Below, piece by piece: positions 1-64,000 of a stretch of DNA of 64,000 nt. The notes under the pieces are model-generated. The model worked only from the letters and a program-made list of their open reading frames with translations, ran no database searches and was not told the origin of the DNA. The DNA is taken from positions 6,820,001-6,884,000 of the forward strand of contig CATNEN010000007.1 of NCBI GenBank assembly GCA_950097015.1. The letters are read 5' to 3'. This stretch comes from Macrostomum hystrix. Taxonomy: Eukaryota; Animalia; Platyhelminthes. Both the position numbers and the translations under genes were made by a program. The first letter of the stretch is position 1. Each line of letters starts with the position of its first letter.

Positions 1-627
1 AGAATGGCGCCTCCGCTACTTAGGCTTTTCGTTCAGTTAATTAAACTTTTAAGGAAAATTTTAGGCCTGGCCCTGCACCTGAGTCTCCCCCCCCGCGCTG
101 CTTGCAGAGCCAGTCCCGGTCTGCTTATACTTGAGCTCTTTCGCTAAGTGCAGTATTCGCTGTTCGCTTGTTATTGTCATAGAAATCGCCTATTACATTT
201 AACTGGATTATGATGCGCAAGAAGATTCGCTCTACTCTTTTTCTTCTTTGTGTAGTAGTTCCAAATAATTCAATTTAATTTTACTCTCACCAGTTGCTGT
301 CATTAGCGCCACCAAAGTGCCACTGAGTCAGCGTTAATTTAATATTTACCTGTGCTTGCGCCTTCTAAACCCGGTTCGTTTTCAGTCGTTCTCGTCAAGC
401 AAAGGGATTTAGAATTCAGTCACTACACATCTATTCTAGCGTAAAATCTCATCTTTCCTTTGTTCCTCGCTTGAATTCGATCTATCCATGCATAAATCTA
501 AAATATTAATATGATATTTGGCGTGTAGCGCAGCAAGCTACTCATGCTGAGCTTATCTACTTGGACTAACTGTGCGACTTCGTGTCTACTTTTTTCGGGC
601 TGGCTTTTTAATTGCTTTACTTAGATT

Positions 628-900
628 TGACTGGATCGAGTGAGGCGTGCGACTGGATCAGGTCAGGTGTGACTGGATCAGGTCAGGTGTGACTGCTGGA
701 TCAGGTCAGGTGTGACTGCTGGATCAGGTCAGGTGTGACTGCTGGATCAGGTCAGGTGTGACTGCTGGATCAGGTCAGGTGTGACTGCTGGATCAGGTCA
801 GGTGTGACTGCTGGATCAGGTCAGGTGGGACTGTTGGATCAGGTCAGGTGTGACTGCTGGATCAGGTCAGGTGTGACTGCTGGATCAGGTCAGGTGTGAC
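628..900. repeat. Minisatellite, ~20-23 bp unit (GGATCAGGTCAGGTGTGACTGCT), ~12 copies, in the intron upstream of the first visible caspase exon
   Basis: Tandem copies read directly; ends ~28 bp before the acceptor ttttcag at 928. Confidence 0.95.
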
Positions 901-928
901 ATGTCATGAAATCACTCCTCATTTTCAG

Positions 929-3900
929 GACCAGACTCTCGACGACGATCTGGTGCCGGCGCCACTGCTGACGACGCCCCGGCAGTCCGAAGATCTGGCC
1001 GACGGCGGCCTGCCGGGCTCACGACGACCAGCCACTGGCGGCCCTGCTGCGACGACGACTGCCGCTGCTGTGGCAACTAATTGGCTGGCCAACAATGATC
1101 CGCACTACGTCGGAACTGCCAGCAACAGCGCCGGTGGCGGGGGCGGGGGCAAGATTGCAGCTGCAGCCGCTGCTAGCCCAGGGCGGCTAGCCCAGCGGAA
1201 GAAAGCAGCGCCCTCAGCCGCTGCTGTGCCCGAAGGTGAGCCTGCTTATGATCTCCAATTAGTATTTTCCCCAATTGTTTGTTTATATATTAACGGAATT
1301 TTGCTTTACGATGAATCGTGTTGCAGCGGGTACTCAGGGCTACCAGCAACAGCAGCAGCGGCAGCAGGACATGTCTCAGTTCGTGTACAACATGCGCCAC
1401 CCCTGCCGTGGCTACTGCCTAATTGTCAATAATTACGAATTTGAGCCAAGCACCAAGATGACGGCCCGCAGCGGCACCGCCAGTGATTTGGCTGTCCTGC
1501 GCGAATCATTTCGGCGGCTGCAGTTTCAGGTAATTAGTTCCAGAGCCAATCAGTGCTGCTGTCAGTTGTATATAAGTAGTCTAATGCCAAGAAGTTTGGT
1601 ATCCCGCGCAGCTGCGGGCTCTTCAGCTCTCGATCTGTGCTGATTTGAGCACTCCCTGTCAGCCTGGAGTCTGGTATCCCGCGCAGCTGCCGGCTCTTCA
1701 GCTCTCGATCTGTGCTGATTTGAGCACTCCCTGTCAGCCTGGAGTCTGGTATCCCGCGCAGCTGCCGGCTCTTCAGCTCTCGATCTGTGCTGATTTGAGC
1801 ACTCCCTGTCAGCCTGGAGTCTGGTATCCCGCGCAGCTGCGGGCTCTTCAGCTCTCGATCTGTGCTGATTTGAGCACTCCCTGTCAGCCTGTAGTCTGGT
1901 ATCCCGCGCAGCTGCGGGCTCTTCAGCTCTCGATCTGTGCTGATTTGAGCGCTCCCTGTCAGCCTGGAGTCTGGTATCCCGCGCAGCTGCGGGCTCTTCA
2001 GCTCTCGATCTGTGCTGATTTGAGCGCTCCCTGTCAGCCTGGAGTCTGGTATCCCGCGCAGCTGCCGGCTCTTCAGCTCTCGATCTGTGCTGATTTGAGC
2101 ACTCCCTGTCAGCCTGGAGTCTGGTATCCCGCGCAGCTGCCGGCTCTTCAGCTCTCGATCTGTGCTGATTTGAGCACTCCCTGTCAGCCTGGAGTCTGGT
2201 ATCCCGCGCAGCTGCCGGCTCTTCAGCTCTCGATCTGTGCTGATTTGAGCACTCCCTGTCAGCCTGTAGTCTGGTATCCCGCGCAGCTGCCGGCTCTTCA
2301 GCTCTCGATCTGTGCTGATTTGAGCACTCCCTGTCAGCCTGGAGTCTGGTATCCCGCGCAGCTGCGGGCTCTTCAGCTCTCGATCTGTGCTGATTTGAGC
2401 GCTCCCTGTCAGCCTGGAGTCTGGTATCCCGCGCAGCTGCCGGCTCTTCAGCTCTCGATCTGTGCTGATTTGAGCACTCCCTGTCAGCCTGGAGTCTGGT
2501 ATCCCGCGCAGCTGCCGGCTCTTCAGCTCTCGATCTGTGCTGATTTGAGCACTCCCTGTCAGCCTGGAGTCTGGTATCCCGCGCAGCTGCCGGCTCTTCA
2601 GCTCTCGATCTGTGCTGATTTGAGCGCTCCCTGTCAGCCTGGAGTCTGGTATCCCGCGCAGCTGCGGGCTCTTCAGCTCTCGATCTGTGCTGATTTGAGC
2701 GCTCCCTGTCAGCCTGGAGTCTGGTATCCCGCGCAGCTGCCGGCTCTTCAGCTCTCGATCTGTGCTGATTTGAGCACTCCCTGTCAGCCTGGAGTCTGGT
2801 ATCCCGCGCAGCTGCCGGCTCTTCAGCTCTCGATCTGTGCTGATTTGAGCACTCCCTGTCAGCCTGGAGTCTGGTATCCCGCGCAGCTGCCGGCTCTTCA
2901 GCTCTCGATCTGTGCTGATTTGAGCACTCCCTGTCAGCCTGGAGTCTGGTATCCCGCGCAGCTGCCGGCTCTTCAGCTCTCGATCTGTGCTGATTTGAGC
3001 ACTCCCTGTCAGCCTGGAGTCTGGTATCCCGCGCAGCTGCGGGCTCTTCAGCTCTCGATCTGTGCTGATTTGAGCGCTCCCTGTCAGCCTGGAGTCTGGT
3101 ATCCCGCGCAGCTGCCGGCTCTTCAGCTCTCGATCTGTGCTGATTTGAGCACTCCCTGTCAGCCTGGAGTCTGGTATCCCGCGCAGCTGCCGGCTCTTCA
3201 GCTCTCGATCTGTGCTGATTTGAGCGCTCCCTGTCAGCCTGGAGTCTGGTATCCCGCGCAGCTGCGGGCTCTTCAGCTCTCGATCTGTGCTGATTTGAGC
3301 GCTCCCTGTCAGCCTGGAGTCTGGTATCCCGCGCAGCTGCCGGCTCTTCAGCTCTCGATCTGTGCTGATTTGAGCACTCCCTGTCAGCCTGGAGTCTGGT
3401 ATCCCGCGCAGCTGCCGGCTCTTCAGCTCTCGATCTGTGCTGATTTGAGCACTCCCTGTCAGCCTGGAGTCTGGTATCCCGCGCAGCTGCCGGCTCTTCA
3501 GCTCTCGATCTGTGCTGATTTGAGCGCTCCCTGTCAGCCTGGAGTCTGGTATCCCGCGCAGCTGCGGGCTCTTCAGCTCTCGATCTGTGCTGATTTGAGC
3601 ACTCCCTGTCAGCCTGTAGTCTGGTATCCCGCGCAGCTGCGGGCTCTTCAGCTCTCGATCTGTGCTGATTTGAGCACTCCCTGTCAGCCTGTAGTCTGGT
3701 ATCCCGCGCAGCTGCCGGCTCTTCAGCTCTCGATCTGTGCTGATTTGAGCACTCCCTGTCAGCCTGTAGTCTGGTATCCCGCGCAGCTGCCGGCTCTTCA
3801 GCTCTCGATCTGTGCTGATTTGAGCGCTCCCTGTCAGCCTGTAGTCTGGTATCCCGCGCAGCTGCCGGCTCTTCAGCTCTCGATCTGTGCTGATTTGAGC

Positions 3901-6403
3901 ACTCCCTGTCAGCCTGTAGTCTGGTATCCCGCGCAGCTGCCGGCTCTTCAGCTCTCGATCTGTGCTGATTTGAGCGCTCCCTGTCAGCCTGTAGTCTGGT
4001 ATCCCGCGCAGCTGCGGGCTCTTCAGCTCTCGATCTGTGCTGATTTGAGCACTCCCTGTCAGCCTGTAGTCTGGTATCCCGCGCAGCTGCGGGCTCTTCA
4101 GCTCTCGATCTGTGCTGATTTGAGCACTCCCTGTCAGCCTGGAGTCTGGTATCCCGCGCAGCTGCGGGCTCTTCAGCTCTCGATCTGTGCTGATTTGAGC
4201 ACTCCCTGTCAGCCTGTAGTCTGGTATCCCGCACAGCTGCCGGCTCTTCAGCTCTCGATCTGTGCTGATTTGAGCACTCCCTGTCAGCCTGTAGTCTGGT
4301 ATCCCGCGCAGCTCTCGCTCGGCTTGCAGTTGGGCGTTGCGAACTGCCAGAGAATTTCCCAGTAAATAGAGATTATATACACATTTACATATTAGTCTGA
4401 ACAATAATTTCCTTTAAAATGTACTGTATTTTATACTAGCACTAATTTTTTACCAAAATTGGCATCTCGCGTGACTCCTATAACACTGATCATATACAAA
4501 TTGTTCGCCTGCACAGACAATGCTCCGTCTTAGAGACGTTTTCCTTTCGCCACGTAATACATTAGACATTAGTATTTTTATTGCAGTGACAAATATATAA
4601 TATGTGTATGGCATGCAGTGTATAGTAGTAAAATAGAGATTTGGGGCAGGAAGTAGGCTAAACTACTCGTAGTAGGCAAGTAGCGTACTACCGGAACTAA
4701 ACATGGTTAAGTATATTAAGTTTAATTTAATTTAATACAAAATATACTCGTATTCAGCGAGTAGTTGTATACCCTCAAACCCACACTTGTAAGCAAAAAT
4801 GGCACACACTTAAAAAATTATATGCAATTGAACATTAAATGATTAAATGAAAGTAAGAATTCAGTTTACCAGCTCTGAGCACACCCACGCCATCTAAGAA
4901 GGACAAACTCTAGGAAAATGTAACACAACAAGAAAGCAAAACTGTAAATTTAAAACTTAAATTTTTATTTAAATTGGCGAGGAACAAGCAGGAGGCGCGC
5001 AGCGAAAAGCGACCCCCAGGCAATGGCTATGTACTCGTATTTTATGGCCGAAGTTAGCATTGAGTCAAAAGCATTCTCAGGTTAAAAGCAGAAATGGAAA
5101 ACAAAAAACTTTGAGCGAAGAGCAGCGCGCAAATTGAGTCTAAGCGAGGTGAGACAGCTCATTTTAAAAGGCTTGCAGTTGGGTGGGCGACGGCCCCCAC
5201 TCAGATGCACAGAGACGTAGGCGGATCACTAAAACTGGTTCGCATAGACACAAAATGGTTTAAATGGTATGAATATTTTAAATTGATTTCTCGAAGAAGC
5301 CAATTTGTTTGACCGATTAAACGGATTAAAACACTCCCGACCGTCCGTCAGCTCGTCGTAGTGGAGAATGTCCGCTGCGGCCAGCTGCTATCCCTGTGCT
5401 CCCAGCTGGCCGCCCAGGATCACAGCCAGGCCGACTGCTTCGCCGCTGTTCTGATGTCTCACGGCGAACCGGACCAGATCTACGGCACCGACGGCCTGCT
5501 GCGTGTGGACGAGATTCTAGCCAAATTTCGCGGCGACCTCTGTCCTGGCTTGGCCGGTGCGCACTGATTGGCTCTTGTTAGCTCTTGTCAGGTGTGAGTG
5601 TGTCAGGTGTGAGTGTGTTAGGTGTGAGTGTGTCAGGTTTGACTGGGTCAGGTGTGACTGGGTCAGGTGTGACTGGGTCAGGTGTGACTGTGTCAGGTGT
5701 GACTGAGTCAGGTGTGACTGGGTCAGGTGTACACTGGGTCAGGTGTGACTGGGTCAGGTGTACACTGGGTCAGGTGTGACTGTCAGGTGTGACTGTCAGG
5801 TGTGACTGTCAGGTATGACTGTGCCAGGTGTGACTGGGTCAGGTGTGACTGGCTTTCTGAAGTCTTAGATTTTAGCCTGAATCAGATTGGTAATTTTGGG
5901 TTGTTTTCGCACTATCAGGTGTGATCTCGATCATCTCCAAGTGCCTCAGCAGCCGACGCCCCTCCTCTCCACCCCACCCTCCAGGCAAGCCGAAGCTGTT
6001 CTTTTTGCAGGCCTGCCGCGGTTCGAAATTCGACGCCGGCGTTGAAATGCCCGACTCCGGCGCCGACGAAGCGGACGCAATGGCGGCAAATCAGGAGCAG
6101 CAGCAGCAGCGCCGACTGCTGCCCAGCGAGGCGGACTTTCTGGTGGCCTACTCGGTGACGCCCGGCTACTACAGCTGGCGCAACGCCGTCCACGGCTCCT
6201 GGTTCGTTCAGTCTCTCTGCCGTGGCCTGGACGAATGGGGCTGCGGCGGCCAGCTCGACCTGCAGCGGCTGCTCACCCGCGTTTGCTGGCGAGTCGCCAA
6301 CCTGTACGAGAGCAACGCCAGGGACCCGCTGCTGTGCCGCAAGAAGCAGGTGCCCTGCATTGTCTCCATGCTGACTAAAGAGGTGTACTTTGTGCCAAAG
6401 TAG
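929..6403 (+). CDS. Caspase-3/7-like cysteine protease (5' end not identified in window); exons 929-1235, 1327-1529, 5352-5556, 5985-6403
   Basis: All junctions are GT-AG and phase-consistent (1,0,1). The spliced product has YNMRHPCRGYCLIVNN, RSGT..D, catalytic SHG (AVLMSHGE), GKPKLFFLQACRG, linker DEAD, and small-subunit ADFLVAYSVTPGYYSWRN..GSWFVQSLC and KKQVPCIVSMLTKEVYF. AATAAA at 7004-7009. Confidence 0.93.
1598..4312. repeat. 75-bp satellite, ~36 near-identical copies, in caspase intron
   Basis: Unit TGGTATCCCGCGCAGCTGC(C/G)GGCTCTTCAGCTCTCGATCTGTGCTGATTTGAGC(A/G)CTCCCTGTCAGCCTG(G/T)AGTC with essentially three variable positions. Confidence 0.97.
5586..5852. repeat. Minisatellite, ~13-16 bp unit (TCAGGTGTGACTGGG), in caspase intron
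   Basis: Tandem copies read directly; same TCAGGTGTGACT core as 628-900. Confidence 0.93.
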
Positions 6404-6410
6404 GCAGGTA

Positions 6411-6450
6411 GGCGCGGAGTAACTATGACTTCGGAGGCCTCGTCATCTAA
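6411..6450 (+). other. Degenerate 28S rRNA fragment (helix 69 region) at the start of the caspase 3' UTR
   Basis: GGAGTAACTATGACT (15 nt) and GCCTCGTCATCTAA (14 nt) match, in order, the conserved eukaryotic 28S sequence GGCGGGAGTAACTATGACTCTCTTAAGGTAGCCAAATGCCTCGTCATCTAA; the middle is replaced by TCGGAG. Confidence 0.75.
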
Positions 6451-8000
6451 ACTGTTAGCTTTTGTCTGCTTTTTGTAACGAATGAGTTTCAAATATGGCC
6501 TGGTGCCGTCTTTTACTTCAGCCTTTTAAAACAATTTTACAATGCTCATCTTGGAGTTACTGGCTAACTCATAGTAGTGTATTTAGAACATTCTACTTAC
6601 AAGTAGTGTATTAGATTGTGGCTTATTGTTGCTGTTTTTGCTTGTTCTTTCAACGAATTTCCTTTTTTTCATTACAGCTAGACATGACTGCAGTGCTTCG
6701 CTGCATAAACCTCGACTGATCTCTGCTACACCGGAAACCTATTTTTGTAGCTCTGCTCCGTTGTTCTCTCGCTTAACTGAAGCATTTAGATTATTTTTAT
6801 TATAAAAATCGCTACTACGAGTATTACCGAAATAACCAACTGTTTTTACGAGTCTAATTTGCCCGCTAGCCTACTAATTGAGTAGAGCGAAACGCTTGTT
6901 AATTAATTATGGTGCTTCAGATCGCATCAGGCTAGTTTTATTGAAATTTGTACATACATTGGAATGCCGAGAGGTCTATTTTTTGCTTGCACCGCAAGTC
7001 GCCAATAAAAATTGACTACCTCTATTGATTATACTTTCATTATATTTATTTGAATCATCCATACTGGGTCCAAAGCGGGTTAGTACAATGTTGCCCGGTT
7101 TCCAAGTTATAAAGAATCCAGTTTAGTCTCAATCTTTAATTTGTAGCAGAATATGCGGGTATTTGTTGTTTAATTTTAATTACTTTACAACTTGGAAACA
7201 AATAGACATGAGGCTGTTAGTGTAAGCAACAGTGTTCAGATAGCGTTTTTCGCAGAAAAATGTTAGCTAGCCAGAAAAATGTAATACTGTCCAAATGAGG
7301 ATTAGGAATTTTTCGCGTGTCTTTTACTAGGTAAACGGAGTCACTGGCCTTCACACATGCAGTCAAAGCGAAATTGTGTGTAGTAGTTCAGTGTGAGGAT
7401 GCTGGTATTGGTGTGTAACAATGGCATCAGCTGCGACCCGGCTGTGTCCGCACGGAGAGCATGTTTTCTAGGCTAGAGGCATTCTGTACATTCTGTTTCA
7501 GTTGGTTTCAGCTCCCGTGTTGGCCACATTGTGTAAGAGTACATTGATAAATGCGGAAACATGTGGAATGTGTGTTTATAATCAGTTACTATTCAATTAT
7601 ACAAATCAGTTTACAATTTCTCCTGTGCCTCGGCACACTTCATTGATGGAGCAATGTGAGCCGAATCATACAGTAAATAGCATTAGCATCATAGGAGTGC
7701 GTGATAATTTAGCAATTAGAGTTGAGTTATTGTAGAATCACATGTAGAATAGTGCTGATGCAGCGGCTGCCAACTGTGACATCTGCTTGGCGAACCTGAT
7801 GAACCAGCTCAGTTGATGCTGCAGCTGTCTGTGCTCTGCAAATGCGATCAAGGTTATCATTGTGGCTTACTTTTTTATGCAGATTGTTACAAACGTACAA
7901 ATATAGCTTAAACTATATAACGGTAGGCAGGGACTACAGTACATTACAGTAGTTCGTAATTCGTAAAGCATTACAGCCGCAGGCTGTGTCCGAGGGGCGC

Positions 8001-8152
8001 GCCACCGTGGATTTGTGGATGAGCCACCATGGATTTGTGGATGAGCCACCATGGATTTGTGGAGGAGCCACCGTGGGTTTGTGGAGGAGCCACCGTGGAT
8101 TTGTGGAGGAGCCATCGTGGATTTGTGGAGGAGCCACCGTGGATTTGTGGAG
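8001..8152. repeat. Minisatellite, 22-bp unit (GCCACCGTGGATTTGTGGAGGA), ~7 copies
   Basis: Tandem copies read directly. Confidence 0.9.
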
Positions 8153-8774
8153 GCGAAACCAGAGATTTTGCGAGGGGGGCGCCAACCCGGATTCGGGATT
8201 TGGCCAGCTAAGGGCCACTAAGGTGTTATGCGTCATGACAATGAGAGCGATTCAGAAGCTAAAACATAAGCGCGATTTCTACGAGCGTAGTTAGAGAGCT
8301 CCTGTCTACTGAACGGCTCCTCAAACAGCTGCAACTGCGGGCCCGTGCAAGTTTAGGCGAGAATTCTGTGAGAGCAGGCTGTATGAATGTTGCTAAAAAT
8401 GTTGCTAAATAAACATTGTTAAAAATGTTGGCTTAAAACCAAGCTCAGTGGGTATTTACTCAGTGGGTAAAAGCGGTGCTTGCTTAAAATAATTGCCATT
8501 CAGTTGAACAGTTCAGAGAAAAACTTAGACACAGACTTGCTGGCCTCCTAAATGATGTTTTCAGAGTGAAGTTCTTGTCCTTGAGTTAAGCTTGAATACT
8601 GATACTCAAACACTTTTGAATTTACATTGCAGAACAATAATAAATAATAAATAATGAGCCTGCTATATTTATATATGTTACATAATGCTGTGAGATTAAA
8701 ACACTCGAGTGAAAAACAACCTTAATCCCATAAATTGGCTGCCTTTCTTAGAGGCTGAATTGCAGTTCCATCGA

Positions 8775-9362
8775 AGCATTGGGGTTGGATTGCAGCCCCT
8801 GCAAGCAATGGGGTTGGATTGCCGCCCCTGCAAGCAATGGGGTTAGATTGCCGCCCCTGCAAGCAATGGGGTTGGATTGCAGCCCCTGCAAGCAATGGGG
8901 TTAGATTGCAGCCCCTGCAAGCAATGGGGTTAGATTGCCGCCCCTGCAAGCAATGGGGTTGGATTGCAGCCCCTGCAAGCAATGGGGTTGGATTGCAGCC
9001 CCTGCAAGCAATGGGGTTGGATTGCCGCCCCTGCAAGCAATGGGGTTGGATTGCAGCCCCTGCAAGCAATGGGGTTGGATTGCAGCCCCTGCAAGCAATG
9101 GGGTTAGATTGCAGCCCCTGCAAGCAATTGGGTTAGATTGCAGCCCCTGCAAGCAATGGGGTTAGATTGCAGCCCCTGCAAGCAATGGGGTTGGATTGCA
9201 GCCCCTGCAAGCAATGGGGTTGGATTGCAGCCCCTGCAAGCAATGGGGTTGGATTGCAGCCCCTGCAAGCAATGGGGTTAGATTGCAGCCCCTGCAAGCA
9301 ATGGGGTTAGATTGCAGCCCCTGCAAGCAATGGGGTTGGATTGCAGCCCCTGCAAGCAATGC
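8775..9362. repeat. Minisatellite, 29-bp unit (GCAAGCAATGGGGTTGGATTGCAGCCCCT), ~20 copies
   Basis: Tandem copies read directly. Confidence 0.95.
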
Positions 9363-9762
9363 GTTTGGAGTGCAACCCGCCAAGCATTGCAGTTTCAACC
9401 AAAAAACAATGGGGCTAGCAGTCTGTCTCGCATTGGTGAATTTTGTGCTCAAAGTCCCATGGTAGCCTCAGTCAAAGGACAGGTTTTACTGGGTCAGCTG
9501 TAGCGTAGCGACACTGAGGCGCCGAAAGTAACTGACAATGAGCGGCGTAAAGTGACCTTTATCCATGGCTACAGAGCAGCCTGATATCACGATAGCAGCT
9601 TGTTTACACGGCGAATGGAACTCAGACAATTGAAAGTCGAACGCATAAATTTCTTGACCGCCGATAAGAGAGTCATAGCCATAAAACTGACCCGATAAAA
9701 ACAGACTTTCAGTTTTATCAGTACTGAGTACAGAGCAGGTATGCAGAGAAATCACAGTCCGC

Positions 9763-12700
9763 TCAGATTGAGGCGGCATTCTTCTGATAAGTGTTCTGTA
9801 CTTTTTGTATTATCGGCCTAAAGAACCTGTTCTATAGGCCTTTCAGCTATTGAATGTGTTTTATTTCACGCAGCTAAATATCAAACCGCAAAAGTGTGAA
9901 GAATGCCACATATGGCACTCACCTTGCCCTCGAACTCAACGCTGGTGACACAGCAGGCGGTTCCGTCAATCATGACGTAGCGAATGTCCTCCAGCCGATG
10001 CCTGACCTGGTACTTGGCGACCGCGGCGTCATTGATGGCGATCTGAGCGAAGGGAGCGGCGGGGTGACAGCGGGGTGACATCCGCGGGAAGAGCTCTAAT
10101 TATAGTGAAACAGTGACAAAAAATGTCGGGGGAGATAGGGTTGTACTTCTGTAGGTGTGACTGGCTTTCCCGCCTAAGCTGAAAAGTGGAAGGGGAATGA
10201 TGGAAGCGAGAGAGGGCTGGTGGGAAAGTGGACTAACATAAGTGACTCACAATGTACTCTGTGTCTGTGGCTTGCAGTGCCACAGTTTCCACGTCGCGAG
10301 CAAGTCGCTGATCGAACCGGCTCGTCTCCTCGTCCCGGGCGACGCCGCGGCTGTCGGCCCAGGCGAATGAGGCGAAGCCCTGCGCCAGGTTGACCTCGCA
10401 CACCAGCGGCTTGAGGCCGGAGTCAGCGGGTCCGCAGCACAGTGCCAGGCTCAGCCTGCGGAGAGCGCGAGGGTCGTAGGCTCTGCTGCTCAAAATCCTT
10501 GAGCCTCAACATCCGCAGGCAACAGAGAGAATTCAAGAGATAACAGTTGAGTCAGATTGACAAGGGAGAGATAAGAGATACGTCAAGGGAAAGTGCTGGA
10601 TGGGCTTCGAGCGGATATTCGGGAGCACTTATCAGGCAGACGACTTCCCGACCCGTGTTCAAAGGATAAAAATGTTGAGCTTACTGATACTCGTAACATT
10701 AACAATGAGATGGCCCGTGTTTCTGAAACCTGCCCCAATTGGGCCAGATGTGCAGCAGACAACACAGCCGCAGCTATTGCGCGGCGCATCTCAAGAATCG
10801 AACACTCGACCTTCAAGTTGTGAGTCCGACGCCCTAACCACTAAGCTACAACCACTACCCGTGTTGCTACTCAAATATTTGTGATTCCGCGGTTTCCGCT
10901 CTCCCCTCTCCCTCCAATTTCGAAATCGTAGATCCGCCTCTGCCAGGGCGACTCACGTGGCGGGCCGCTTCGGATCGGGCTCGGCTGTCAGCCTGACGGT
11001 GACAAAGCGGGAGTCGCGCAGGCTGACGGGGAACTGGTTGAAGTAGGGCAGGCCAATCTGCTCCGGGAAGCTGGCCTCGTAGAAGATAGCCCCTCCGGAC
11101 AGCACCAGGTGGGTGAGGCGGTGCGGGTCGATCTGGTGCGGCAGGCTGACGCCGCCTTCTGTGCCGCCCAGCTGCACCTCGAAGCCGTTGAGCTTATAGA
11201 CGATGCCAATGTCGAACTGCTGCATGGCAGCTAGCGCGGGTCGGGCCAGGGTCACTGGGCGGCTCTGGCGGCCGCCGACGCAGCTGCTCAGGCTGACGGG
11301 ATTTCCCGGCTGGCAGCGGAGGCTGAAGCCGACGTCCGAATCAGCCGGGTCGCGGCCGCAGGCAAGCGTCACCTCACAGGCGGCGTCTTCGTCTGGCAGG
11401 CGGCCAGAGACGCGGACGCTGCGGCCAACCTGGAAGCCAGGCGGCAGCTGGCTGACCTTGGGCGCGCGCTGAGTGCAAAGTGGAGTGGATGGTGACTCAT
11501 GTTGGGATAATTGACAGTGTTTGACTTCTATATCTTCCCACTAGGGGGTCGGTGGCAGAGCGGTTAACGCGTTTGCCTCTCTACAAGGCACAGTGAAGTG
11601 TACACTGCCTGACGATGAGAAAGTCAGGGCAGATGTACACACCTGTGTGAGCGTGTGCCTGCGTACAGTATCTGTGTGCGTGTGTGCTCAGGAGTCAGCG
11701 AAATGGGCAGAATTGCCTCCTCGCTGGCTACGGGTCTAGTGTCACTAAATGATGTGCCATTGCCTGCAGCCCTCCTGCAATTATTATTATTATTACTAGA
11801 TATATCTTCCCACAATCTAAATTCCACATCCAGCCCAGCTCTCTCTGTAATCTTCAGCTTCAGTCACGCCTATCCCAAGCCACATCCAGCCCAGCTCTCT
11901 CTGTAATCTTCAGCTTCAGTCACGCCTATCCCAAGCCACATCCAGCCCAGCTCTCTCTGTAATCTTCAGCTTCAGTCACGCCTATCCCAAGCCACATCCA
12001 ATTTCCCCCCTCTTCTTAATTTCGGCACCTTCTCGCGCCATGACACGTCCTTCAGCTGGAAGTTGCCATCGATGTAGAAGTCTGTGATGTACTGCTTCTT
12101 GTTGGGCAGCTCGTAGGAGAGCACCGGCTTGCCGTCCAGTTGAACCTGAGGAGGTTTTGGTGGTCGTTTGTGCACAATTCGCGTCTTTTTGCCTCCTTCG
12201 ATGGAGCAGTTCCATCGTAGTTTAGAACTGACATATTTTAGAATAAATTCATCTTCGCTCATGAATCATGAAGATGATGACGCTCCAATGGCATCATACG
12301 AGCCCTCACCTGCACACAGGTGTGGTCCAGCTTGAGCAGGATGCTAGTCAGACTGGCCAGGCGGGGCAGTCGCTCCACTTTTGTGTCACACACAAAGCCG
12401 CCAGTCTCTGGTGCGGTGCGACCCACCGAGATGGCCTCGGCGGGGACGTCGATGACGCAGAGCATCGCCGCGCCTCGATCGAAGCCGAAGCTGATCTTGC
12501 TGGTTGGCGGCGACTTCAGCATCTGCAACTTGACTGCGATGGAGCTGACCAGCTCGAGCGAGTGCGGAAACTCCTCGCTGTATGGCAGCTCCAGCTCCTC
12601 CGGGAATTCCACACCCTGGTACTCGGTGTGACCGTCTAGGATCAGGTGAGTGAAGTTCGAGAAGGGCACCCGGTGGGGATGCACGCAGACTGCGTCCTTG

Positions 12701-15700
12701 AAGCTCACCTGCCGATTAAAAAAACAAGAAAATATTATATGAGTGCCTTTCGGTGCTAGAAGTCTAAGAGCTTACATTGAAGCCACTGGAAGTAGTCTGT
12801 ATCTCCAGCCTGAAGCTGCCTCCGCTGAATTGGCCAGTGACCGCCCGCTCCTCAGCTGTCCACCGGTTACCGGTGAACTGGCTGCACGACAGCACGGTGC
12901 CTGATGCATCTGGCTGTACCGAGATTTGCACGCGGAACTCCTCCTCACGGCCGGAGGGGCTGTTCGCATTCTTCAGGGACACGGTTGTACTGCGGGGGCG
13001 CAGGGGCGCATTACTGTAAGCTGTTTAGTGCCATGCAGAATGTAGCTGCGTCGAGCAGACAACGCTTATAACGCTTACTTACCAGTTTGTTTGGTCGCTC
13101 ATTTTGCCATAGACAATGATTCGCCGGCCGCTGCGCAATGATTCTGGCAGGTGCGCCTTGAATGGTACCGGCTGGAAAGGCACGAAGAGTGATTTTGTAA
13201 TTCGAAATAAAGCAGCTCAGCTTTCAGTGGCACTGAACCAAAATGTCTGGCTCGCGTTATTGGCTAAAGGAATTAGCGCACGCCATGATTAGGTGATACA
13301 GCAAGCGGGACTAAGACTATTCTTCATTATTCAACCGAATAATCAGTCCGACCATGTTTATTCATTAGACGTGCAGTGATTCGCCGATATCTACTTAAGC
13401 ATGTTGTTTCGTTACCCGTTTCTGAGCAGCCTTCTCATTTTTAACGGTGCGCCGCGACCACGATTTCTCTTCGGCTGCGGTTGTCGGCTCCTCCAAGCAG
13501 GAGTCCTCCGAGGAGCTGCCTTCCTCGCCACTCGAAGACGAATTAGCCGATCGAGCGCGGAAGAACGATGACTGACTGTCGCGCTGGCTTAGCAGGTTTT
13601 CCTGAACGGCGCGGCGGAAGCTGGCCAGTTCTGGCTCGCGAAGCCTGTGGTCGCTGGCGACACTCTCCGTCTCCATCTGGTCGCCCTCCTCTGGCGGTGG
13701 CGCCAGGATGAATTCGCCACAGTCACGAGGCTCTTGCTTCTGCTTCTGAAGCTGCTGCTTTTGCTGCTTTTGTTGTTGATTTTGCTGCTGCTGCTGCGGC
13801 TGCCGCCTCGGCTCTTGTATTGCCAGCTTAGGCGAAGATGCGACAGAGGCGCTGTCGGAGGCAGTGGAAGAAGCGGCGGTAGAAGCCGCTCCGCCGGAAA
13901 CTGACAGGTCGGACGTTGGTAGCTTCGGCAGAGACCTGAATCTGGCTCCGGCCCCAACCAGTGCGAGTCGCGGCGTTGACATTGGCGTTGAGTCAGCCGA
14001 GTTGCCGAATGATTCCTCGGACATCCAGCTGGCCGGACGATAGGTGCCCTTCAAGACGCTGCGTCCGTCGTGCGCTGCCTCTGCCTGCTCAAGGCTGTAG
14101 CTCTTGCTCCGACGAAACAAGCGCCAGAAGCCGCCGCTGCGGCCGCCGCTTTTGATCTTCTTTTCTTTGTGCTTCTTAGAACTCTTCTCCTTCGTCTGCT
14201 TCTGGTCTGGCCTCTGGGCCTGTGCTGCGTTCCGGACGACAATCCCGCGAAGTTGCACCGAGTGCTAAGTTAATTTTCGTCCGAAAACATGGTGAGTCAG
14301 TATAGAGTTAAACCACTAAAGAATTAGACAGTTGACTAACAACGCTACAATGTTAGTGTTTTTGTTAACTTCGCGCTCTATGCGAATTAAGATGTGACAG
14401 TTTTAGCACCGCAAAAATGCAAACTCAGAAAGTTAATGGAAAGTAAATAATTTCCTTGCTAAAAACATACTGGTTGTTATTACCGAACACTATGTTTGGA
14501 AATTTTCTATTTAATAAAAATAATCAACTTCATTTCCTGAATTTAAAACTCAGTATGGAGTTTTCAAATCTTATCGCTCACCTCTTCGTCGTCTTGATCC
14601 ATCTTCTGTGGCTCTTTTTCATCTTCATTCGTTTCCACTTGGCGAGTATGCGGCTGCGACTCGAGCACGGCGGAGGCCTGCTGCATCACCATCACTTCTT
14701 CGACATCCTCGTCCACCTCAGATTCCACGCCTTCGCGAGTGGCGTCAACGAAGTCAACCGACGTTGCTTGTAGCTCATCATCGTTGGCAGAAATTTCCAG
14801 CGTCAGGTCTAAGTCATCATCTGCATGCTCAGCGTTGGCGTGAAGCTCACCTGTCAAGCTCACTGTTTCGGACTTTTCGGACGCTTCAATATCTAGCTCC
14901 TGCTGTCCCGAGAGCTCGACATCTAGCTCCTGCTGTCCCGAGAGCTCGACATCTAGCTCATGCTGTCCTGAGAGCTCGACATCTAGCTCATGCTGTCCTG
15001 AGAGCTCGACATCTAGCTCCTGCTGTCCTGAGAGCTCGACATCTAGCTCCTGCTGTCCCGACAGCTCGACATCTAGCTCCTTTTGTCCTGAGAGCTCGAC
15101 ATCTAGCTCCTGCTGTCCTGAGAGCTCGACATCTAGCTCATGCTGTCCTGAGAGCTCGACATCTAGCTCCTGCTGTCCTGAGAGCTCGACATCTAGCTCC
15201 TGCTGTCCCGACAGCTCGACATCTAGCTCCTTTTGTCCTGAGAGCTCGACATCTAGCTCCTGCTGTCCTGAGAGCTCGACATCTAGCTCCTGCTGTCCTG
15301 AGAGCTCGACATCTAGCTCCTGCTGTCCTGACAGCTCCACATCTAGCTCCTGCTGATCAGGGAGCTCGACATCTAGCTCCTTTTGTCCTGAGACATCCAC
15401 ATCTAGCTGTCTAGGAAGTTGAAAGTCTCCTGTGGTTGCTTTAATGTTGATGTCCACATCTGGGTGCGGGAATCGGACCTCGTTGACTTGCAACTCCAAA
15501 TCGTGTGATTCTAGAACAATCAGGAAAGGCAAATATGGAGTCAATTGACTTATGATGATAACTTTTTCTAAACACTGAAACACTTTTACAGTCTCGTTCC
15601 GAATTGCAGAAAAATAAAATGGATGTTTGTAACGTGCGCCCCTATGCCTGATATAAAGTGAAGCGGTACGTCATGCGGAAAGGTAATCGCTGATTATGAC

Positions 15701-18700
15701 TCTAGTTCTGAATTGCAAAACCCAAAACAAATACAATATTCTGACGCAATCATGTGCGATTCTAAACCACGATCCGATTAGGGTCCAACTATATCTACAA
15801 ATTTGTAGTAAAATATATCCTATTAATTCTAAAAGCTACAATAATTCTCTATCACATTAATCTAGAAAAGTATACTGTGCAAAAACTTTCCAGTAATCAG
15901 CTGAGAAGTGCAAAACTTACGCAAATCGTGGCTTCCACCGGTAATTTCCAAGCCAGCCTTGCCCACTGGCATCGACGGATTCAAATCAAGGCTCAAATTG
16001 ATGTCGGGCGCTTGCGCATCAATCACCACCATACCGCCAGCACCGATTCCAGTTTCCGACTTTGATCCTCTGTCTGGATCCTTGCCGTCCGAACCAGGAA
16101 TGGAAGACTTCCGACGAAAACTCGATCCCGACACGCCAGGCTCCTCGTGATTTCTCATATCGTATGAACCGCGATGACTACGATCGAATACAGACTCAAC
16201 TTTCCGCCCGATATTCGAAAAAGAATCTAACAGACCACGAATTGGAGATTTCGACCGCCTCAAAGAAGCACGATTAGACCCAGAAACTGAACCAGAGAGA
16301 CTACCATCAAGAGAAGATCCGTTACGATCAACATCAACAGATAATGATCCACGCAAATCCACATCCGAAACATCATTATCTACATTCATCGACATAGAAG
16401 GAATTTCAACTTCCACGTCTGGCTTCTTCAGTTTTAGATCGGCATCTAGGTCGACGTCGAGATGTGGAGCCTTCACGTCAATGTCAATGTCCGGCTTCTT
16501 CACGTCGATATCAACATGCGGAGCGTCGATGTCAATGTCCACGTCGGGGCCCTTGACTTTGGGACCCTTCAGTCCGAAGCTGGGCATCTTGAAGTGCGGT
16601 CCCTTGATCTTCGGACCCTTCACGTCAATGTCCACGTCTGGCTTCTTCAGTTTTAGATCGGCATCTAGGTCGACGTCGAGATGTGGAGCCTTCACGTCAA
16701 TGTCAATGTCCGGCTTCTTCACGTCGATATCAACATGCGGAGCGTCGATGTCAATGTCCACGTCGGGACCCTTGACTTTGGGACCCTTCAGTCCGAAGCT
16801 GGGCATCTTGAAGTGCGGTCCCTTGATCTTCGGACCCTTCACGTCAATGTCCACGTCTGGCTTCTTCAGTTTTAGATCGGCATCTAGGTCGACGTCGAGA
16901 TGTGGAGCCTTCACGTCGATATCAGCATGCGGAGCGTCGATGTCAATGTCCACGTCGGGACCCTTGACTTTGGGACCCTTCAGTCCGAAGCTGGGCATCT
17001 TGAAGTGCGGTCCCTTGATCTTCGGACCCTTCACGTCAATGTCCACGTCTGGCTTCTTCAGTTTTAGATCGGCATCTAGGTCGACGTCGAGATGTGGAGC
17101 CTTCACGTCGATATCAGCATGCGGAGCGTCGATGTCAATGTCCACGTCGGGACCCTTGACTTTGGGACCCTTCAGTCCGAAGCTGGGCATCTTGAAGTGC
17201 GGTCCCTTGATCTTCGGACCCTTCACGTCAATGTCCACGTCTGGCTTCTTCAGTTTTAGATCGGCATCTAGGTCGACGTCGAGATGTGGAGCCTTCACGT
17301 CAATGTCAATGTCCGGCTTCTTCACGTCGATATCAACATGCGGAGCGTCGATGTCAATGTCCACGTCGGGACCCTTGACTTTGGGACCCTTCAGTCCGAA
17401 GCTGGGCATCTTGAAGTGCGGTCCCTTGATCTTCGGACCCTTCACGTCAATGTCCACGTCTGGCTTCTTCAGTTTTAGATCGGCATCTAGGTCGACGTCG
17501 AGATGTGGAGCCTTCACGTCAATGTCAATGTCCGGCTTCTTCAAGTCGATATCAACATGCGGAGCGTCGATGTCAATGTCCACGTCGGGACCCTTGACTT
17601 TGGGACCCTTCAGTCCGAAGCTGGGCATCTTGAAGTGCGGTCCCTTGATCTTCGGACCCTTCACGTCAATGTCCACGTCTGGCTTCTTCAGTTTTAGATC
17701 GGCATCTAGGTCGACGTCGAGATGTGGAGCCTTCACGTCAATGTCAATGTCCGGCTTCTTCACGTCGATATCAACATGCGGAGCGTCGATGTCAATGTCC
17801 ACGTCGGGACCCTTGACTTTGGGACCCTTCAGTCCGAAGCTGGGCATCTTGAAGTGCGGTCCCTTGATCTTCGGACCCTTCACGTCAATGTCCACGTCTG
17901 GCTTCTTCAGTTTTAGATCGGCATCTAGGTCGACGTCGAGATGTGGAGCCTTCACGTCAATGTCAATGTCCGGCTTCTTCAAGTCGATATCAACATGCGG
18001 AGCGTCGATGTCAATGTCCACGTCGGGACCCTTGACTTTGGGACCCTTCAGTCCGAAGCTGGGCATCTTGAAGTGCGGTCCCTTGATCTTCGGACCCTTC
18101 ACGTCAATGTCCACGTCTGGCTTCTTCAGTTTTAGATCGGCATCTAGGTCGACGTCGAGATGTGGAGCCTTCACGTCAATGTCAATGTCCGGCTTCTTCA
18201 CGTCGATATCAACATGCGGAGCGTCGATGTCAATGTCCACGTCGGGACCCTTGACTTTGGGACCCTTCAGTCCGAAGCTGGGCATCTTGAAGTGCGGTCC
18301 CTTGATCTTCGGACCCTTCACGTCAATGTCCACGTCTGGCTTCTTCAGTTTTAGATCGGCATCTAGGTCGACGTCGAGATGTGGAGCCTTCACGTCAATG
18401 TCAATGTCCGGCTTCTTCACGTCGATATCAACATGCGGAGCGTCGATGTCAATGTCCACGTCGGGACCCTTGACTTTGGGACCCTTCAGTCCGAAGCTGG
18501 GCATCTTGAAGTGCGGTCCCTTGATCTTCGGACCCTTCACGTCAATGTCCACGTCTGGCTCCTTCAGTTTTAAATCGGCATCTAGGTCGACGTCGAGATG
18601 TGGAGCCTTCACGTCGATATCAGCATGCGGAGCGTCGATGTCAATGTCCACGTCGGGACCCTTGACTTTGGGACCCTTCAGTCCGAAGCTGGGCATCTTG

Positions 18701-21700
18701 AAGTGCGGTCCCTTGATCTTCGGACCCTTCACGTCAATGTCCACGTCTGGCTTCTTCAGTTTTAGATCGGCATCTAGGTCGACGTCGAGATGTGGAGCCT
18801 TCACGTCAATGTCAATGTCCGGCTTCTTCAAGTCGATATCAACATGCGGAGCGTCGATGTCAATGTCCACGTCGGGACCCTTGACTTTGGGACCCTTCAG
18901 TCCGAAGCTGGGCATCTTGAAGTGCGGTCCCTTGATCTTCGGACCCTTCACGTCAATGTCCACGTCTGGCTTCTTCAGTTTTAGATCGGCATCTAGGTCG
19001 ACGTCGAGATGTGGAGCCTTCACGTCAATGTCAATGTCCGGCTTCTTCACGTCGATATCAACATGCGGAGCGTCGATGTCAATGTCCACGTCGGGACCCT
19101 TGACTTTGGGACCCTTCAGTCCGAAGCTGGGCATCTTGAAGTGCGGTCCCTTGATCTTCGGACCCTTCACGTCAATGTCCACGTCTGGCTTCTTCAGTTT
19201 TAGATCGGCATCTAGGTCGACGTCGAGATGTGGAGCCTTCACGTCAATGTCAATGTCCGGCTTCTTCAAGTCGATATCAACATGCGGAGCGTCGATGTCA
19301 ATGTCCACGTCGGGACCCTTGACTTTGGGACCCTTCAGTCCGAAGCTGGGCATCTTGAAGTGCGGTCCCTTGATCTTCGGACCCTTCACGTCAATGTCCA
19401 CGTCTGGCTTCTTCAGTTTTAGATCGGCATCTAGGTCGACGTCGAGATGTGGAGCCTTCACGTCAATGTCAATGTCCGGCTTCTTCACGTCGATATCAAC
19501 ATGCGGAGCGTCGATGTCAATGTCCACGTCGGGACCCTTGACTTTGGGACCCTTCAGTCCGAAGCTGGGCATCTTGAAGTGCGGTCCCTTGATCTTCGGA
19601 CCCTTCACGTCAATGTCCACGTCTGGCTTCTTCAGTTTTAGATCGGCATCTAGGTCGACGTCGAGATGTGGAGCCTTCACGTCAATGTCAATGTCCGGCT
19701 TCTTCACGTCGATATCAACATGCGGAGCGTCGATGTCAATGTCCACGTCGGGACCCTTGACTTTGGGACCCTTCAGTCCGAAGCTGGGCATCTTGAAGTG
19801 CGGTCCCTTGATCTTCGGACCCTTCACGTCAATGTCCACGTCTGGCTCCTTCAGTTTTAAATCGGCATCTAGGTCGACGTCGAGATGTGGAGCCTTCACG
19901 TCGATATCAGCATGCGGAGCGTCGATGTCAATGTCCACGTCGGGACCCTTGACTTTGGGACCCTTCAGTCCGAAGCTGGGCATCTTGAAGTGCGGTCCCT
20001 TGATCTTCGGACCCTTCACGTCAATGTCCACGTCTGGCTTCTTCAGTTTTAGATCGGCATCTAGGTCGACGTCGAGATGTGGAGCCTTCACGTCAATGTC
20101 AATGTCCGGCTTCTTCACGTCGATATCAACATGCGGAGCGTCGATGTCAATGTCCACGTCGGGACCCTTGACTTTGGGACCCTTCAGTCCGAAGCTGGGC
20201 ATCTTGAAGTGCGGTCCCTTGATCTTCGGACCCTTCACGTCAATCTCCACGTCTGGCTTCTTCAGTTTTAGATCGGCATCTAGGTCGACGTCGAGATGTG
20301 GAGCCTTCACGTCAATGTCAATGTCCGGCTTCTTCACGTCGATATCAACATGCGGAGCGTCGATGTCAATGTCCACGTCGGGACCCTTGACTTTGGGACC
20401 CTTCAGTCCGAAGCTGGGCATCTTGAAGTGCGGTCCCTTGATCTTCGGACCCTTCACGTCAATGTCCACGTCTGGCTTCTTCAGTTTTAGATCGGCATCT
20501 AGGTCGACGTCGAGATGTGGAGCCTTCACGTCAATGTCAATGTCCGGCTTCTTCACGTCGATATCAACATGCGGAGCGTCGATGTCAATGTCCACGTCGG
20601 GACCCTTGACTTTGGGACCCTTCAGTCCGAAGCTGGGCATCTTGAAGTGCGGTCCCTTGATCTTCGGACCCTTCACGTCAATGTCCACGTCTGGCTTCTT
20701 CAGTTTTAGATCGGCATCTAGGTCGACGTCGAGATGTGGAGCCTTCACGTCGATATCAGCATGCGGAGCGTCGATGTCAATGTCCACGTCGGGACCCTTG
20801 ACTTTGGGACCCTTCAGTCCGAAGCTGGGCATCTTGAAGTGCGGTCCCTTGATCTTCGGACCCTTCACGTCAATGTCCACGTCTGGCTTCTTCAGTTTTA
20901 GATCGGCATCTAGGTCGACGTCGAGATGTGGAGCCTTCACGTCAATGTCAATGTCCGGCTTCTTCAAGTCGATATCAACATGCGGAGCGTCGATGTCAAT
21001 GTCCACGTCGGGACCCTTGACTTTGGGACCCTTCAGTCCGAAGCTGGGCATCTTGAAGTGCGGTCCCTTGATCTTCGGACCCTTCACGTCAATGTCCACG
21101 TCTGGCTTCTTCAGTTTTAGATCGGCATCTAGGTCGACGTCGAGATGTGGAGCCTTCACGTCAATGTCAATGTCCGGCTTCTTCACGTCGATATCAACAT
21201 GCGGAGCGTCGATGTCAATGTCCACGTCGGGACCCTTGACTTTGGGACCCTTCAGTCCGAAGCTGGGCATCTTGAAGTGCGGTCCCTTGATCTTCGGACC
21301 CTTCACGTCAATGTCCACGTCTGGCTTCTTCAGTTTTAGATCGGCATCTAGGTCGACGTCGAGATGTGGAGCCTTCACGTCAATGTCAATGTCCGGCTTC
21401 TTCACGTCGATATCAACATGCGGAGCGTCGATGTCAATGTCCACGTCGGGGCCCTTGACTTTGGGACCCTTCAGTCCAAAGCTGGGCATCTTGAAGTGCG
21501 GTCCCTTGATCTTCGGACCCTTCACGTCAATGTCCACGTCTGGCTTCTTCAGTTTTAGATCGGCATCTAGGTCGACGTCGAGATGTGGAGCCTTCACGTC
21601 AATGTCAATGTCCGGCTTCTTCACGTCGATATCAACATGCGGAGCGTCGATGTCAATGTCCACGTCGGGACCCTTGACTTTGGGACCCTTCAGTCCGAAG

Positions 21701-24700
21701 CTGGGCATCTTGAAGTGCGGTCCCTTGATCTTCGGACCCTTCACGTCAATGTCCACGTCTGGCTTCTTCAGTTTTAGATCGGCATCTAGGTCGACGTCGA
21801 GATGTGGAGCCTTCACGTCAATGTCAATGTCCGGCTTCTTCACGTCGATATCAACATGCGGAGCGTCGATGTCAATGTCCACGTCGGGACCCTTGACTTT
21901 GGGACCCTTCAGTCCGAAGCTGGGCATCTTGAAGTGCGGTCCCTTGATCTTCGGACCCTTCACGTCAATGTCCACGTCTGGCTTCTTCAGTTTTAGATCG
22001 GCATCTAGGTCGACGTCGAGATGTGGAGCCTTCACGTCAATGTCAATGTCCGGCTTCTTCACGTCGATATCAACATGCGGAGCGTCGATGTCAATGTCCA
22101 CGTCGGGACCCTTGACTTTGGGACCCTTCAGTCCGAAGCTGGGCATCTTGAAGTGCGGTCCCTTGATCTTCGGACCCTTCACGTCAATGTCCACGTCTGG
22201 CTTCTTCAGTTTTAGATCGGCATCTAGGTCGACGTCGAGATGTGGAGCCTTCACGTCAATGTCAATGTCCGGCTTCTTCACGTCGATATCAACATGCGGA
22301 GCGTCGATGTCAATGTCCACGTCGGGGCCCTTGACTTTGGGACCCTTCAGTCCAAAGCTGGGCATCTTGAAGTGCGGTCCCTTGATCTTCGGACCCTTCA
22401 CGTCAATGTCCACGTCTGGCTTCTTCAGTTTTAGATCGGCATCTAGGTCGACGTCGAGATGTGGAGCCTTCACGTCAATGTCAATGTCCGGCTTCTTCAA
22501 GTCGATATCAACATGCGGAGCGTCGATGTCAATGTCCACGTCGGGACCCTTGACTTTGGGACCCTTCAGTCCGAAGCTGGGCATCTTGAAGTGCGGTCCC
22601 TTGATCTTCGGACCCTTCACGTCAATGTCCACGTCTGGCTTCTTCAGTTTTAGATCGGCATCTAGGTCGACGTCGAGATGTGGAGCCTTCACGTCAATGT
22701 CAATGTCCGGCTTCTTCACGTCGATATCAACATGCGGAGCGTCGATGTCAATGTCCACGTCGGGACCCTTGACTTTGGGACCCTTCAGTCCGAAGCTGGG
22801 CATCTTGAAGTGCGGTCCCTTGATCTTCGGACCCTTCACGTCAATGTCCACGTCTGGCTTCTTCAGTTTTAGATCGGCATCTAGGTCGACGTCGAGATGT
22901 GGAGCCTTCACGTCAATGTCAATGTCCGGCTTCTTCAAGTCGATATCAACATGCGGAGCGTCGATGTCAATGTCCACGTCGGGACCCTTGACTTTGGGAC
23001 CCTTCAGTCCGAAGCTGGGCATCTTGAAGTGCGGTCCCTTGATCTTCGGACCCTTCACGTCAATGTCCACGTCTGGCTTCTTCAGTTTTAGATCGGCATC
23101 TAGGTCGACGTCGAGATGTGGAGCCTTCACGTCAATGTCAATGTCCGGCTTCTTCACGTCGATATCAACATGCGGAGCGTCGATGTCAATGTCCACGTCG
23201 GGGCCCTTGACTTTGGGACCCTTCAGTCCGAAGCTGGGCATCTTGAAGTGCGGTCCCTTGATCTTCGGACCCTTCACGTCAATGTCCACGTCTGGCTTCT
23301 TCAGTTTTAGATCGGCATCTAGGTCGACGTCGAGATGTGGAGCCTTCACGTCGATATCAGCATGCGGAGCGTCGATGTCAATGTCCACGTCGGGACCCTT
23401 GACTTTGGGACCCTTCAGTCCGAAGCTGGGCATCTTGAAGTGCGGTCCCTTGATCTTCGGACCCTTCACGTCAATGTCCACGTCTGGCTTCTTCAGTTTT
23501 AGATCGGCATCTAGGTCGACGTCGAGATGTGGAGCCTTCACGTCAATGTCAATGTCCGGCTTCTTCAAGTCGATATCAACATGCGGAGCGTCGATGTCAA
23601 TGTCCACGTCGGGACCCTTGACTTTGGGACCCTTCAGTCCGAAGCTGGGCATCTTGAAGTGCGGTCCCTTGATCTTCGGACCCTTCACGTCAATGTCCAC
23701 GTCTGGCTTCTTCAGTTTTAGATCGGCATCTAGGTCGACGTCGAGATGTGGAGCCTTCACGTCAATGTCAATGTCCGGCTTCTTCACGTCGATATCAACA
23801 TGCGGAGCGTCGATGTCAATGTCCACGTCGGGACCCTTGACTTTGGGACCCTTCAGTCCGAAGCTGGGCATCTTGAAGTGCGGTCCCTTGATCTTCGGAC
23901 CCTTCACGTCAATGTCCACGTCTGGCTTCTTCAGTTTTAGATCGGCATCTAGGTCGACGTCGAGATGTGGAGCCTTCACGTCAATGTCAATGTCCGGCTT
24001 CTTCACGTCGATATCAACATGCGGAGCGTCGATGTCAATGTCCACGTCGGGACCCTTGACTTTGGGACCCTTCAGTCCGAAGCTGGGCATCTTGAAGTGC
24101 GGTCCCTTGATCTTCGGACCCTTCACGTCAATGTCCACGTCTGGCTTCTTCAGTTTTAGATCGGCATCTAGGTCGACGTCGAGATGTGGAGCCTTCACGT
24201 CAATGTCAATGTCCGGCTTCTTCACGTCGATATCAACATGCGGAGCGTCGATGTCAATGTCCACGTCGGGACCCTTGACTTTGGGACCCTTCAGTCCGAA
24301 GCTGGGCATCTTGAAGTGCGGTCCCTTGATCTTCGGACCCTTCACGTCAATGTCCACGTCTGGCTTCTTCAGTTTTAGATCGGCATCTAGGTCGACGTCG
24401 AGATGTGGAGCCTTCACGTCAATGTCAATGTCCGGCTTCTTCACGTCGATATCAACATGCGGAGCGTCGATGTCAATGTCCACGTCGGGGACCCTTGACT
24501 TTGGGACCCTTCAGTCCGAAGCTGGGCATCTTGAAGTGCGGTCCCTTGATCTTCGGACCCTTCACGTCAATGTCCACGTCTGGCTTCTTCAGTTTTAGAT
24601 CGGCATCTAGGTCGACGTCGAGATGTGGAGCCTTCACGTCAATGTCAATGTCCGGCTTCTTCACGTCGATATCAACATGCGGAGCGTCGATGTCAATGTC

Positions 24701-27700
24701 CACGTCGGGACCCTTGACTTTGGGACCCTTCAGTCCGAAGCTGGGCATCTTGAAGTGCGGTCCCTTGATCTTCGGACCCTTCACGTCAATGTCCACGTCT
24801 GGCTTCTTCAGTTTTAGATCGGCATCTAGGTCGACGTCGAGATGTGGAGCCTTCACGTCAATGTCAATGTCCGGCTTCTTCACGTCGATATCAACATGCG
24901 GAGCGTCGATGTCAATGTCCACGTCGGGGACCCTTGACTTTGGGACCCTTCAGTCCGAAGCTGGGCATCTTGAAGTGCGGTCCCTTGATCTTCGGACCCT
25001 TCACGTCAATGTCCACGTCTGGCTTCTTCAGTTTTAGATCGGCATCTAGGTCGACGTCGAGATGTGGAGCCTTCACGTCAATGTCAATGTCCGGCTTCTT
25101 CACGTCGATATCACATGCGGAGCGTCGATGTCAATGTCCACGTCGGGACCCTTGACTTTGGGACCCTTCAGTCCGAAGCTGGGCATCTTGAAGTGCGGTC
25201 CCTTGATCTTCGGACCCTTCACGTCAATGTCCACGTCTGGCTTCTTCAGTTTTAGATCGGCATCTAGGTCGACGTCGAGATGTGGAGCCTTCACGTCAAT
25301 GTCAATGTCCGGCTTCTTCACGTCGATATCAACATGCGGAGCGTCGATGTCAATGTCCACGTCGGGACCCTTGACTTTGGGACCCTTCAGTCCGAAGCTG
25401 GGCATCTTGAAGTGCGGTCCCTTGATCTTCGGACCCTTCACGTCAATGTCCACGTCTGGCTTCTTCAGTTTTAGATCGGCATCTAGGTCGACGTCGAGAT
25501 GTGGAGCCTTCACGTCAATGTCAATGTCCGGCTTCTTCACGTCGATATCAACATGCGGAGCGTCGATGTCAATGTCCACGTCGGGACCCTTGACTTTGGG
25601 ACCCTTCAGTCCGAAGCTGGGCATCTTGAAGTGCGGTCCCTTGATCTTCGGACCCTTCACGTCAATGTCCACGTCTGGCTTCTTCAGTTTTAGATCGGCA
25701 TCTAGGTCGACGTCGAGATGTGGAGCCTTCACGTCAATGTCAATGTCCGGCTTCTTCACGTCGATATCAACATGCGGAGCGTCGATGTCAATGTCCACGT
25801 CGGGACCCTTGACTTTGGGACCCTTCAGTCCGAAGCTGGGCATCTTGAAGTGCGGTCCCTTGATCTTCGGACCCTTCACGTCAATGTCCACGTCTGGCTT
25901 CTTCAGTTTTAGATCGGCATCTAGGTCGACGTCGAGATGTGGAGCCTTCACGTCAATGTCAATGTCCGGCTTCTTCACGTCGATATCAACATGCGGAGCG
26001 TCGATGTCAATGTCCACGTCGGGACCCTTGACTTTGGGACCCTTCAGTCCGAAGCTGGGCATCTTGAAGTGCGGTCCCTTGATCTTCGGACCCTTCACGT
26101 CAATGTCCACGTCTGGCTTCTTCAGTTTTAGATCGGCATCTAGGTCGACGTCGAGATGTGGAGCCTTCACGTCAATGTCAATGTCCGGCTTCTTCACGTC
26201 GATATCAACATGCGGAGCGTCGATGTCAATGTCCACGTCGGGACCCTTGACTTTGGGACCCTTCAGTCCGAAGCTGGGCATCTTGAAGTGCGGTCCCTTG
26301 ATCTTCGGACCCTTCACGTCAATGTCCACGTCTGGCTTCTTCAGTTTTAGATCGGCATCTAGGTCGACGTCGAGATGTGGAGCCTTCACGTCAATGTCAA
26401 TGTCCGGCTTCTTCACGTCGATATCAACATGCGGAGCGTCGATGTCAATGTCCACGTCGGGGACCCTTGACTTTGGGACCCTTCAGTCCGAAGCTGGGCA
26501 TCTTGAAGTGCGGTCCCTTGATCTTCGGACCCTTCACGTCAATGTCCACGTCTGGCTTCTTCAGTTTTAGATCGGCATCTAGGTCGACGTCGAGATGTGG
26601 AGCCTTCACGTCAATGTCAATGTCCGGCTTCTTCACGTCGATATCAACATGCGGAGCGTCGATGTCAATGTCCACGTCGGGACCCTTGACTTTGGGACCC
26701 TTCAGTCCGAAGCTGGGCATCTTGAAGTGCGGTCCCTTGATCTTCGGACCCTTCACGTCAATGTCCACGTCTGGCTTCTTCAGTTTTAGATCGGCATCTA
26801 GGTCGACGTCGAGATGTGGAGCCTTCACGTCAATGTCAATGTCCGGCTTCTTCACGTCGATATCAACATGCGGAGCGTCGATGTCAATGTCCACGTCGGG
26901 ACCCTTGACTTTGGGACCCTTCAGTCCGAAGCTGGGCATCTTGAAGTGCGGTCCCTTGATCTTCGGACCCTTCACGTCAATGTCCACGTCTGGCTTCTTC
27001 AGTTTTAGATCGGCATCTAGGTCGACGTCGAGATGTGGAGCCTTCACGTCAATGTCAATGTCCGGCTTCTTCACGTCGATATCAACATGCGGAGCGTCGA
27101 TGTCAATGTCCACGTCGGGACCCTTGACTTTGGGACCCTTCAGTCCGAAGCTGGGCATCTTGAAGTGCGGTCCCTTGATCTTCGGACCCTTCACGTCAAT
27201 GTCCACGTCTGGCTTCTTCAGTTTTAGATCGGCATCTAGGTCGACGTCGAGATGTGGAGCCTTCACGTCAATGTCAATGTCCGGCTTCTTCACGTCGATA
27301 TCAACATGCGGAGCGTCGATGTCAATGTCCACGTCGGGACCCTTGACTTTGGGACCCTTCAGTCCGAAGCTGGGCATCTTGAAGTGCGGTCCCTTGATCT
27401 TCGGACCCTTCACGTCAATGTCCACGTCTGGCTTCTTCAGTTTTAGATCGGCATCTAGGTCGACGTCGAGATGTGGAGCCTTCACGTCAATGTCAATGTC
27501 CGGCTTCTTCACGTCGATATCAACATGCGGAGCGTCGATGTCAATGTCCACGTCGGGACCCTTGACTTTGGGACCCTTCAGTCCGAAGCTGGGCATCTTG
27601 AAGTGCGGTCCCTTGATCTTCGGACCCTTCACGTCAATGTCCACGTCTGGCTTCTTCAGTTTTAGATCGGCATCTAGGTCGACGTCGAGATGTGGAGCCT

Positions 27701-30700
27701 TCACGTCAATGTCAATGTCCGGCTTCTTCACGTCGATATCAACATGCGGAGCGTCGATGTCAATGTCCACGTCGGGACCCTTGACTTTGGGACCCTTCAG
27801 TCCGAAGCTGGGCATCTTGAAGTGCGGTCCCTTGATCTTCGGACCCTTCACGTCAATGTCCACGTCTGGCTTCTTCAGTTTTAGATCGGCATCTAGGTCG
27901 ACGTCGAGATGTGGAGCCTTCACGTCAATGTCAATGTCCGGCTTCTTCACGTCGATATCAACATGCGGAGCGTCGATGTCAATGTCCACGTCGGGGACCC
28001 TTGACTTTGGGACCCTTCAGTCCGAAGCTGGGCATCTTGAAGTGCGGTCCCTTGATCTTCGGACCCTTCACGTCAATGTCCACGTCTGGCTTCTTCAGTT
28101 TTAGATCGGCATCTAGGTCGACGTCGAGATGTGGAGCCTTCACGTCAATGTCAATGTCCGGCTTCTTCACGTCGATATCAACATGCGGAGCGTCGATGTC
28201 AATGTCCACGTCGGGGCCCTTGACTTTGGGACCCTTCAGTCCGAAGCTGGGCATCTTGAAGTGCGGTCCCTTGATCTTCGGACCCTTCACGTCAATGTCC
28301 ACGTCTGGCTTCTTCAGTTTTAGATCGGCATCTAGGTCGACGTCGAGATGTGGAGCCTTCACGTCAATGTCAATGTCCGGCTTCTTCACGTCGATATCAA
28401 CATGCGGAGCGTCGATGTCAATGTCCACGTCGGGACCCTTGACTTTGGGACCCTTCAGTCCGAAGCTGGGCATCTTGAAGTGCGGTCCCTTGATCTTCGG
28501 ACCCTTCACGTCAATGTCCACGTCTGGCTTCTTCAGTTTTAGATCGGCATCTAGGTCGACGTCGAGATGTGGAGCCTTCACGTCAATGTCAATGTCCGGC
28601 TTCTTCACGTCGATATCAACATGCGGAGCGTCGATGTCAATGTCCACGTCGGGACCCTTGACTTTGGGACCCTTCAGTCCGAAGCTGGGCATCTTGAAGT
28701 GCGGTCCCTTGATCTTCGGACCCTTCACGTCAATGTCCACGTCTGGCTTCTTCAGTTTTAGATCGGCATCTAGGTCGACGTCGAGATGTGGAGCCTTCAC
28801 GTCAATGTCAATGTCCGGCTTCTTCACGTCGATATCAACATGCGGAGCGTCGATGTCAATGTCCACGTCGGGACCCTTGACTTTGGGACCCTTCAGTCCG
28901 AAGCTGGGCATCTTGAAGTGCGGTCCCTTGATCTTCGGACCCTTCACGTCAATGTCCACGTCTGGCTTCTTCAGTTTTAGATCGGCATCTAGGTCGACGT
29001 CGAGATGTGGAGCCTTCACGTCGATATCAGCATGCGGAGCGTCGATGTCAATGTCCACGTCGGGACCCTTGACTTTGGGACCCTTCAGTCCGAAGCTGGG
29101 CATCTTGAAGTGCGGTCCCTTGATCTTCGGACCCTTCACGTCAATGTCCACGTCTGGCTTCTTCAGTTTTTAGATCGGCATCTAGGTCGACGTCGAGATG
29201 TGGAGCCTTCACGTCAATGTCAATGTCCGGCTTCTTCACGTCGATATCAACATGCGGAGCGTCGATGTCAATGTCCACGTCGGGGCCCTTGACTTTGGGA
29301 CCCTTCAGTCCGAAGCTGGGCATCTTGAAGTGCGGTCCCTTGATCTTCGGACCCTTCACGTCAATGTCCACGTCTGGCTTCTTCAGTTTTAGATCGGCAT
29401 CTAGGTCGACGTCGAGATGTGGAGCCTTCACGTCAATGTCAATGTCCGGCTTCTTCACGTCGATATCAACATGCGGAGCGTCGATGTCAATGTCCACGTC
29501 GGGACCCTTGACTTTGGGACCCTTCAGTCCGAAGCTGGGCATCTTGAAGTGCGGTCCCTTGATCTTCGGACCCTTCACGTCAATGTCCACGTCTGGCTTC
29601 TTCAGTTTTAGATCGGCATCTAGGTCGACGTCGAGATGTGGAGCCTTCACGTCAATGTCAATGTCCGGCTTCTTCACGTCGATATCAACATGCGGAGCGT
29701 CGATGTCAATGTCCACGTCGGGGACCCTTGACTTTGGGACCCTTCAGTCCGAAGCTGGGCATCTTGAAGTGCGGTCCCTTGATCTTCGGACCCTTCACGT
29801 CAATGTCCACGTCTGGCTTCTTCAGTTTTAGATCGGCATCTAGGTCGACGTCGAGATGTGGAGCCTTCACGTCAATGTCAATGTCCGGCTTCTTCACGTC
29901 GATATCAACATGCGGAGCGTCGATGTCAATGTCCACGTCGGGGCCCTTGACTTTGGGACCCTTCAGTCCGAAGCTGGGCATCTTGAAGTGCGGTCCCTTG
30001 ATCTTCGGACCCTTCACGTCAATGTCCACGTCTGGCTTCTTCAGTTTTAGATCGGCATCTAGGTCGACGTCGAGATGTGGAGCCTTCACGTCGATATCAG
30101 CATGCGGAGCGTCGATGTCAATGTCCACGTCGGGACCCTTGACTTTGGGACCCTTCAGTCCGAAGCTGGGCATCTTGAAGTGCGGTCCCTTGATCTTCGG
30201 ACCCTTCACGTCAATGTCCACGTCTGGCTTCTTCAGTTTTAGATCGGCATCTAGGTCGACGTCGAGATGTGGAGCCTTCACGTCAATGTCAATGTCCGGC
30301 TTCTTCACGTCGATATCAACATGCGGAGCGTCGATGTCAATGTCCACGTCGGGGCCCTTGACTTTGGGACCCTTCAGTCCGAAGCTGGGCATCTTGAAGT
30401 GCGGTCCCTTGATCTTCGGACCCTTCACGTCAATGTCCACGTCTGGCTTCTTCAGTTTTAGATCGGCATCTAGGTCGACGTCGAGATGTGGAGCCTTCAC
30501 GTCAATGTCAATGTCCGGCTTCTTCACGTCGATATCAACATGCGGAGCGTCGATGTCAATGTCCACGTCGGCGACCCTTGACTTTGGGACCCTTCAGTCC
30601 GAAGCTGGGCATCTTGAAGTGCGGTCCCTTGATCTTCGGACCCTTCACGTCAATGTCCACGTCTGGCTTCTTCAGTTTTAGATCGGCATCTAGGTCGACG

Positions 30701-33700
30701 TCGAGATGTGGAGCCTTCACGTCAATGTCAATGTCCGGCTTCTTCACGTCGATATCAACATGCGGAGCGTCGATGTCAATGTCCACGTCGGGACCCTTGA
30801 CTTTGGGACCCTTCAGTCCGAAGCTGGGCATCTTGAAGTGCGGTCCCTTGATCTTCGGACCCTTCACGTCAATGTCCACGTCTGGCTTCTTCAGTTTTAG
30901 ATCGGCATCTAGGTCGACGTCGAGATGTGGAGCCTTCACGTCAATGTCAATGTCCGGCTTCTTCACGTCGATATCAACATGCGGAGCGTCGATGTCAATG
31001 TCCACGTCGGGACCCTTGACTTTGGGACCCTTCAGTCCGAAGCTGGGCATCTTGAAGTGCGGTCCCTTGATCTTCGGACCCTTCACGTCAATGTCCACGT
31101 CTGGCTTCTTCAGTTTTAGATCGGCATCTAGGTCGACGTCGAGATGTGGAGCCTTCACGTCAATGTCAATGTCCGGCTTCTTCACGTCGATATCAACATG
31201 CGGAGCGTCGATGTCAATGTCCACGTCGGGACCCTTGACTTTGGGACCCTTCAGTCCGAAGCTGGGCATCTTGAAGTGCGGTCCCTTGATCTTCGGACCC
31301 TTCACGTCAATGTCCACGTCTGGCTTCTTCAGTTTTAGATCGGCATCTAGGTCGACGTCGAGATGTGGAGCCTTCACGTCAATGTCAATGTCCGGCTTCT
31401 TCAAGTCGATATCAACATGCGGAGCGTCGATGTCAATGTCCACGTCGGGGCCCTTGACTTTGGGACCCTTCAGTCCGAAGCTGGGCGATCTTGAAGTGCG
31501 GTCCCTTGATCTTCGGACCCTTCACGTCAATGTCCACGTCTGGCTTCTTCAGTTTTAGATCGGCATCTAGGTCGACGTCGAGATGTGGAGCCTTCACGTC
31601 AATGTCAATGTCCGGCTTCTTCACGTCGATATCAACATGCGGAGCGTCGATGTCAATGTCCACGTCGGGACCCTTGACTTTGGGACCCTTCAGTCCGAAG
31701 CTGGGCATCTTGAAGTGCGGTCCCTTGATCTTCGGACCCTTCACGTCAATGTCCACGTCTGGCTTCTTCAGTTTTAGATCGGCATCTAGGTCGACGTCGA
31801 GATGTGGAGCCTTCACGTCAATGTCAATGTCCGGCTTCTTCACGTCGATATCAACATGCGGAGCGTCGATGTCAATGTCCACGTCGGGACCCTTGACTTT
31901 GGGACCCTTCAGTCCGAAGCTGGGCATCTTGAAGTGCGGTCCCTTGATCTTCGGACCCTTCACGTCAATGTCCACGTCTGGCTTCTTCAGTTTTAGATCG
32001 GCATCTAGGTCGACGTCGAGATGTGGAGCCTTCACGTCGATATCAACATGCGGAGCGTCGATGTCAATGTCCACGTCGGGACCCTTGACTTTGGGACCCT
32101 TCAGTCCGAAGCTGGGCATCTTGAAGTGCGGTCCCTTTATCTTCGGACCCTTCACGTCAATGTCCACGTCTGGCTTCTTCAGTTTTAGATCGGCATCTAG
32201 GTCGACGTCGAGATGTGGAGCCTTCACGTCGATATCAACATGCGGAGCGTCGATGTCAATGTCCACGTCGGGACCCTTGACTTTGGGACCCTTCAGTCCG
32301 AAGCTGGGCATCTTGAAGTGCGGTCCCTTGATCTTCGGACCCTTCACGTCAATGTCCACGTCTGGCTTCTTCAGTTTTAGATCGGCATCTAGGTCGACGT
32401 CGAGATGTGGAGCCTTCACGTCAATGTCAATGTCCGGCTTCTTCACGTCGATATCAACATGCGGAGCGTCGATGTCAATGTCCACGTCGGGGCCCTTGAC
32501 TTTTGGACCCTTCGGTCCGAAGCTGGGCATCTTGAAGTGCGGTCCCTTGATCTTCGGACCCTTCACGTCAATGTCCACGTCTGGCTTCTTCAGTTTTAGT
32601 TCGGCATCTAACTGAACGTCAATATTTGTTCTATACTGTGTGTCTTTTGGGAACTGTTCGTCTGCTGCTGAAGCTTGTGAAATTATTTTTGATTCTTTTT
32701 TGTCTCTAATTTTGTCGCCATTGTTGTGTTCTTTTGAATCGGTGTGGTCTTCTCTCTTTGTTTTTATATTCCAGGGGATTTTTAGTCCAGATTCCAATTC
32801 GATCGCCTTCTTTGGCAAAATTGCTTCTGGAAGATTTTAGTAGCAGTTATTGGTGCAGTTTTCATTATGAAGTATGTGCGAGTAGTGCTCTTGTACTGCT
32901 TACATGCTTTTAGTAGCCAGTTAGTAGCTGCCAGTTTTCATTTGTTTTATTCCTACGCTAGTACCTATTGCTAGTGTACTTACCTGTTTCTACTTCCACT
33001 TGAAGGTCTAGCGGCTCCGAAATCGCGGGATTAATGGAGACATCACCGTGGTCGGTGTCCGAGGACTCATCGATATCCTCAATGTCAAGAAATTCCACAG
33101 AAGTGAACTCCGCTTCTCCATCCAGCATGAGCATGTGAATCAAGCCGTGGAGGCTGTCGTGTTCTATTGAAGATAATACTTCATCGTTAAGGCGCACCTG
33201 AATTTAATAAGAAATGGTAAACGTAAGAACAGTTTGGACTAATTAGGAGACGCGAGTTTTAGGAGACAGACTAAAATTTAGTTACTGATAGAACGAACAT
33301 TGAGTTACATGCGACCATCTACTTATGGCTTTGGAACTTCTTACGAAATATTTAAAATTTGAGAAAATGTATTTGCTACAAAGTTTACTAGTAAAGTAAA
33401 GCTACGAGTTTACCTCGTAATATTCGTCCTCGACCAGAATTTGCACTGTAAAGTTGCTGCTGGTGCGAAACTCGCCCTTACACTTGCCCATCTTCACCCG
33501 ATCGCTATTTCCGGGATCTGGTTGAGAATAGAGCTCAAAGTGACCGCCTCTGTTGATGCTGACCCGCAGGGGAACCTGCCGCTCCGGACTACCACTGGGC
33601 TGCTTGCAGGCCAGCTCCAGCACCACTCTGTAGGTTGTAACAATAATTTTTCTGTTCGTTAAGAATACAAAAATCAAAAATTATTTTGTACCTGAATCTC

Positions 33701-36700
33701 TAAGCTATCGAACCACTGTCTAAAGATTTTGTGTCATGTAGTTTTCCTCTTCAGAGTTATCAGTGTTGAATAGGGCACTGCTCGCTTGGATAGATGAGTG
33801 GCATGAGTGGCACTCACCGGTGTCCAGTTAAGATTCCTTTGATCTCGACGCAGTCTCCCGCAATCAGGCCGTCAGGAATGTCGTATGTGAACTGCGTGCC
33901 CTGCGGAAAATATGCATGCAGGGCGCATTCAAACAAAGCATCAGCAAGTTCTTTGGACATCAAGAAAATCAGCAAGCAGATCGATTGGGTCACACAAAAA
34001 TTCTGACGAATACCTTCAGCAAGTCTTACTGATTGCTACTTTTATGCTACCTGGTTCTGTAAAAACTGCGTCGTCTGAAAGGTGGACTTGCTATGCATTC
34101 TAGCTTTTTGTTCTCTTTCTAAGTCTGCCTATTTCAGTCTTCTCCAGCGGTTCTTTCTCAAACACTCGCCCAGACTGGGTGACAAGTGCTTGCATTTGTT
34201 TTTTCTGTTTTCCATATATGTGGTTGCATTGAATAGCCCACTGTGGGTCATCTACGAGCTCAGGATTTTGTCTCTTGAGGTATGCGCTCGGATATTTTAA
34301 CAAATTTGCTCAACTGCGAAATACCAATTTTGTCGGATGGCCCGAAGGACAAAAATAACTTTCCTCCGCTTCGGTGCAAACCTCGGCGAAGGCCTTTCAG
34401 CCCAGTGAATGCCCCGACCGCAGTGAATGCGCGGCAAATGCAACCTTGGCATTGGTAGATTCTACGGCGGTACTATAGCTCAGCTGATACCTGTACGCCG
34501 TATGCAAATCAAACCTCAGCTAATACAAACCTTAGACCTGTGCACACCTGACTTCTTTTTCTTATTTTGTTTTTGCGACGAAAAAACAAACTTCACATTA
34601 ATTCTTGCTAACTCGATATAAAGGTAATGGACATAAGTCGCCTAGGTGGGTACTTCAGTTTTGTATCGAATCGCGCTCTCGAGGGGGAACGAATGTGGGT
34701 GTTAATGCACAAGGAATGCCATTAAATCATACTAAAGTGAGCCGTCCAACCAAGGCTAGCATTTTGCAATCATCAGCTTTGAAAAGTATTTTTAATCGAG
34801 GCAAAAGCGGAGGCTTGATAGTACTTCGCTTCTGTGTTGTCTCTTTCAACGAATTGTTAGTCTGAGTCAAAGAGACAAGGACCAGTCGAAACCGACGTAA
34901 AATTTCCTATTGTTCAGTTTGAATCGACTGTCCATCTCGAAGTTTAAATTCGGCAGAAAAATGCTAACAATCGCATTAATTGCGTTAAACTAAAATTGCG
35001 TTAATTATCTTCTCATTTTAACGTGGAAATGTCGCATTTTTTATTTCACCTTTCTCCACAGGCAGTACTTGACACTTGGAGTTACACCGGCATCGTCCGA
35101 TAGGGACGCCGAATCGGCTGATCGTTTCGTTGAGGCGAGCTTCAGCATAGCAGGCTGACTGGGTGATGTAGGGCCTGCTTCCAGCCTCCAAGCATCTGCG
35201 ACTGCAAGACTGCTATATCTCTCACACGCTTGGACTTTCCAACTGTCTATTGTCACTTTCTGGGCTGCAGAATCGGACCAACACGCTACAGTGCGCTGGG
35301 TGTTTCGCTGGCTTAGAAAAGAATGTTGTTTTTATGCGGCGCCAGAAGGAGGTGGGGAGCCGGCTCGCCCAGCCACCGCAGGTGCTGTTCTCTCCCCTTA
35401 CCTACTGCAACCCTCTCGCCGCTCCGTCGAGCTCCACCCTGCCTTCACTTCTCCCAGACCGTGTACTCCGGTCCGATAGCGCCAGGGCTCTCTCTCGCTC
35501 TCGTGGACTATTCGAGCGCAAACAAGCTCGAAGCGCACGCGCTCGGAGGGAGTGAGGTTGGCCTCACTGCAGTTGCGGCTGCTAGACAAATCTGTCCTTG
35601 GCTTTTTTGAAGGAAATTCAAACCGCGCCAGGCGCAGAGAGAATGGGGCAGAGAAGAAAATCTCTGAGCAAAAAACGTCAAGTTTTATTTTCTTGTTCTC
35701 ATTTTTGTTCGCATCTTCTGGCAGCATTCCATTCGCATTTTGTTTGGCCCCACCTCAAAGGAGTCCGAAAGCAGAGGGCTTAAGTGTTGTAGCTATTCGT
35801 AGATTCAGGCTTTGAGTTCTATCTATTGTCTTTCGCCCACCGTAGCTCTCTATTGTTCTCTGGATTACACTTCAAAACCATCGCGTGGGCTCGGCCCCTC
35901 GCCTCCAGCCGCCCGGGACCAGCGAGTGGAAAGCGACAATCAGCAACCCTGAGCGCATATATTTGTGTTTTATCACAAATTCCAGTCATTCCTCCCTTAG
36001 CCAAGCAGAAGAGTCCTTTGCCAAGTCTTCGGCCGTCCTTTTAGTGGCCCCTTCTCAGCTTGCTAAATCTTGTTAAGCTGGACTGACAAAGAAGAGGCTT
36101 GGTGAGTGGAGAATGCACTCACAATGCCAGTGAGTAGTTTATGGCTCTAGCCTATGCGACAGTCCTCAAAGCACGTGTTGGTTAAATTTAAGGCAGCTCT
36201 GAATTAGTTCATTCATTGAGCTCAATGTGCATGGTCTCAAATGCTGCATTCACGTCTCCAGTTATCAACTGGTGTCTTCGGAGAGACCGCCCCACTCCTA
36301 ACTTTCGCCTCGCCTCTGCCTTTGCTGGCGCTTTCTCTGAATGCTCTCTACCTGCTTTTTGCTTCCCATCCGGTACTCACCTGCTGTCTACCCGCTACCT
36401 ACCTGCTGTCTACCCGCTAACTACTTGCTGTCTACCCGCTACCTACCTGCGGTCTACCTGCTACCTACCTGCTGTCTACCTACCTGCTGTTTACCCGCTA
36501 CCTACCTGCTGTCTACCCGCTACCTACCTGCTGTCTACGCGCTACCTACCTGCTGTCTACGCGCTACCTACCTGCTGTCTACCCGCTACCTACCTGCTGT
36601 CTACGCGCTACCTACCTGCTGTCTACGCGCTACCTACCTGCGGTCTACCCGCTACCTACCTGCTGTCTACGCGCTACCTACCTGCGGTCTACCCGCTACC

Positions 36701-37301
36701 TACCTGCTGTCTACCCGCTACCTACCTGCTACCTACCCGCTACCTACCTGCTCTCAAGCTAAGCCTTCATCGACTCTCTACTAAATTGCTTTCTTCCTAC
36801 TAATTTTATTGCCTCCACATTCAAGTGCTTTACCCTTTGTTTTACTTTTCTCTGTTTTCGTTCAGTATTTTTCGCAAGCCGTCCCATTAGATTAAAAAAC
36901 TAATGAGATCGCCGCCGAGTTTATCAAATGAAGCCTCGAGAAAATGCAAGGTGATGGCTTTCTAGGTAAGAACAATTTCACATCTACGAGGATTTCATTC
37001 AACGCTTAGTAAAGAACAGCCTTCCAGTATAGCTTTTCCGGGCAAACAGGTAAAGCAAGCAGAAATGTAGCCCTTGAGAAAATACAAGAACGCATTCGCA
37101 CGCTGTTCGCTAGCTTAGGAAAGTGAAACCTGACACTTGGTCTGCGGTGCGCTCTGAAACTGCGCCTTCCACCTGCATGCGCTCTACAGCCCCCCATCTG
37201 AGCTGAAATCTCGTACAGCTGAAAGCTAGGTAATAGCGGTCGCTTACCTTGAGTCGCTCGTGATAGTCTGCGGGCAGCCATACGTCGCCGGTTGCGGCCA
37301 T
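9763..37301 (-). CDS. Giant (~7,000 aa) multi-galectin-fold / AHNAK-like-repeat protein; exons (5'->3'): 37301-37248 (or alternative 35148-35050), 33900-33818, 33627-33414, 33197-32984, 32826-15921, 15510-14582, 14264-13416, 13171-13083, 12989-12776, 12708-12310, 12145-12029, 11468-10957, 10455-10251, 10042-9923, 9783-9763
   Basis: Every junction from 33900 to 9763 is GT-AG and phase-consistent by hand (0,2,0,1,1,0,0,2,0,0,0,2,0,0). After correcting a net +7 nt of single-base indels in the repeat exon, the CDS is a multiple of 3. The first exon is uncertain. Confidence 0.72.
9923..13171 (-). CDS. C-terminal block of four tandem galectin-like (GLECT-fold) domains of the giant protein (7 exons)
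   Basis: Domain starts PVPFKAHLPESLRSGRRIIVYG, LELPYSEEFPHSL, APKVSQLPPGFQVGRSVRVSG and IGLPYFNQFPVSL. Internal features include GNRWTAEER, FRLEIQTTSSGFNVSF, HPHRVP..FTHLILDG, VQLDGKPVLSY..FYIDGNFQLKDVSW and IAINDAAVAKY..IRYVMIDG..VTSVEF, which follow the galectin beta-sandwich pattern. Confidence 0.75.
10560..10860 (-). mobile_element. tRNA-derived SINE (head ~10785-10855) in an intron
   Basis: The reverse strand reads GTTGTAGCTTAGTGGTTAGGGCGTCGGACTCACAACTTGAAGGTCGAGTGTTCGATTCTT, i.e. A box, anticodon-like loop and B box (GTTCGATTC), followed by non-tRNA body. The 3' boundary is approximate. Confidence 0.6.
11542..11800 (+). mobile_element. tRNA-derived SINE with (ATT)n tail and 13-bp TSD; internally deleted copy
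   Basis: A-box GGTGGCAGAGCGG; body similar to 48094-48411 (AAGGCACAGTGAA...GTGTGTGCTCAGGAGTC...); tail ATTATTATT; TSD TATATCTTCCCAC at 11529-11541 and 11801-11813. Confidence 0.85.
11824..12000. repeat. 57-bp tandem repeat, ~3 copies (intronic)
   Basis: CCACATCCAGCCCAGCTCTCTCTGTAATCTTCAGCTTCAGTCACGCCTATCCCAAG repeated. Confidence 0.9.
14890..15410 (-). repeat. Coding 30-bp tandem repeat (ELDVELSGQQ)n, ~17 copies, in exon 15510-14582
   Basis: Open in the spliced frame; no frameshifts. Confidence 0.9.
15921..32826 (-). CDS. Single ~16.9-kb exon encoding ~75 AHNAK/periaxin-like repeats (73-aa unit, ~10 64-aa variants)
   Basis: Unit DVDIDIDAPHVDIDVKKPDIDIDVKAPHLDVDLDADLKLKKPDVDIDVKGPKIKGPHFKMPSFGLKGPKVKGP. 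Unique in-frame flanks on both sides. Acceptor ttccag|AA at 32826 and donor C|gtaagt at 15921. Nine single-base indels lie between 24487 and 31487. Confidence 0.85.
16413..32610. repeat. 219-bp (192-bp variant) coding tandem array, ~75 units
   Basis: Periodicity visible directly and in the ORF track (starts every 219 nt). Confidence 0.98.
32984..33900 (-). CDS. N-terminal galectin-like domain of the giant protein (3 exons)
   Basis: TQFTYDIPDGLIAGDCVEIKG...VVLEL...VPLRVSI...GEFRTSSNFTVQILVEDEYYEVRLNDEVLSSIEH...IHMLMLDGEAEFTSVEF. Exon sizes and phases 83(0-2)/214(2-0) mirror 89(0-2)/214(2-0) of the first C-terminal domain. Confidence 0.75.
36380..36750. repeat. Minisatellite, ~23-bp unit (CCTGCTGTCTACCCGCTACCTA)
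   Basis: Tandem copies read directly. Confidence 0.92.
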
Positions 37302-37427
37302 GGCAGCTGGCTAGTCGCTTGCTGTCCCTGGATGTTGGGCTACCGACAGTGCGAAGAATTTGCGCAGAGCTTTGCTTCTGAGCAGTGATATTGAGATTCT
37401 CTAATATAATTATATCGCAAGACTGAG

Positions 37428-37465
<38 letters not shown>

Positions 37466-38274
37466 TGTTTCAGGCCAGTTTTTAGGGCCTAGCCGCAAAT
37501 TCTATAAGTAGGCGGTTTCTTACTTTATACTCTCTATCTGCAATGCCGGGCGCATTCTATCCGTCCTATCCAGTTTTGTGAGGCTTGCCTCAGTGCGCAT
37601 CACCGCCCCATTGTTCCAAGCCAGAAAGTTTGCATCTATTCGCGGCGAACAAACCCGCAGCGGAGGCTGGCTAGCGATGGGTGAGCTGGACTGCTCAGCA
37701 GCTGTACTCAAGCTGCAGAAAGCATGTCTGTTGAGCAGCAGAAAGTGACCAACGATTGGCAGACTGAACAATGAGCTCGGTGGCCTGGCTGCTCAGTGAA
37801 GTTGCTACTGCAGGTGGGTTGGCATAGCCATAGCTCAAAGGTGCTGTCAGCTAGAATAGCCTTCTTGCCTTCTTGCATGACATCACTTCCAGTGCAACCA
37901 AGAAGCCACATTATAAATTGTCTTTCCCTGCTCCTGGCTATCCCTGCCTCCTAAGCCCTCTATTCTTTTGCCGCCGTGTGGGCGTATCTGAGCAGATGGC
38001 GCCAGTTCACTTCTCAACCCTTCTGCGCCCGGTCAACCTTTCTCGCGTTATTGAATTCCAGTTTGCAAAAAATGCTGACCCATGCTGTCGAAGCCAAACC
38101 GTATAGCTATCCATTCTTGTCGGTCTTTCATGCTTCAAACTAAAAAAAGTTGTTCGTTTCTATGAAGCCCGACATGAAGCTCTGATACCTTAAATACGGA
38201 ATTCTCACACTCAGCTCTCTTCCAATTCTCTATCTCGTTATGTCTTTGATTCTTTGATCTCTATCCTCTCACTG

Positions 38275-39966
38275 TCTTCTGATTGGTCCATCTCTCAGCC
38301 TCCAAGCTCCACAGCTCTCTTACCATCTGCCACACACTGCCTTCTGATTGGTCCATCTCTCAGCCTCCAAGCTCCACAGCTCTCTTACCATCTGCCACAC
38401 ACTGCCTTCTGATTGGTCCATCTCTCAGCCTCCAAGCTCCACAGCTCTCTTACCATCTGCCACACACTGCCTTCTGATTGGTCCATCTCTCAGCCTCCAA
38501 GCTCCACAGCTCTCTTACCATCTGCCACACACTGCCTTCTGATTGGTCCATCTCTCAGCCTCCAAGCTCCACAGCTCTCTTACCATCTGCCACACACTGC
38601 CTTCTGATTGGTCCATCTCTCAGCCTCCAAGCTCCACAGCTCTCTTACCATCTGCCACACACTGCCTTCTGATTGGTCCATCTCTCAGCCTCCAAGCTCC
38701 ACAGCTCTCTTACCATCTGCCACACACTGCCTTCTGATTGGTCCATCTCTCAGCCTCCAAGCTCCACAGCTCTCTTACCATCTGCCACACACTGCCTTCT
38801 GATTGGTCCATCTCTCAGCCTCCAAGCTCCACAGCTCTCTTACCATCTGCCACACACTGCCTTCTGATTGGTCCATCTCTCAGCCTCCAAGCTCCACAGC
38901 TCTCTTACCATCTGCCACACACTGCCTTCTGATTGGTCCATCTCTCAGCCTCCAAGCTCCACAGCTCTCTTACCATCTGCCACACACTGCCTTCTGATTG
39001 GTCCATCTCTCAGCCTCCAAGCTCCACAGCTCTCTTACCATCTGCCACACACTGCCTTCTGATTGGTCCATCTCTCAGCCTCCAAGCTCCACAGCTCTCT
39101 TACCATCTGCCACACACTGCCTTCTGATTGGTCCATCTCTCAGCCTCCAAGCTCCACAGCTCTCTTACCATCTGCCACACACTGCCTTCTGATTGGTCCA
39201 TCTCTCAGCCTCCAAGCTCCACAGCTCTCTTACCATCTGCCACACACTGCCTTCTGATTGGTCCATCTCTCAGCCTCCAAGCTCCACAGCTCTCTTACCA
39301 TCTGCCACACACTGCCTTCTGATTGGTCCATCTCTCAGCCTCCAAGCTCCACAGCTCTCTTACCATCTGCCACACACTGCCTTCTGATTGGTCCATCTCT
39401 CAGCCTCCAAGCTCCACAGCTCTCTTACCATCTGCCACACACTGCCTTCTGATTGGTCCATCTCTCAGCCTCCAAGCTCCACAGCTCTCTTACCATCTGC
39501 CACACACTGCCTTCTGATTGGTCCATCTCTCAGCCTCCAAGCTCCACAGCTCTCTTACCATCTGCCACACACTGCCTTCTGATTGGTCCATCTCTCAGCC
39601 TCCAAGCTCCACAGCTCTCTTACCATCTGCCACACACTGCCTTCTGATTGGTCCATCTCTCAGCCTCCAAGCTCCACAGCTCTCTTACCATCTGCCACAC
39701 ACTGCCTTCTGATTGGTCCATCTCTCAGCCTCCAAGCTCCACAGCTCTCTTACCATCTGCCACACACTGCCTTCTGATTGGTCCATCTCTCAGCCTCCAA
39801 GCTCCACAGCTCTCTTACCATCTGCCACACACTGCCTTCTGATTGGTCCATCTCTCAGCCTCCAAGCTCCACAGCTCTCTTACCATCTGCCACACACTGC
39901 CTTCTGATTGGTCCATCTCTCAGCCTCCAAGCTCCACAGCTCTCTTACCATCTGCCACACACTGCC
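38275..39966. repeat. 65-bp satellite, ~26 apparently identical copies
   Basis: Unit CTTCTGATTGGTCCATCTCTCAGCCTCCAAGCTCCACAGCTCTCTTACCATCTGCCACACACTGC; identical 64-aa ORFs every 65 nt in the ORF track. Confidence 0.98.
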
Positions 39967-42900
39967 GGTAAGATGAGAGATGATCGGTTCATCTCTCACC
40001 TCCAAGCATCACTATCTAAAAAATCGCACAATGGGCAATAGGCACATGGGTCTCTCTCACAACCTCCATTTATCTTTCATAAAATCAACACTGCTCATCG
40101 CATGAAACGTATATGTGATAAAATGTTGCAGTACGAGTCGTTTATTCACATAGTTTTTTCAGTAGTTTAATATAAACTCTAAGTGCTCAGCCCTATAAGC
40201 TTCTTAGAGTGCGAGCATATATAGAAGCATAGTCTGAATCATGCGACCGGTGTCCCACTTTACACTGCTCATATGCACTGCACATCGCGTTTGAGACAGA
40301 TTCAGAAGCTATTCTCACATGTTTCTACACTGTCACCAAACTCATGTCGTCCGCAGAGGCAATTGTTGCGAGAATCGAGTATCAAAAATATGCTGAAGCA
40401 TTCGACCTAGGCCAGGTCATTGCTTTCAAATGCTAATGTTTTCTGTTAACTACGCAATACCAACAAACGAGCCAGAGTTTTCAGGGTTAACGAGTTACTC
40501 AGCGGGGCTCCGACCACCAGTCATCACCCTGCGCCAATAAACTGAGAATTTCTGCAGGACTGCCAGGAAAATGGAAACAATGGCCTGATGATGCGTCGGC
40601 AGATGAGTTGCATGGAAGGCGAGATTAAATTTCAACTGACCTCTAAGCTGAGCTGTTTACCCCCGCCGGTGCTAACTGCACAAATTAGCGGCATAATATG
40701 CACAATAAGTGTAGAATATTGTGGTTTATGACTCTTTAGAATTGTGCACCACCCTAATTTTTAGTAGGAGCGAAATAAATGCTTTACTTTGTTGTGTCAA
40801 GCTTTTGTTTCATTCACTTGCGGCATGGTGTGAAATTGTCGTAATTATTATTATTAGAAAGCGCACGCAATTGATTTATTTTTTAACTTTTAGACATCCA
40901 AAAACTACTACTTTTTTTAACGAAACAGTCTAATTTTATTAGAAGCGAAAATAATTCGGTAACAACAGTACGCAGTTAGGGGATTTAAAACAAAAAACGA
41001 ATTTTTTTCGAATATTTAATTGTACTGCATATGAAAAAATGCATTGCATTAAACCGATAACTATGTTAATCACAAGTAACTGAGCTTGTTCCTCCGAGCA
41101 GTGGTTTAGCCTATACCCTATTTTCGTAATAAAGAAATAACAATTTGCATGATCTTCCCAACATCGCTACGAATATATACTAAGTTCATATATATGCACC
41201 ATTTGCAGGTAAAAGATAATTGACGGAAGTATAGGAAGCATAAGTACAAGTGAAGCCACTTAACTATAAAAACAGAGCAGTGCATCGCTTATACTTCGTA
41301 ACGATGACTTGACGAAAAAAAAGCATTTTTAGAGTGGTGGAAGGTGCTAGAGAACCTTGACAATTTTCTAGCGACATCCCGGCTTAATGGCAGGTTACGA
41401 GCGTCGTCTAATGCAGCAACTGGCTCAGGACCACCAGTAGTTAGCCTTACTCAAGTAGTTTTTGAAGTGCCTACGTCAGCTAACAGCCATTTGACCGGCC
41501 GGACGATCGTTTATCGGTTGGAATATGGTTTTAAACCCAAATACAAAGCGGCGATAGTGACCAAAAATGTAAATCTCCGTCACAGTTGCAGCTTGTAGGC
41601 CATTTATACATCACATGAAGGCAATCTCCATTTAAAATGCAGTGATTGTTAAAAGTTGTTCGGCTGCTGTTGTATGAGGAGCGAGCGGATAGGGCAGAAG
41701 CAATTTCGGACTGTTAATGGAACAATAGGCATCACAGAATATGTCCGAGACCACTGCACCTAAAGTGTATGTGGTACTAATGGTACTAATCATAAGTTTT
41801 AAATAACAAGCAATCGTGACGTTCGGTGGCCTATTGTCTGGAAATGTAATTTTCGCCTAAACGGATGCCTCTTGCTCTTGTTTGTTTCTTGTTTCTTGCT
41901 CAGACGTTTATTAACGAAAACGAAAATCACCATGGCACTAATTTGAAACGCTAGTTTTATTTATTTTATTTCCACCTCCACGTAATTCTAAGTTTTAAAG
42001 GAATTGACGGCCATTGTTTTATGTTTTATAACGCGCTATTGTTGCGTAACTAATTTGTTATTAGGTTTATTTTTATTTTAGTTGGCCTGAGTTTTGCTAA
42101 TTTAAAAATCATTCCGCCTTAATATATGCAGGCATTAATTTCCAATGTCTTATTTTTTCTAACAGTATAAATGTATAATACTAATATGACATCTGAAAAT
42201 TGGATTGGCTGAAAAACTGACTAATTTTTTATTTGCTGCAATGTATATAAGCTAAAACGATTATTCTTATTTAATAATCCTAATATAAAATATACCAACA
42301 TAACTAACTGAATGCTTGTAGGCCTGGTTTTTTTAGCTAATGCCTAACTTATAGGCCTATGTACATAATGTACTTCACTTATCCCACACCATTCTTGGCA
42401 TAATTTCCTGCATTTTTTCCACACAAATTCCTACTCGTACATTGAGTCCATGTTGGAAATCTCATTTAAAAGCTGTCCCTAATGCAGCACAATAATCAAT
42501 ATGCTTGTGCAATGTGCTAAAGCCATACATATAATATTTGGACCTCCAACCTAGTCCTAGGCCTAGGCCTAGCTAGCTTATTTATACAAAAAAAATAAAT
42601 TCAAAGCAAGCAAGCAGCACAAAACAATCAATAAGTAGCAATTTTGATGATTAATTGATAGTCACAATATGTATATATGCCATAGGCTTCTGTCTCAGAG
42701 CCATAGCCAAGAAGGTGGCAGATAGTAAACAAATCTTTGACTAGGCCCTACCAAAAATTATGCACCATGGACCAACACTAAAAACCACTTTGTGTGTGTG
42801 TGTGTGTGTGCCATTAGACCCATGAGTCAAAGCTAGGTGGTTGGTACCAAAGGCCCAAGTTTAAACCTGGCCCTTAAGAACAGAGCATTATCAATGCCAA

Positions 42901-43667
42901 CTTAAATTTATTTAATAAGAGAGATAAAAGCAATTTAAAAAGATAAATGGTAGTCAAAGTGGAATAAAAGCAGAAACATTGATGACACAATAAAATATCA
43001 ATAAGCCACTTGGAAAGACACTGTACAGTATGCTACACTAAATAAGGCTAGGCTGGGCTGACCCCATAACCCATAGGAGGGAAGGGTCACATGACCAGGC
43101 ATGCATATGCACCCTGCACTAAGCACAAGCCCAACCCCCAACCTCCAGTTTAACATCCAGCCAAACTATGCTTGGTTAGACCATACACCAACACCAAATT
43201 ACAATGTATGACATGTGAAAATAAAGGACCTTTTTATAAATTTCAGCCTTTTGTGTATTGTGTTCCATTATAGCCAATATAGTAAAAGTTTTGATGAATG
43301 ACAATACAATGATAATATTAACTTGTTTAACATGATTTTTTTGTTAGTGATTTTTTATTTTAAAAAATGAAAACAAATATGGTATAAAAAAACAAAAAAA
43401 AATGACAATGCAGGCAGGTGGCTTATTAAGAGAAAAGGTGCTACATAAATTATATTAAATGTATTTTTTGCAAAGACAAACTCTAGTTTGTGTTAACCTC
43501 ATTTGTATTCTAAAGCCAAATTAAAGGCTTGCATTATAATACAAATGTACAAGGCTAAAAGTCAGTGTAGGCCTCTGTGTGATGTTATGCTTTGATTGTG
43601 CTGATGTATGCCAATTTGTACCAGTTTATGCCAATGTGCACTGATATGTTCATTAAGGTCAGTGTGT

Positions 43668-44203
43668 GGCCTATGACCAGTATGTTCTAGATGATGGCCT
43701 ATGACCAGTATGCTCTAGATGATGGCCTATGACCAGTATGCTCTAGATGATGGCCTATGACCAGTATGATCTAGACCATGGCCTATGACCAGTATGCTCT
43801 AGACCATGGCCTATGACCAGTATGCTCTAGACCATGGCCTATGACCAGTATGCTCTAGATGATGGCCTATGACCAGTATGCTCTAGATGATGGCCTATGA
43901 CCAGTATGCTCTAGACCATGGCCTATGACCAGTATGCTCTAGATGATGGCCTATGACCAGTATGCTCTAGATCATGGCCTATGACCAGTATGCTCTAGAT
44001 GATGGCCTATGACCAGTATGCTCTAGACCATGGCCTATGCCCAGTATGATCTAGACCATGGCCTATGACCAGTATGATCTAGACCATGGCCTATGCCCAG
44101 TATGATCTAGACCATGGCCTATGCCCAGTATGATCTAGACCATGGCCTATGCCCAGTATGATCTAGATCATGGCCTATGCCCAGTATGCTCTAGATCATG
44201 GCC
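43668..44203. repeat. Minisatellite, 27-bp unit (GGCCTATGACCAGTATGCTCTAGATGA/ACCAT), ~20 copies
   Basis: Tandem copies read directly; lies within the CpG-free zone. Confidence 0.93.
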
Positions 44204-44720
44204 AAGGTTAATTTGGAGTTTATTGCCCATATCAAAGCTAGGCCCAAGGCAAAACCATGTGGTTGTTTTATGATTAGAAGCATGTAACATATATGAAAGG
44301 GTTTATTGACTAGTATAACATTAACTATGCAACAATGACAGGTTGACAGCTATATTAATATATAGTGAAGCCTGTAGTGAATGACTCTTTAAATTTAATG
44401 CTTTGTACAGTTCATTTAGAAGTTGAATTTATTTTAGCAATCATGACTTGTTGGGCTACATGATTAGGCTCAATTATTAGGCTCAATTCCACATTTAATG
44501 TATTTAAGTAGAAATTTAAGTGTATGTGTATTACCAGCTAACTTATAGCATCAGCAATTATTATGTATATGTATATGTTAAGTACACTTGAATTGGGATA
44601 GCTAATAGAGGGCTACTATAAGAAGTTTGCATAGCAATCAATTTGATTTGTCGTTTCAGCTAAGGCTAAAACAGTGTCATGTGATATTATCAGCACTGAA
44701 GCACAGCCAGTCAGAACAAA

Positions 44721-47700
44721 ATGTCATTTGAAAACAATGTGAAGCGCGAATACCACATGGACTTTGACATTGCTGAGGCAGCCAACACTGGCGATGATTA
44801 TTCTATCTTTGCCGGCTTCCCAGACATGCAGCCATCAACATCGGCTGGATATTCGTCAGCTGCCACTGGCACTGCTGTCTTCAGTCACGGCCACCTCATT
44901 GGCCAGATGGTGCTGGATGTGAGTTACGATAGCCCCTGATTGGCTTGATTCTCATACTTGGTGGACACTGATGCATCATTTGGCCACAGTTCTGACCATT
45001 CCACTGAGCCCCCTGGTTACACCGGCCCACAGGATTGTCAATTTTTCCATATTTTTGTTTCCGTGTCAGGCTCTGTGCACATTCACTGTGCCTGGAGAAA
45101 AGATTAGAAAACTTCTGGAAAGCTCCTGTAACGATTTCTTATGCAATAAATTGAGTCTTCGCAGTAAGAGCCCGTCTATACGGCTGTGAGCCCTCTCAGG
45201 CCGAGAGTGAAATATATTTAACTTTAACCGAGCGATAAGGAAGGGGGGTTGGTTAGAAGGGTAACATGTGCGAGGACGGACCAGAGGGTAAGAGATGAAA
45301 CTCAGGGAAAGGAAAGAGAGACGAGGTGAGAGCCAATCAGAGCCGACAGGGGGGGGAGGAGAGAGTACATTAAGAGGGCGCGCTAAATAACAAACCAAGG
45401 AAGTAAATACAGCTCCTAACTCCAATCCCCTACCCGTGGCCCATTCTAACACCTAATATCCCCTGTAATATCTCTGCCCTGTTCCATGTCTCCCGTGTCT
45501 CATCTCTCTCACGTCCAATCCCTAAACTGTCAAACCGGCCCTATCTCTTGGTTTTTATTCAAAATAACCGTTTTCTGTTAGGCAGTTCCCTTGCTAATCC
45601 ATGTGCACCAATCAAAATCCGCCTGCGCAGGTTATCGAAGGCTTCCTATTGGTTGTGAATGACTCAGCCGTAATAGACTTTGCCTCGCAGAATATTGCGA
45701 GCTTCACGGACTTCACAGCGGAGGAGGTGACTCACAGGCTGCTGTATCGAATTCTGCACGACGAGGACAGACAGCTGGTTCAGCCGTTCATTGACGCAGC
45801 CGCAGGTGAGACTGCGATGATTCGAATTTTTTCGCACAGCCGATCTGCAGTTTTTTGTCTGTCATGCACTCCACAAACTACTGACGAAAACAAAAATGTT
45901 TTTCCACTTTCCTGCCGCGCCCATAGGAGCTGCGCCCATGTCGCCGCACTCGAGTCACGTGACCCTGCGCCTGCTGCCCAACTTCTGGCGGTCGAACGGC
46001 ACCGGCGCATCGCAGCAGCCGCTGATTCTGGACGCCACCCTGAAAATTCAGTCCCTGGCTATTAGTCAGCCCAACCTATCCAGTGAGTGCCTTTTTGCGC
46101 AAACCACTATGATCTTCTGTTAGTCAGAGTTTCCGATTTTCTATACATATCGTGTGTATCAGAGGTAAACTGGCGCATGTAGAGTGGCCTAGATTAGTTC
46201 TCTCTCTTGGGGTGCACCTCAGATTAGTTTTGAAAAAATTTGCAACCACTGTACGAAAATCAGCATCACATATTCGACTTTTCATCGATCTATGTAGGGT
46301 GTCCCAGAAATAGCGGGAAAAATCGATGCACAGGCAAACTGGTGCAACATAGTTTATTGAAACTCACGTCACTGATGAATAATCATTCAGCAGTTCTAAC
46401 GCTTTTTAAATCAAGAAAATATGTCAATTCATTAAAAAGTTGTGGCTGAAATTAGAACAAGGGGGAAGGGGTAGAGTTACACCAAGTCAAGGCCAGTGGA
46501 ATCGGTCACGCAGCATCGCCATCGCCGTCGACTGACGACTTTTCGACGAAGTCCCCCCTTAGCTCGCAGCACTTAGTCTATCGCGTGAGAAGCGCATTGA
46601 TGGCATCTGCATAAGCTCGACGGGGAATTTTGTGCAGCAGAACCCGCCTGACTTCTCCTTCCAAGTTGTCGCGATGGTCAAAGATGCGCCCCCGCAGGTG
46701 CTTCTTTAACTGAGGGAAAATTGCGTATTCGCAAGGAGCCAAGTTTGGTGAGTAGGACGGGTGCGCAAGCAGATCAAAATTGAGTTCGTTGATACGATCA
46801 AGCGTTTTCTTGGCCGTGTGAGGTCGAGCGTTGTCGTGCAACAGGAGGTGAGGCTTCATCGCAGTCCTGCGCTTGTTGCGGATGTCTGATTTCAGCTTAG
46901 TCAGCGTCTCCGTGTACCGGTCCGAGTTAACCGTGCTGTTAGGCTCAAGGAAGTCGATGGTCAGGGGACCTTCTTGATCGAAGAAAAGGGTCAACATGAT
47001 CTTCTTACAGTGCTGGTCTCACTTCGCCTTCACAGGTGGGTCTAAACCCTTCAACGCCCACACCTTGCTTTCCTGCTTGGTCTCAGGGTCAAAGTGCGGT
47101 ATCCAGGTTTCATCGCCGGTCACCAGATAGGGCCGGAAACTCTTCCATCCACCAGCATCACGCACCAGCTCAAGATTCTCCCTGCAGGACTTCATTCTTA
47201 CAGTTTTCATTTCTTCAGTCAACAAACGGGGCACCCATCTCGCCGTCAGTTTCACCATACCAAGATCCACAGACAAGATCCGATGAATTGAAGTTTTTGG
47301 ACTTCCCAGTCGATCCGCCAACTCTCTTGCAGTCAAACGGGGATTTGCGTGAACGATTTCCTTTACCATTTGAATCAGTGCCTTTGTTGATGGAGAGATC
47401 GGACGGCCACGGTTGGCTGTGTCATCGGCAACGTCTGTTCGCCCATGACTGAACTCTTCAAGCCAGCGATAGACAGCACTCTTCGAGATGGCACTCACTC
47501 CGTGGATTTCAGTCAGCTGGCTTACAATTTCACTGCCTCGCTTGCCCAAGTTCCATTGAGAGTACACGAACTGGCGCTGACCTTCTTTGGACGAAACGCT
47601 AAACATTGAACGATTGAACAAGGGAAAATGAAAAAATCCAAACTCAACAGCGGCGTCTTGTCGAGGCACACAAAATGTCGATATTCGCGAAGTCTCGTGC

Positions 47701-50700
47701 TTGCTGTCGTTAGTGCCACGGGTATTTCTTGCGTCAGCTTCTGCTTCTTTTGATTCTGGTGCTCACGCTTCTCTGCTCGTCTGTTGCCTTTTTCTGCTTC
47801 TGTTCACTGATGCTTCTGTTCACTGATGCTTCTGCTCATATTCTTTTGTCACAAAAATTTTGTCTAAGGACAAACTTAGGTTGGGGCCTTGACTTGGCCT
47901 CTACCCTTACCCCTTAGCCATAACTTTTTAATGAATTGACATATTATCTTGATTAAAAATGCGTTAGAACTGCTGAATCTTTATTTATCAGTGACGTGAG
48001 TTTCAATAAATCAATATGTTGCACCAGTTTGCCTGTGCATCGATTTTTCCCGCTATTTCTGGGACACCCCTCGTATGTATATAAAAACTGAGTCGGAGGG
48101 TGAGTGGCAGAGCGGTCTAACGCTTTTGCCCGTCGCCCCAAGGTCCCTGAGCTCGATTCCACGGCGAGGCCACATTAATTTTGAGGTTCAGCCGCGGAGA
48201 GAAGGCTTAGGGGCTTCCAACCTGAAAGGCACAGTGAAATCCAAGGTAGATGTACCTGTGTGGGGTGCCTTCAAACAATGTTTGCGTGCGTGTGTGCTCA
48301 GGAGTCGGCGGAATGGACACAATTGCCTCTTGCCAGCTGCCGGTTCATTGCCAATAAATGTGCCACTGCCCACAGCCCTACTGCAAATATTGGTATTGTT
48401 ATTAATTATGGAAACTAAGTATGTTTCTCAGAAATGTGAATTGAATTTCACACAGATGGATGCAAATTACACCAAAGTTCCACAGCCTCAGCTTTGCACT
48501 GCGCCTCTAAAAGTCCATAGACTGGTCGAGGGGCCGCCAACCCACCCAAATTTCTACAACAGCTGATGTTGGTACTCATTTTAGAGCTGGGTGCATTTCT
48601 TGGTTACATTCTCGCTTCACTTTAAAATCACCTTAGATGCCCCAAGTCGCTATCTGGTCTGCCTCATGAAGCCTTCTCAGCGGCAGCAACCTCAGCAACT
48701 ACAACTGTTGCAGCAGCAACAGCAGCAGCAGCAGGTTACCTGGCCAATCAAATCGTCCCAATCGGTGGCTGCTTCGCCGCCAGTCAGAGCCGCCGCTACG
48801 AGGCCGGCCGCATCGTCAGTGTCCAGTGTGGGCAGCTCGCCTTCACTGCCGCACTCGCTGTCCGATTTCATCTCCTGTCGGCACGATTGCGCCGATAGCA
48901 ACCTGGTGACACATGCCGTGTGCAGGTTGGCCTTTGATTAATTGCGTTCATTGTGGCTAATAAGTAGTTGCTTTAACAGCTGTATGACCCGAGGACCAGG
49001 TGGTGTAACGGCTGTATGACCCGAGGAGCGGGTGCGGCTGTTTGACCAGAGGACCAGGTGGTGTAACGGCTGTATGACCAGAGGAGCGGGTGCGGCTGTA
49101 TGACCAGAGGAGCGGGTGCGGCTGTATGACCAGAGGAGCGGGTACGGCTGTTTGACCAGAGGACCAGGTGGTGTAACGGCTGTATGACCAGAGGAGCGGG
49201 TGCGGCTGTATGACCAGAGGAGCGGGTACGGCTGTTTGACCAAAGGACCAGGTGGTGTAACGGCTGTATGACCAGAGGAGCGGGTGCGGCTGTATGACCA
49301 GAGGAGCGGGTACGGCTGTTTGACCAGAGGACCAGGTGGTGTAACGGCTGTATGACCAGATTATCAGGTGGTGTTAGGGCTGTATGACAAGAGGATCAGG
49401 TGGTGTAATGGCTGTATGACCAGAGGATCAGGTGGTGTAACGGCTGTATGACCAGAGGAGCGGGTGCGGCTGTATGACCAGAGGAGCGGGTACGGCTGTT
49501 TGACCAGAGGACCAGGTGGTGTAACGGCTGTATGACCAGATTATCAGGTGGTGTTAGGGCTGTATGACAAGAGGATCAGGTGGTGTAATGGCTGTATGAC
49601 CAGAAGATCAGGTGGTGTAAGGGCTGTATGACCAGAGGACCAGGTGGTGTAATGGCTGTATGACCAGAAGATCAGGTTGTCTAAGGGCTGTATGACCAGA
49701 GGAGCGGGTACGGCTGTTTGACCAGAGGGTCAGGTGGTGTAAGGGCTGCATGACCAGAGGATCAGGTGGTGTAAGGGCTGCATGACCAGAGGATCAGGTG
49801 GTGTAATGGCTGTATGACCAGAGGACCAGGTGGTGTAATGCCTGCATGACCAGAGGACCAGGTGGTGTAATGGCTGTATGACCAGAAGATCAGGTGGTGT
49901 AAGGGCTGTATGACCAGAGGAGCGGGTACGGCTGTTTGACCAGAGGGTCAGGTGGTGTAAGGGCTGCATGACCAGAGGATCAGGTGGTGTAAGGGCTGCA
50001 TGACCAGAGGATCAGGTGGTGTAATGGCTGTATGACCAGAGGACCAGGTGGTGTAATGGCTGTATGACCAGAGGATCAGGTGGTTTAAGGGCTGTATGAC
50101 CAGAGGATCAGGTGGTGTAATGCCTGCATGACCAGAGGACCAGGTGGTGTAATGGCTGTTTGACCAGAGGAGCGGGTGCGGCTGTATGACCAGAGGAGCG
50201 GGTGGTGTAACGGCTGTTTGACCAGACCAGAGGACCAGGTGGTGTAATGGCTGTTTGACCAGAGGAGCGGGTGCGGCTGTATGACCAGAGGGTCAGGTGG
50301 TGTAAGGGCTGCATGACCAGAGGAGCGTGTGGTGTAACGGCTGTATGACCAGAGGAGCGGGTGCGGCTGTATGACCAGAGGGTCAGGTGGTGTAAGGGCT
50401 GCATGACCAGAGGATCAGGTGGTGTAAGGGCTGCATGACCAGAGGATCAGGTGGTGTAAGGGCTGCATGACCAGAGGATCAGGTGGTGTAAGGGCTGCAT
50501 GACCAGAGGATCAGGTGGTGTAAGGGCTGCATGACCAGAGGATCAGGTGGTGTAATGGCTGTATGACCAGAGGATCAGGTGGTGTAAGGGCTGCATGACC
50601 AGAGGATCAGGTGGTGTAAGGGCTGCATGACCAGAGGATCAGGTGGTGTAAGGGCTGCATGACCAGAGGATCAGGTGGTGTAAGGGCTGCATGACCAGAG

Positions 50701-52660
50701 GATCAGGTGGTGTAATGGCTGTATGACCAGAGGATCAGGTGGTGTAAGGGCTGCATGACCAGAGGATCAGGTGGTGTAAGGGCTGCATGACCAGAGGATC
50801 AGGTGGTGTAAGGGCTGCATGACCAGAGGGCCAAGTGAATGAGTGAATGAATGCAGCCGGGTCCAGTTAGTTTCTCCTCCCCGTCGCCTTTAAAGCCCGG
50901 CGCTGGCCAGCAAGCAGGCGGTGCTGGCCGAGTTCTTCATCGGCAGACGCTGGGCAAGCCTGGTGCTGCCAATTGATACTCCCATCTGGCAGCGGCACGT
51001 GCAGGATGTTGGTGAGTTGCTTACTGACTGCTTGTACGTGGCCAAGCCATGTTGACTAGCCTTTGAACCCTTCAAAACTCTCCAGTGGCCGGCAACGATG
51101 AAGCCTCTAGCGGCATCTACCGCTGCCAGATAACAGGAAACGGCCGCATGGCATTTGTGAAGAGCCGCAGTCACCGAAGCCAGCAGCAGCCTAGCCAGTT
51201 TGCCTCCACGCACTGCATCATCAGGTCAGCTCCGATGGTCTAGTCCTCATCGAGCTGCTCAATAATACTTTTTAGCGACCTCCTAACCTTCTTCATTGAC
51301 AGATTCTGCGAATCCAACCAGGATCTGCAGGGCAGCCCCTCTGCCAGTCTGCTGCGCCGCGTTGGCTCCGTCACTGCCACTTCGAGCAGCTCTTCGACGC
51401 CTTCCCTGCCGCAGTCGCCAAAGCAGCTGCAGCAGCAGCAGCAGCAGCAGCGCTCTGCTCTCGGTCCGCGCGAGCGTCAGGAGCTGCTTAGCCTAGGAGC
51501 ATTGTATAAGAGCTGCGCCAAACAGGATCCAGAGAGGGCGGCCGCTCTACGCAGTCGCATGCTCACACTGTGGGCAGATTCTCAGCAGCAGCAGCAGCAG
51601 CCAGGGCCTGTTAATCAGCCGTTCCAACTGCCTCAGCCTCATCCGTCGGCGCCGCTATTGCTAAGTTCCACGCAGCGCTCATCCTCTGATATGGGCACGA
51701 GCATGATGAACGTGATGAGGTCCAGGACTGCTGGCGGCAGGCAGCCAGCCTCTCTGCTCATGGAGCTGCTTAATGGGCCCAGCGCGCATTCCTGCACCGT
51801 CAGCATTACGGCAGGAGCTCTACAGGTGTGGCAAAGCTTGGCAAAGCCTAGATTTTCAGTTCAGACTAAGCCGCTCTGGCTCATTGTGTCACACTAGGCC
51901 GTAGCTTATCCCCGCCCGCATTCCGTTGTATTCGCAGGAGCTGCTAAACGCCAAGGAGCAGCAGGCCCGCGCCGCCGAGCAGCAGCAGGTCAGCTCCACC
52001 ACCGCTACGCCCAGCACGCCGGGTAGAAAGCGTCAACCGTCCTGGCCAGATGACAACATCGGCGGCGGCAGCGCCGTCGAGGAGGATGCCGACAGCAGCA
52101 CGCACACCAGTGTTGGTGGTAAGCGGAAGCCGCCAGCCGGCACGCAGCTCCTGGCTGCTCTTCTCAGCGAGGCGGCTGCTCCATCCGCTGCCGCTTCAAC
52201 TGCCAATGCTAATGCCGCGCATACACGCGAGTCTGCGGCACCTCCGCAAGCGATGCCTGCGGTCGATATCAACGGCGGCGGCGATGGCGAAGAGTTCGGT
52301 ATGCTTGAGAGCATCCTCCGCAGCATCGACGAGCAGCAGCAGCAGCAGCAGCTACCTCCAAATACCGTGGCCCTCATTCAGCAGCCGTCCCTAACATTCG
52401 TTCCACCGATGCCAGCTGCGCCGCCGCCACCGCCGCAGCCGGCGCCTGGACCGGATAACAGCGCTGGAGGCGCTGAACTGCCAGAAGACGTTGTGCTGGA
52501 CATCATCCTGGACATGGAGGAGCGGCACAAACACCAGCCCACGCCGGATTCCACAACACCATCTGGCGCTGCCGCGGCCGCTGTCACACCGAGCGCTCCG
52601 CCCAGCATGGGCTCAGGCAGCGGCGGCGGCGGCTTGCTCGAAAGGCTGCTGAGTAGCTGA
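44721..52660 (+). CDS. p160 steroid receptor coactivator (NCOA/SRC/taiman)-like PAS protein; exons 44721-44918, 45631-45805, 45927-46082, 48637-48925, 50896-51011, 51086-51224, 51303-51825, 51938-52660
   Basis: Phase-consistent GT-AG junctions. PAS-A LIGQMVLDVIEGFLLVVNDSAVIDFASQNIASF...LYRILHDEDR resembles NCOA LGPLLLQALDGFLFVVN...YNILHEEDR. Further matches: YLVCLMK, DFISCRHD, and PAS-B SSGIYRCQITGNGRMAFVKSRS...FASTHCIIR (NCOA TPVYRFSLADG...TKSK...FVSTH). LxxLL boxes LMELL, LQELL, LAALL, LERLL. Q-rich. AATAAA at 53216. Confidence 0.82.
46293..48073 (-). mobile_element. Mariner-family DNA transposon (full length, inactive) in an intron of the NCOA-like gene
   Basis: TA at both ends (46291-92, 48074-75); imperfect inverted repeats of ~190-200 bp (GGGTGTCCCAGAAATAGCGGGAAAAATCGATGCACAGGC...) at 46293-~46494 and ~47886-48073; internal transposase. 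Confidence 0.93.
46506..47606 (-). pseudogene. Mariner transposase pseudogene (~366 codons, two in-frame stops)
   Basis: Motifs VYRWLEEF..GR, WVPRLL, LVTGDETW, HDNARPH, YSPNLAPCEY and KCCELRGDFVEK are all in one frame, interrupted by TGA at 47021-19 and TAG at 46580-78. Confidence 0.92.
48094..48411 (+). mobile_element. tRNA-derived SINE (fuller copy of the 11542-11800 family)
   Basis: A box GTGGCAGAGCGG; B-box-like GCTCGATTCC; shared body; decayed (ATT) tail; approximate TSD AAACT(G/A)AGT. Confidence 0.8.
48978..50830. repeat. Compound minisatellite of 29-bp (TGACCAGAGGATCAGGTGGTGTAAGGGCTG-like) and ~23-bp (TGACCAGAGGAGCGGGTGCGGCTG-like) units, in an NCOA-like intron
   Basis: Tandem copies read directly; fills almost the whole intron 48926-50895. 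Confidence 0.95.
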
Positions 52661-53505
52661 GGACTGTTATGGCCATTCTGACTAACATTTTAACACACTT
52701 TTACATCATCGCGTGTTATCCGCTCTGTCGCTTAGATTATGTCTGTTAGGGAGTCTTGATTTAGTGTTCAGTGTGTCCGTTTACCTGCCCCCCTAAGCAA
52801 GGCTTTGTTTATTTGTTTAGGTAGTTGACTTGGTCAAAGCCTTGGCTGTGTTGTTTCGCAGATTGCATATCGGATTTTGTATCGGGACGCATATTTTTGT
52901 TGTTAATCAATTCTTAGAGCGTGTAATTAGTTTCCTTATATTTTCAAGTATTTTAGTTTTGTACAGTTCAGTAACTTATTTACCTTTTAATTACATCTGC
53001 TTTTATTTGCGTCATAAAAATATCGTTTAATTTTATCAGACTGTCGCTTAGATAGAATCTGCACTGCTAAGCAGTAGGATAACATGAGCATTCAGTGAGC
53101 TGTAGTTTTGTCAGTTCGTTTTCCTACTCGTATGAGTCGCGTTACTAAATATATTAGAGTTTATTATCAGTTCTCACTTTCTGTAAATGATTGCAAGCAT
53201 TAGTTTCTGCTTTGAAATAAACTAGAACATATTTGAAGCCACCCAAGTTAACTCTATTTGATACATTACTAGCTTTTTTTGCCCGTTGTTTTTGGGGCAG
53301 AAATTTAAAGCAAAGCAGTAAGCAATTCACGTCTCTGTATTAACTTTATAGTGAAGGTCACCATTTATTTATTTACTGCATTAATGAAAAGTGAAGAGTT
53401 TGTTTAAGGGCATTTTAAGTAAAAAATAAGTGAAAAGTTTGTCCAAACAGCCCCCTCTTGATTACTTCTTTAGAAACATGTCTCTTAGCCACTCCTCTAT
53501 ACAGT

Positions 53506-53751
53506 CAGTGGCAGATCCAGGAATTTTGTTTTGGGGCGGTCTGTCAGGGGAGCGCCATGAGAATCACAGAGGGGGTGCCAGCGGCCGAAAAAGGGCGCCA
53601 GGAGCCAAGAAAGGGCGCCAGCGGCTGAAAAACGGGAGCCAGCGGCTGAAAAAGGGGCGCCAGCGGCCGAAAAGGGGCGCATCTTATTCCCATGATTAAA
53701 ATTTAGGGGGGGCGACTGCCCCCCCGCCCCCCCCCCCTAAGTCTGCCTCTG
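53506..53751. mobile_element. hAT-type MITE nested in the Helitron
   Basis: Termini CAGTGGCAGA...TCTGCCTCTG; perfect 8-bp TSD TATACAGT at 53498-53505 and 53752-53759; internal short GGCGCCAGCGGC repeats. Confidence 0.85.
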
Positions 53752-53908
53752 TATACAGTATGCATGTACACGCGTATACATAAGGAAAATAGCCATGGCA
53801 TAACAATAACAATGTCAAAGAAACAAAATTAAACTGTTTCAGAGTTCAGAGTTAGACAGGTCAAGGTCAATTCGTGACTACTTTTCTATTAATTGCTTGC
53901 GAGTCACC

Positions 53909-54565
53909 TCAAGGCCTGGGGATACACCACATTTTTCGTTCTTCCCCTTGGTGCGAAAATGAATAGGCCAGCTGGAGTTCCAACACGGGAGCAGGCGACA
54001 TAAAGCTGCAATGCGAGAAGCAAGGAGTCTCCAGGTTGATGCCAGCCACCTTCAGCGACTGTCCCTGAGCCTTGTTAATAGTCATCGCAAAGCACACTCT
54101 CACAGGGAACTGCAGTCGCTTGAACTGAAATGGCAGGTCCGTGGGGATAATTGGAATCCGGGGAACGAATACAGACTCTCCTCTGCCAGATCCAGTCATT
54201 ATCGTGGCCTCAATCACGTGTGGGAAGAGCCGCCTGACTATCAGTCTGGTGCCGTTACACAGCCTTGGCGCATTCAGGTTGCGGAGGAGCATAATTGGTG
54301 CCCCAACTTTCAGCTGCAAGTTGTGCGATGGAGTTCCAGGAGGATCTAGAGAGTTCAGAAACTCAACAGGATACTCCACAGCGGTGTCATCAGTCAACGT
54401 TGTATCAATTGACTTGTAGGTGAAAACTGCACCTGGCAACTCCTGAAGCAGTTGGTAGTTAATTTCGTTGGCGGCATCATTTCTAGGACACAGAATTGCC
54501 CTCTCTGACAGCCAGTCAACGTCAGCATATCGAACCATCAGGTTCGGGTAAACTTTTGCCTTGAG
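53909..54565 (-). pseudogene. C-terminal fragment of Helitron Rep/Hel PIF1-like helicase
   Basis: WLSERAILCPRN, EFLNSLDPPGTPSHNLQLKVGAPIMLLRNLN..LCNGTRL and FKRLQFPVRVCFAMTINKAQGQSL. A 1-nt deletion near 54010 shifts FSH(G)QLYVACSRVG out of frame. Confidence 0.92.
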
Positions 54566-56482
54566 CTTTTTTGACGATTTTTGAGCAGTTTTTTGCACTT
54601 TTGAGCAGGAAGGAAATGATTTTTCGGGAATTTGAGTAGCCTATTGCACTCAGCGTAGGTGGTTTTAGGTATGTGCAAAGTTTGGTGCGATTTGGTTGAG
54701 CGGTTTCGGCGTCTATAAAGACAAAAGACAGACACTGGGACGCCACCGCACTCACCGCACTCAGTCTCAGTGCTGCTTGGGGGCCAGTAGACAATCTAGG
54801 GGTTTGGGCTGTGTACATTCACGGCTTGAAATACAATGTACAGTCTGGGGCTTCGGCGCCCGGGGAAGGGAGGGGGGTGGCTGTAATAAAATTTGGCCCG
54901 CAGAGTGGCGGAGGGGAGTTGGGGTGGCTGTCCTCGGAAAACAAAAAGTGACTCACTTTGAGATGATGCAGCTTTGCTCTGGATTGAGTAGAGATGTTCA
55001 AAATTGACAGCATTGTTGGAAAACATGTAAAGTGTAAGTGGATCAAATTTGGAGAAAATCTGACAAAGTGGGGCGACGATATGTCGAATTGAGTGATTTT
55101 TTGACGATTTTTGAGCAGTTTTTTGCACTTTTGAGCAGGAAGGAAATGATTTTTCGGGAATTTGAGTAGCCTATTGCACTCAGCGTAGGTGGTTTTAGGT
55201 ATGTGCAAAGTTTGGTGCGATTTGGTTGAGCGGTTTCGGCGTCTATAAAGACAAAAGGTTGCACACAGACAGACAGACAGACAGACAGAGTTTTCACTTT
55301 TATATATATAGATATATTTAGCTGTCGTGTTGTGCCTGCTCACGACTCGAACTATCCGAAATTACATCGCTAGTTTCATCCAGTGAAAGCACTGAATATT
55401 TATAACTTTCTATAAAATCCCTTCCCCGCTGCTTCGGTTCATTCAGTCCATGGACTGTAGAAATATTAGTTCTATCCATTTGAGAAACTGTCATTCTGCA
55501 AGGATACAAGTTGGTTGCAGAAGTGAGCCAGATGCTGTCGCAACAGAAGTGCTTAATTAAATCGACAAGCGAACATAATAAAGGGAAATGGTGTATTTTG
55601 GCCTAATTCGGCTAGTAAACCAATTGAAAATTAACGACCAGAAACCACGGGTTAAGTAGATGATCGGGAATGACAACAGCACTGCGACATAAGAGCAATG
55701 AAATTCTAATTCGTTATTAGCGCAAATCACCGACAAAACAGAAAGGAAAATTATAAATAACTACCAAATCCGTCAACAATTCGTTAACGATTTTTGGATA
55801 GTAAAATACTCCAACAAAATCAATAATTGATATTCAGATTAAACATGTATATTCACACATGTCAGAAGACTAAGCTCACCTCGCACGTGTTATTGCTAGC
55901 TGGAGATATCCACTTATAATAAATACATGTACTAAGTCTCCATAATAGACTATACTACTAGGGACAGTAGTGCGGCTGACACAACATCCGCGTACAACAA
56001 ACAAAAACCTATCCAGGATTAGCCAAAAAGACAAGCAGAAAAACTAACTTTTTAATGCCATTTCTCAGACACAAGTTGAAGCCCGCAAGTGGAATGCCAC
56101 TAGAGTGCGCTTTTGTTGCTTCACAAACCGAAACCAAAAACAAAACTTCACTTAATCGATGAGGAAAGACTTGCACCGTAACAGACTGTATATACTACTC
56201 ACAGTAAGCGCACACGAGGGAGAGGCGGGGGCACACACAAGAAGTCAATTCTCTCTAAAAACTCAAGAAATCAAGAAAAATAGACAAAACAACATTACAA
56301 GTTTTTTAAAATAATCGGAATAGAATAAGCATCAGAGAAAATGGCTCAGATTAGTAAATCTATTTTGCCATAATAATAATTCAACTAAGTGTAAGCTACT
56401 TTCGTAAAGAAATTAGATGGCATACAATCAGTGAGCAAGCGGATATTTAGGCTCTGGCTAAACCAATGCTGTCTGCATGCGC

Positions 56483-59400
56483 TCACTGCGGCAAAGGCTG
56501 GTAGATGCTCTTCCCTGGCGCATAGAAGTGCAAAGGCTGCGGCGGCGGCGGCGGCGGACCTCCCGGAGCTGTCGTCGAAGATTGATTCGGCGGCTGCATG
56601 AAAGGCGGACGCGCTGGCGGCGGCTGCTGCTGCAGTGGCGGCGGCTGCTGCTGCTGCGGTTGCGGCGGTTGACTCGGCGGTGCCGCTGTTTGGGTGTCTG
56701 CCCCACCACCGCCGCCTCCGCCAAACATTCTGCCAAACATGCGAGAGAACATGCCTGCCTGCTGCTGTTGCTGCGGAAGAGGTTGCTCCGGCTGTGGCTG
56801 CACGGCTGGTATCTCCTGCTGTTGTTGCATGTACTGCTGCGGCTGTTGGTATTGCGGATAAGGTTGCGGCATTTCTTGCGTCTGTTGTGGCAGCGGTGGC
56901 TGCCTGTATTGCTGCTGTGATGGCGGTGGCTGCTGATTTTGATGTGTTGGTTGTGATTGTTGCTGTGGCTGAGGGTACGACTGCTGGTACGGCTGCTGAG
57001 GTGGCAGCCGCTCAAGAGGTGTCGTCTGGTACGGCTGCTCCTGCTGCTGAGGCTGTTGGTACGGCTGCTGAGGTGGCTGCTGGTACGGCTGCTGCTCGTG
57101 AGGTGTTGTTTGGTACGGCTGCTGCTGCTGCTGTGGCTGTTGGTACGGCTGCTGCTGCTGCTGTGGCTGTTGGTACGGCTGCTGCTGCTGCTGCTGTGGC
57201 TGTTGGTACGGCTGCTGCTCGTGAGGTGTTGTTTGGTACGGCTGCTGCTGCTGCTGTGGCTGTTGGTACGGCTGCTGCTGCTGCTGTGGCTGTTGGTACG
57301 GCTGCTGCTGCTGCTGTGGCTGTTGGTACGGCTGCTGCTGCTGCTGTGGCTGTTGGTACGGCTGCTGCTGCTGCTGTGGCTGTTGGTACGGCTGCGGCTG
57401 CTGTTGTGGCTGCTGGTACGGCTGCTGTTGCTGAGGCAGCTCGAGGTAAGGCTCTTGCTTCTTAGGTGTCTGTTGATTCTGTTGTTGCTGTTGCTGCTCA
57501 TATGGCTGTTGTGGCTGGGGTGGCTGCTGGTACGGAAGTGGCTGTGGTGGCTGGGAAGGCTCTTGTTGCTTAGGTGGCTGTTGCTGCTGATTTGACTGCT
57601 GGGGCTGTGGTGGCAGCTGGTTCGGCTTTGGCAGCTGCTGGTACTGCTGCTGTGACTGTGGCAGCTGTTGTACCTGCTGATTCTGCTGCTGTTGCTGATA
57701 GTTATCCGCATATTTCTGAGGCTGATTAGCACGACGTGGTTGTTGGTACTGGAGGTGTTCATTCTGCGACGGTGGCTGCTGTTCATGAACTTCCTGTCTT
57801 TGTGGCAACTGCTGGTATTGGTACTGCTGCGGATACTGTTCTACGTGGTCATATTGGTGCAGCCTGTGATCTTCGTCCTCAGGATCCTGCGTCTGCTCAG
57901 GATCTGTCTGTTGCTGCTGCAGGTATGGCTGCTCAAGGGTGGCGGACTCGTAAGGCCTGTAATAGGCCTGACCCTGCTCTGCATGATCACTTGGCGGCTC
58001 AAACCGACTTGACGGCTGCCGCTCATACTGTGAGTATGGCTGCAGCTGCTGCTGCTGTTGCTGGTAGCGCTGCTGATGGCTTAGTGTGGAGCTCAGACTG
58101 GAATCACGGCTCCTAGCCGCCTGCTTGAGAGGCATCGAAGGCTGAGGCGGCGGCGGAGGCGGCTGCGACTGTAAAAATGCATGAACAAGAAACATTATGG
58201 CATAAAGAAAAATGAAGTTCACAGATTTCGAATCTTAAATCACGACAAAATCTCCGCATAACAAAGCTCAGCTCACCATATGCGTATATTGATGAAGCTG
58301 TGGCGGCTGCGGCGGTGGCTGCATCCGCGATGTCATAGACGGCGACGATGGCGGCGAGAGCGAGGCGGGCACCGGCGACGTCTGGCGCGAATGGTGGCCG
58401 CCAGTGTTGCCGCCGACAGCGGCTGCTGCATCGCCATGTGCGGAGGAGGTGCTGCTGGACAGAGTGCGCCGACGCTGATAGTCCGGAATCTGCGCCACCT
58501 GCACCAGGGGTTGAGCCCCGATCGTTCAAAATAATAAGCATCAGAGAGCTGGTCAAATTCATGAGAGATGCCAATCTTACCGGCTCATCGAACGCATCGA
58601 AAGCAACGTGGACCGAGGAGGCAGCATGGGCGGCAGCGGCTGGCGGAGCCGATTGCAACGCGGCGCTTCTCTGAGGCGAAGAATAATAAGTTTGCTGCAG
58701 CTGCTGCTGCTGCTGCTGTTGTTGCTGAAGCTGCGGCGCCTGCTGCGGTGGCGGAATTGCCATCGACGGTGCAGTTGTGGGCTGCAGTTGCCTGGCTGCC
58801 GATGGCTGATTCCCTAACTGCTGGTATTTCGGCTGGGTTGGAGTATGACCTGGCGCCGGGAGGCCGGCGGCCAGGCTGCTCAACTCGGCCAGCCAGTCGG
58901 AGTCCAGATGCTCAGAGACAGCTGGATGGCAGCGCAGGCGCTCAGCCATCTGAACTGTCTCCCGTAACAGCGGCTGGCTATTAGAGCCTAGACGCAGGAG
59001 TCCTTGGCCAACCTCGCGGCAGTAGCGAAAGGCCTCCTCGCTAAGGCCGGAGTCAAGGAGCCGCACAGCGTAGAGGAATTTGTAGGGCAGCAGGCGGCTG
59101 GAGAGGCGTCTCTGGCAGACACCGTCGAATCGGCGGCGACGATCCCGGAGGCCGATGGCAAATTCGAATACCTCGGTTAGCTGGATGGCCTCGCTCGGAA
59201 CGGAGGCTCCGTCAGCGGCGTCGGCAGCGGCGGAGTCGAAGCCAATCAATCGGATTGGTCCGTCGGGTCGAAACGGATCCAGAGTTTCAGCGTCGCCCGC
59301 ATCGCCAACGCCGTCGGTGTCATCAATTGCAGCGCACCCGCCAGCCAGCAGATAGCACAGCTGGCCAGCATAGAGCCGGCCAGCGGCTGTCAGGCGATCG

Positions 59401-61630
59401 CCGAGGCGGGCAGCGGCAGTCGCTGCCAGGCGGGGCCGGTCGGACCGATTGGCCAGCAACATAGCTAGGAAGGGCCGCCACTGGCTCAGGTCGGTTAGCT
59501 CGGGTTGCCGGCCCTGTGGGGTAGACGGTTGCAAATATGATTTTCTTGACAAATAAATATAATGAGGTGCGTCGCTTTAAGCTGTAAAAAGTCCAAAAGC
59601 CAGTGACAGGCATACTTACCTGCATGAACTGGTACAGCGACACCAGAGGGTCGCCAGGCTGCATCGCCCTGGCCAGGAATCGTTCGAGCATCCGCGAGTG
59701 CAGCCCGGCATCCATCTGGTGCGCCAGGAACAGGGCCTGGCCCCACAAACCGCGCCGGCTGGCGTACTCCAGAGCCTCCCGCTTGCGGCCGTACATCAGC
59801 AGCTTCCGGAATCTGTCCAGCCGTTTCTCAGCTTCGGCTTCGACTTCGTCGCGTTGTCTGACCGCCTGAGAGAGCGCGGCAGCAGCCGCCGCGGCGAGCT
59901 CAGGATTCTGCTGCTGCAGGGCCGTCGGGCTGGTCCGTCCGCTAGCTGGCTCACTGGGCGGTAGCGAGGCGAAAGCGTCCATAGCAACGTCAGCCGCGGA
60001 CGCGTCTAGGCCAGCTGACAAACCGTTACGATAGTTGGAGGTGCGAGGCTCGTGACCCTCGAGCAGCAGGTCGGAGAGGTCGCTGCCCGCGGCGATCTGC
60101 AGTTTTGAAGGTCAAACAGCTCAATTATGAGTACGTTATAGACGTAATCTCAAAACCGGTTAGGCTAACTTACGCCATTGTTCCTAACTAGAAAGTCAAG
60201 AAATCCGATCAACAGCGCGGCGTCCTCCCAGTCGGTGTCGGCGAGCCGCTCGTGCATCTCCAGCAGCTTGGCGTTGAGGTAGGCTCGAACTTCGCTTTTT
60301 AACGTCTCGCCGGGTGAGAGCGGGCCCGGATAGGCGGCGAAGTCGGCCCGGTCCCATTCGGCTGTCAGGCAGGCGCTGTCGAACAGGTGCACTCTAGCTG
60401 GCTCGCCCTCGTCTGGCCGGGCCGGTGGCACCTGGACGGCCAGGCCCGGACATGACAGAGATAGGCGAGTGTGCGGCAGGCTGTGCTTGAGTGGCGTGCA
60501 GCGGCCAGGTGTCTCCGACTCGGCGGCAGCCTCCGCCTGCGAGTTGGGAAAATTTGGGTGCTTGCAGAATTATCTGAGATAATTCCTGCCGAGCTAGAAC
60601 TATCAGGTGATTCTGCGATTCTACAGGTGATTATGGGGTTCTGGGAAGACTACAGTAGATTTTGGGAATGTGAGCAGAGTACAGTTGATTCTAGGACTGT
60701 CAAAAGACTACAGGTATTTCTGGTAATGTGAGAAGACTAAAGCTTATTATGGGGATCTGGAAAGACGACCGGTAACTAAGGGGATCAGGCAAGACTATTA
60801 AATAAGCGGACTTGATCCTGAAAAGTTAGGCTAGGCAAGACAAATGGTCTTCCCAGTCTTGCCAAAGTAGCTGTATAACTTTATCGAATTCCCCTACCTG
60901 GTACTGGCTCAGCAAATATGGATCGAACTGGGCAAGGTACTGCCTGTACTCCTGCTTTTGTTGCCTGTAGAAATCGGCCTGCAGCGGATTGGCCAGAATA
61001 CAACTTTCAAAATAGTCGTCATATTGTTTTGCCAAACTGGCTATTGTTTGCTGCTGCTGCGGCAGTTGTTGTTGCTGATGATGTTGCTGCTGCGGCAGTT
61101 GTTGTTGATGATGTTGCTGCTGCTGCTGTTTATGATTCTGCTGCTGAACTGCAGTCTGGGAGCTGGCGGCATTGTTGTGCCTCTGAGACGCCTCAGCGGC
61201 GCTGTTCAAGGCGGCGGATCTATAAGGTTTAAAGCCGGCTGCCGTGGCCACCGGCGAAAATTCTGTGCCAGCCGCGCCATCGCGGTACAAAAAGCCCGTG
61301 CTAGTGTTGACCTGTTGAAAATTCGCGTCAAAATTTAAAGAAATTTTCTTAATAGAAAAATATTTTTCGATAGCAGATTGTAAATAATATTCTAAATTGA
61401 GAGTGAATTCCTTTAATCACCTGCTGCTGCAGTGGCCCAGTGGCATGCGAGCTGTTTGTATCTGGCGATGGCCCTGAGCTAGGCATTAATCGCTCTGATA
61501 CCTGTCTGGCATGCAGTTGATTTTGCTCCTGTGGCTGTTGCTGTTGCGTTTGCTGCCAAGCTTGTTGTGAAGAAGCAACCTGATTAGCTGGGTTATAAAA
61601 TGAGTAGCGGCTGCCCACTTGTTCAGTCAT
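56483..61630 (-). CDS. SEC16: SEC16-like COPII/ER exit site scaffold (~1,430 aa); exons 61630-61421, 61311-60898, 60536-60174, 60096-59620, 59513-58581, 58498-58277, 58168-56483
   Basis: All junctions are phase 0 GT-AG. Sec16 central domain motifs: RCTPLKHSLPH, YPGPL...TLKSEV, LVRNNG|IAAGSDLSDLLL, FRKLLMYGRKREALEYA..GLWGQALFLA, GDPLVSLYQFMQGRQP, WRPFLAMLLAN, LGDRL, AGQLCYLLAG, EAIQLTEVFEFA, LPYKFLYAVRLLDSGL..EAFRYC. The start codon is tentative. Confidence 0.88.
57040..57430 (-). repeat. Coding repeat (QPYQQPQQQQ)n in the SEC16-like last exon
   Basis: ~30-bp units GCTGCTGCTGCTGCTGTGGCTGTTGGTACG read directly. Confidence 0.9.
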
Positions 61631-64000
61631 GACCTTTGCTTTGCTTTGCTGATAAAATTTGTATAGCTTGCTGATTGCCAATGAACCTACTTAGCCAGTT
61701 CAGTTGTCACTCTGTAGGCTCAGATCAGGAGAAAATGTACTCTCTGGAAAATATTACAAACAACAATATGGGCTACAATGTTATGTTGTACAAGTCAGGT
61801 CATGTGTTACAAAACTTGCCAAATTATTTAGTTAATAAGTAATACATAACTTATTCCACCTTATAAATGTTATTAAACAATAAAACTGTTCAAACATTTT
61901 AACTGGACTGTGCTATGATAAGCACATCAAAAGCTAGTTTTTCTAACTAGTAAGACATACACAAAGTATGGAATGCTATTGCTTTGACGATGAGCATTGC
62001 ACCAATATAGAATGTTAGGAACTATTTTCAGTTAAGACTAAGCAGAAAGGGCTTTTGTTATTTGAGATAAGCCAATGCTAGCATTAGGTATATCATGGTT
62101 TCATATTTTAAGGCAGCTACTATTTTGTCCTTGAATGTTACTACACAACATAGTTAGCCTATTGAATATTGAGACTTAGGTCAATTAATAAACATTCTTA
62201 ATTTAAATCAAGTCACATCTGAGTATCTTTTTTATTGATTTTGGCCAATTGAAAAGTTTAAATCTTTAAAAGGCCTATACAGACCCTTCATGGATTAATG
62301 TGGCCCTCATTTTGAAAATTAAGGATTTTAAAGTGTTTTAGCTATATTTGATAAGCTTTGAGTTCATGGTGCAGAGTGGTGTAGAGTTTAACCAATTAAG
62401 ATAAGCCAATAAGACTACAAGTATTGTTTATTACAACTTTGTCATAATATACATAATAGCCCTCCAATAAATATGATTATGACAATTTTGTAAAAACAGC
62501 AAAAACATTGCTAGGCCAATCTAGATTAGGGGCCTATTATGGTAAAGAATAGGCCTATGCATTTTGTGGCCCAAATTTGGGGCAGGAGCCCCAATTTGCA
62601 AGCTAGGGTGAAGTTCCCCCTGCCTCACTGGCTATCTAGCCTAACAATAGGTAGCTAGCAGTTGCTTTTTGGTTAGGCTTTAGAACTAGGCTTTAGAACT
62701 ACTTTATGTGTAACAGTATATTTTTATTACATAAAAACAGCAAAAAATCAACAGAAACTATATCAGGCCCTATTTAAACAACTACTACAGATAGCTAGTC
62801 TAGAATAGGGTTGTAAAACAAGTAGGCACTAGACCTAGGCAATTGTTGCAAAAGAAATTTAACACTAACAATCTAGTAGGCCCCTACCCCTAGTTGACGT
62901 TCATTTTATAAAAGTTTATTTAACTTATATCTTTATTGTCTGTTGTCTGCTCTGCTAGTGCTTATATATGTGAAATACATTGAACTTATTAAAACTAGAA
63001 TTTTAAAAGCTACAGATCAAAATCATTGGGTATCTTAAAAGGCTAACCATCCCTATCATAAAACCCTTGCTAGATCTTGCTACGTCGATCGAGACATGTG
63101 TTATCATCAAAATTTAAAAGTGAGAATGAAAATTAATTCGATCCCCAATTATTCGTATATTCTTAATTTTTATATTACAGGGATAGTTTCTAAATAGTTT
63201 TAGACAAAATTGTGAATAAGCTGCTAATAAATATATAATTTCTGCTCAATCAGATTTTTTGTTATAGTAGCTACAGTGAAAAGCAAATTACAAAAAGCCC
63301 CACTGCATTTTTACTAAGAAGCAGTAGCTGCAGTAGCCCTAATTTGCAACAACTTAATAAATGAAGATCGATTAAAGAAGTCCTTAATTAATTACCTAGT
63401 TCTTACTAGGTTCTTACTAATTATTTCTACTATTTGTAATATCTATTGGTGCTTCAAAGACCGGGACACAAATACATCGGAATCGGATGAAACAAAACTA
63501 AACTGGAGGGTTAGAAAATACGTTTCTGATTACAACAGTAGCGAGGTGGCAACAAATCAGAAAGAAAAGAGGTAGAGAATACGCGCATAAAAAACGATCA
63601 GAGGGGACAAAAAGACTAGGGCTTGGAACTATGTAAATAAGAGAATTGATGAGTGAAGGGATGGCAGACTGAATATGGAGGGAAGAGACTGAGAAGTCTA
63701 TAAATGAGATGTCTATAATAAACAATTATTTAATTTGACATACTTTTTATGCTTAATCACTTTGGGCTCCAGCAGTACGTGACGAAATTGTGTTGGAGAG
63801 CAATGCAACGTCAGTAATCATAGCAATTATCTATCTGTCAAAAGTACGCGCGCTCGTGCGTGCTCGTGCTCGCGCTCGAACAGAAAATATTTAGTTGACG
63901 ATTTAGTCTCTAATTTAGCATACTAAATTTTATCTGTGCAGGAAGTCACTACCACTCTTATCTATGGCAAAATGCTACTTTATCTAATGCAGAACCCCAC

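What the first reader, a model, noticed from the sequence alone, without database searches (positions are those of the whole stretch)
9763..37301. Giant ~7,000-aa protein: galectin-fold domain, ~75 AHNAK-like repeats, then four more galectin-fold domains
Seen: a phase-consistent 15-exon model joins one N-terminal galectin-like domain, a 16.9-kb exon of 73-aa repeats, an acidic 10-aa repeat, a K/S/Q-rich linker and four tandem galectin-like domains. No signal peptide or TM segment is evident. Known: the repeat contains motifs typical of AHNAK/AHNAK2/periaxin (KGPKVKG, FKMPSFG, VDIDAP). Those proteins are described from vertebrates and carry an N-terminal PDZ domain, not galectin domains. Galectins usually have 1-2 CRDs, occasionally 4 in invertebrates. 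Inference: this is a cytoskeletal or membrane scaffold, a long spacer with lectin-fold heads at both ends. It could be an invertebrate AHNAK relative with swapped terminal domains, or a convergent repeat. I am not aware of this architecture having been described.
Basis: partly seen in the sequence, partly recalled or inferred. Interest (0 to 1): 0.9.

Follow-up and report, generated by a model that had tools for sequence, protein, structure and literature searches.

The report
Giant flatworm protein: galectin heads, AHNAK-like rod
A Macrostomum flatworm gene that is transcribed and spliced encodes a protein of about 7,000 residues, with galectin-shaped domains at both ends of a very long rod of about 75 near-identical repeats whose closest matches among the proteins searched (those of comparable length) were vertebrate AHNAK proteins; its function is unknown.

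Summary
On the minus strand there is a 219-bp (73-aa) array of about 75 units, an exon of 10-aa acidic repeats, a K/S/Q-rich linker exon and four tandem galectin-fold domains. RNA contigs confirm nine splice junctions from the array's tail to the stop at 9881-9883.

Corrections:
- The 16.9-kb exon is not one open frame in this assembly. Nine single-base indels break it; I think they are probably assembly errors.
- The linker exon is a cassette exon and is mostly skipped.
- I count 14 coding exons, not 15.
- The four 5' junctions and the start codon have no RNA support.

The repeats match vertebrate AHNAK, AHNAK2 and periaxin strongly. However, the match lies in short proline-ended blocks, not in the order of blocks within a unit. 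There is no PDZ domain and no AHNAK-type C-terminus.

The genome holds two paralogues with the same layout (one head, a spacer, four heads) but unrelated spacers. This scan had already flagged both on other DNA. M. lignano has fragmentary public models named "Galectin domain-containing protein".

Most likely this is a family of spacer-and-heads proteins in which one member recently expanded an AHNAK-type repeat. Whether that repeat arose by shared descent or by convergence is unresolved.

The parts
37248..37301 (-). Putative first coding exon (ATG at 37301, 18 codons, donor GTAAGC, phase 0). Unverified.
   Evidence: Sequence only. Not detectably conserved in the two paralogues. No RNA evidence.
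33818..33900 (-). N-terminal galectin-like domain, exon b (first strands, motif IPDGL..GD.VE.KG)
   Evidence: 86% identical to the chromosome-1 paralogue. An acceptor lies directly in front of it in all three paralogues, with upstream stops in two of them. Weak match to galectin HMM positions 6-24.
33414..33627 (-). N-terminal galectin-like domain, exon c
   Evidence: Canonical AG/GT sites and consistent phase. Conserved in the paralogues. Weak match to HMM positions 76-99 (hhalign P 0.0013).
32984..33197 (-). N-terminal galectin-like domain, exon d (last strands) plus an acidic tail
   Evidence: 55% identical to the paralogue. Profile-profile match to the last 37 columns of the galectin family profile: 94.7%, E 6e-8. 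Donor GTAAGT at 32983.
15921..32826 (-). Giant exon (16,906 nt): about 70 unique residues, about 75 AHNAK-like units, about 163 unique tail residues. Broken by nine single-base indels in this assembly.
   Evidence: The 3' donor at 15921 is RNA-confirmed.
16412..32610 (-). Tandem array of 219-bp (73-aa) and 192-bp (64-aa) units, 96-99% identical
   Evidence: Hits vertebrate AHNAK, AHNAK2 and PRX.
24490..31487 (-). The part of the array that holds all nine frame-shifting indels. Five are the same CCC-to-CCCC change. This is where units are otherwise identical.
14582..15510 (-). Acidic exon with 17 copies of a 10-aa repeat (ELDVELSGQQ-like). Its start also carries AHNAK-like DVDV.SG.K motifs.
   Evidence: Both junctions are RNA-confirmed.
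13416..14264 (-). K/S/Q-rich linker exon (283 codons, phase 0/0); a cassette exon that is mostly skipped
   Evidence: Joints 14582^14264, 13416^13171 and the skipping joint 14582^13171.
12308..13171 (-). Galectin-fold domain C1 (exons 13171-13083, 12989-12774 and the start of 12706-12308) and most of domain C2
   Evidence: RNA joints. Orthologue P0121: Pfam PF00337 E 2.6e-28, best stretch 267-394; PDB galectins E 2e-12.
12029..12143 (-). End of domain C2
   Evidence: RNA joints. In the AF2 model of the orthologue, C2 (405-536) is an 11-strand beta-sandwich with pLDDT 73-91. Its family HMM score is only 1.9 bits.
10956..11468 (-). Galectin-fold domain C3 and the start of C4
   Evidence: 86% identical to P0121 538-708. 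VIA Z 19.1, rmsd 1.9-2.1 A over 131-134 residues to galectin-7.
9881..10454 (-). Rest of domain C4 (exons 10454-10251 and 10042-9884) and the stop codon at 9881-9883
   Evidence: RNA joints. Frame check. Tandem galectins 8 and Tl-gal align over model residues 537-814. Family HMM 43 bits.

Best explanation
What it is: one expressed, spliced gene on the minus strand of a Macrostomum flatworm. It encodes a protein of about 7,000 residues with no transmembrane segment. Its parts, in order:
- a degenerate galectin-like domain spread over three exons;
- one 16.9-kb exon with about 75 near-identical 73-aa (some 64-aa) units rich in K, D, P, V and I;
- a 10-aa acidic repeat;
- an optional K/S/Q-rich linker;
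- four tandem galectin-fold domains, arranged as two pairs of the tandem-repeat type.

Family context: it is one of three paralogues in this genome that share the layout of one head, a spacer and four heads. Their central exons are unrelated: the AHNAK-like array here, acidic repeats of about 4,500 aa on contig C31, and about 1,250 disordered residues on contig C1. The AHNAK-like array is therefore a young expansion, specific to this lineage, inside a spacer exon that evolves freely.

How it probably works (inferred, not shown): the heads are beta-sandwich binding modules. At least the first C-terminal head (C1), the only one checked, has lost part of the canonical sugar-binding set. The repeat region is a long polyampholyte made of short beta-prone blocks that end in proline. 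It would hold the two sets of heads far apart, so the protein would act as a tether or cross-linker in the cytoplasm or at the cell cortex. Skipping the linker exon would alter the spacer between the repeat region and the four C-terminal heads.

Resemblance to AHNAK: it lies in a shared vocabulary of short blocks (FKMPSFG, LKGPKVKGP, DVDIDVKGP). I lean slightly (about 55:40) towards parallel evolution of the same physical solution rather than descent from an AHNAK-type ancestor.

The nine frameshifts are most likely assembly errors (about 75%).
For: Gene structure, shown:
- Nine constitutive junctions and one alternative junction are seen in RNA-derived contigs.
- All exons are open and in phase down to the stop codon.

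Galectin fold, shown on the orthologue P0121 (79-93% identical to the window's exons):
- Pfam PF00337 E 2.6e-28; PDB galectins E 2e-12 for C1 and 3e-3 for C3.
- The AF2 model has four beta-sandwiches of 10-11 strands each.
- Foldseek matches tandem galectins at E 1e-13.
- VIA Z 19 for C3, and C3+C4 align to galectin-8.

N-terminal domain:
- It is collinear in all three paralogues.
- Its last exon matches the end of the galectin profile (94.7%).

Paralogues with other spacers. The M. lignano model PAA47915.1 joins part of the N-terminal domain, the spacer and the four heads in one protein.

AHNAK likeness:
- The top 120 hits are all vertebrate AHNAK, AHNAK2 or PRX.
- One unit scores 66.6 bits; residue shuffles score 24 +/- 3.
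- Exact 7-mers are shared, FKMPSFG 99 times and PKVKGPD 86 times; the longest exact shared stretch is 12 residues.
- The block-shuffle control scores 58.5 +/- 4.2 bits (maximum 69.7) and the reversed unit 42 bits.

The repeat occurs only at this locus in the genome.

Frameshifts:
- All nine lie in the 5' half of the array, where units are otherwise identical.
- Seven are changes in the length of a single-base run, five of them the same CCC-to-CCCC change beside a T/C variant site.
- The downstream exons are conserved with M. lignano and are expressed.
Against: - No RNA evidence links the N-terminal exons or the ATG to the giant exon.
- The N-terminal domain's fold was not modelled, because spliced models could not be joined for the tools.
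- If the nine indels are real, the protein stops after about six units and the gene is decaying. Recurrence of one identical +1 unit could also reflect spread by unequal crossing-over.
- Against convergence: a stretch with 17 of 19 residues identical to a fish AHNAK-like protein (KMPSFGLKGPKV.GPDVD), and hits to no family other than AHNAK, are hard to reach by chance.
- The function is entirely inferred. Nothing shows the location in the cell or any binding partner.
- A signal peptide on an undetected first exon cannot be excluded.
Confidence: 0.65

Rival explanations
1. It is a true relative of AHNAK. On this reading the repeat module descends from the same ancestral module as the central repeat units of vertebrate AHNAK, AHNAK2 and periaxin. 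Its flanking PDZ and C-terminal domains were replaced by galectin-fold heads, or the repeat was captured by a galectin-head gene.
For: - In a search of 5.8 billion proteins, restricted to candidates of 0.55-1.75 times the query length, the listed hits are only AHNAK-family proteins, at 28-41% identity over 500 residues.
- The ESM Atlas's nearest clusters are AHNAK.
- One unit is 44-50% identical to lamprey and salamander repeats.
- Exact 7- to 12-mers are shared, and 17 of 19 residues are identical across KMPSFGLKGPKV.GPDVD.
- The gene has the same structure, a giant exon flanked by small ones (PMC10682155).
- The neighbouring acidic exon also carries DVDV.SG.K-like motifs and is shared with M. 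lignano.
- Transcriptome studies have given AHNAK or AHNAK2 labels to oyster and earthworm genes (PMC8945556, PMC7253469).
Against: - There is no PDZ domain anywhere in the window (best tblastn E 1.0), and no match to AHNAK C-termini outside their repeats.
- Block order carries almost no extra score.
- The two paralogues have unrelated spacers, so the repeat is not ancestral to the family.
- None of the 120 best hits is from an invertebrate.
Confidence: 0.35
2. The gene is a transcribed pseudogene, or one that is decaying. On this reading the nine frameshifts are real, and translation from the N-terminal domain stops after about six repeat units.
For: - The assembly shows eight +1 and one -1 indels.
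- One identical +1 unit recurs five times, as a real variant spread by unequal crossing-over would.
Against: - All indels lie where units are otherwise identical and reads are hardest to place. None lies in the more varied 3' half, which is 8.6 kb of intact frame.
- Seven of the nine are changes in the length of a single-base run.
- Downstream exons stay open, are 79-93% identical in protein to M. lignano, and are spliced and expressed.
Confidence: 0.17
3. The N-terminal galectin-like exons are not part of this protein. On this reading the giant protein starts at or near the giant exon and has lectin-fold heads at its C-terminal end only.
For: - None of the four 5' junctions has RNA support.
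- Two protein searches with unique parts of the giant exon, one at its 5' start and one in its 3' tail, found nothing.
- The proposed first exon is not conserved in the paralogues.
Against: - The splice sites are canonical and the phases fit.
- The same three exons lie directly upstream of the giant exon in all three paralogues.
- A public M. lignano model joins them to the spacer and the four C-terminal heads for one paralogue.
Confidence: 0.1
4. The repeat exon came from a vertebrate by horizontal transfer, or is contamination in the assembly.
For: All of the best matches are vertebrate proteins.
Against: - RNA contigs splice the exon's tail to flatworm-specific exons.
- Identity to vertebrate proteins is only 30-50%.
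- The locus lies inside a multi-megabase contig.
Confidence: 0.03

Closest known systems
AHNAK / AHNAK2 / periaxin (vertebrate giant scaffold proteins)
   Same: - The repeats are built from the same short proline-ended blocks rich in K, D and V: FKMPSFG, KGPKVKGP, DVD.D.KGP.
- The repeats sit in one giant exon of about 17 kb flanked by small exons (PMC10682155).
- The size is similar, about 6,000-7,000 residues.
   Different: - There is no N-terminal PDZ domain and no AHNAK-type C-terminal domain.
- The unit is 73 aa, against 128 aa in AHNAK and 165 aa in AHNAK2 (PMC10682155).
- The units are 96-100% identical to each other.
- The order of blocks is not specifically shared.
- Both ends are galectin-fold domains.
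Tandem-repeat galectins (galectin-8, galectin-9, Toxascaris leonina galectin)
   Same: - The C-terminal block looks like two pairs of the tandem-repeat type.
- Foldseek gives E 1e-13 over about 285 columns, and VIA aligns C3+C4 to galectin-8 and Tl-gal.
- Domain C1 passes Pfam PF00337.
   Different: - There are five domains in one chain, with about 6,200 residues inserted between the first and the second.
- The canonical sugar-binding set is incomplete: in C1 the histidine position is Q and, in this species, the arginine position is Q, while W, E and R are kept (alignment, exon translation).
- Domain C2 is not recognisable by sequence.
The two paralogues in this genome (contig C1 near 11.50-11.51 Mb; contig C31 near 1.896-1.917 Mb) and their M. 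lignano models (PAA47915.1, A0A1I8J927; the orthologue of this gene is A0A1I8GPB3)
   Same: - The layout is the same: a three-exon N-terminal domain, a giant central exon and four C-terminal domains.
- C-terminal exons are 30-76% identical.
   Different: The central exons are unrelated: disordered K/S/Q-rich sequence in one and E/D/L-rich acidic repeats in the other. Only this member has AHNAK-like units.

Membership tests
AHNAK family (AHNAK, AHNAK2, PRX) | N-terminal PDZ domain (PMC10682155, PMC7072810) | tested here: not met
   tblastn of the first 200 residues of ten PDZ-bearing AHNAK hits against the whole window gave a best E of 1.0. The N-terminal exons are galectin-like.
AHNAK family (AHNAK, AHNAK2, PRX) | Central repeat units built of short K/D/E/V-rich blocks that end in proline | tested here: met
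   The top 120 hits are all from this family. One unit scores 66.6 bits against 24 +/- 3 for residue shuffles. Exact 7- to 12-mers are shared.
AHNAK family (AHNAK, AHNAK2, PRX) | Unit-level collinearity with AHNAK repeat units, that is, homology of the unit and not only of its blocks | tested here: inconclusive
   Block-shuffled units score 58.5 +/- 4.2 bits (maximum 69.7) against 66.6 for the real unit; the reversed unit scores 42.
AHNAK family (AHNAK, AHNAK2, PRX) | Repeats encoded in one giant exon flanked by small exons (PMC10682155) | tested here: met
   The exon at 32826-15921 is 16,906 nt. Its 3' junction is RNA-confirmed.
AHNAK family (AHNAK, AHNAK2, PRX) | Non-repetitive C-terminal domain of about 1,000 residues with regulatory and partner-binding sites | tested here: not met
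   tblastn with the last 500 residues of six AHNAK hits matched only the repeat array. The C-terminus here is an acidic repeat, a linker and four galectin-fold domains.
Galectins (Pfam PF00337, Gal-bind_lectin) | Beta-sandwich domain of about 130 residues that matches the family profile or fold | tested here: met
   Tested on the orthologue P0121, which is 79-93% identical to the window's exons. Pfam E 2.6e-28, 98.6 bits against a cut-off of 22.1. VIA Z 19.1 to galectin-7 for C3, and C3+C4 align to galectin-8. C2 is supported only by the AF2 topology. The window's own exon fragments give only E 0.006 and 0.025.
Galectins (Pfam PF00337, Gal-bind_lectin) | Canonical carbohydrate-binding residues (H, N, R ... 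N ... W, E, R) | tested here: not met
   In the C1 alignment to the Toxascaris galectin the histidine position is Q. W, E and R are kept. The arginine position is R in M. lignano but Q in this window. The other domains were not examined residue by residue.
Galectins (Pfam PF00337, Gal-bind_lectin) | The N-terminal domain is also a galectin fold | tested here: inconclusive
   The three exons match galectin HMM positions 6-24, 76-99 and 97-131 in order, at 3-9 bits each. hhalign gives 94.7% for the last exon and 18% for the middle one. The fold could not be modelled, because exons may not be joined for the tools.
Macrostomum proteins with one head, a spacer and four heads (a family defined by this scan) | Three-exon N-terminal domain, giant central exon, four C-terminal galectin-like domains, all collinear | tested here: met
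   The window's exons match the paralogues on C1 and C31 in the same order. M. lignano model PAA47915.1.

The most novel reading that the evidence does not exclude
AHNAK-type repeats are not a vertebrate invention. On this reading, the flatworm protein carries a true descendant of the same repeat module, attached to lectin-fold heads instead of a PDZ domain. It would be the first RNA-supported AHNAK-repeat protein outside vertebrates. It would also show that the repeat rod is a portable module that can serve different end domains.
Probability: 0.35. Interest if true: 0.75.

Novelty: new variant of a known kind. Interest (0 to 1): 0.55.

Why it matters
AHNAK proteins are giant scaffolds studied in vertebrates, and what their repeat rod does physically is poorly understood. 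Here a rod built from the same blocks sits between quite different end domains, in an animal where RNA interference and in situ hybridisation are routine (Macrostomum lignano has the orthologue). That gives an independent system for asking what the rod does.

The three paralogues keep identical heads but have unrelated spacers. They form a natural experiment on whether only the length and charge of the spacer matter.

If the repeat proves to be homologous, the origin of the AHNAK repeat moves back to the bilaterian ancestor. If it is convergent, it is a striking case of a 19-residue motif evolving twice.

The case also shows how a young, near-identical array 16 kb long defeats both assembly and gene annotation. 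Public M. lignano models of this gene are 825-residue fragments.

Tried and rejected
- Pfam on the ORF fragments of the window gave only sub-threshold galectin hits (E 0.006 and 0.025), because the domains are split by introns.
- Pfam on the repeats gave only spurious low-complexity hits such as DUF6470 and Sarcoglycan_1. It has no AHNAK-repeat family.
- Two protein searches with unique parts of the giant exon found nothing: residues 1-85 of the 5' end and the 169-residue tail. So there are no transcript-derived proteins that would link the N-terminal domain to the array or show the array in M. lignano.
- An AF2 model of six repeat units without an alignment had mean pLDDT 46. It showed short strands throughout but is too uncertain to use.
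- Rfam and tRNA scans of the highly covered intron element found nothing.
- The bacterial promoter scan is irrelevant for this eukaryotic gene.
- Literature searches found no paper on AHNAK-like proteins in flatworms and none pairing AHNAK-like repeats with galectin domains. They found only unexamined AHNAK labels in oyster and earthworm transcriptome studies.
- Contamination was rejected, because RNA contigs splice the giant exon to flatworm-specific exons.
- The joined spliced protein was not built or sent to any tool. All searches were done exon by exon or on database proteins.

Full report
**Where and what.** The window is a piece of a 220-Mb flatworm genome, contig C7. Earlier notes of this scan name the genus Macrostomum. 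The closest database proteins are from Macrostomum lignano, at 79-93% identity in the C-terminal exons. This is therefore a related Macrostomum species. The gene lies on the minus strand.

**The repeat array.** Tandem Repeats Finder reports a 219-bp period over about 16412-32610 with 96-99% matches. Anchoring on one conserved 24-mer gives 74 anchors. The units are 54 of 219 bp, 10 of 192 bp, seven of 220 bp, one of 218 bp and one double unit of 439 bp, about 75 units in all. Only 15 different unit sequences occur, and one of them makes up about half of the array. Each unit encodes 73 residues: 16 D, 13 K, 9 P, 8 V and 7 I, with net charge -3 and a proline mostly every 9 residues. The repeat occurs nowhere else in the genome. 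Other matches are below 35% identity and have E of 3e-8 or worse.

**The giant exon is not one open frame here.** Frame analysis shows nine frame changes, caused by eight one-base insertions and one one-base deletion, at about 31487, 30572, 29723, 29171, 27996, 26462, 25113, 24929 and 24490.
- Five are the same CCC-to-CCCC change, at a site where other units carry a T/C variant.
- One lengthens an A run and one shortens a TT.
- All nine lie in the 5' half of the array, where long runs of units are otherwise identical.
- The more varied 3' half is an intact frame of 2,882 codons.
- The net +7 bases account exactly for the difference between the frame set by the 5' acceptor and the frame set by the RNA-confirmed 3' donor.

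I read these indels as assembly or consensus errors in a near-perfect array (about 75%). The sequence alone cannot settle it.

**RNA evidence.** Four runs from one study hold about half of the sampled words of 9800-14800. When their contigs are laid on 10000-15999 they prove to be spliced.
- The joints, all GT..AG on the minus strand, are 15921^15510, 14582^14264, 13416^13171, 13083^12989, 12774^12706, 12308^12143, 12029^11468, 10956^10454 and 10251^10042.
- There is also an exon-skipping joint, 14582^13171. It removes the 849-nt linker exon, keeps the frame, and has higher contig depth than the including joints.
- With these junctions every exon is open and in phase, from the giant exon's tail to a stop at 9881-9883.
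- No single contig crosses the 10-aa acidic repeat. Continuity there rests on the genomic ORF.

**C-terminal heads.** The window's own ORF fragments give only sub-threshold galectin hits, because introns split the domains. An exhaustive HMMER search with the 171-residue exon 11468-10956 found 41 proteins. The best is an 825-residue M. lignano fragment, P0121 (UniProt A0A1I8GPB3, 'Galectin domain-containing protein'). It reproduces the RNA-supported exon chain from the acidic repeat to the C-terminus. That joined step was left out.
- Pfam PF00337 matches P0121 at E 2.6e-28.
- PDB galectins match domain C1 at E 2e-12 and domain C3 at E 3e-3.
- A family HMM scores C1 at 89 bits, C3 at 65, C4 at 43 and C2 at only 1.9.
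- The AF2 model has four all-beta domains of 10-11 strands each (266-399, 405-536, 540-670, 677-815) with pLDDT about 60-90. Residues 1-262 are disordered.
- Foldseek's best matches are tandem-repeat galectins at E about 1e-13.
- VIA-align gives Z 19.1 and rmsd 1.9-2.1 A over 131-134 residues between C3 and galectin-7, and aligns C3+C4 to galectin-8.
- In C1 the canonical histidine is Q and, in this species, the arginine is Q, while W, E and R remain. Ordinary beta-galactoside binding is therefore doubtful.

**N-terminal head.** Three exons (33900-33818, 33627-33414, 33197-32984) have canonical splice sites and mutually consistent phases. The last one feeds the giant exon in the frame of the repeat peptide.
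- The exons are conserved in both paralogues.
- In all three genes the first of them starts at an acceptor, with in-frame stops upstream in two of the genes. An upstream ATG exon must therefore exist.
- Each exon, taken alone, matches a galectin family HMM at positions 6-24, 76-99 and 97-131, in order, at 3-9 bits.
- In a profile-profile comparison the last exon matches the end of the galectin profile at 94.7% (E 6e-8); the middle exon reaches only 18%.
- The domain is probably galectin-like, but its fold was not modelled.

**A family with interchangeable spacers.** Searching the genome with the C3 exon finds two paralogues.
- On contig C1 the same N-terminal exons, a 605-codon K/S/Q-rich exon, further disordered exons and the four C-terminal domains follow each other.
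- On contig C31 the N-terminal exons are followed by a 13.5-kb exon of E/D/L-rich repeats and then the C-terminal domains.
- This scan had already flagged both on other DNA, as notes s1-847636 and s1-278223.
- M. lignano model PAA47915.1 joins part of the N-terminal domain, the spacer and the four heads in one predicted protein.

The layout of one head, a spacer and four heads is thus conserved, the spacer is free to change, and the AHNAK-like array is specific to this member.

**How AHNAK-like is it?**
- A search with 500 residues of repeats gave 766 hits. The 120 listed are all vertebrate AHNAK, AHNAK2 or periaxin, from lamprey to primates, at 25-41% identity. The ESM Atlas agrees.
- A single unit scores 66.6 bits (44-50% identity) against lamprey and salamander proteins. 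Residue shuffles score 24 +/- 3.
- Exact 7-mers are shared many times: FKMPSFG 99 times and PKVKGPD 86 times. The longest exact shared stretch is 12 residues, within a stretch with 17 of 19 residues identical.
- However, shuffling the proline-ended blocks of the unit still gives 58.5 +/- 4.2 bits (maximum 69.7), and the reversed unit gives 42 bits. What is shared is a vocabulary of short blocks, not a unit architecture.
- There is no PDZ domain and no AHNAK C-terminus in the window. These are defining parts of AHNAK proteins (PMC10682155, PMC7072810).
- I found no paper on such proteins in flatworms. AHNAK labels appear without analysis in oyster and earthworm transcriptome studies.

Descent and convergence both remain possible. 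I put descent at about 0.35-0.4.

**Function.** Nothing here tests it. The protein has no transmembrane-like segment and, with the proposed start, no signal peptide. My best inference is a long tether or cross-linker in the cytoplasm or at the cell cortex. Five beta-sandwich heads would bind proteins or unusual glycans, and the polyampholyte repeat region would set the distance between the single N-terminal head and the four C-terminal ones. An AF2 model of six units was too uncertain to use.

**Verdict.** The architecture is real for the C-terminal two-thirds of the gene and probable for the N-terminal head. It is a new variant built from known parts. This scan has already seen the family on other DNA in the same genome. 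Public databases annotate it only as fragments.

Noticed in passing
window 11543-11800 (intron between exons 12029 and 11468): A short stretch with very high summed RNA-contig depth (up to about 13,800 against about 40 for the exons), many contigs and many loose ends. It is probably an expressed dispersed repeat. Rfam and tRNA scans found nothing.
   Followed up: partly
window 11824-12000: A perfect 56-bp tandem repeat, 3.2 copies at 100% identity, in the same intron.
   Followed up: no
window 9000-9378: A 29-bp tandem repeat (13 copies, 96% identity) just downstream of the stop codon. One RNA contig runs about 765 nt beyond 10251, so this repeat may lie at the end of the 3' UTR.
   Followed up: no
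window 38270 to about 39650: A long array of a 65-bp satellite at 99% identity with strong C-over-G skew (GC skew -0.51 in 38001-40000), upstream of the gene.
   Followed up: no
window 36379-36752: A 22-bp tandem repeat (17 copies) inside the proposed 3.3-kb first intron.
   Followed up: no
window 1534-4404: About 2.9 kb of satellite that is open in several frames on both strands (ORFs of 890-956 codons), an artefact of the repeat. It lies between ORFs of what looks like a caspase gene; the caspase active-site motif QACRG is in ORF 5921-6403 on the plus strand.
   Followed up: no
window 46578-47669 (minus strand): Two adjacent ORFs that look like a mariner/Tc1-type transposase split by a frameshift.
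   Followed up: no
window 53909-54598 (minus strand); also L023 4753-5799: A fragment resembling a PIF1/Helitron-type helicase C-terminus. A similar ORF lies beside the paralogue on contig C31.
   Followed up: no
proteins P0122-P0136: The databases hold proteins with 8-17 tandem galectin domains, for example 12 and 15 Pfam stretches in P0122 and P0128. That is far more than the 1-4 usually quoted.
   Followed up: partly
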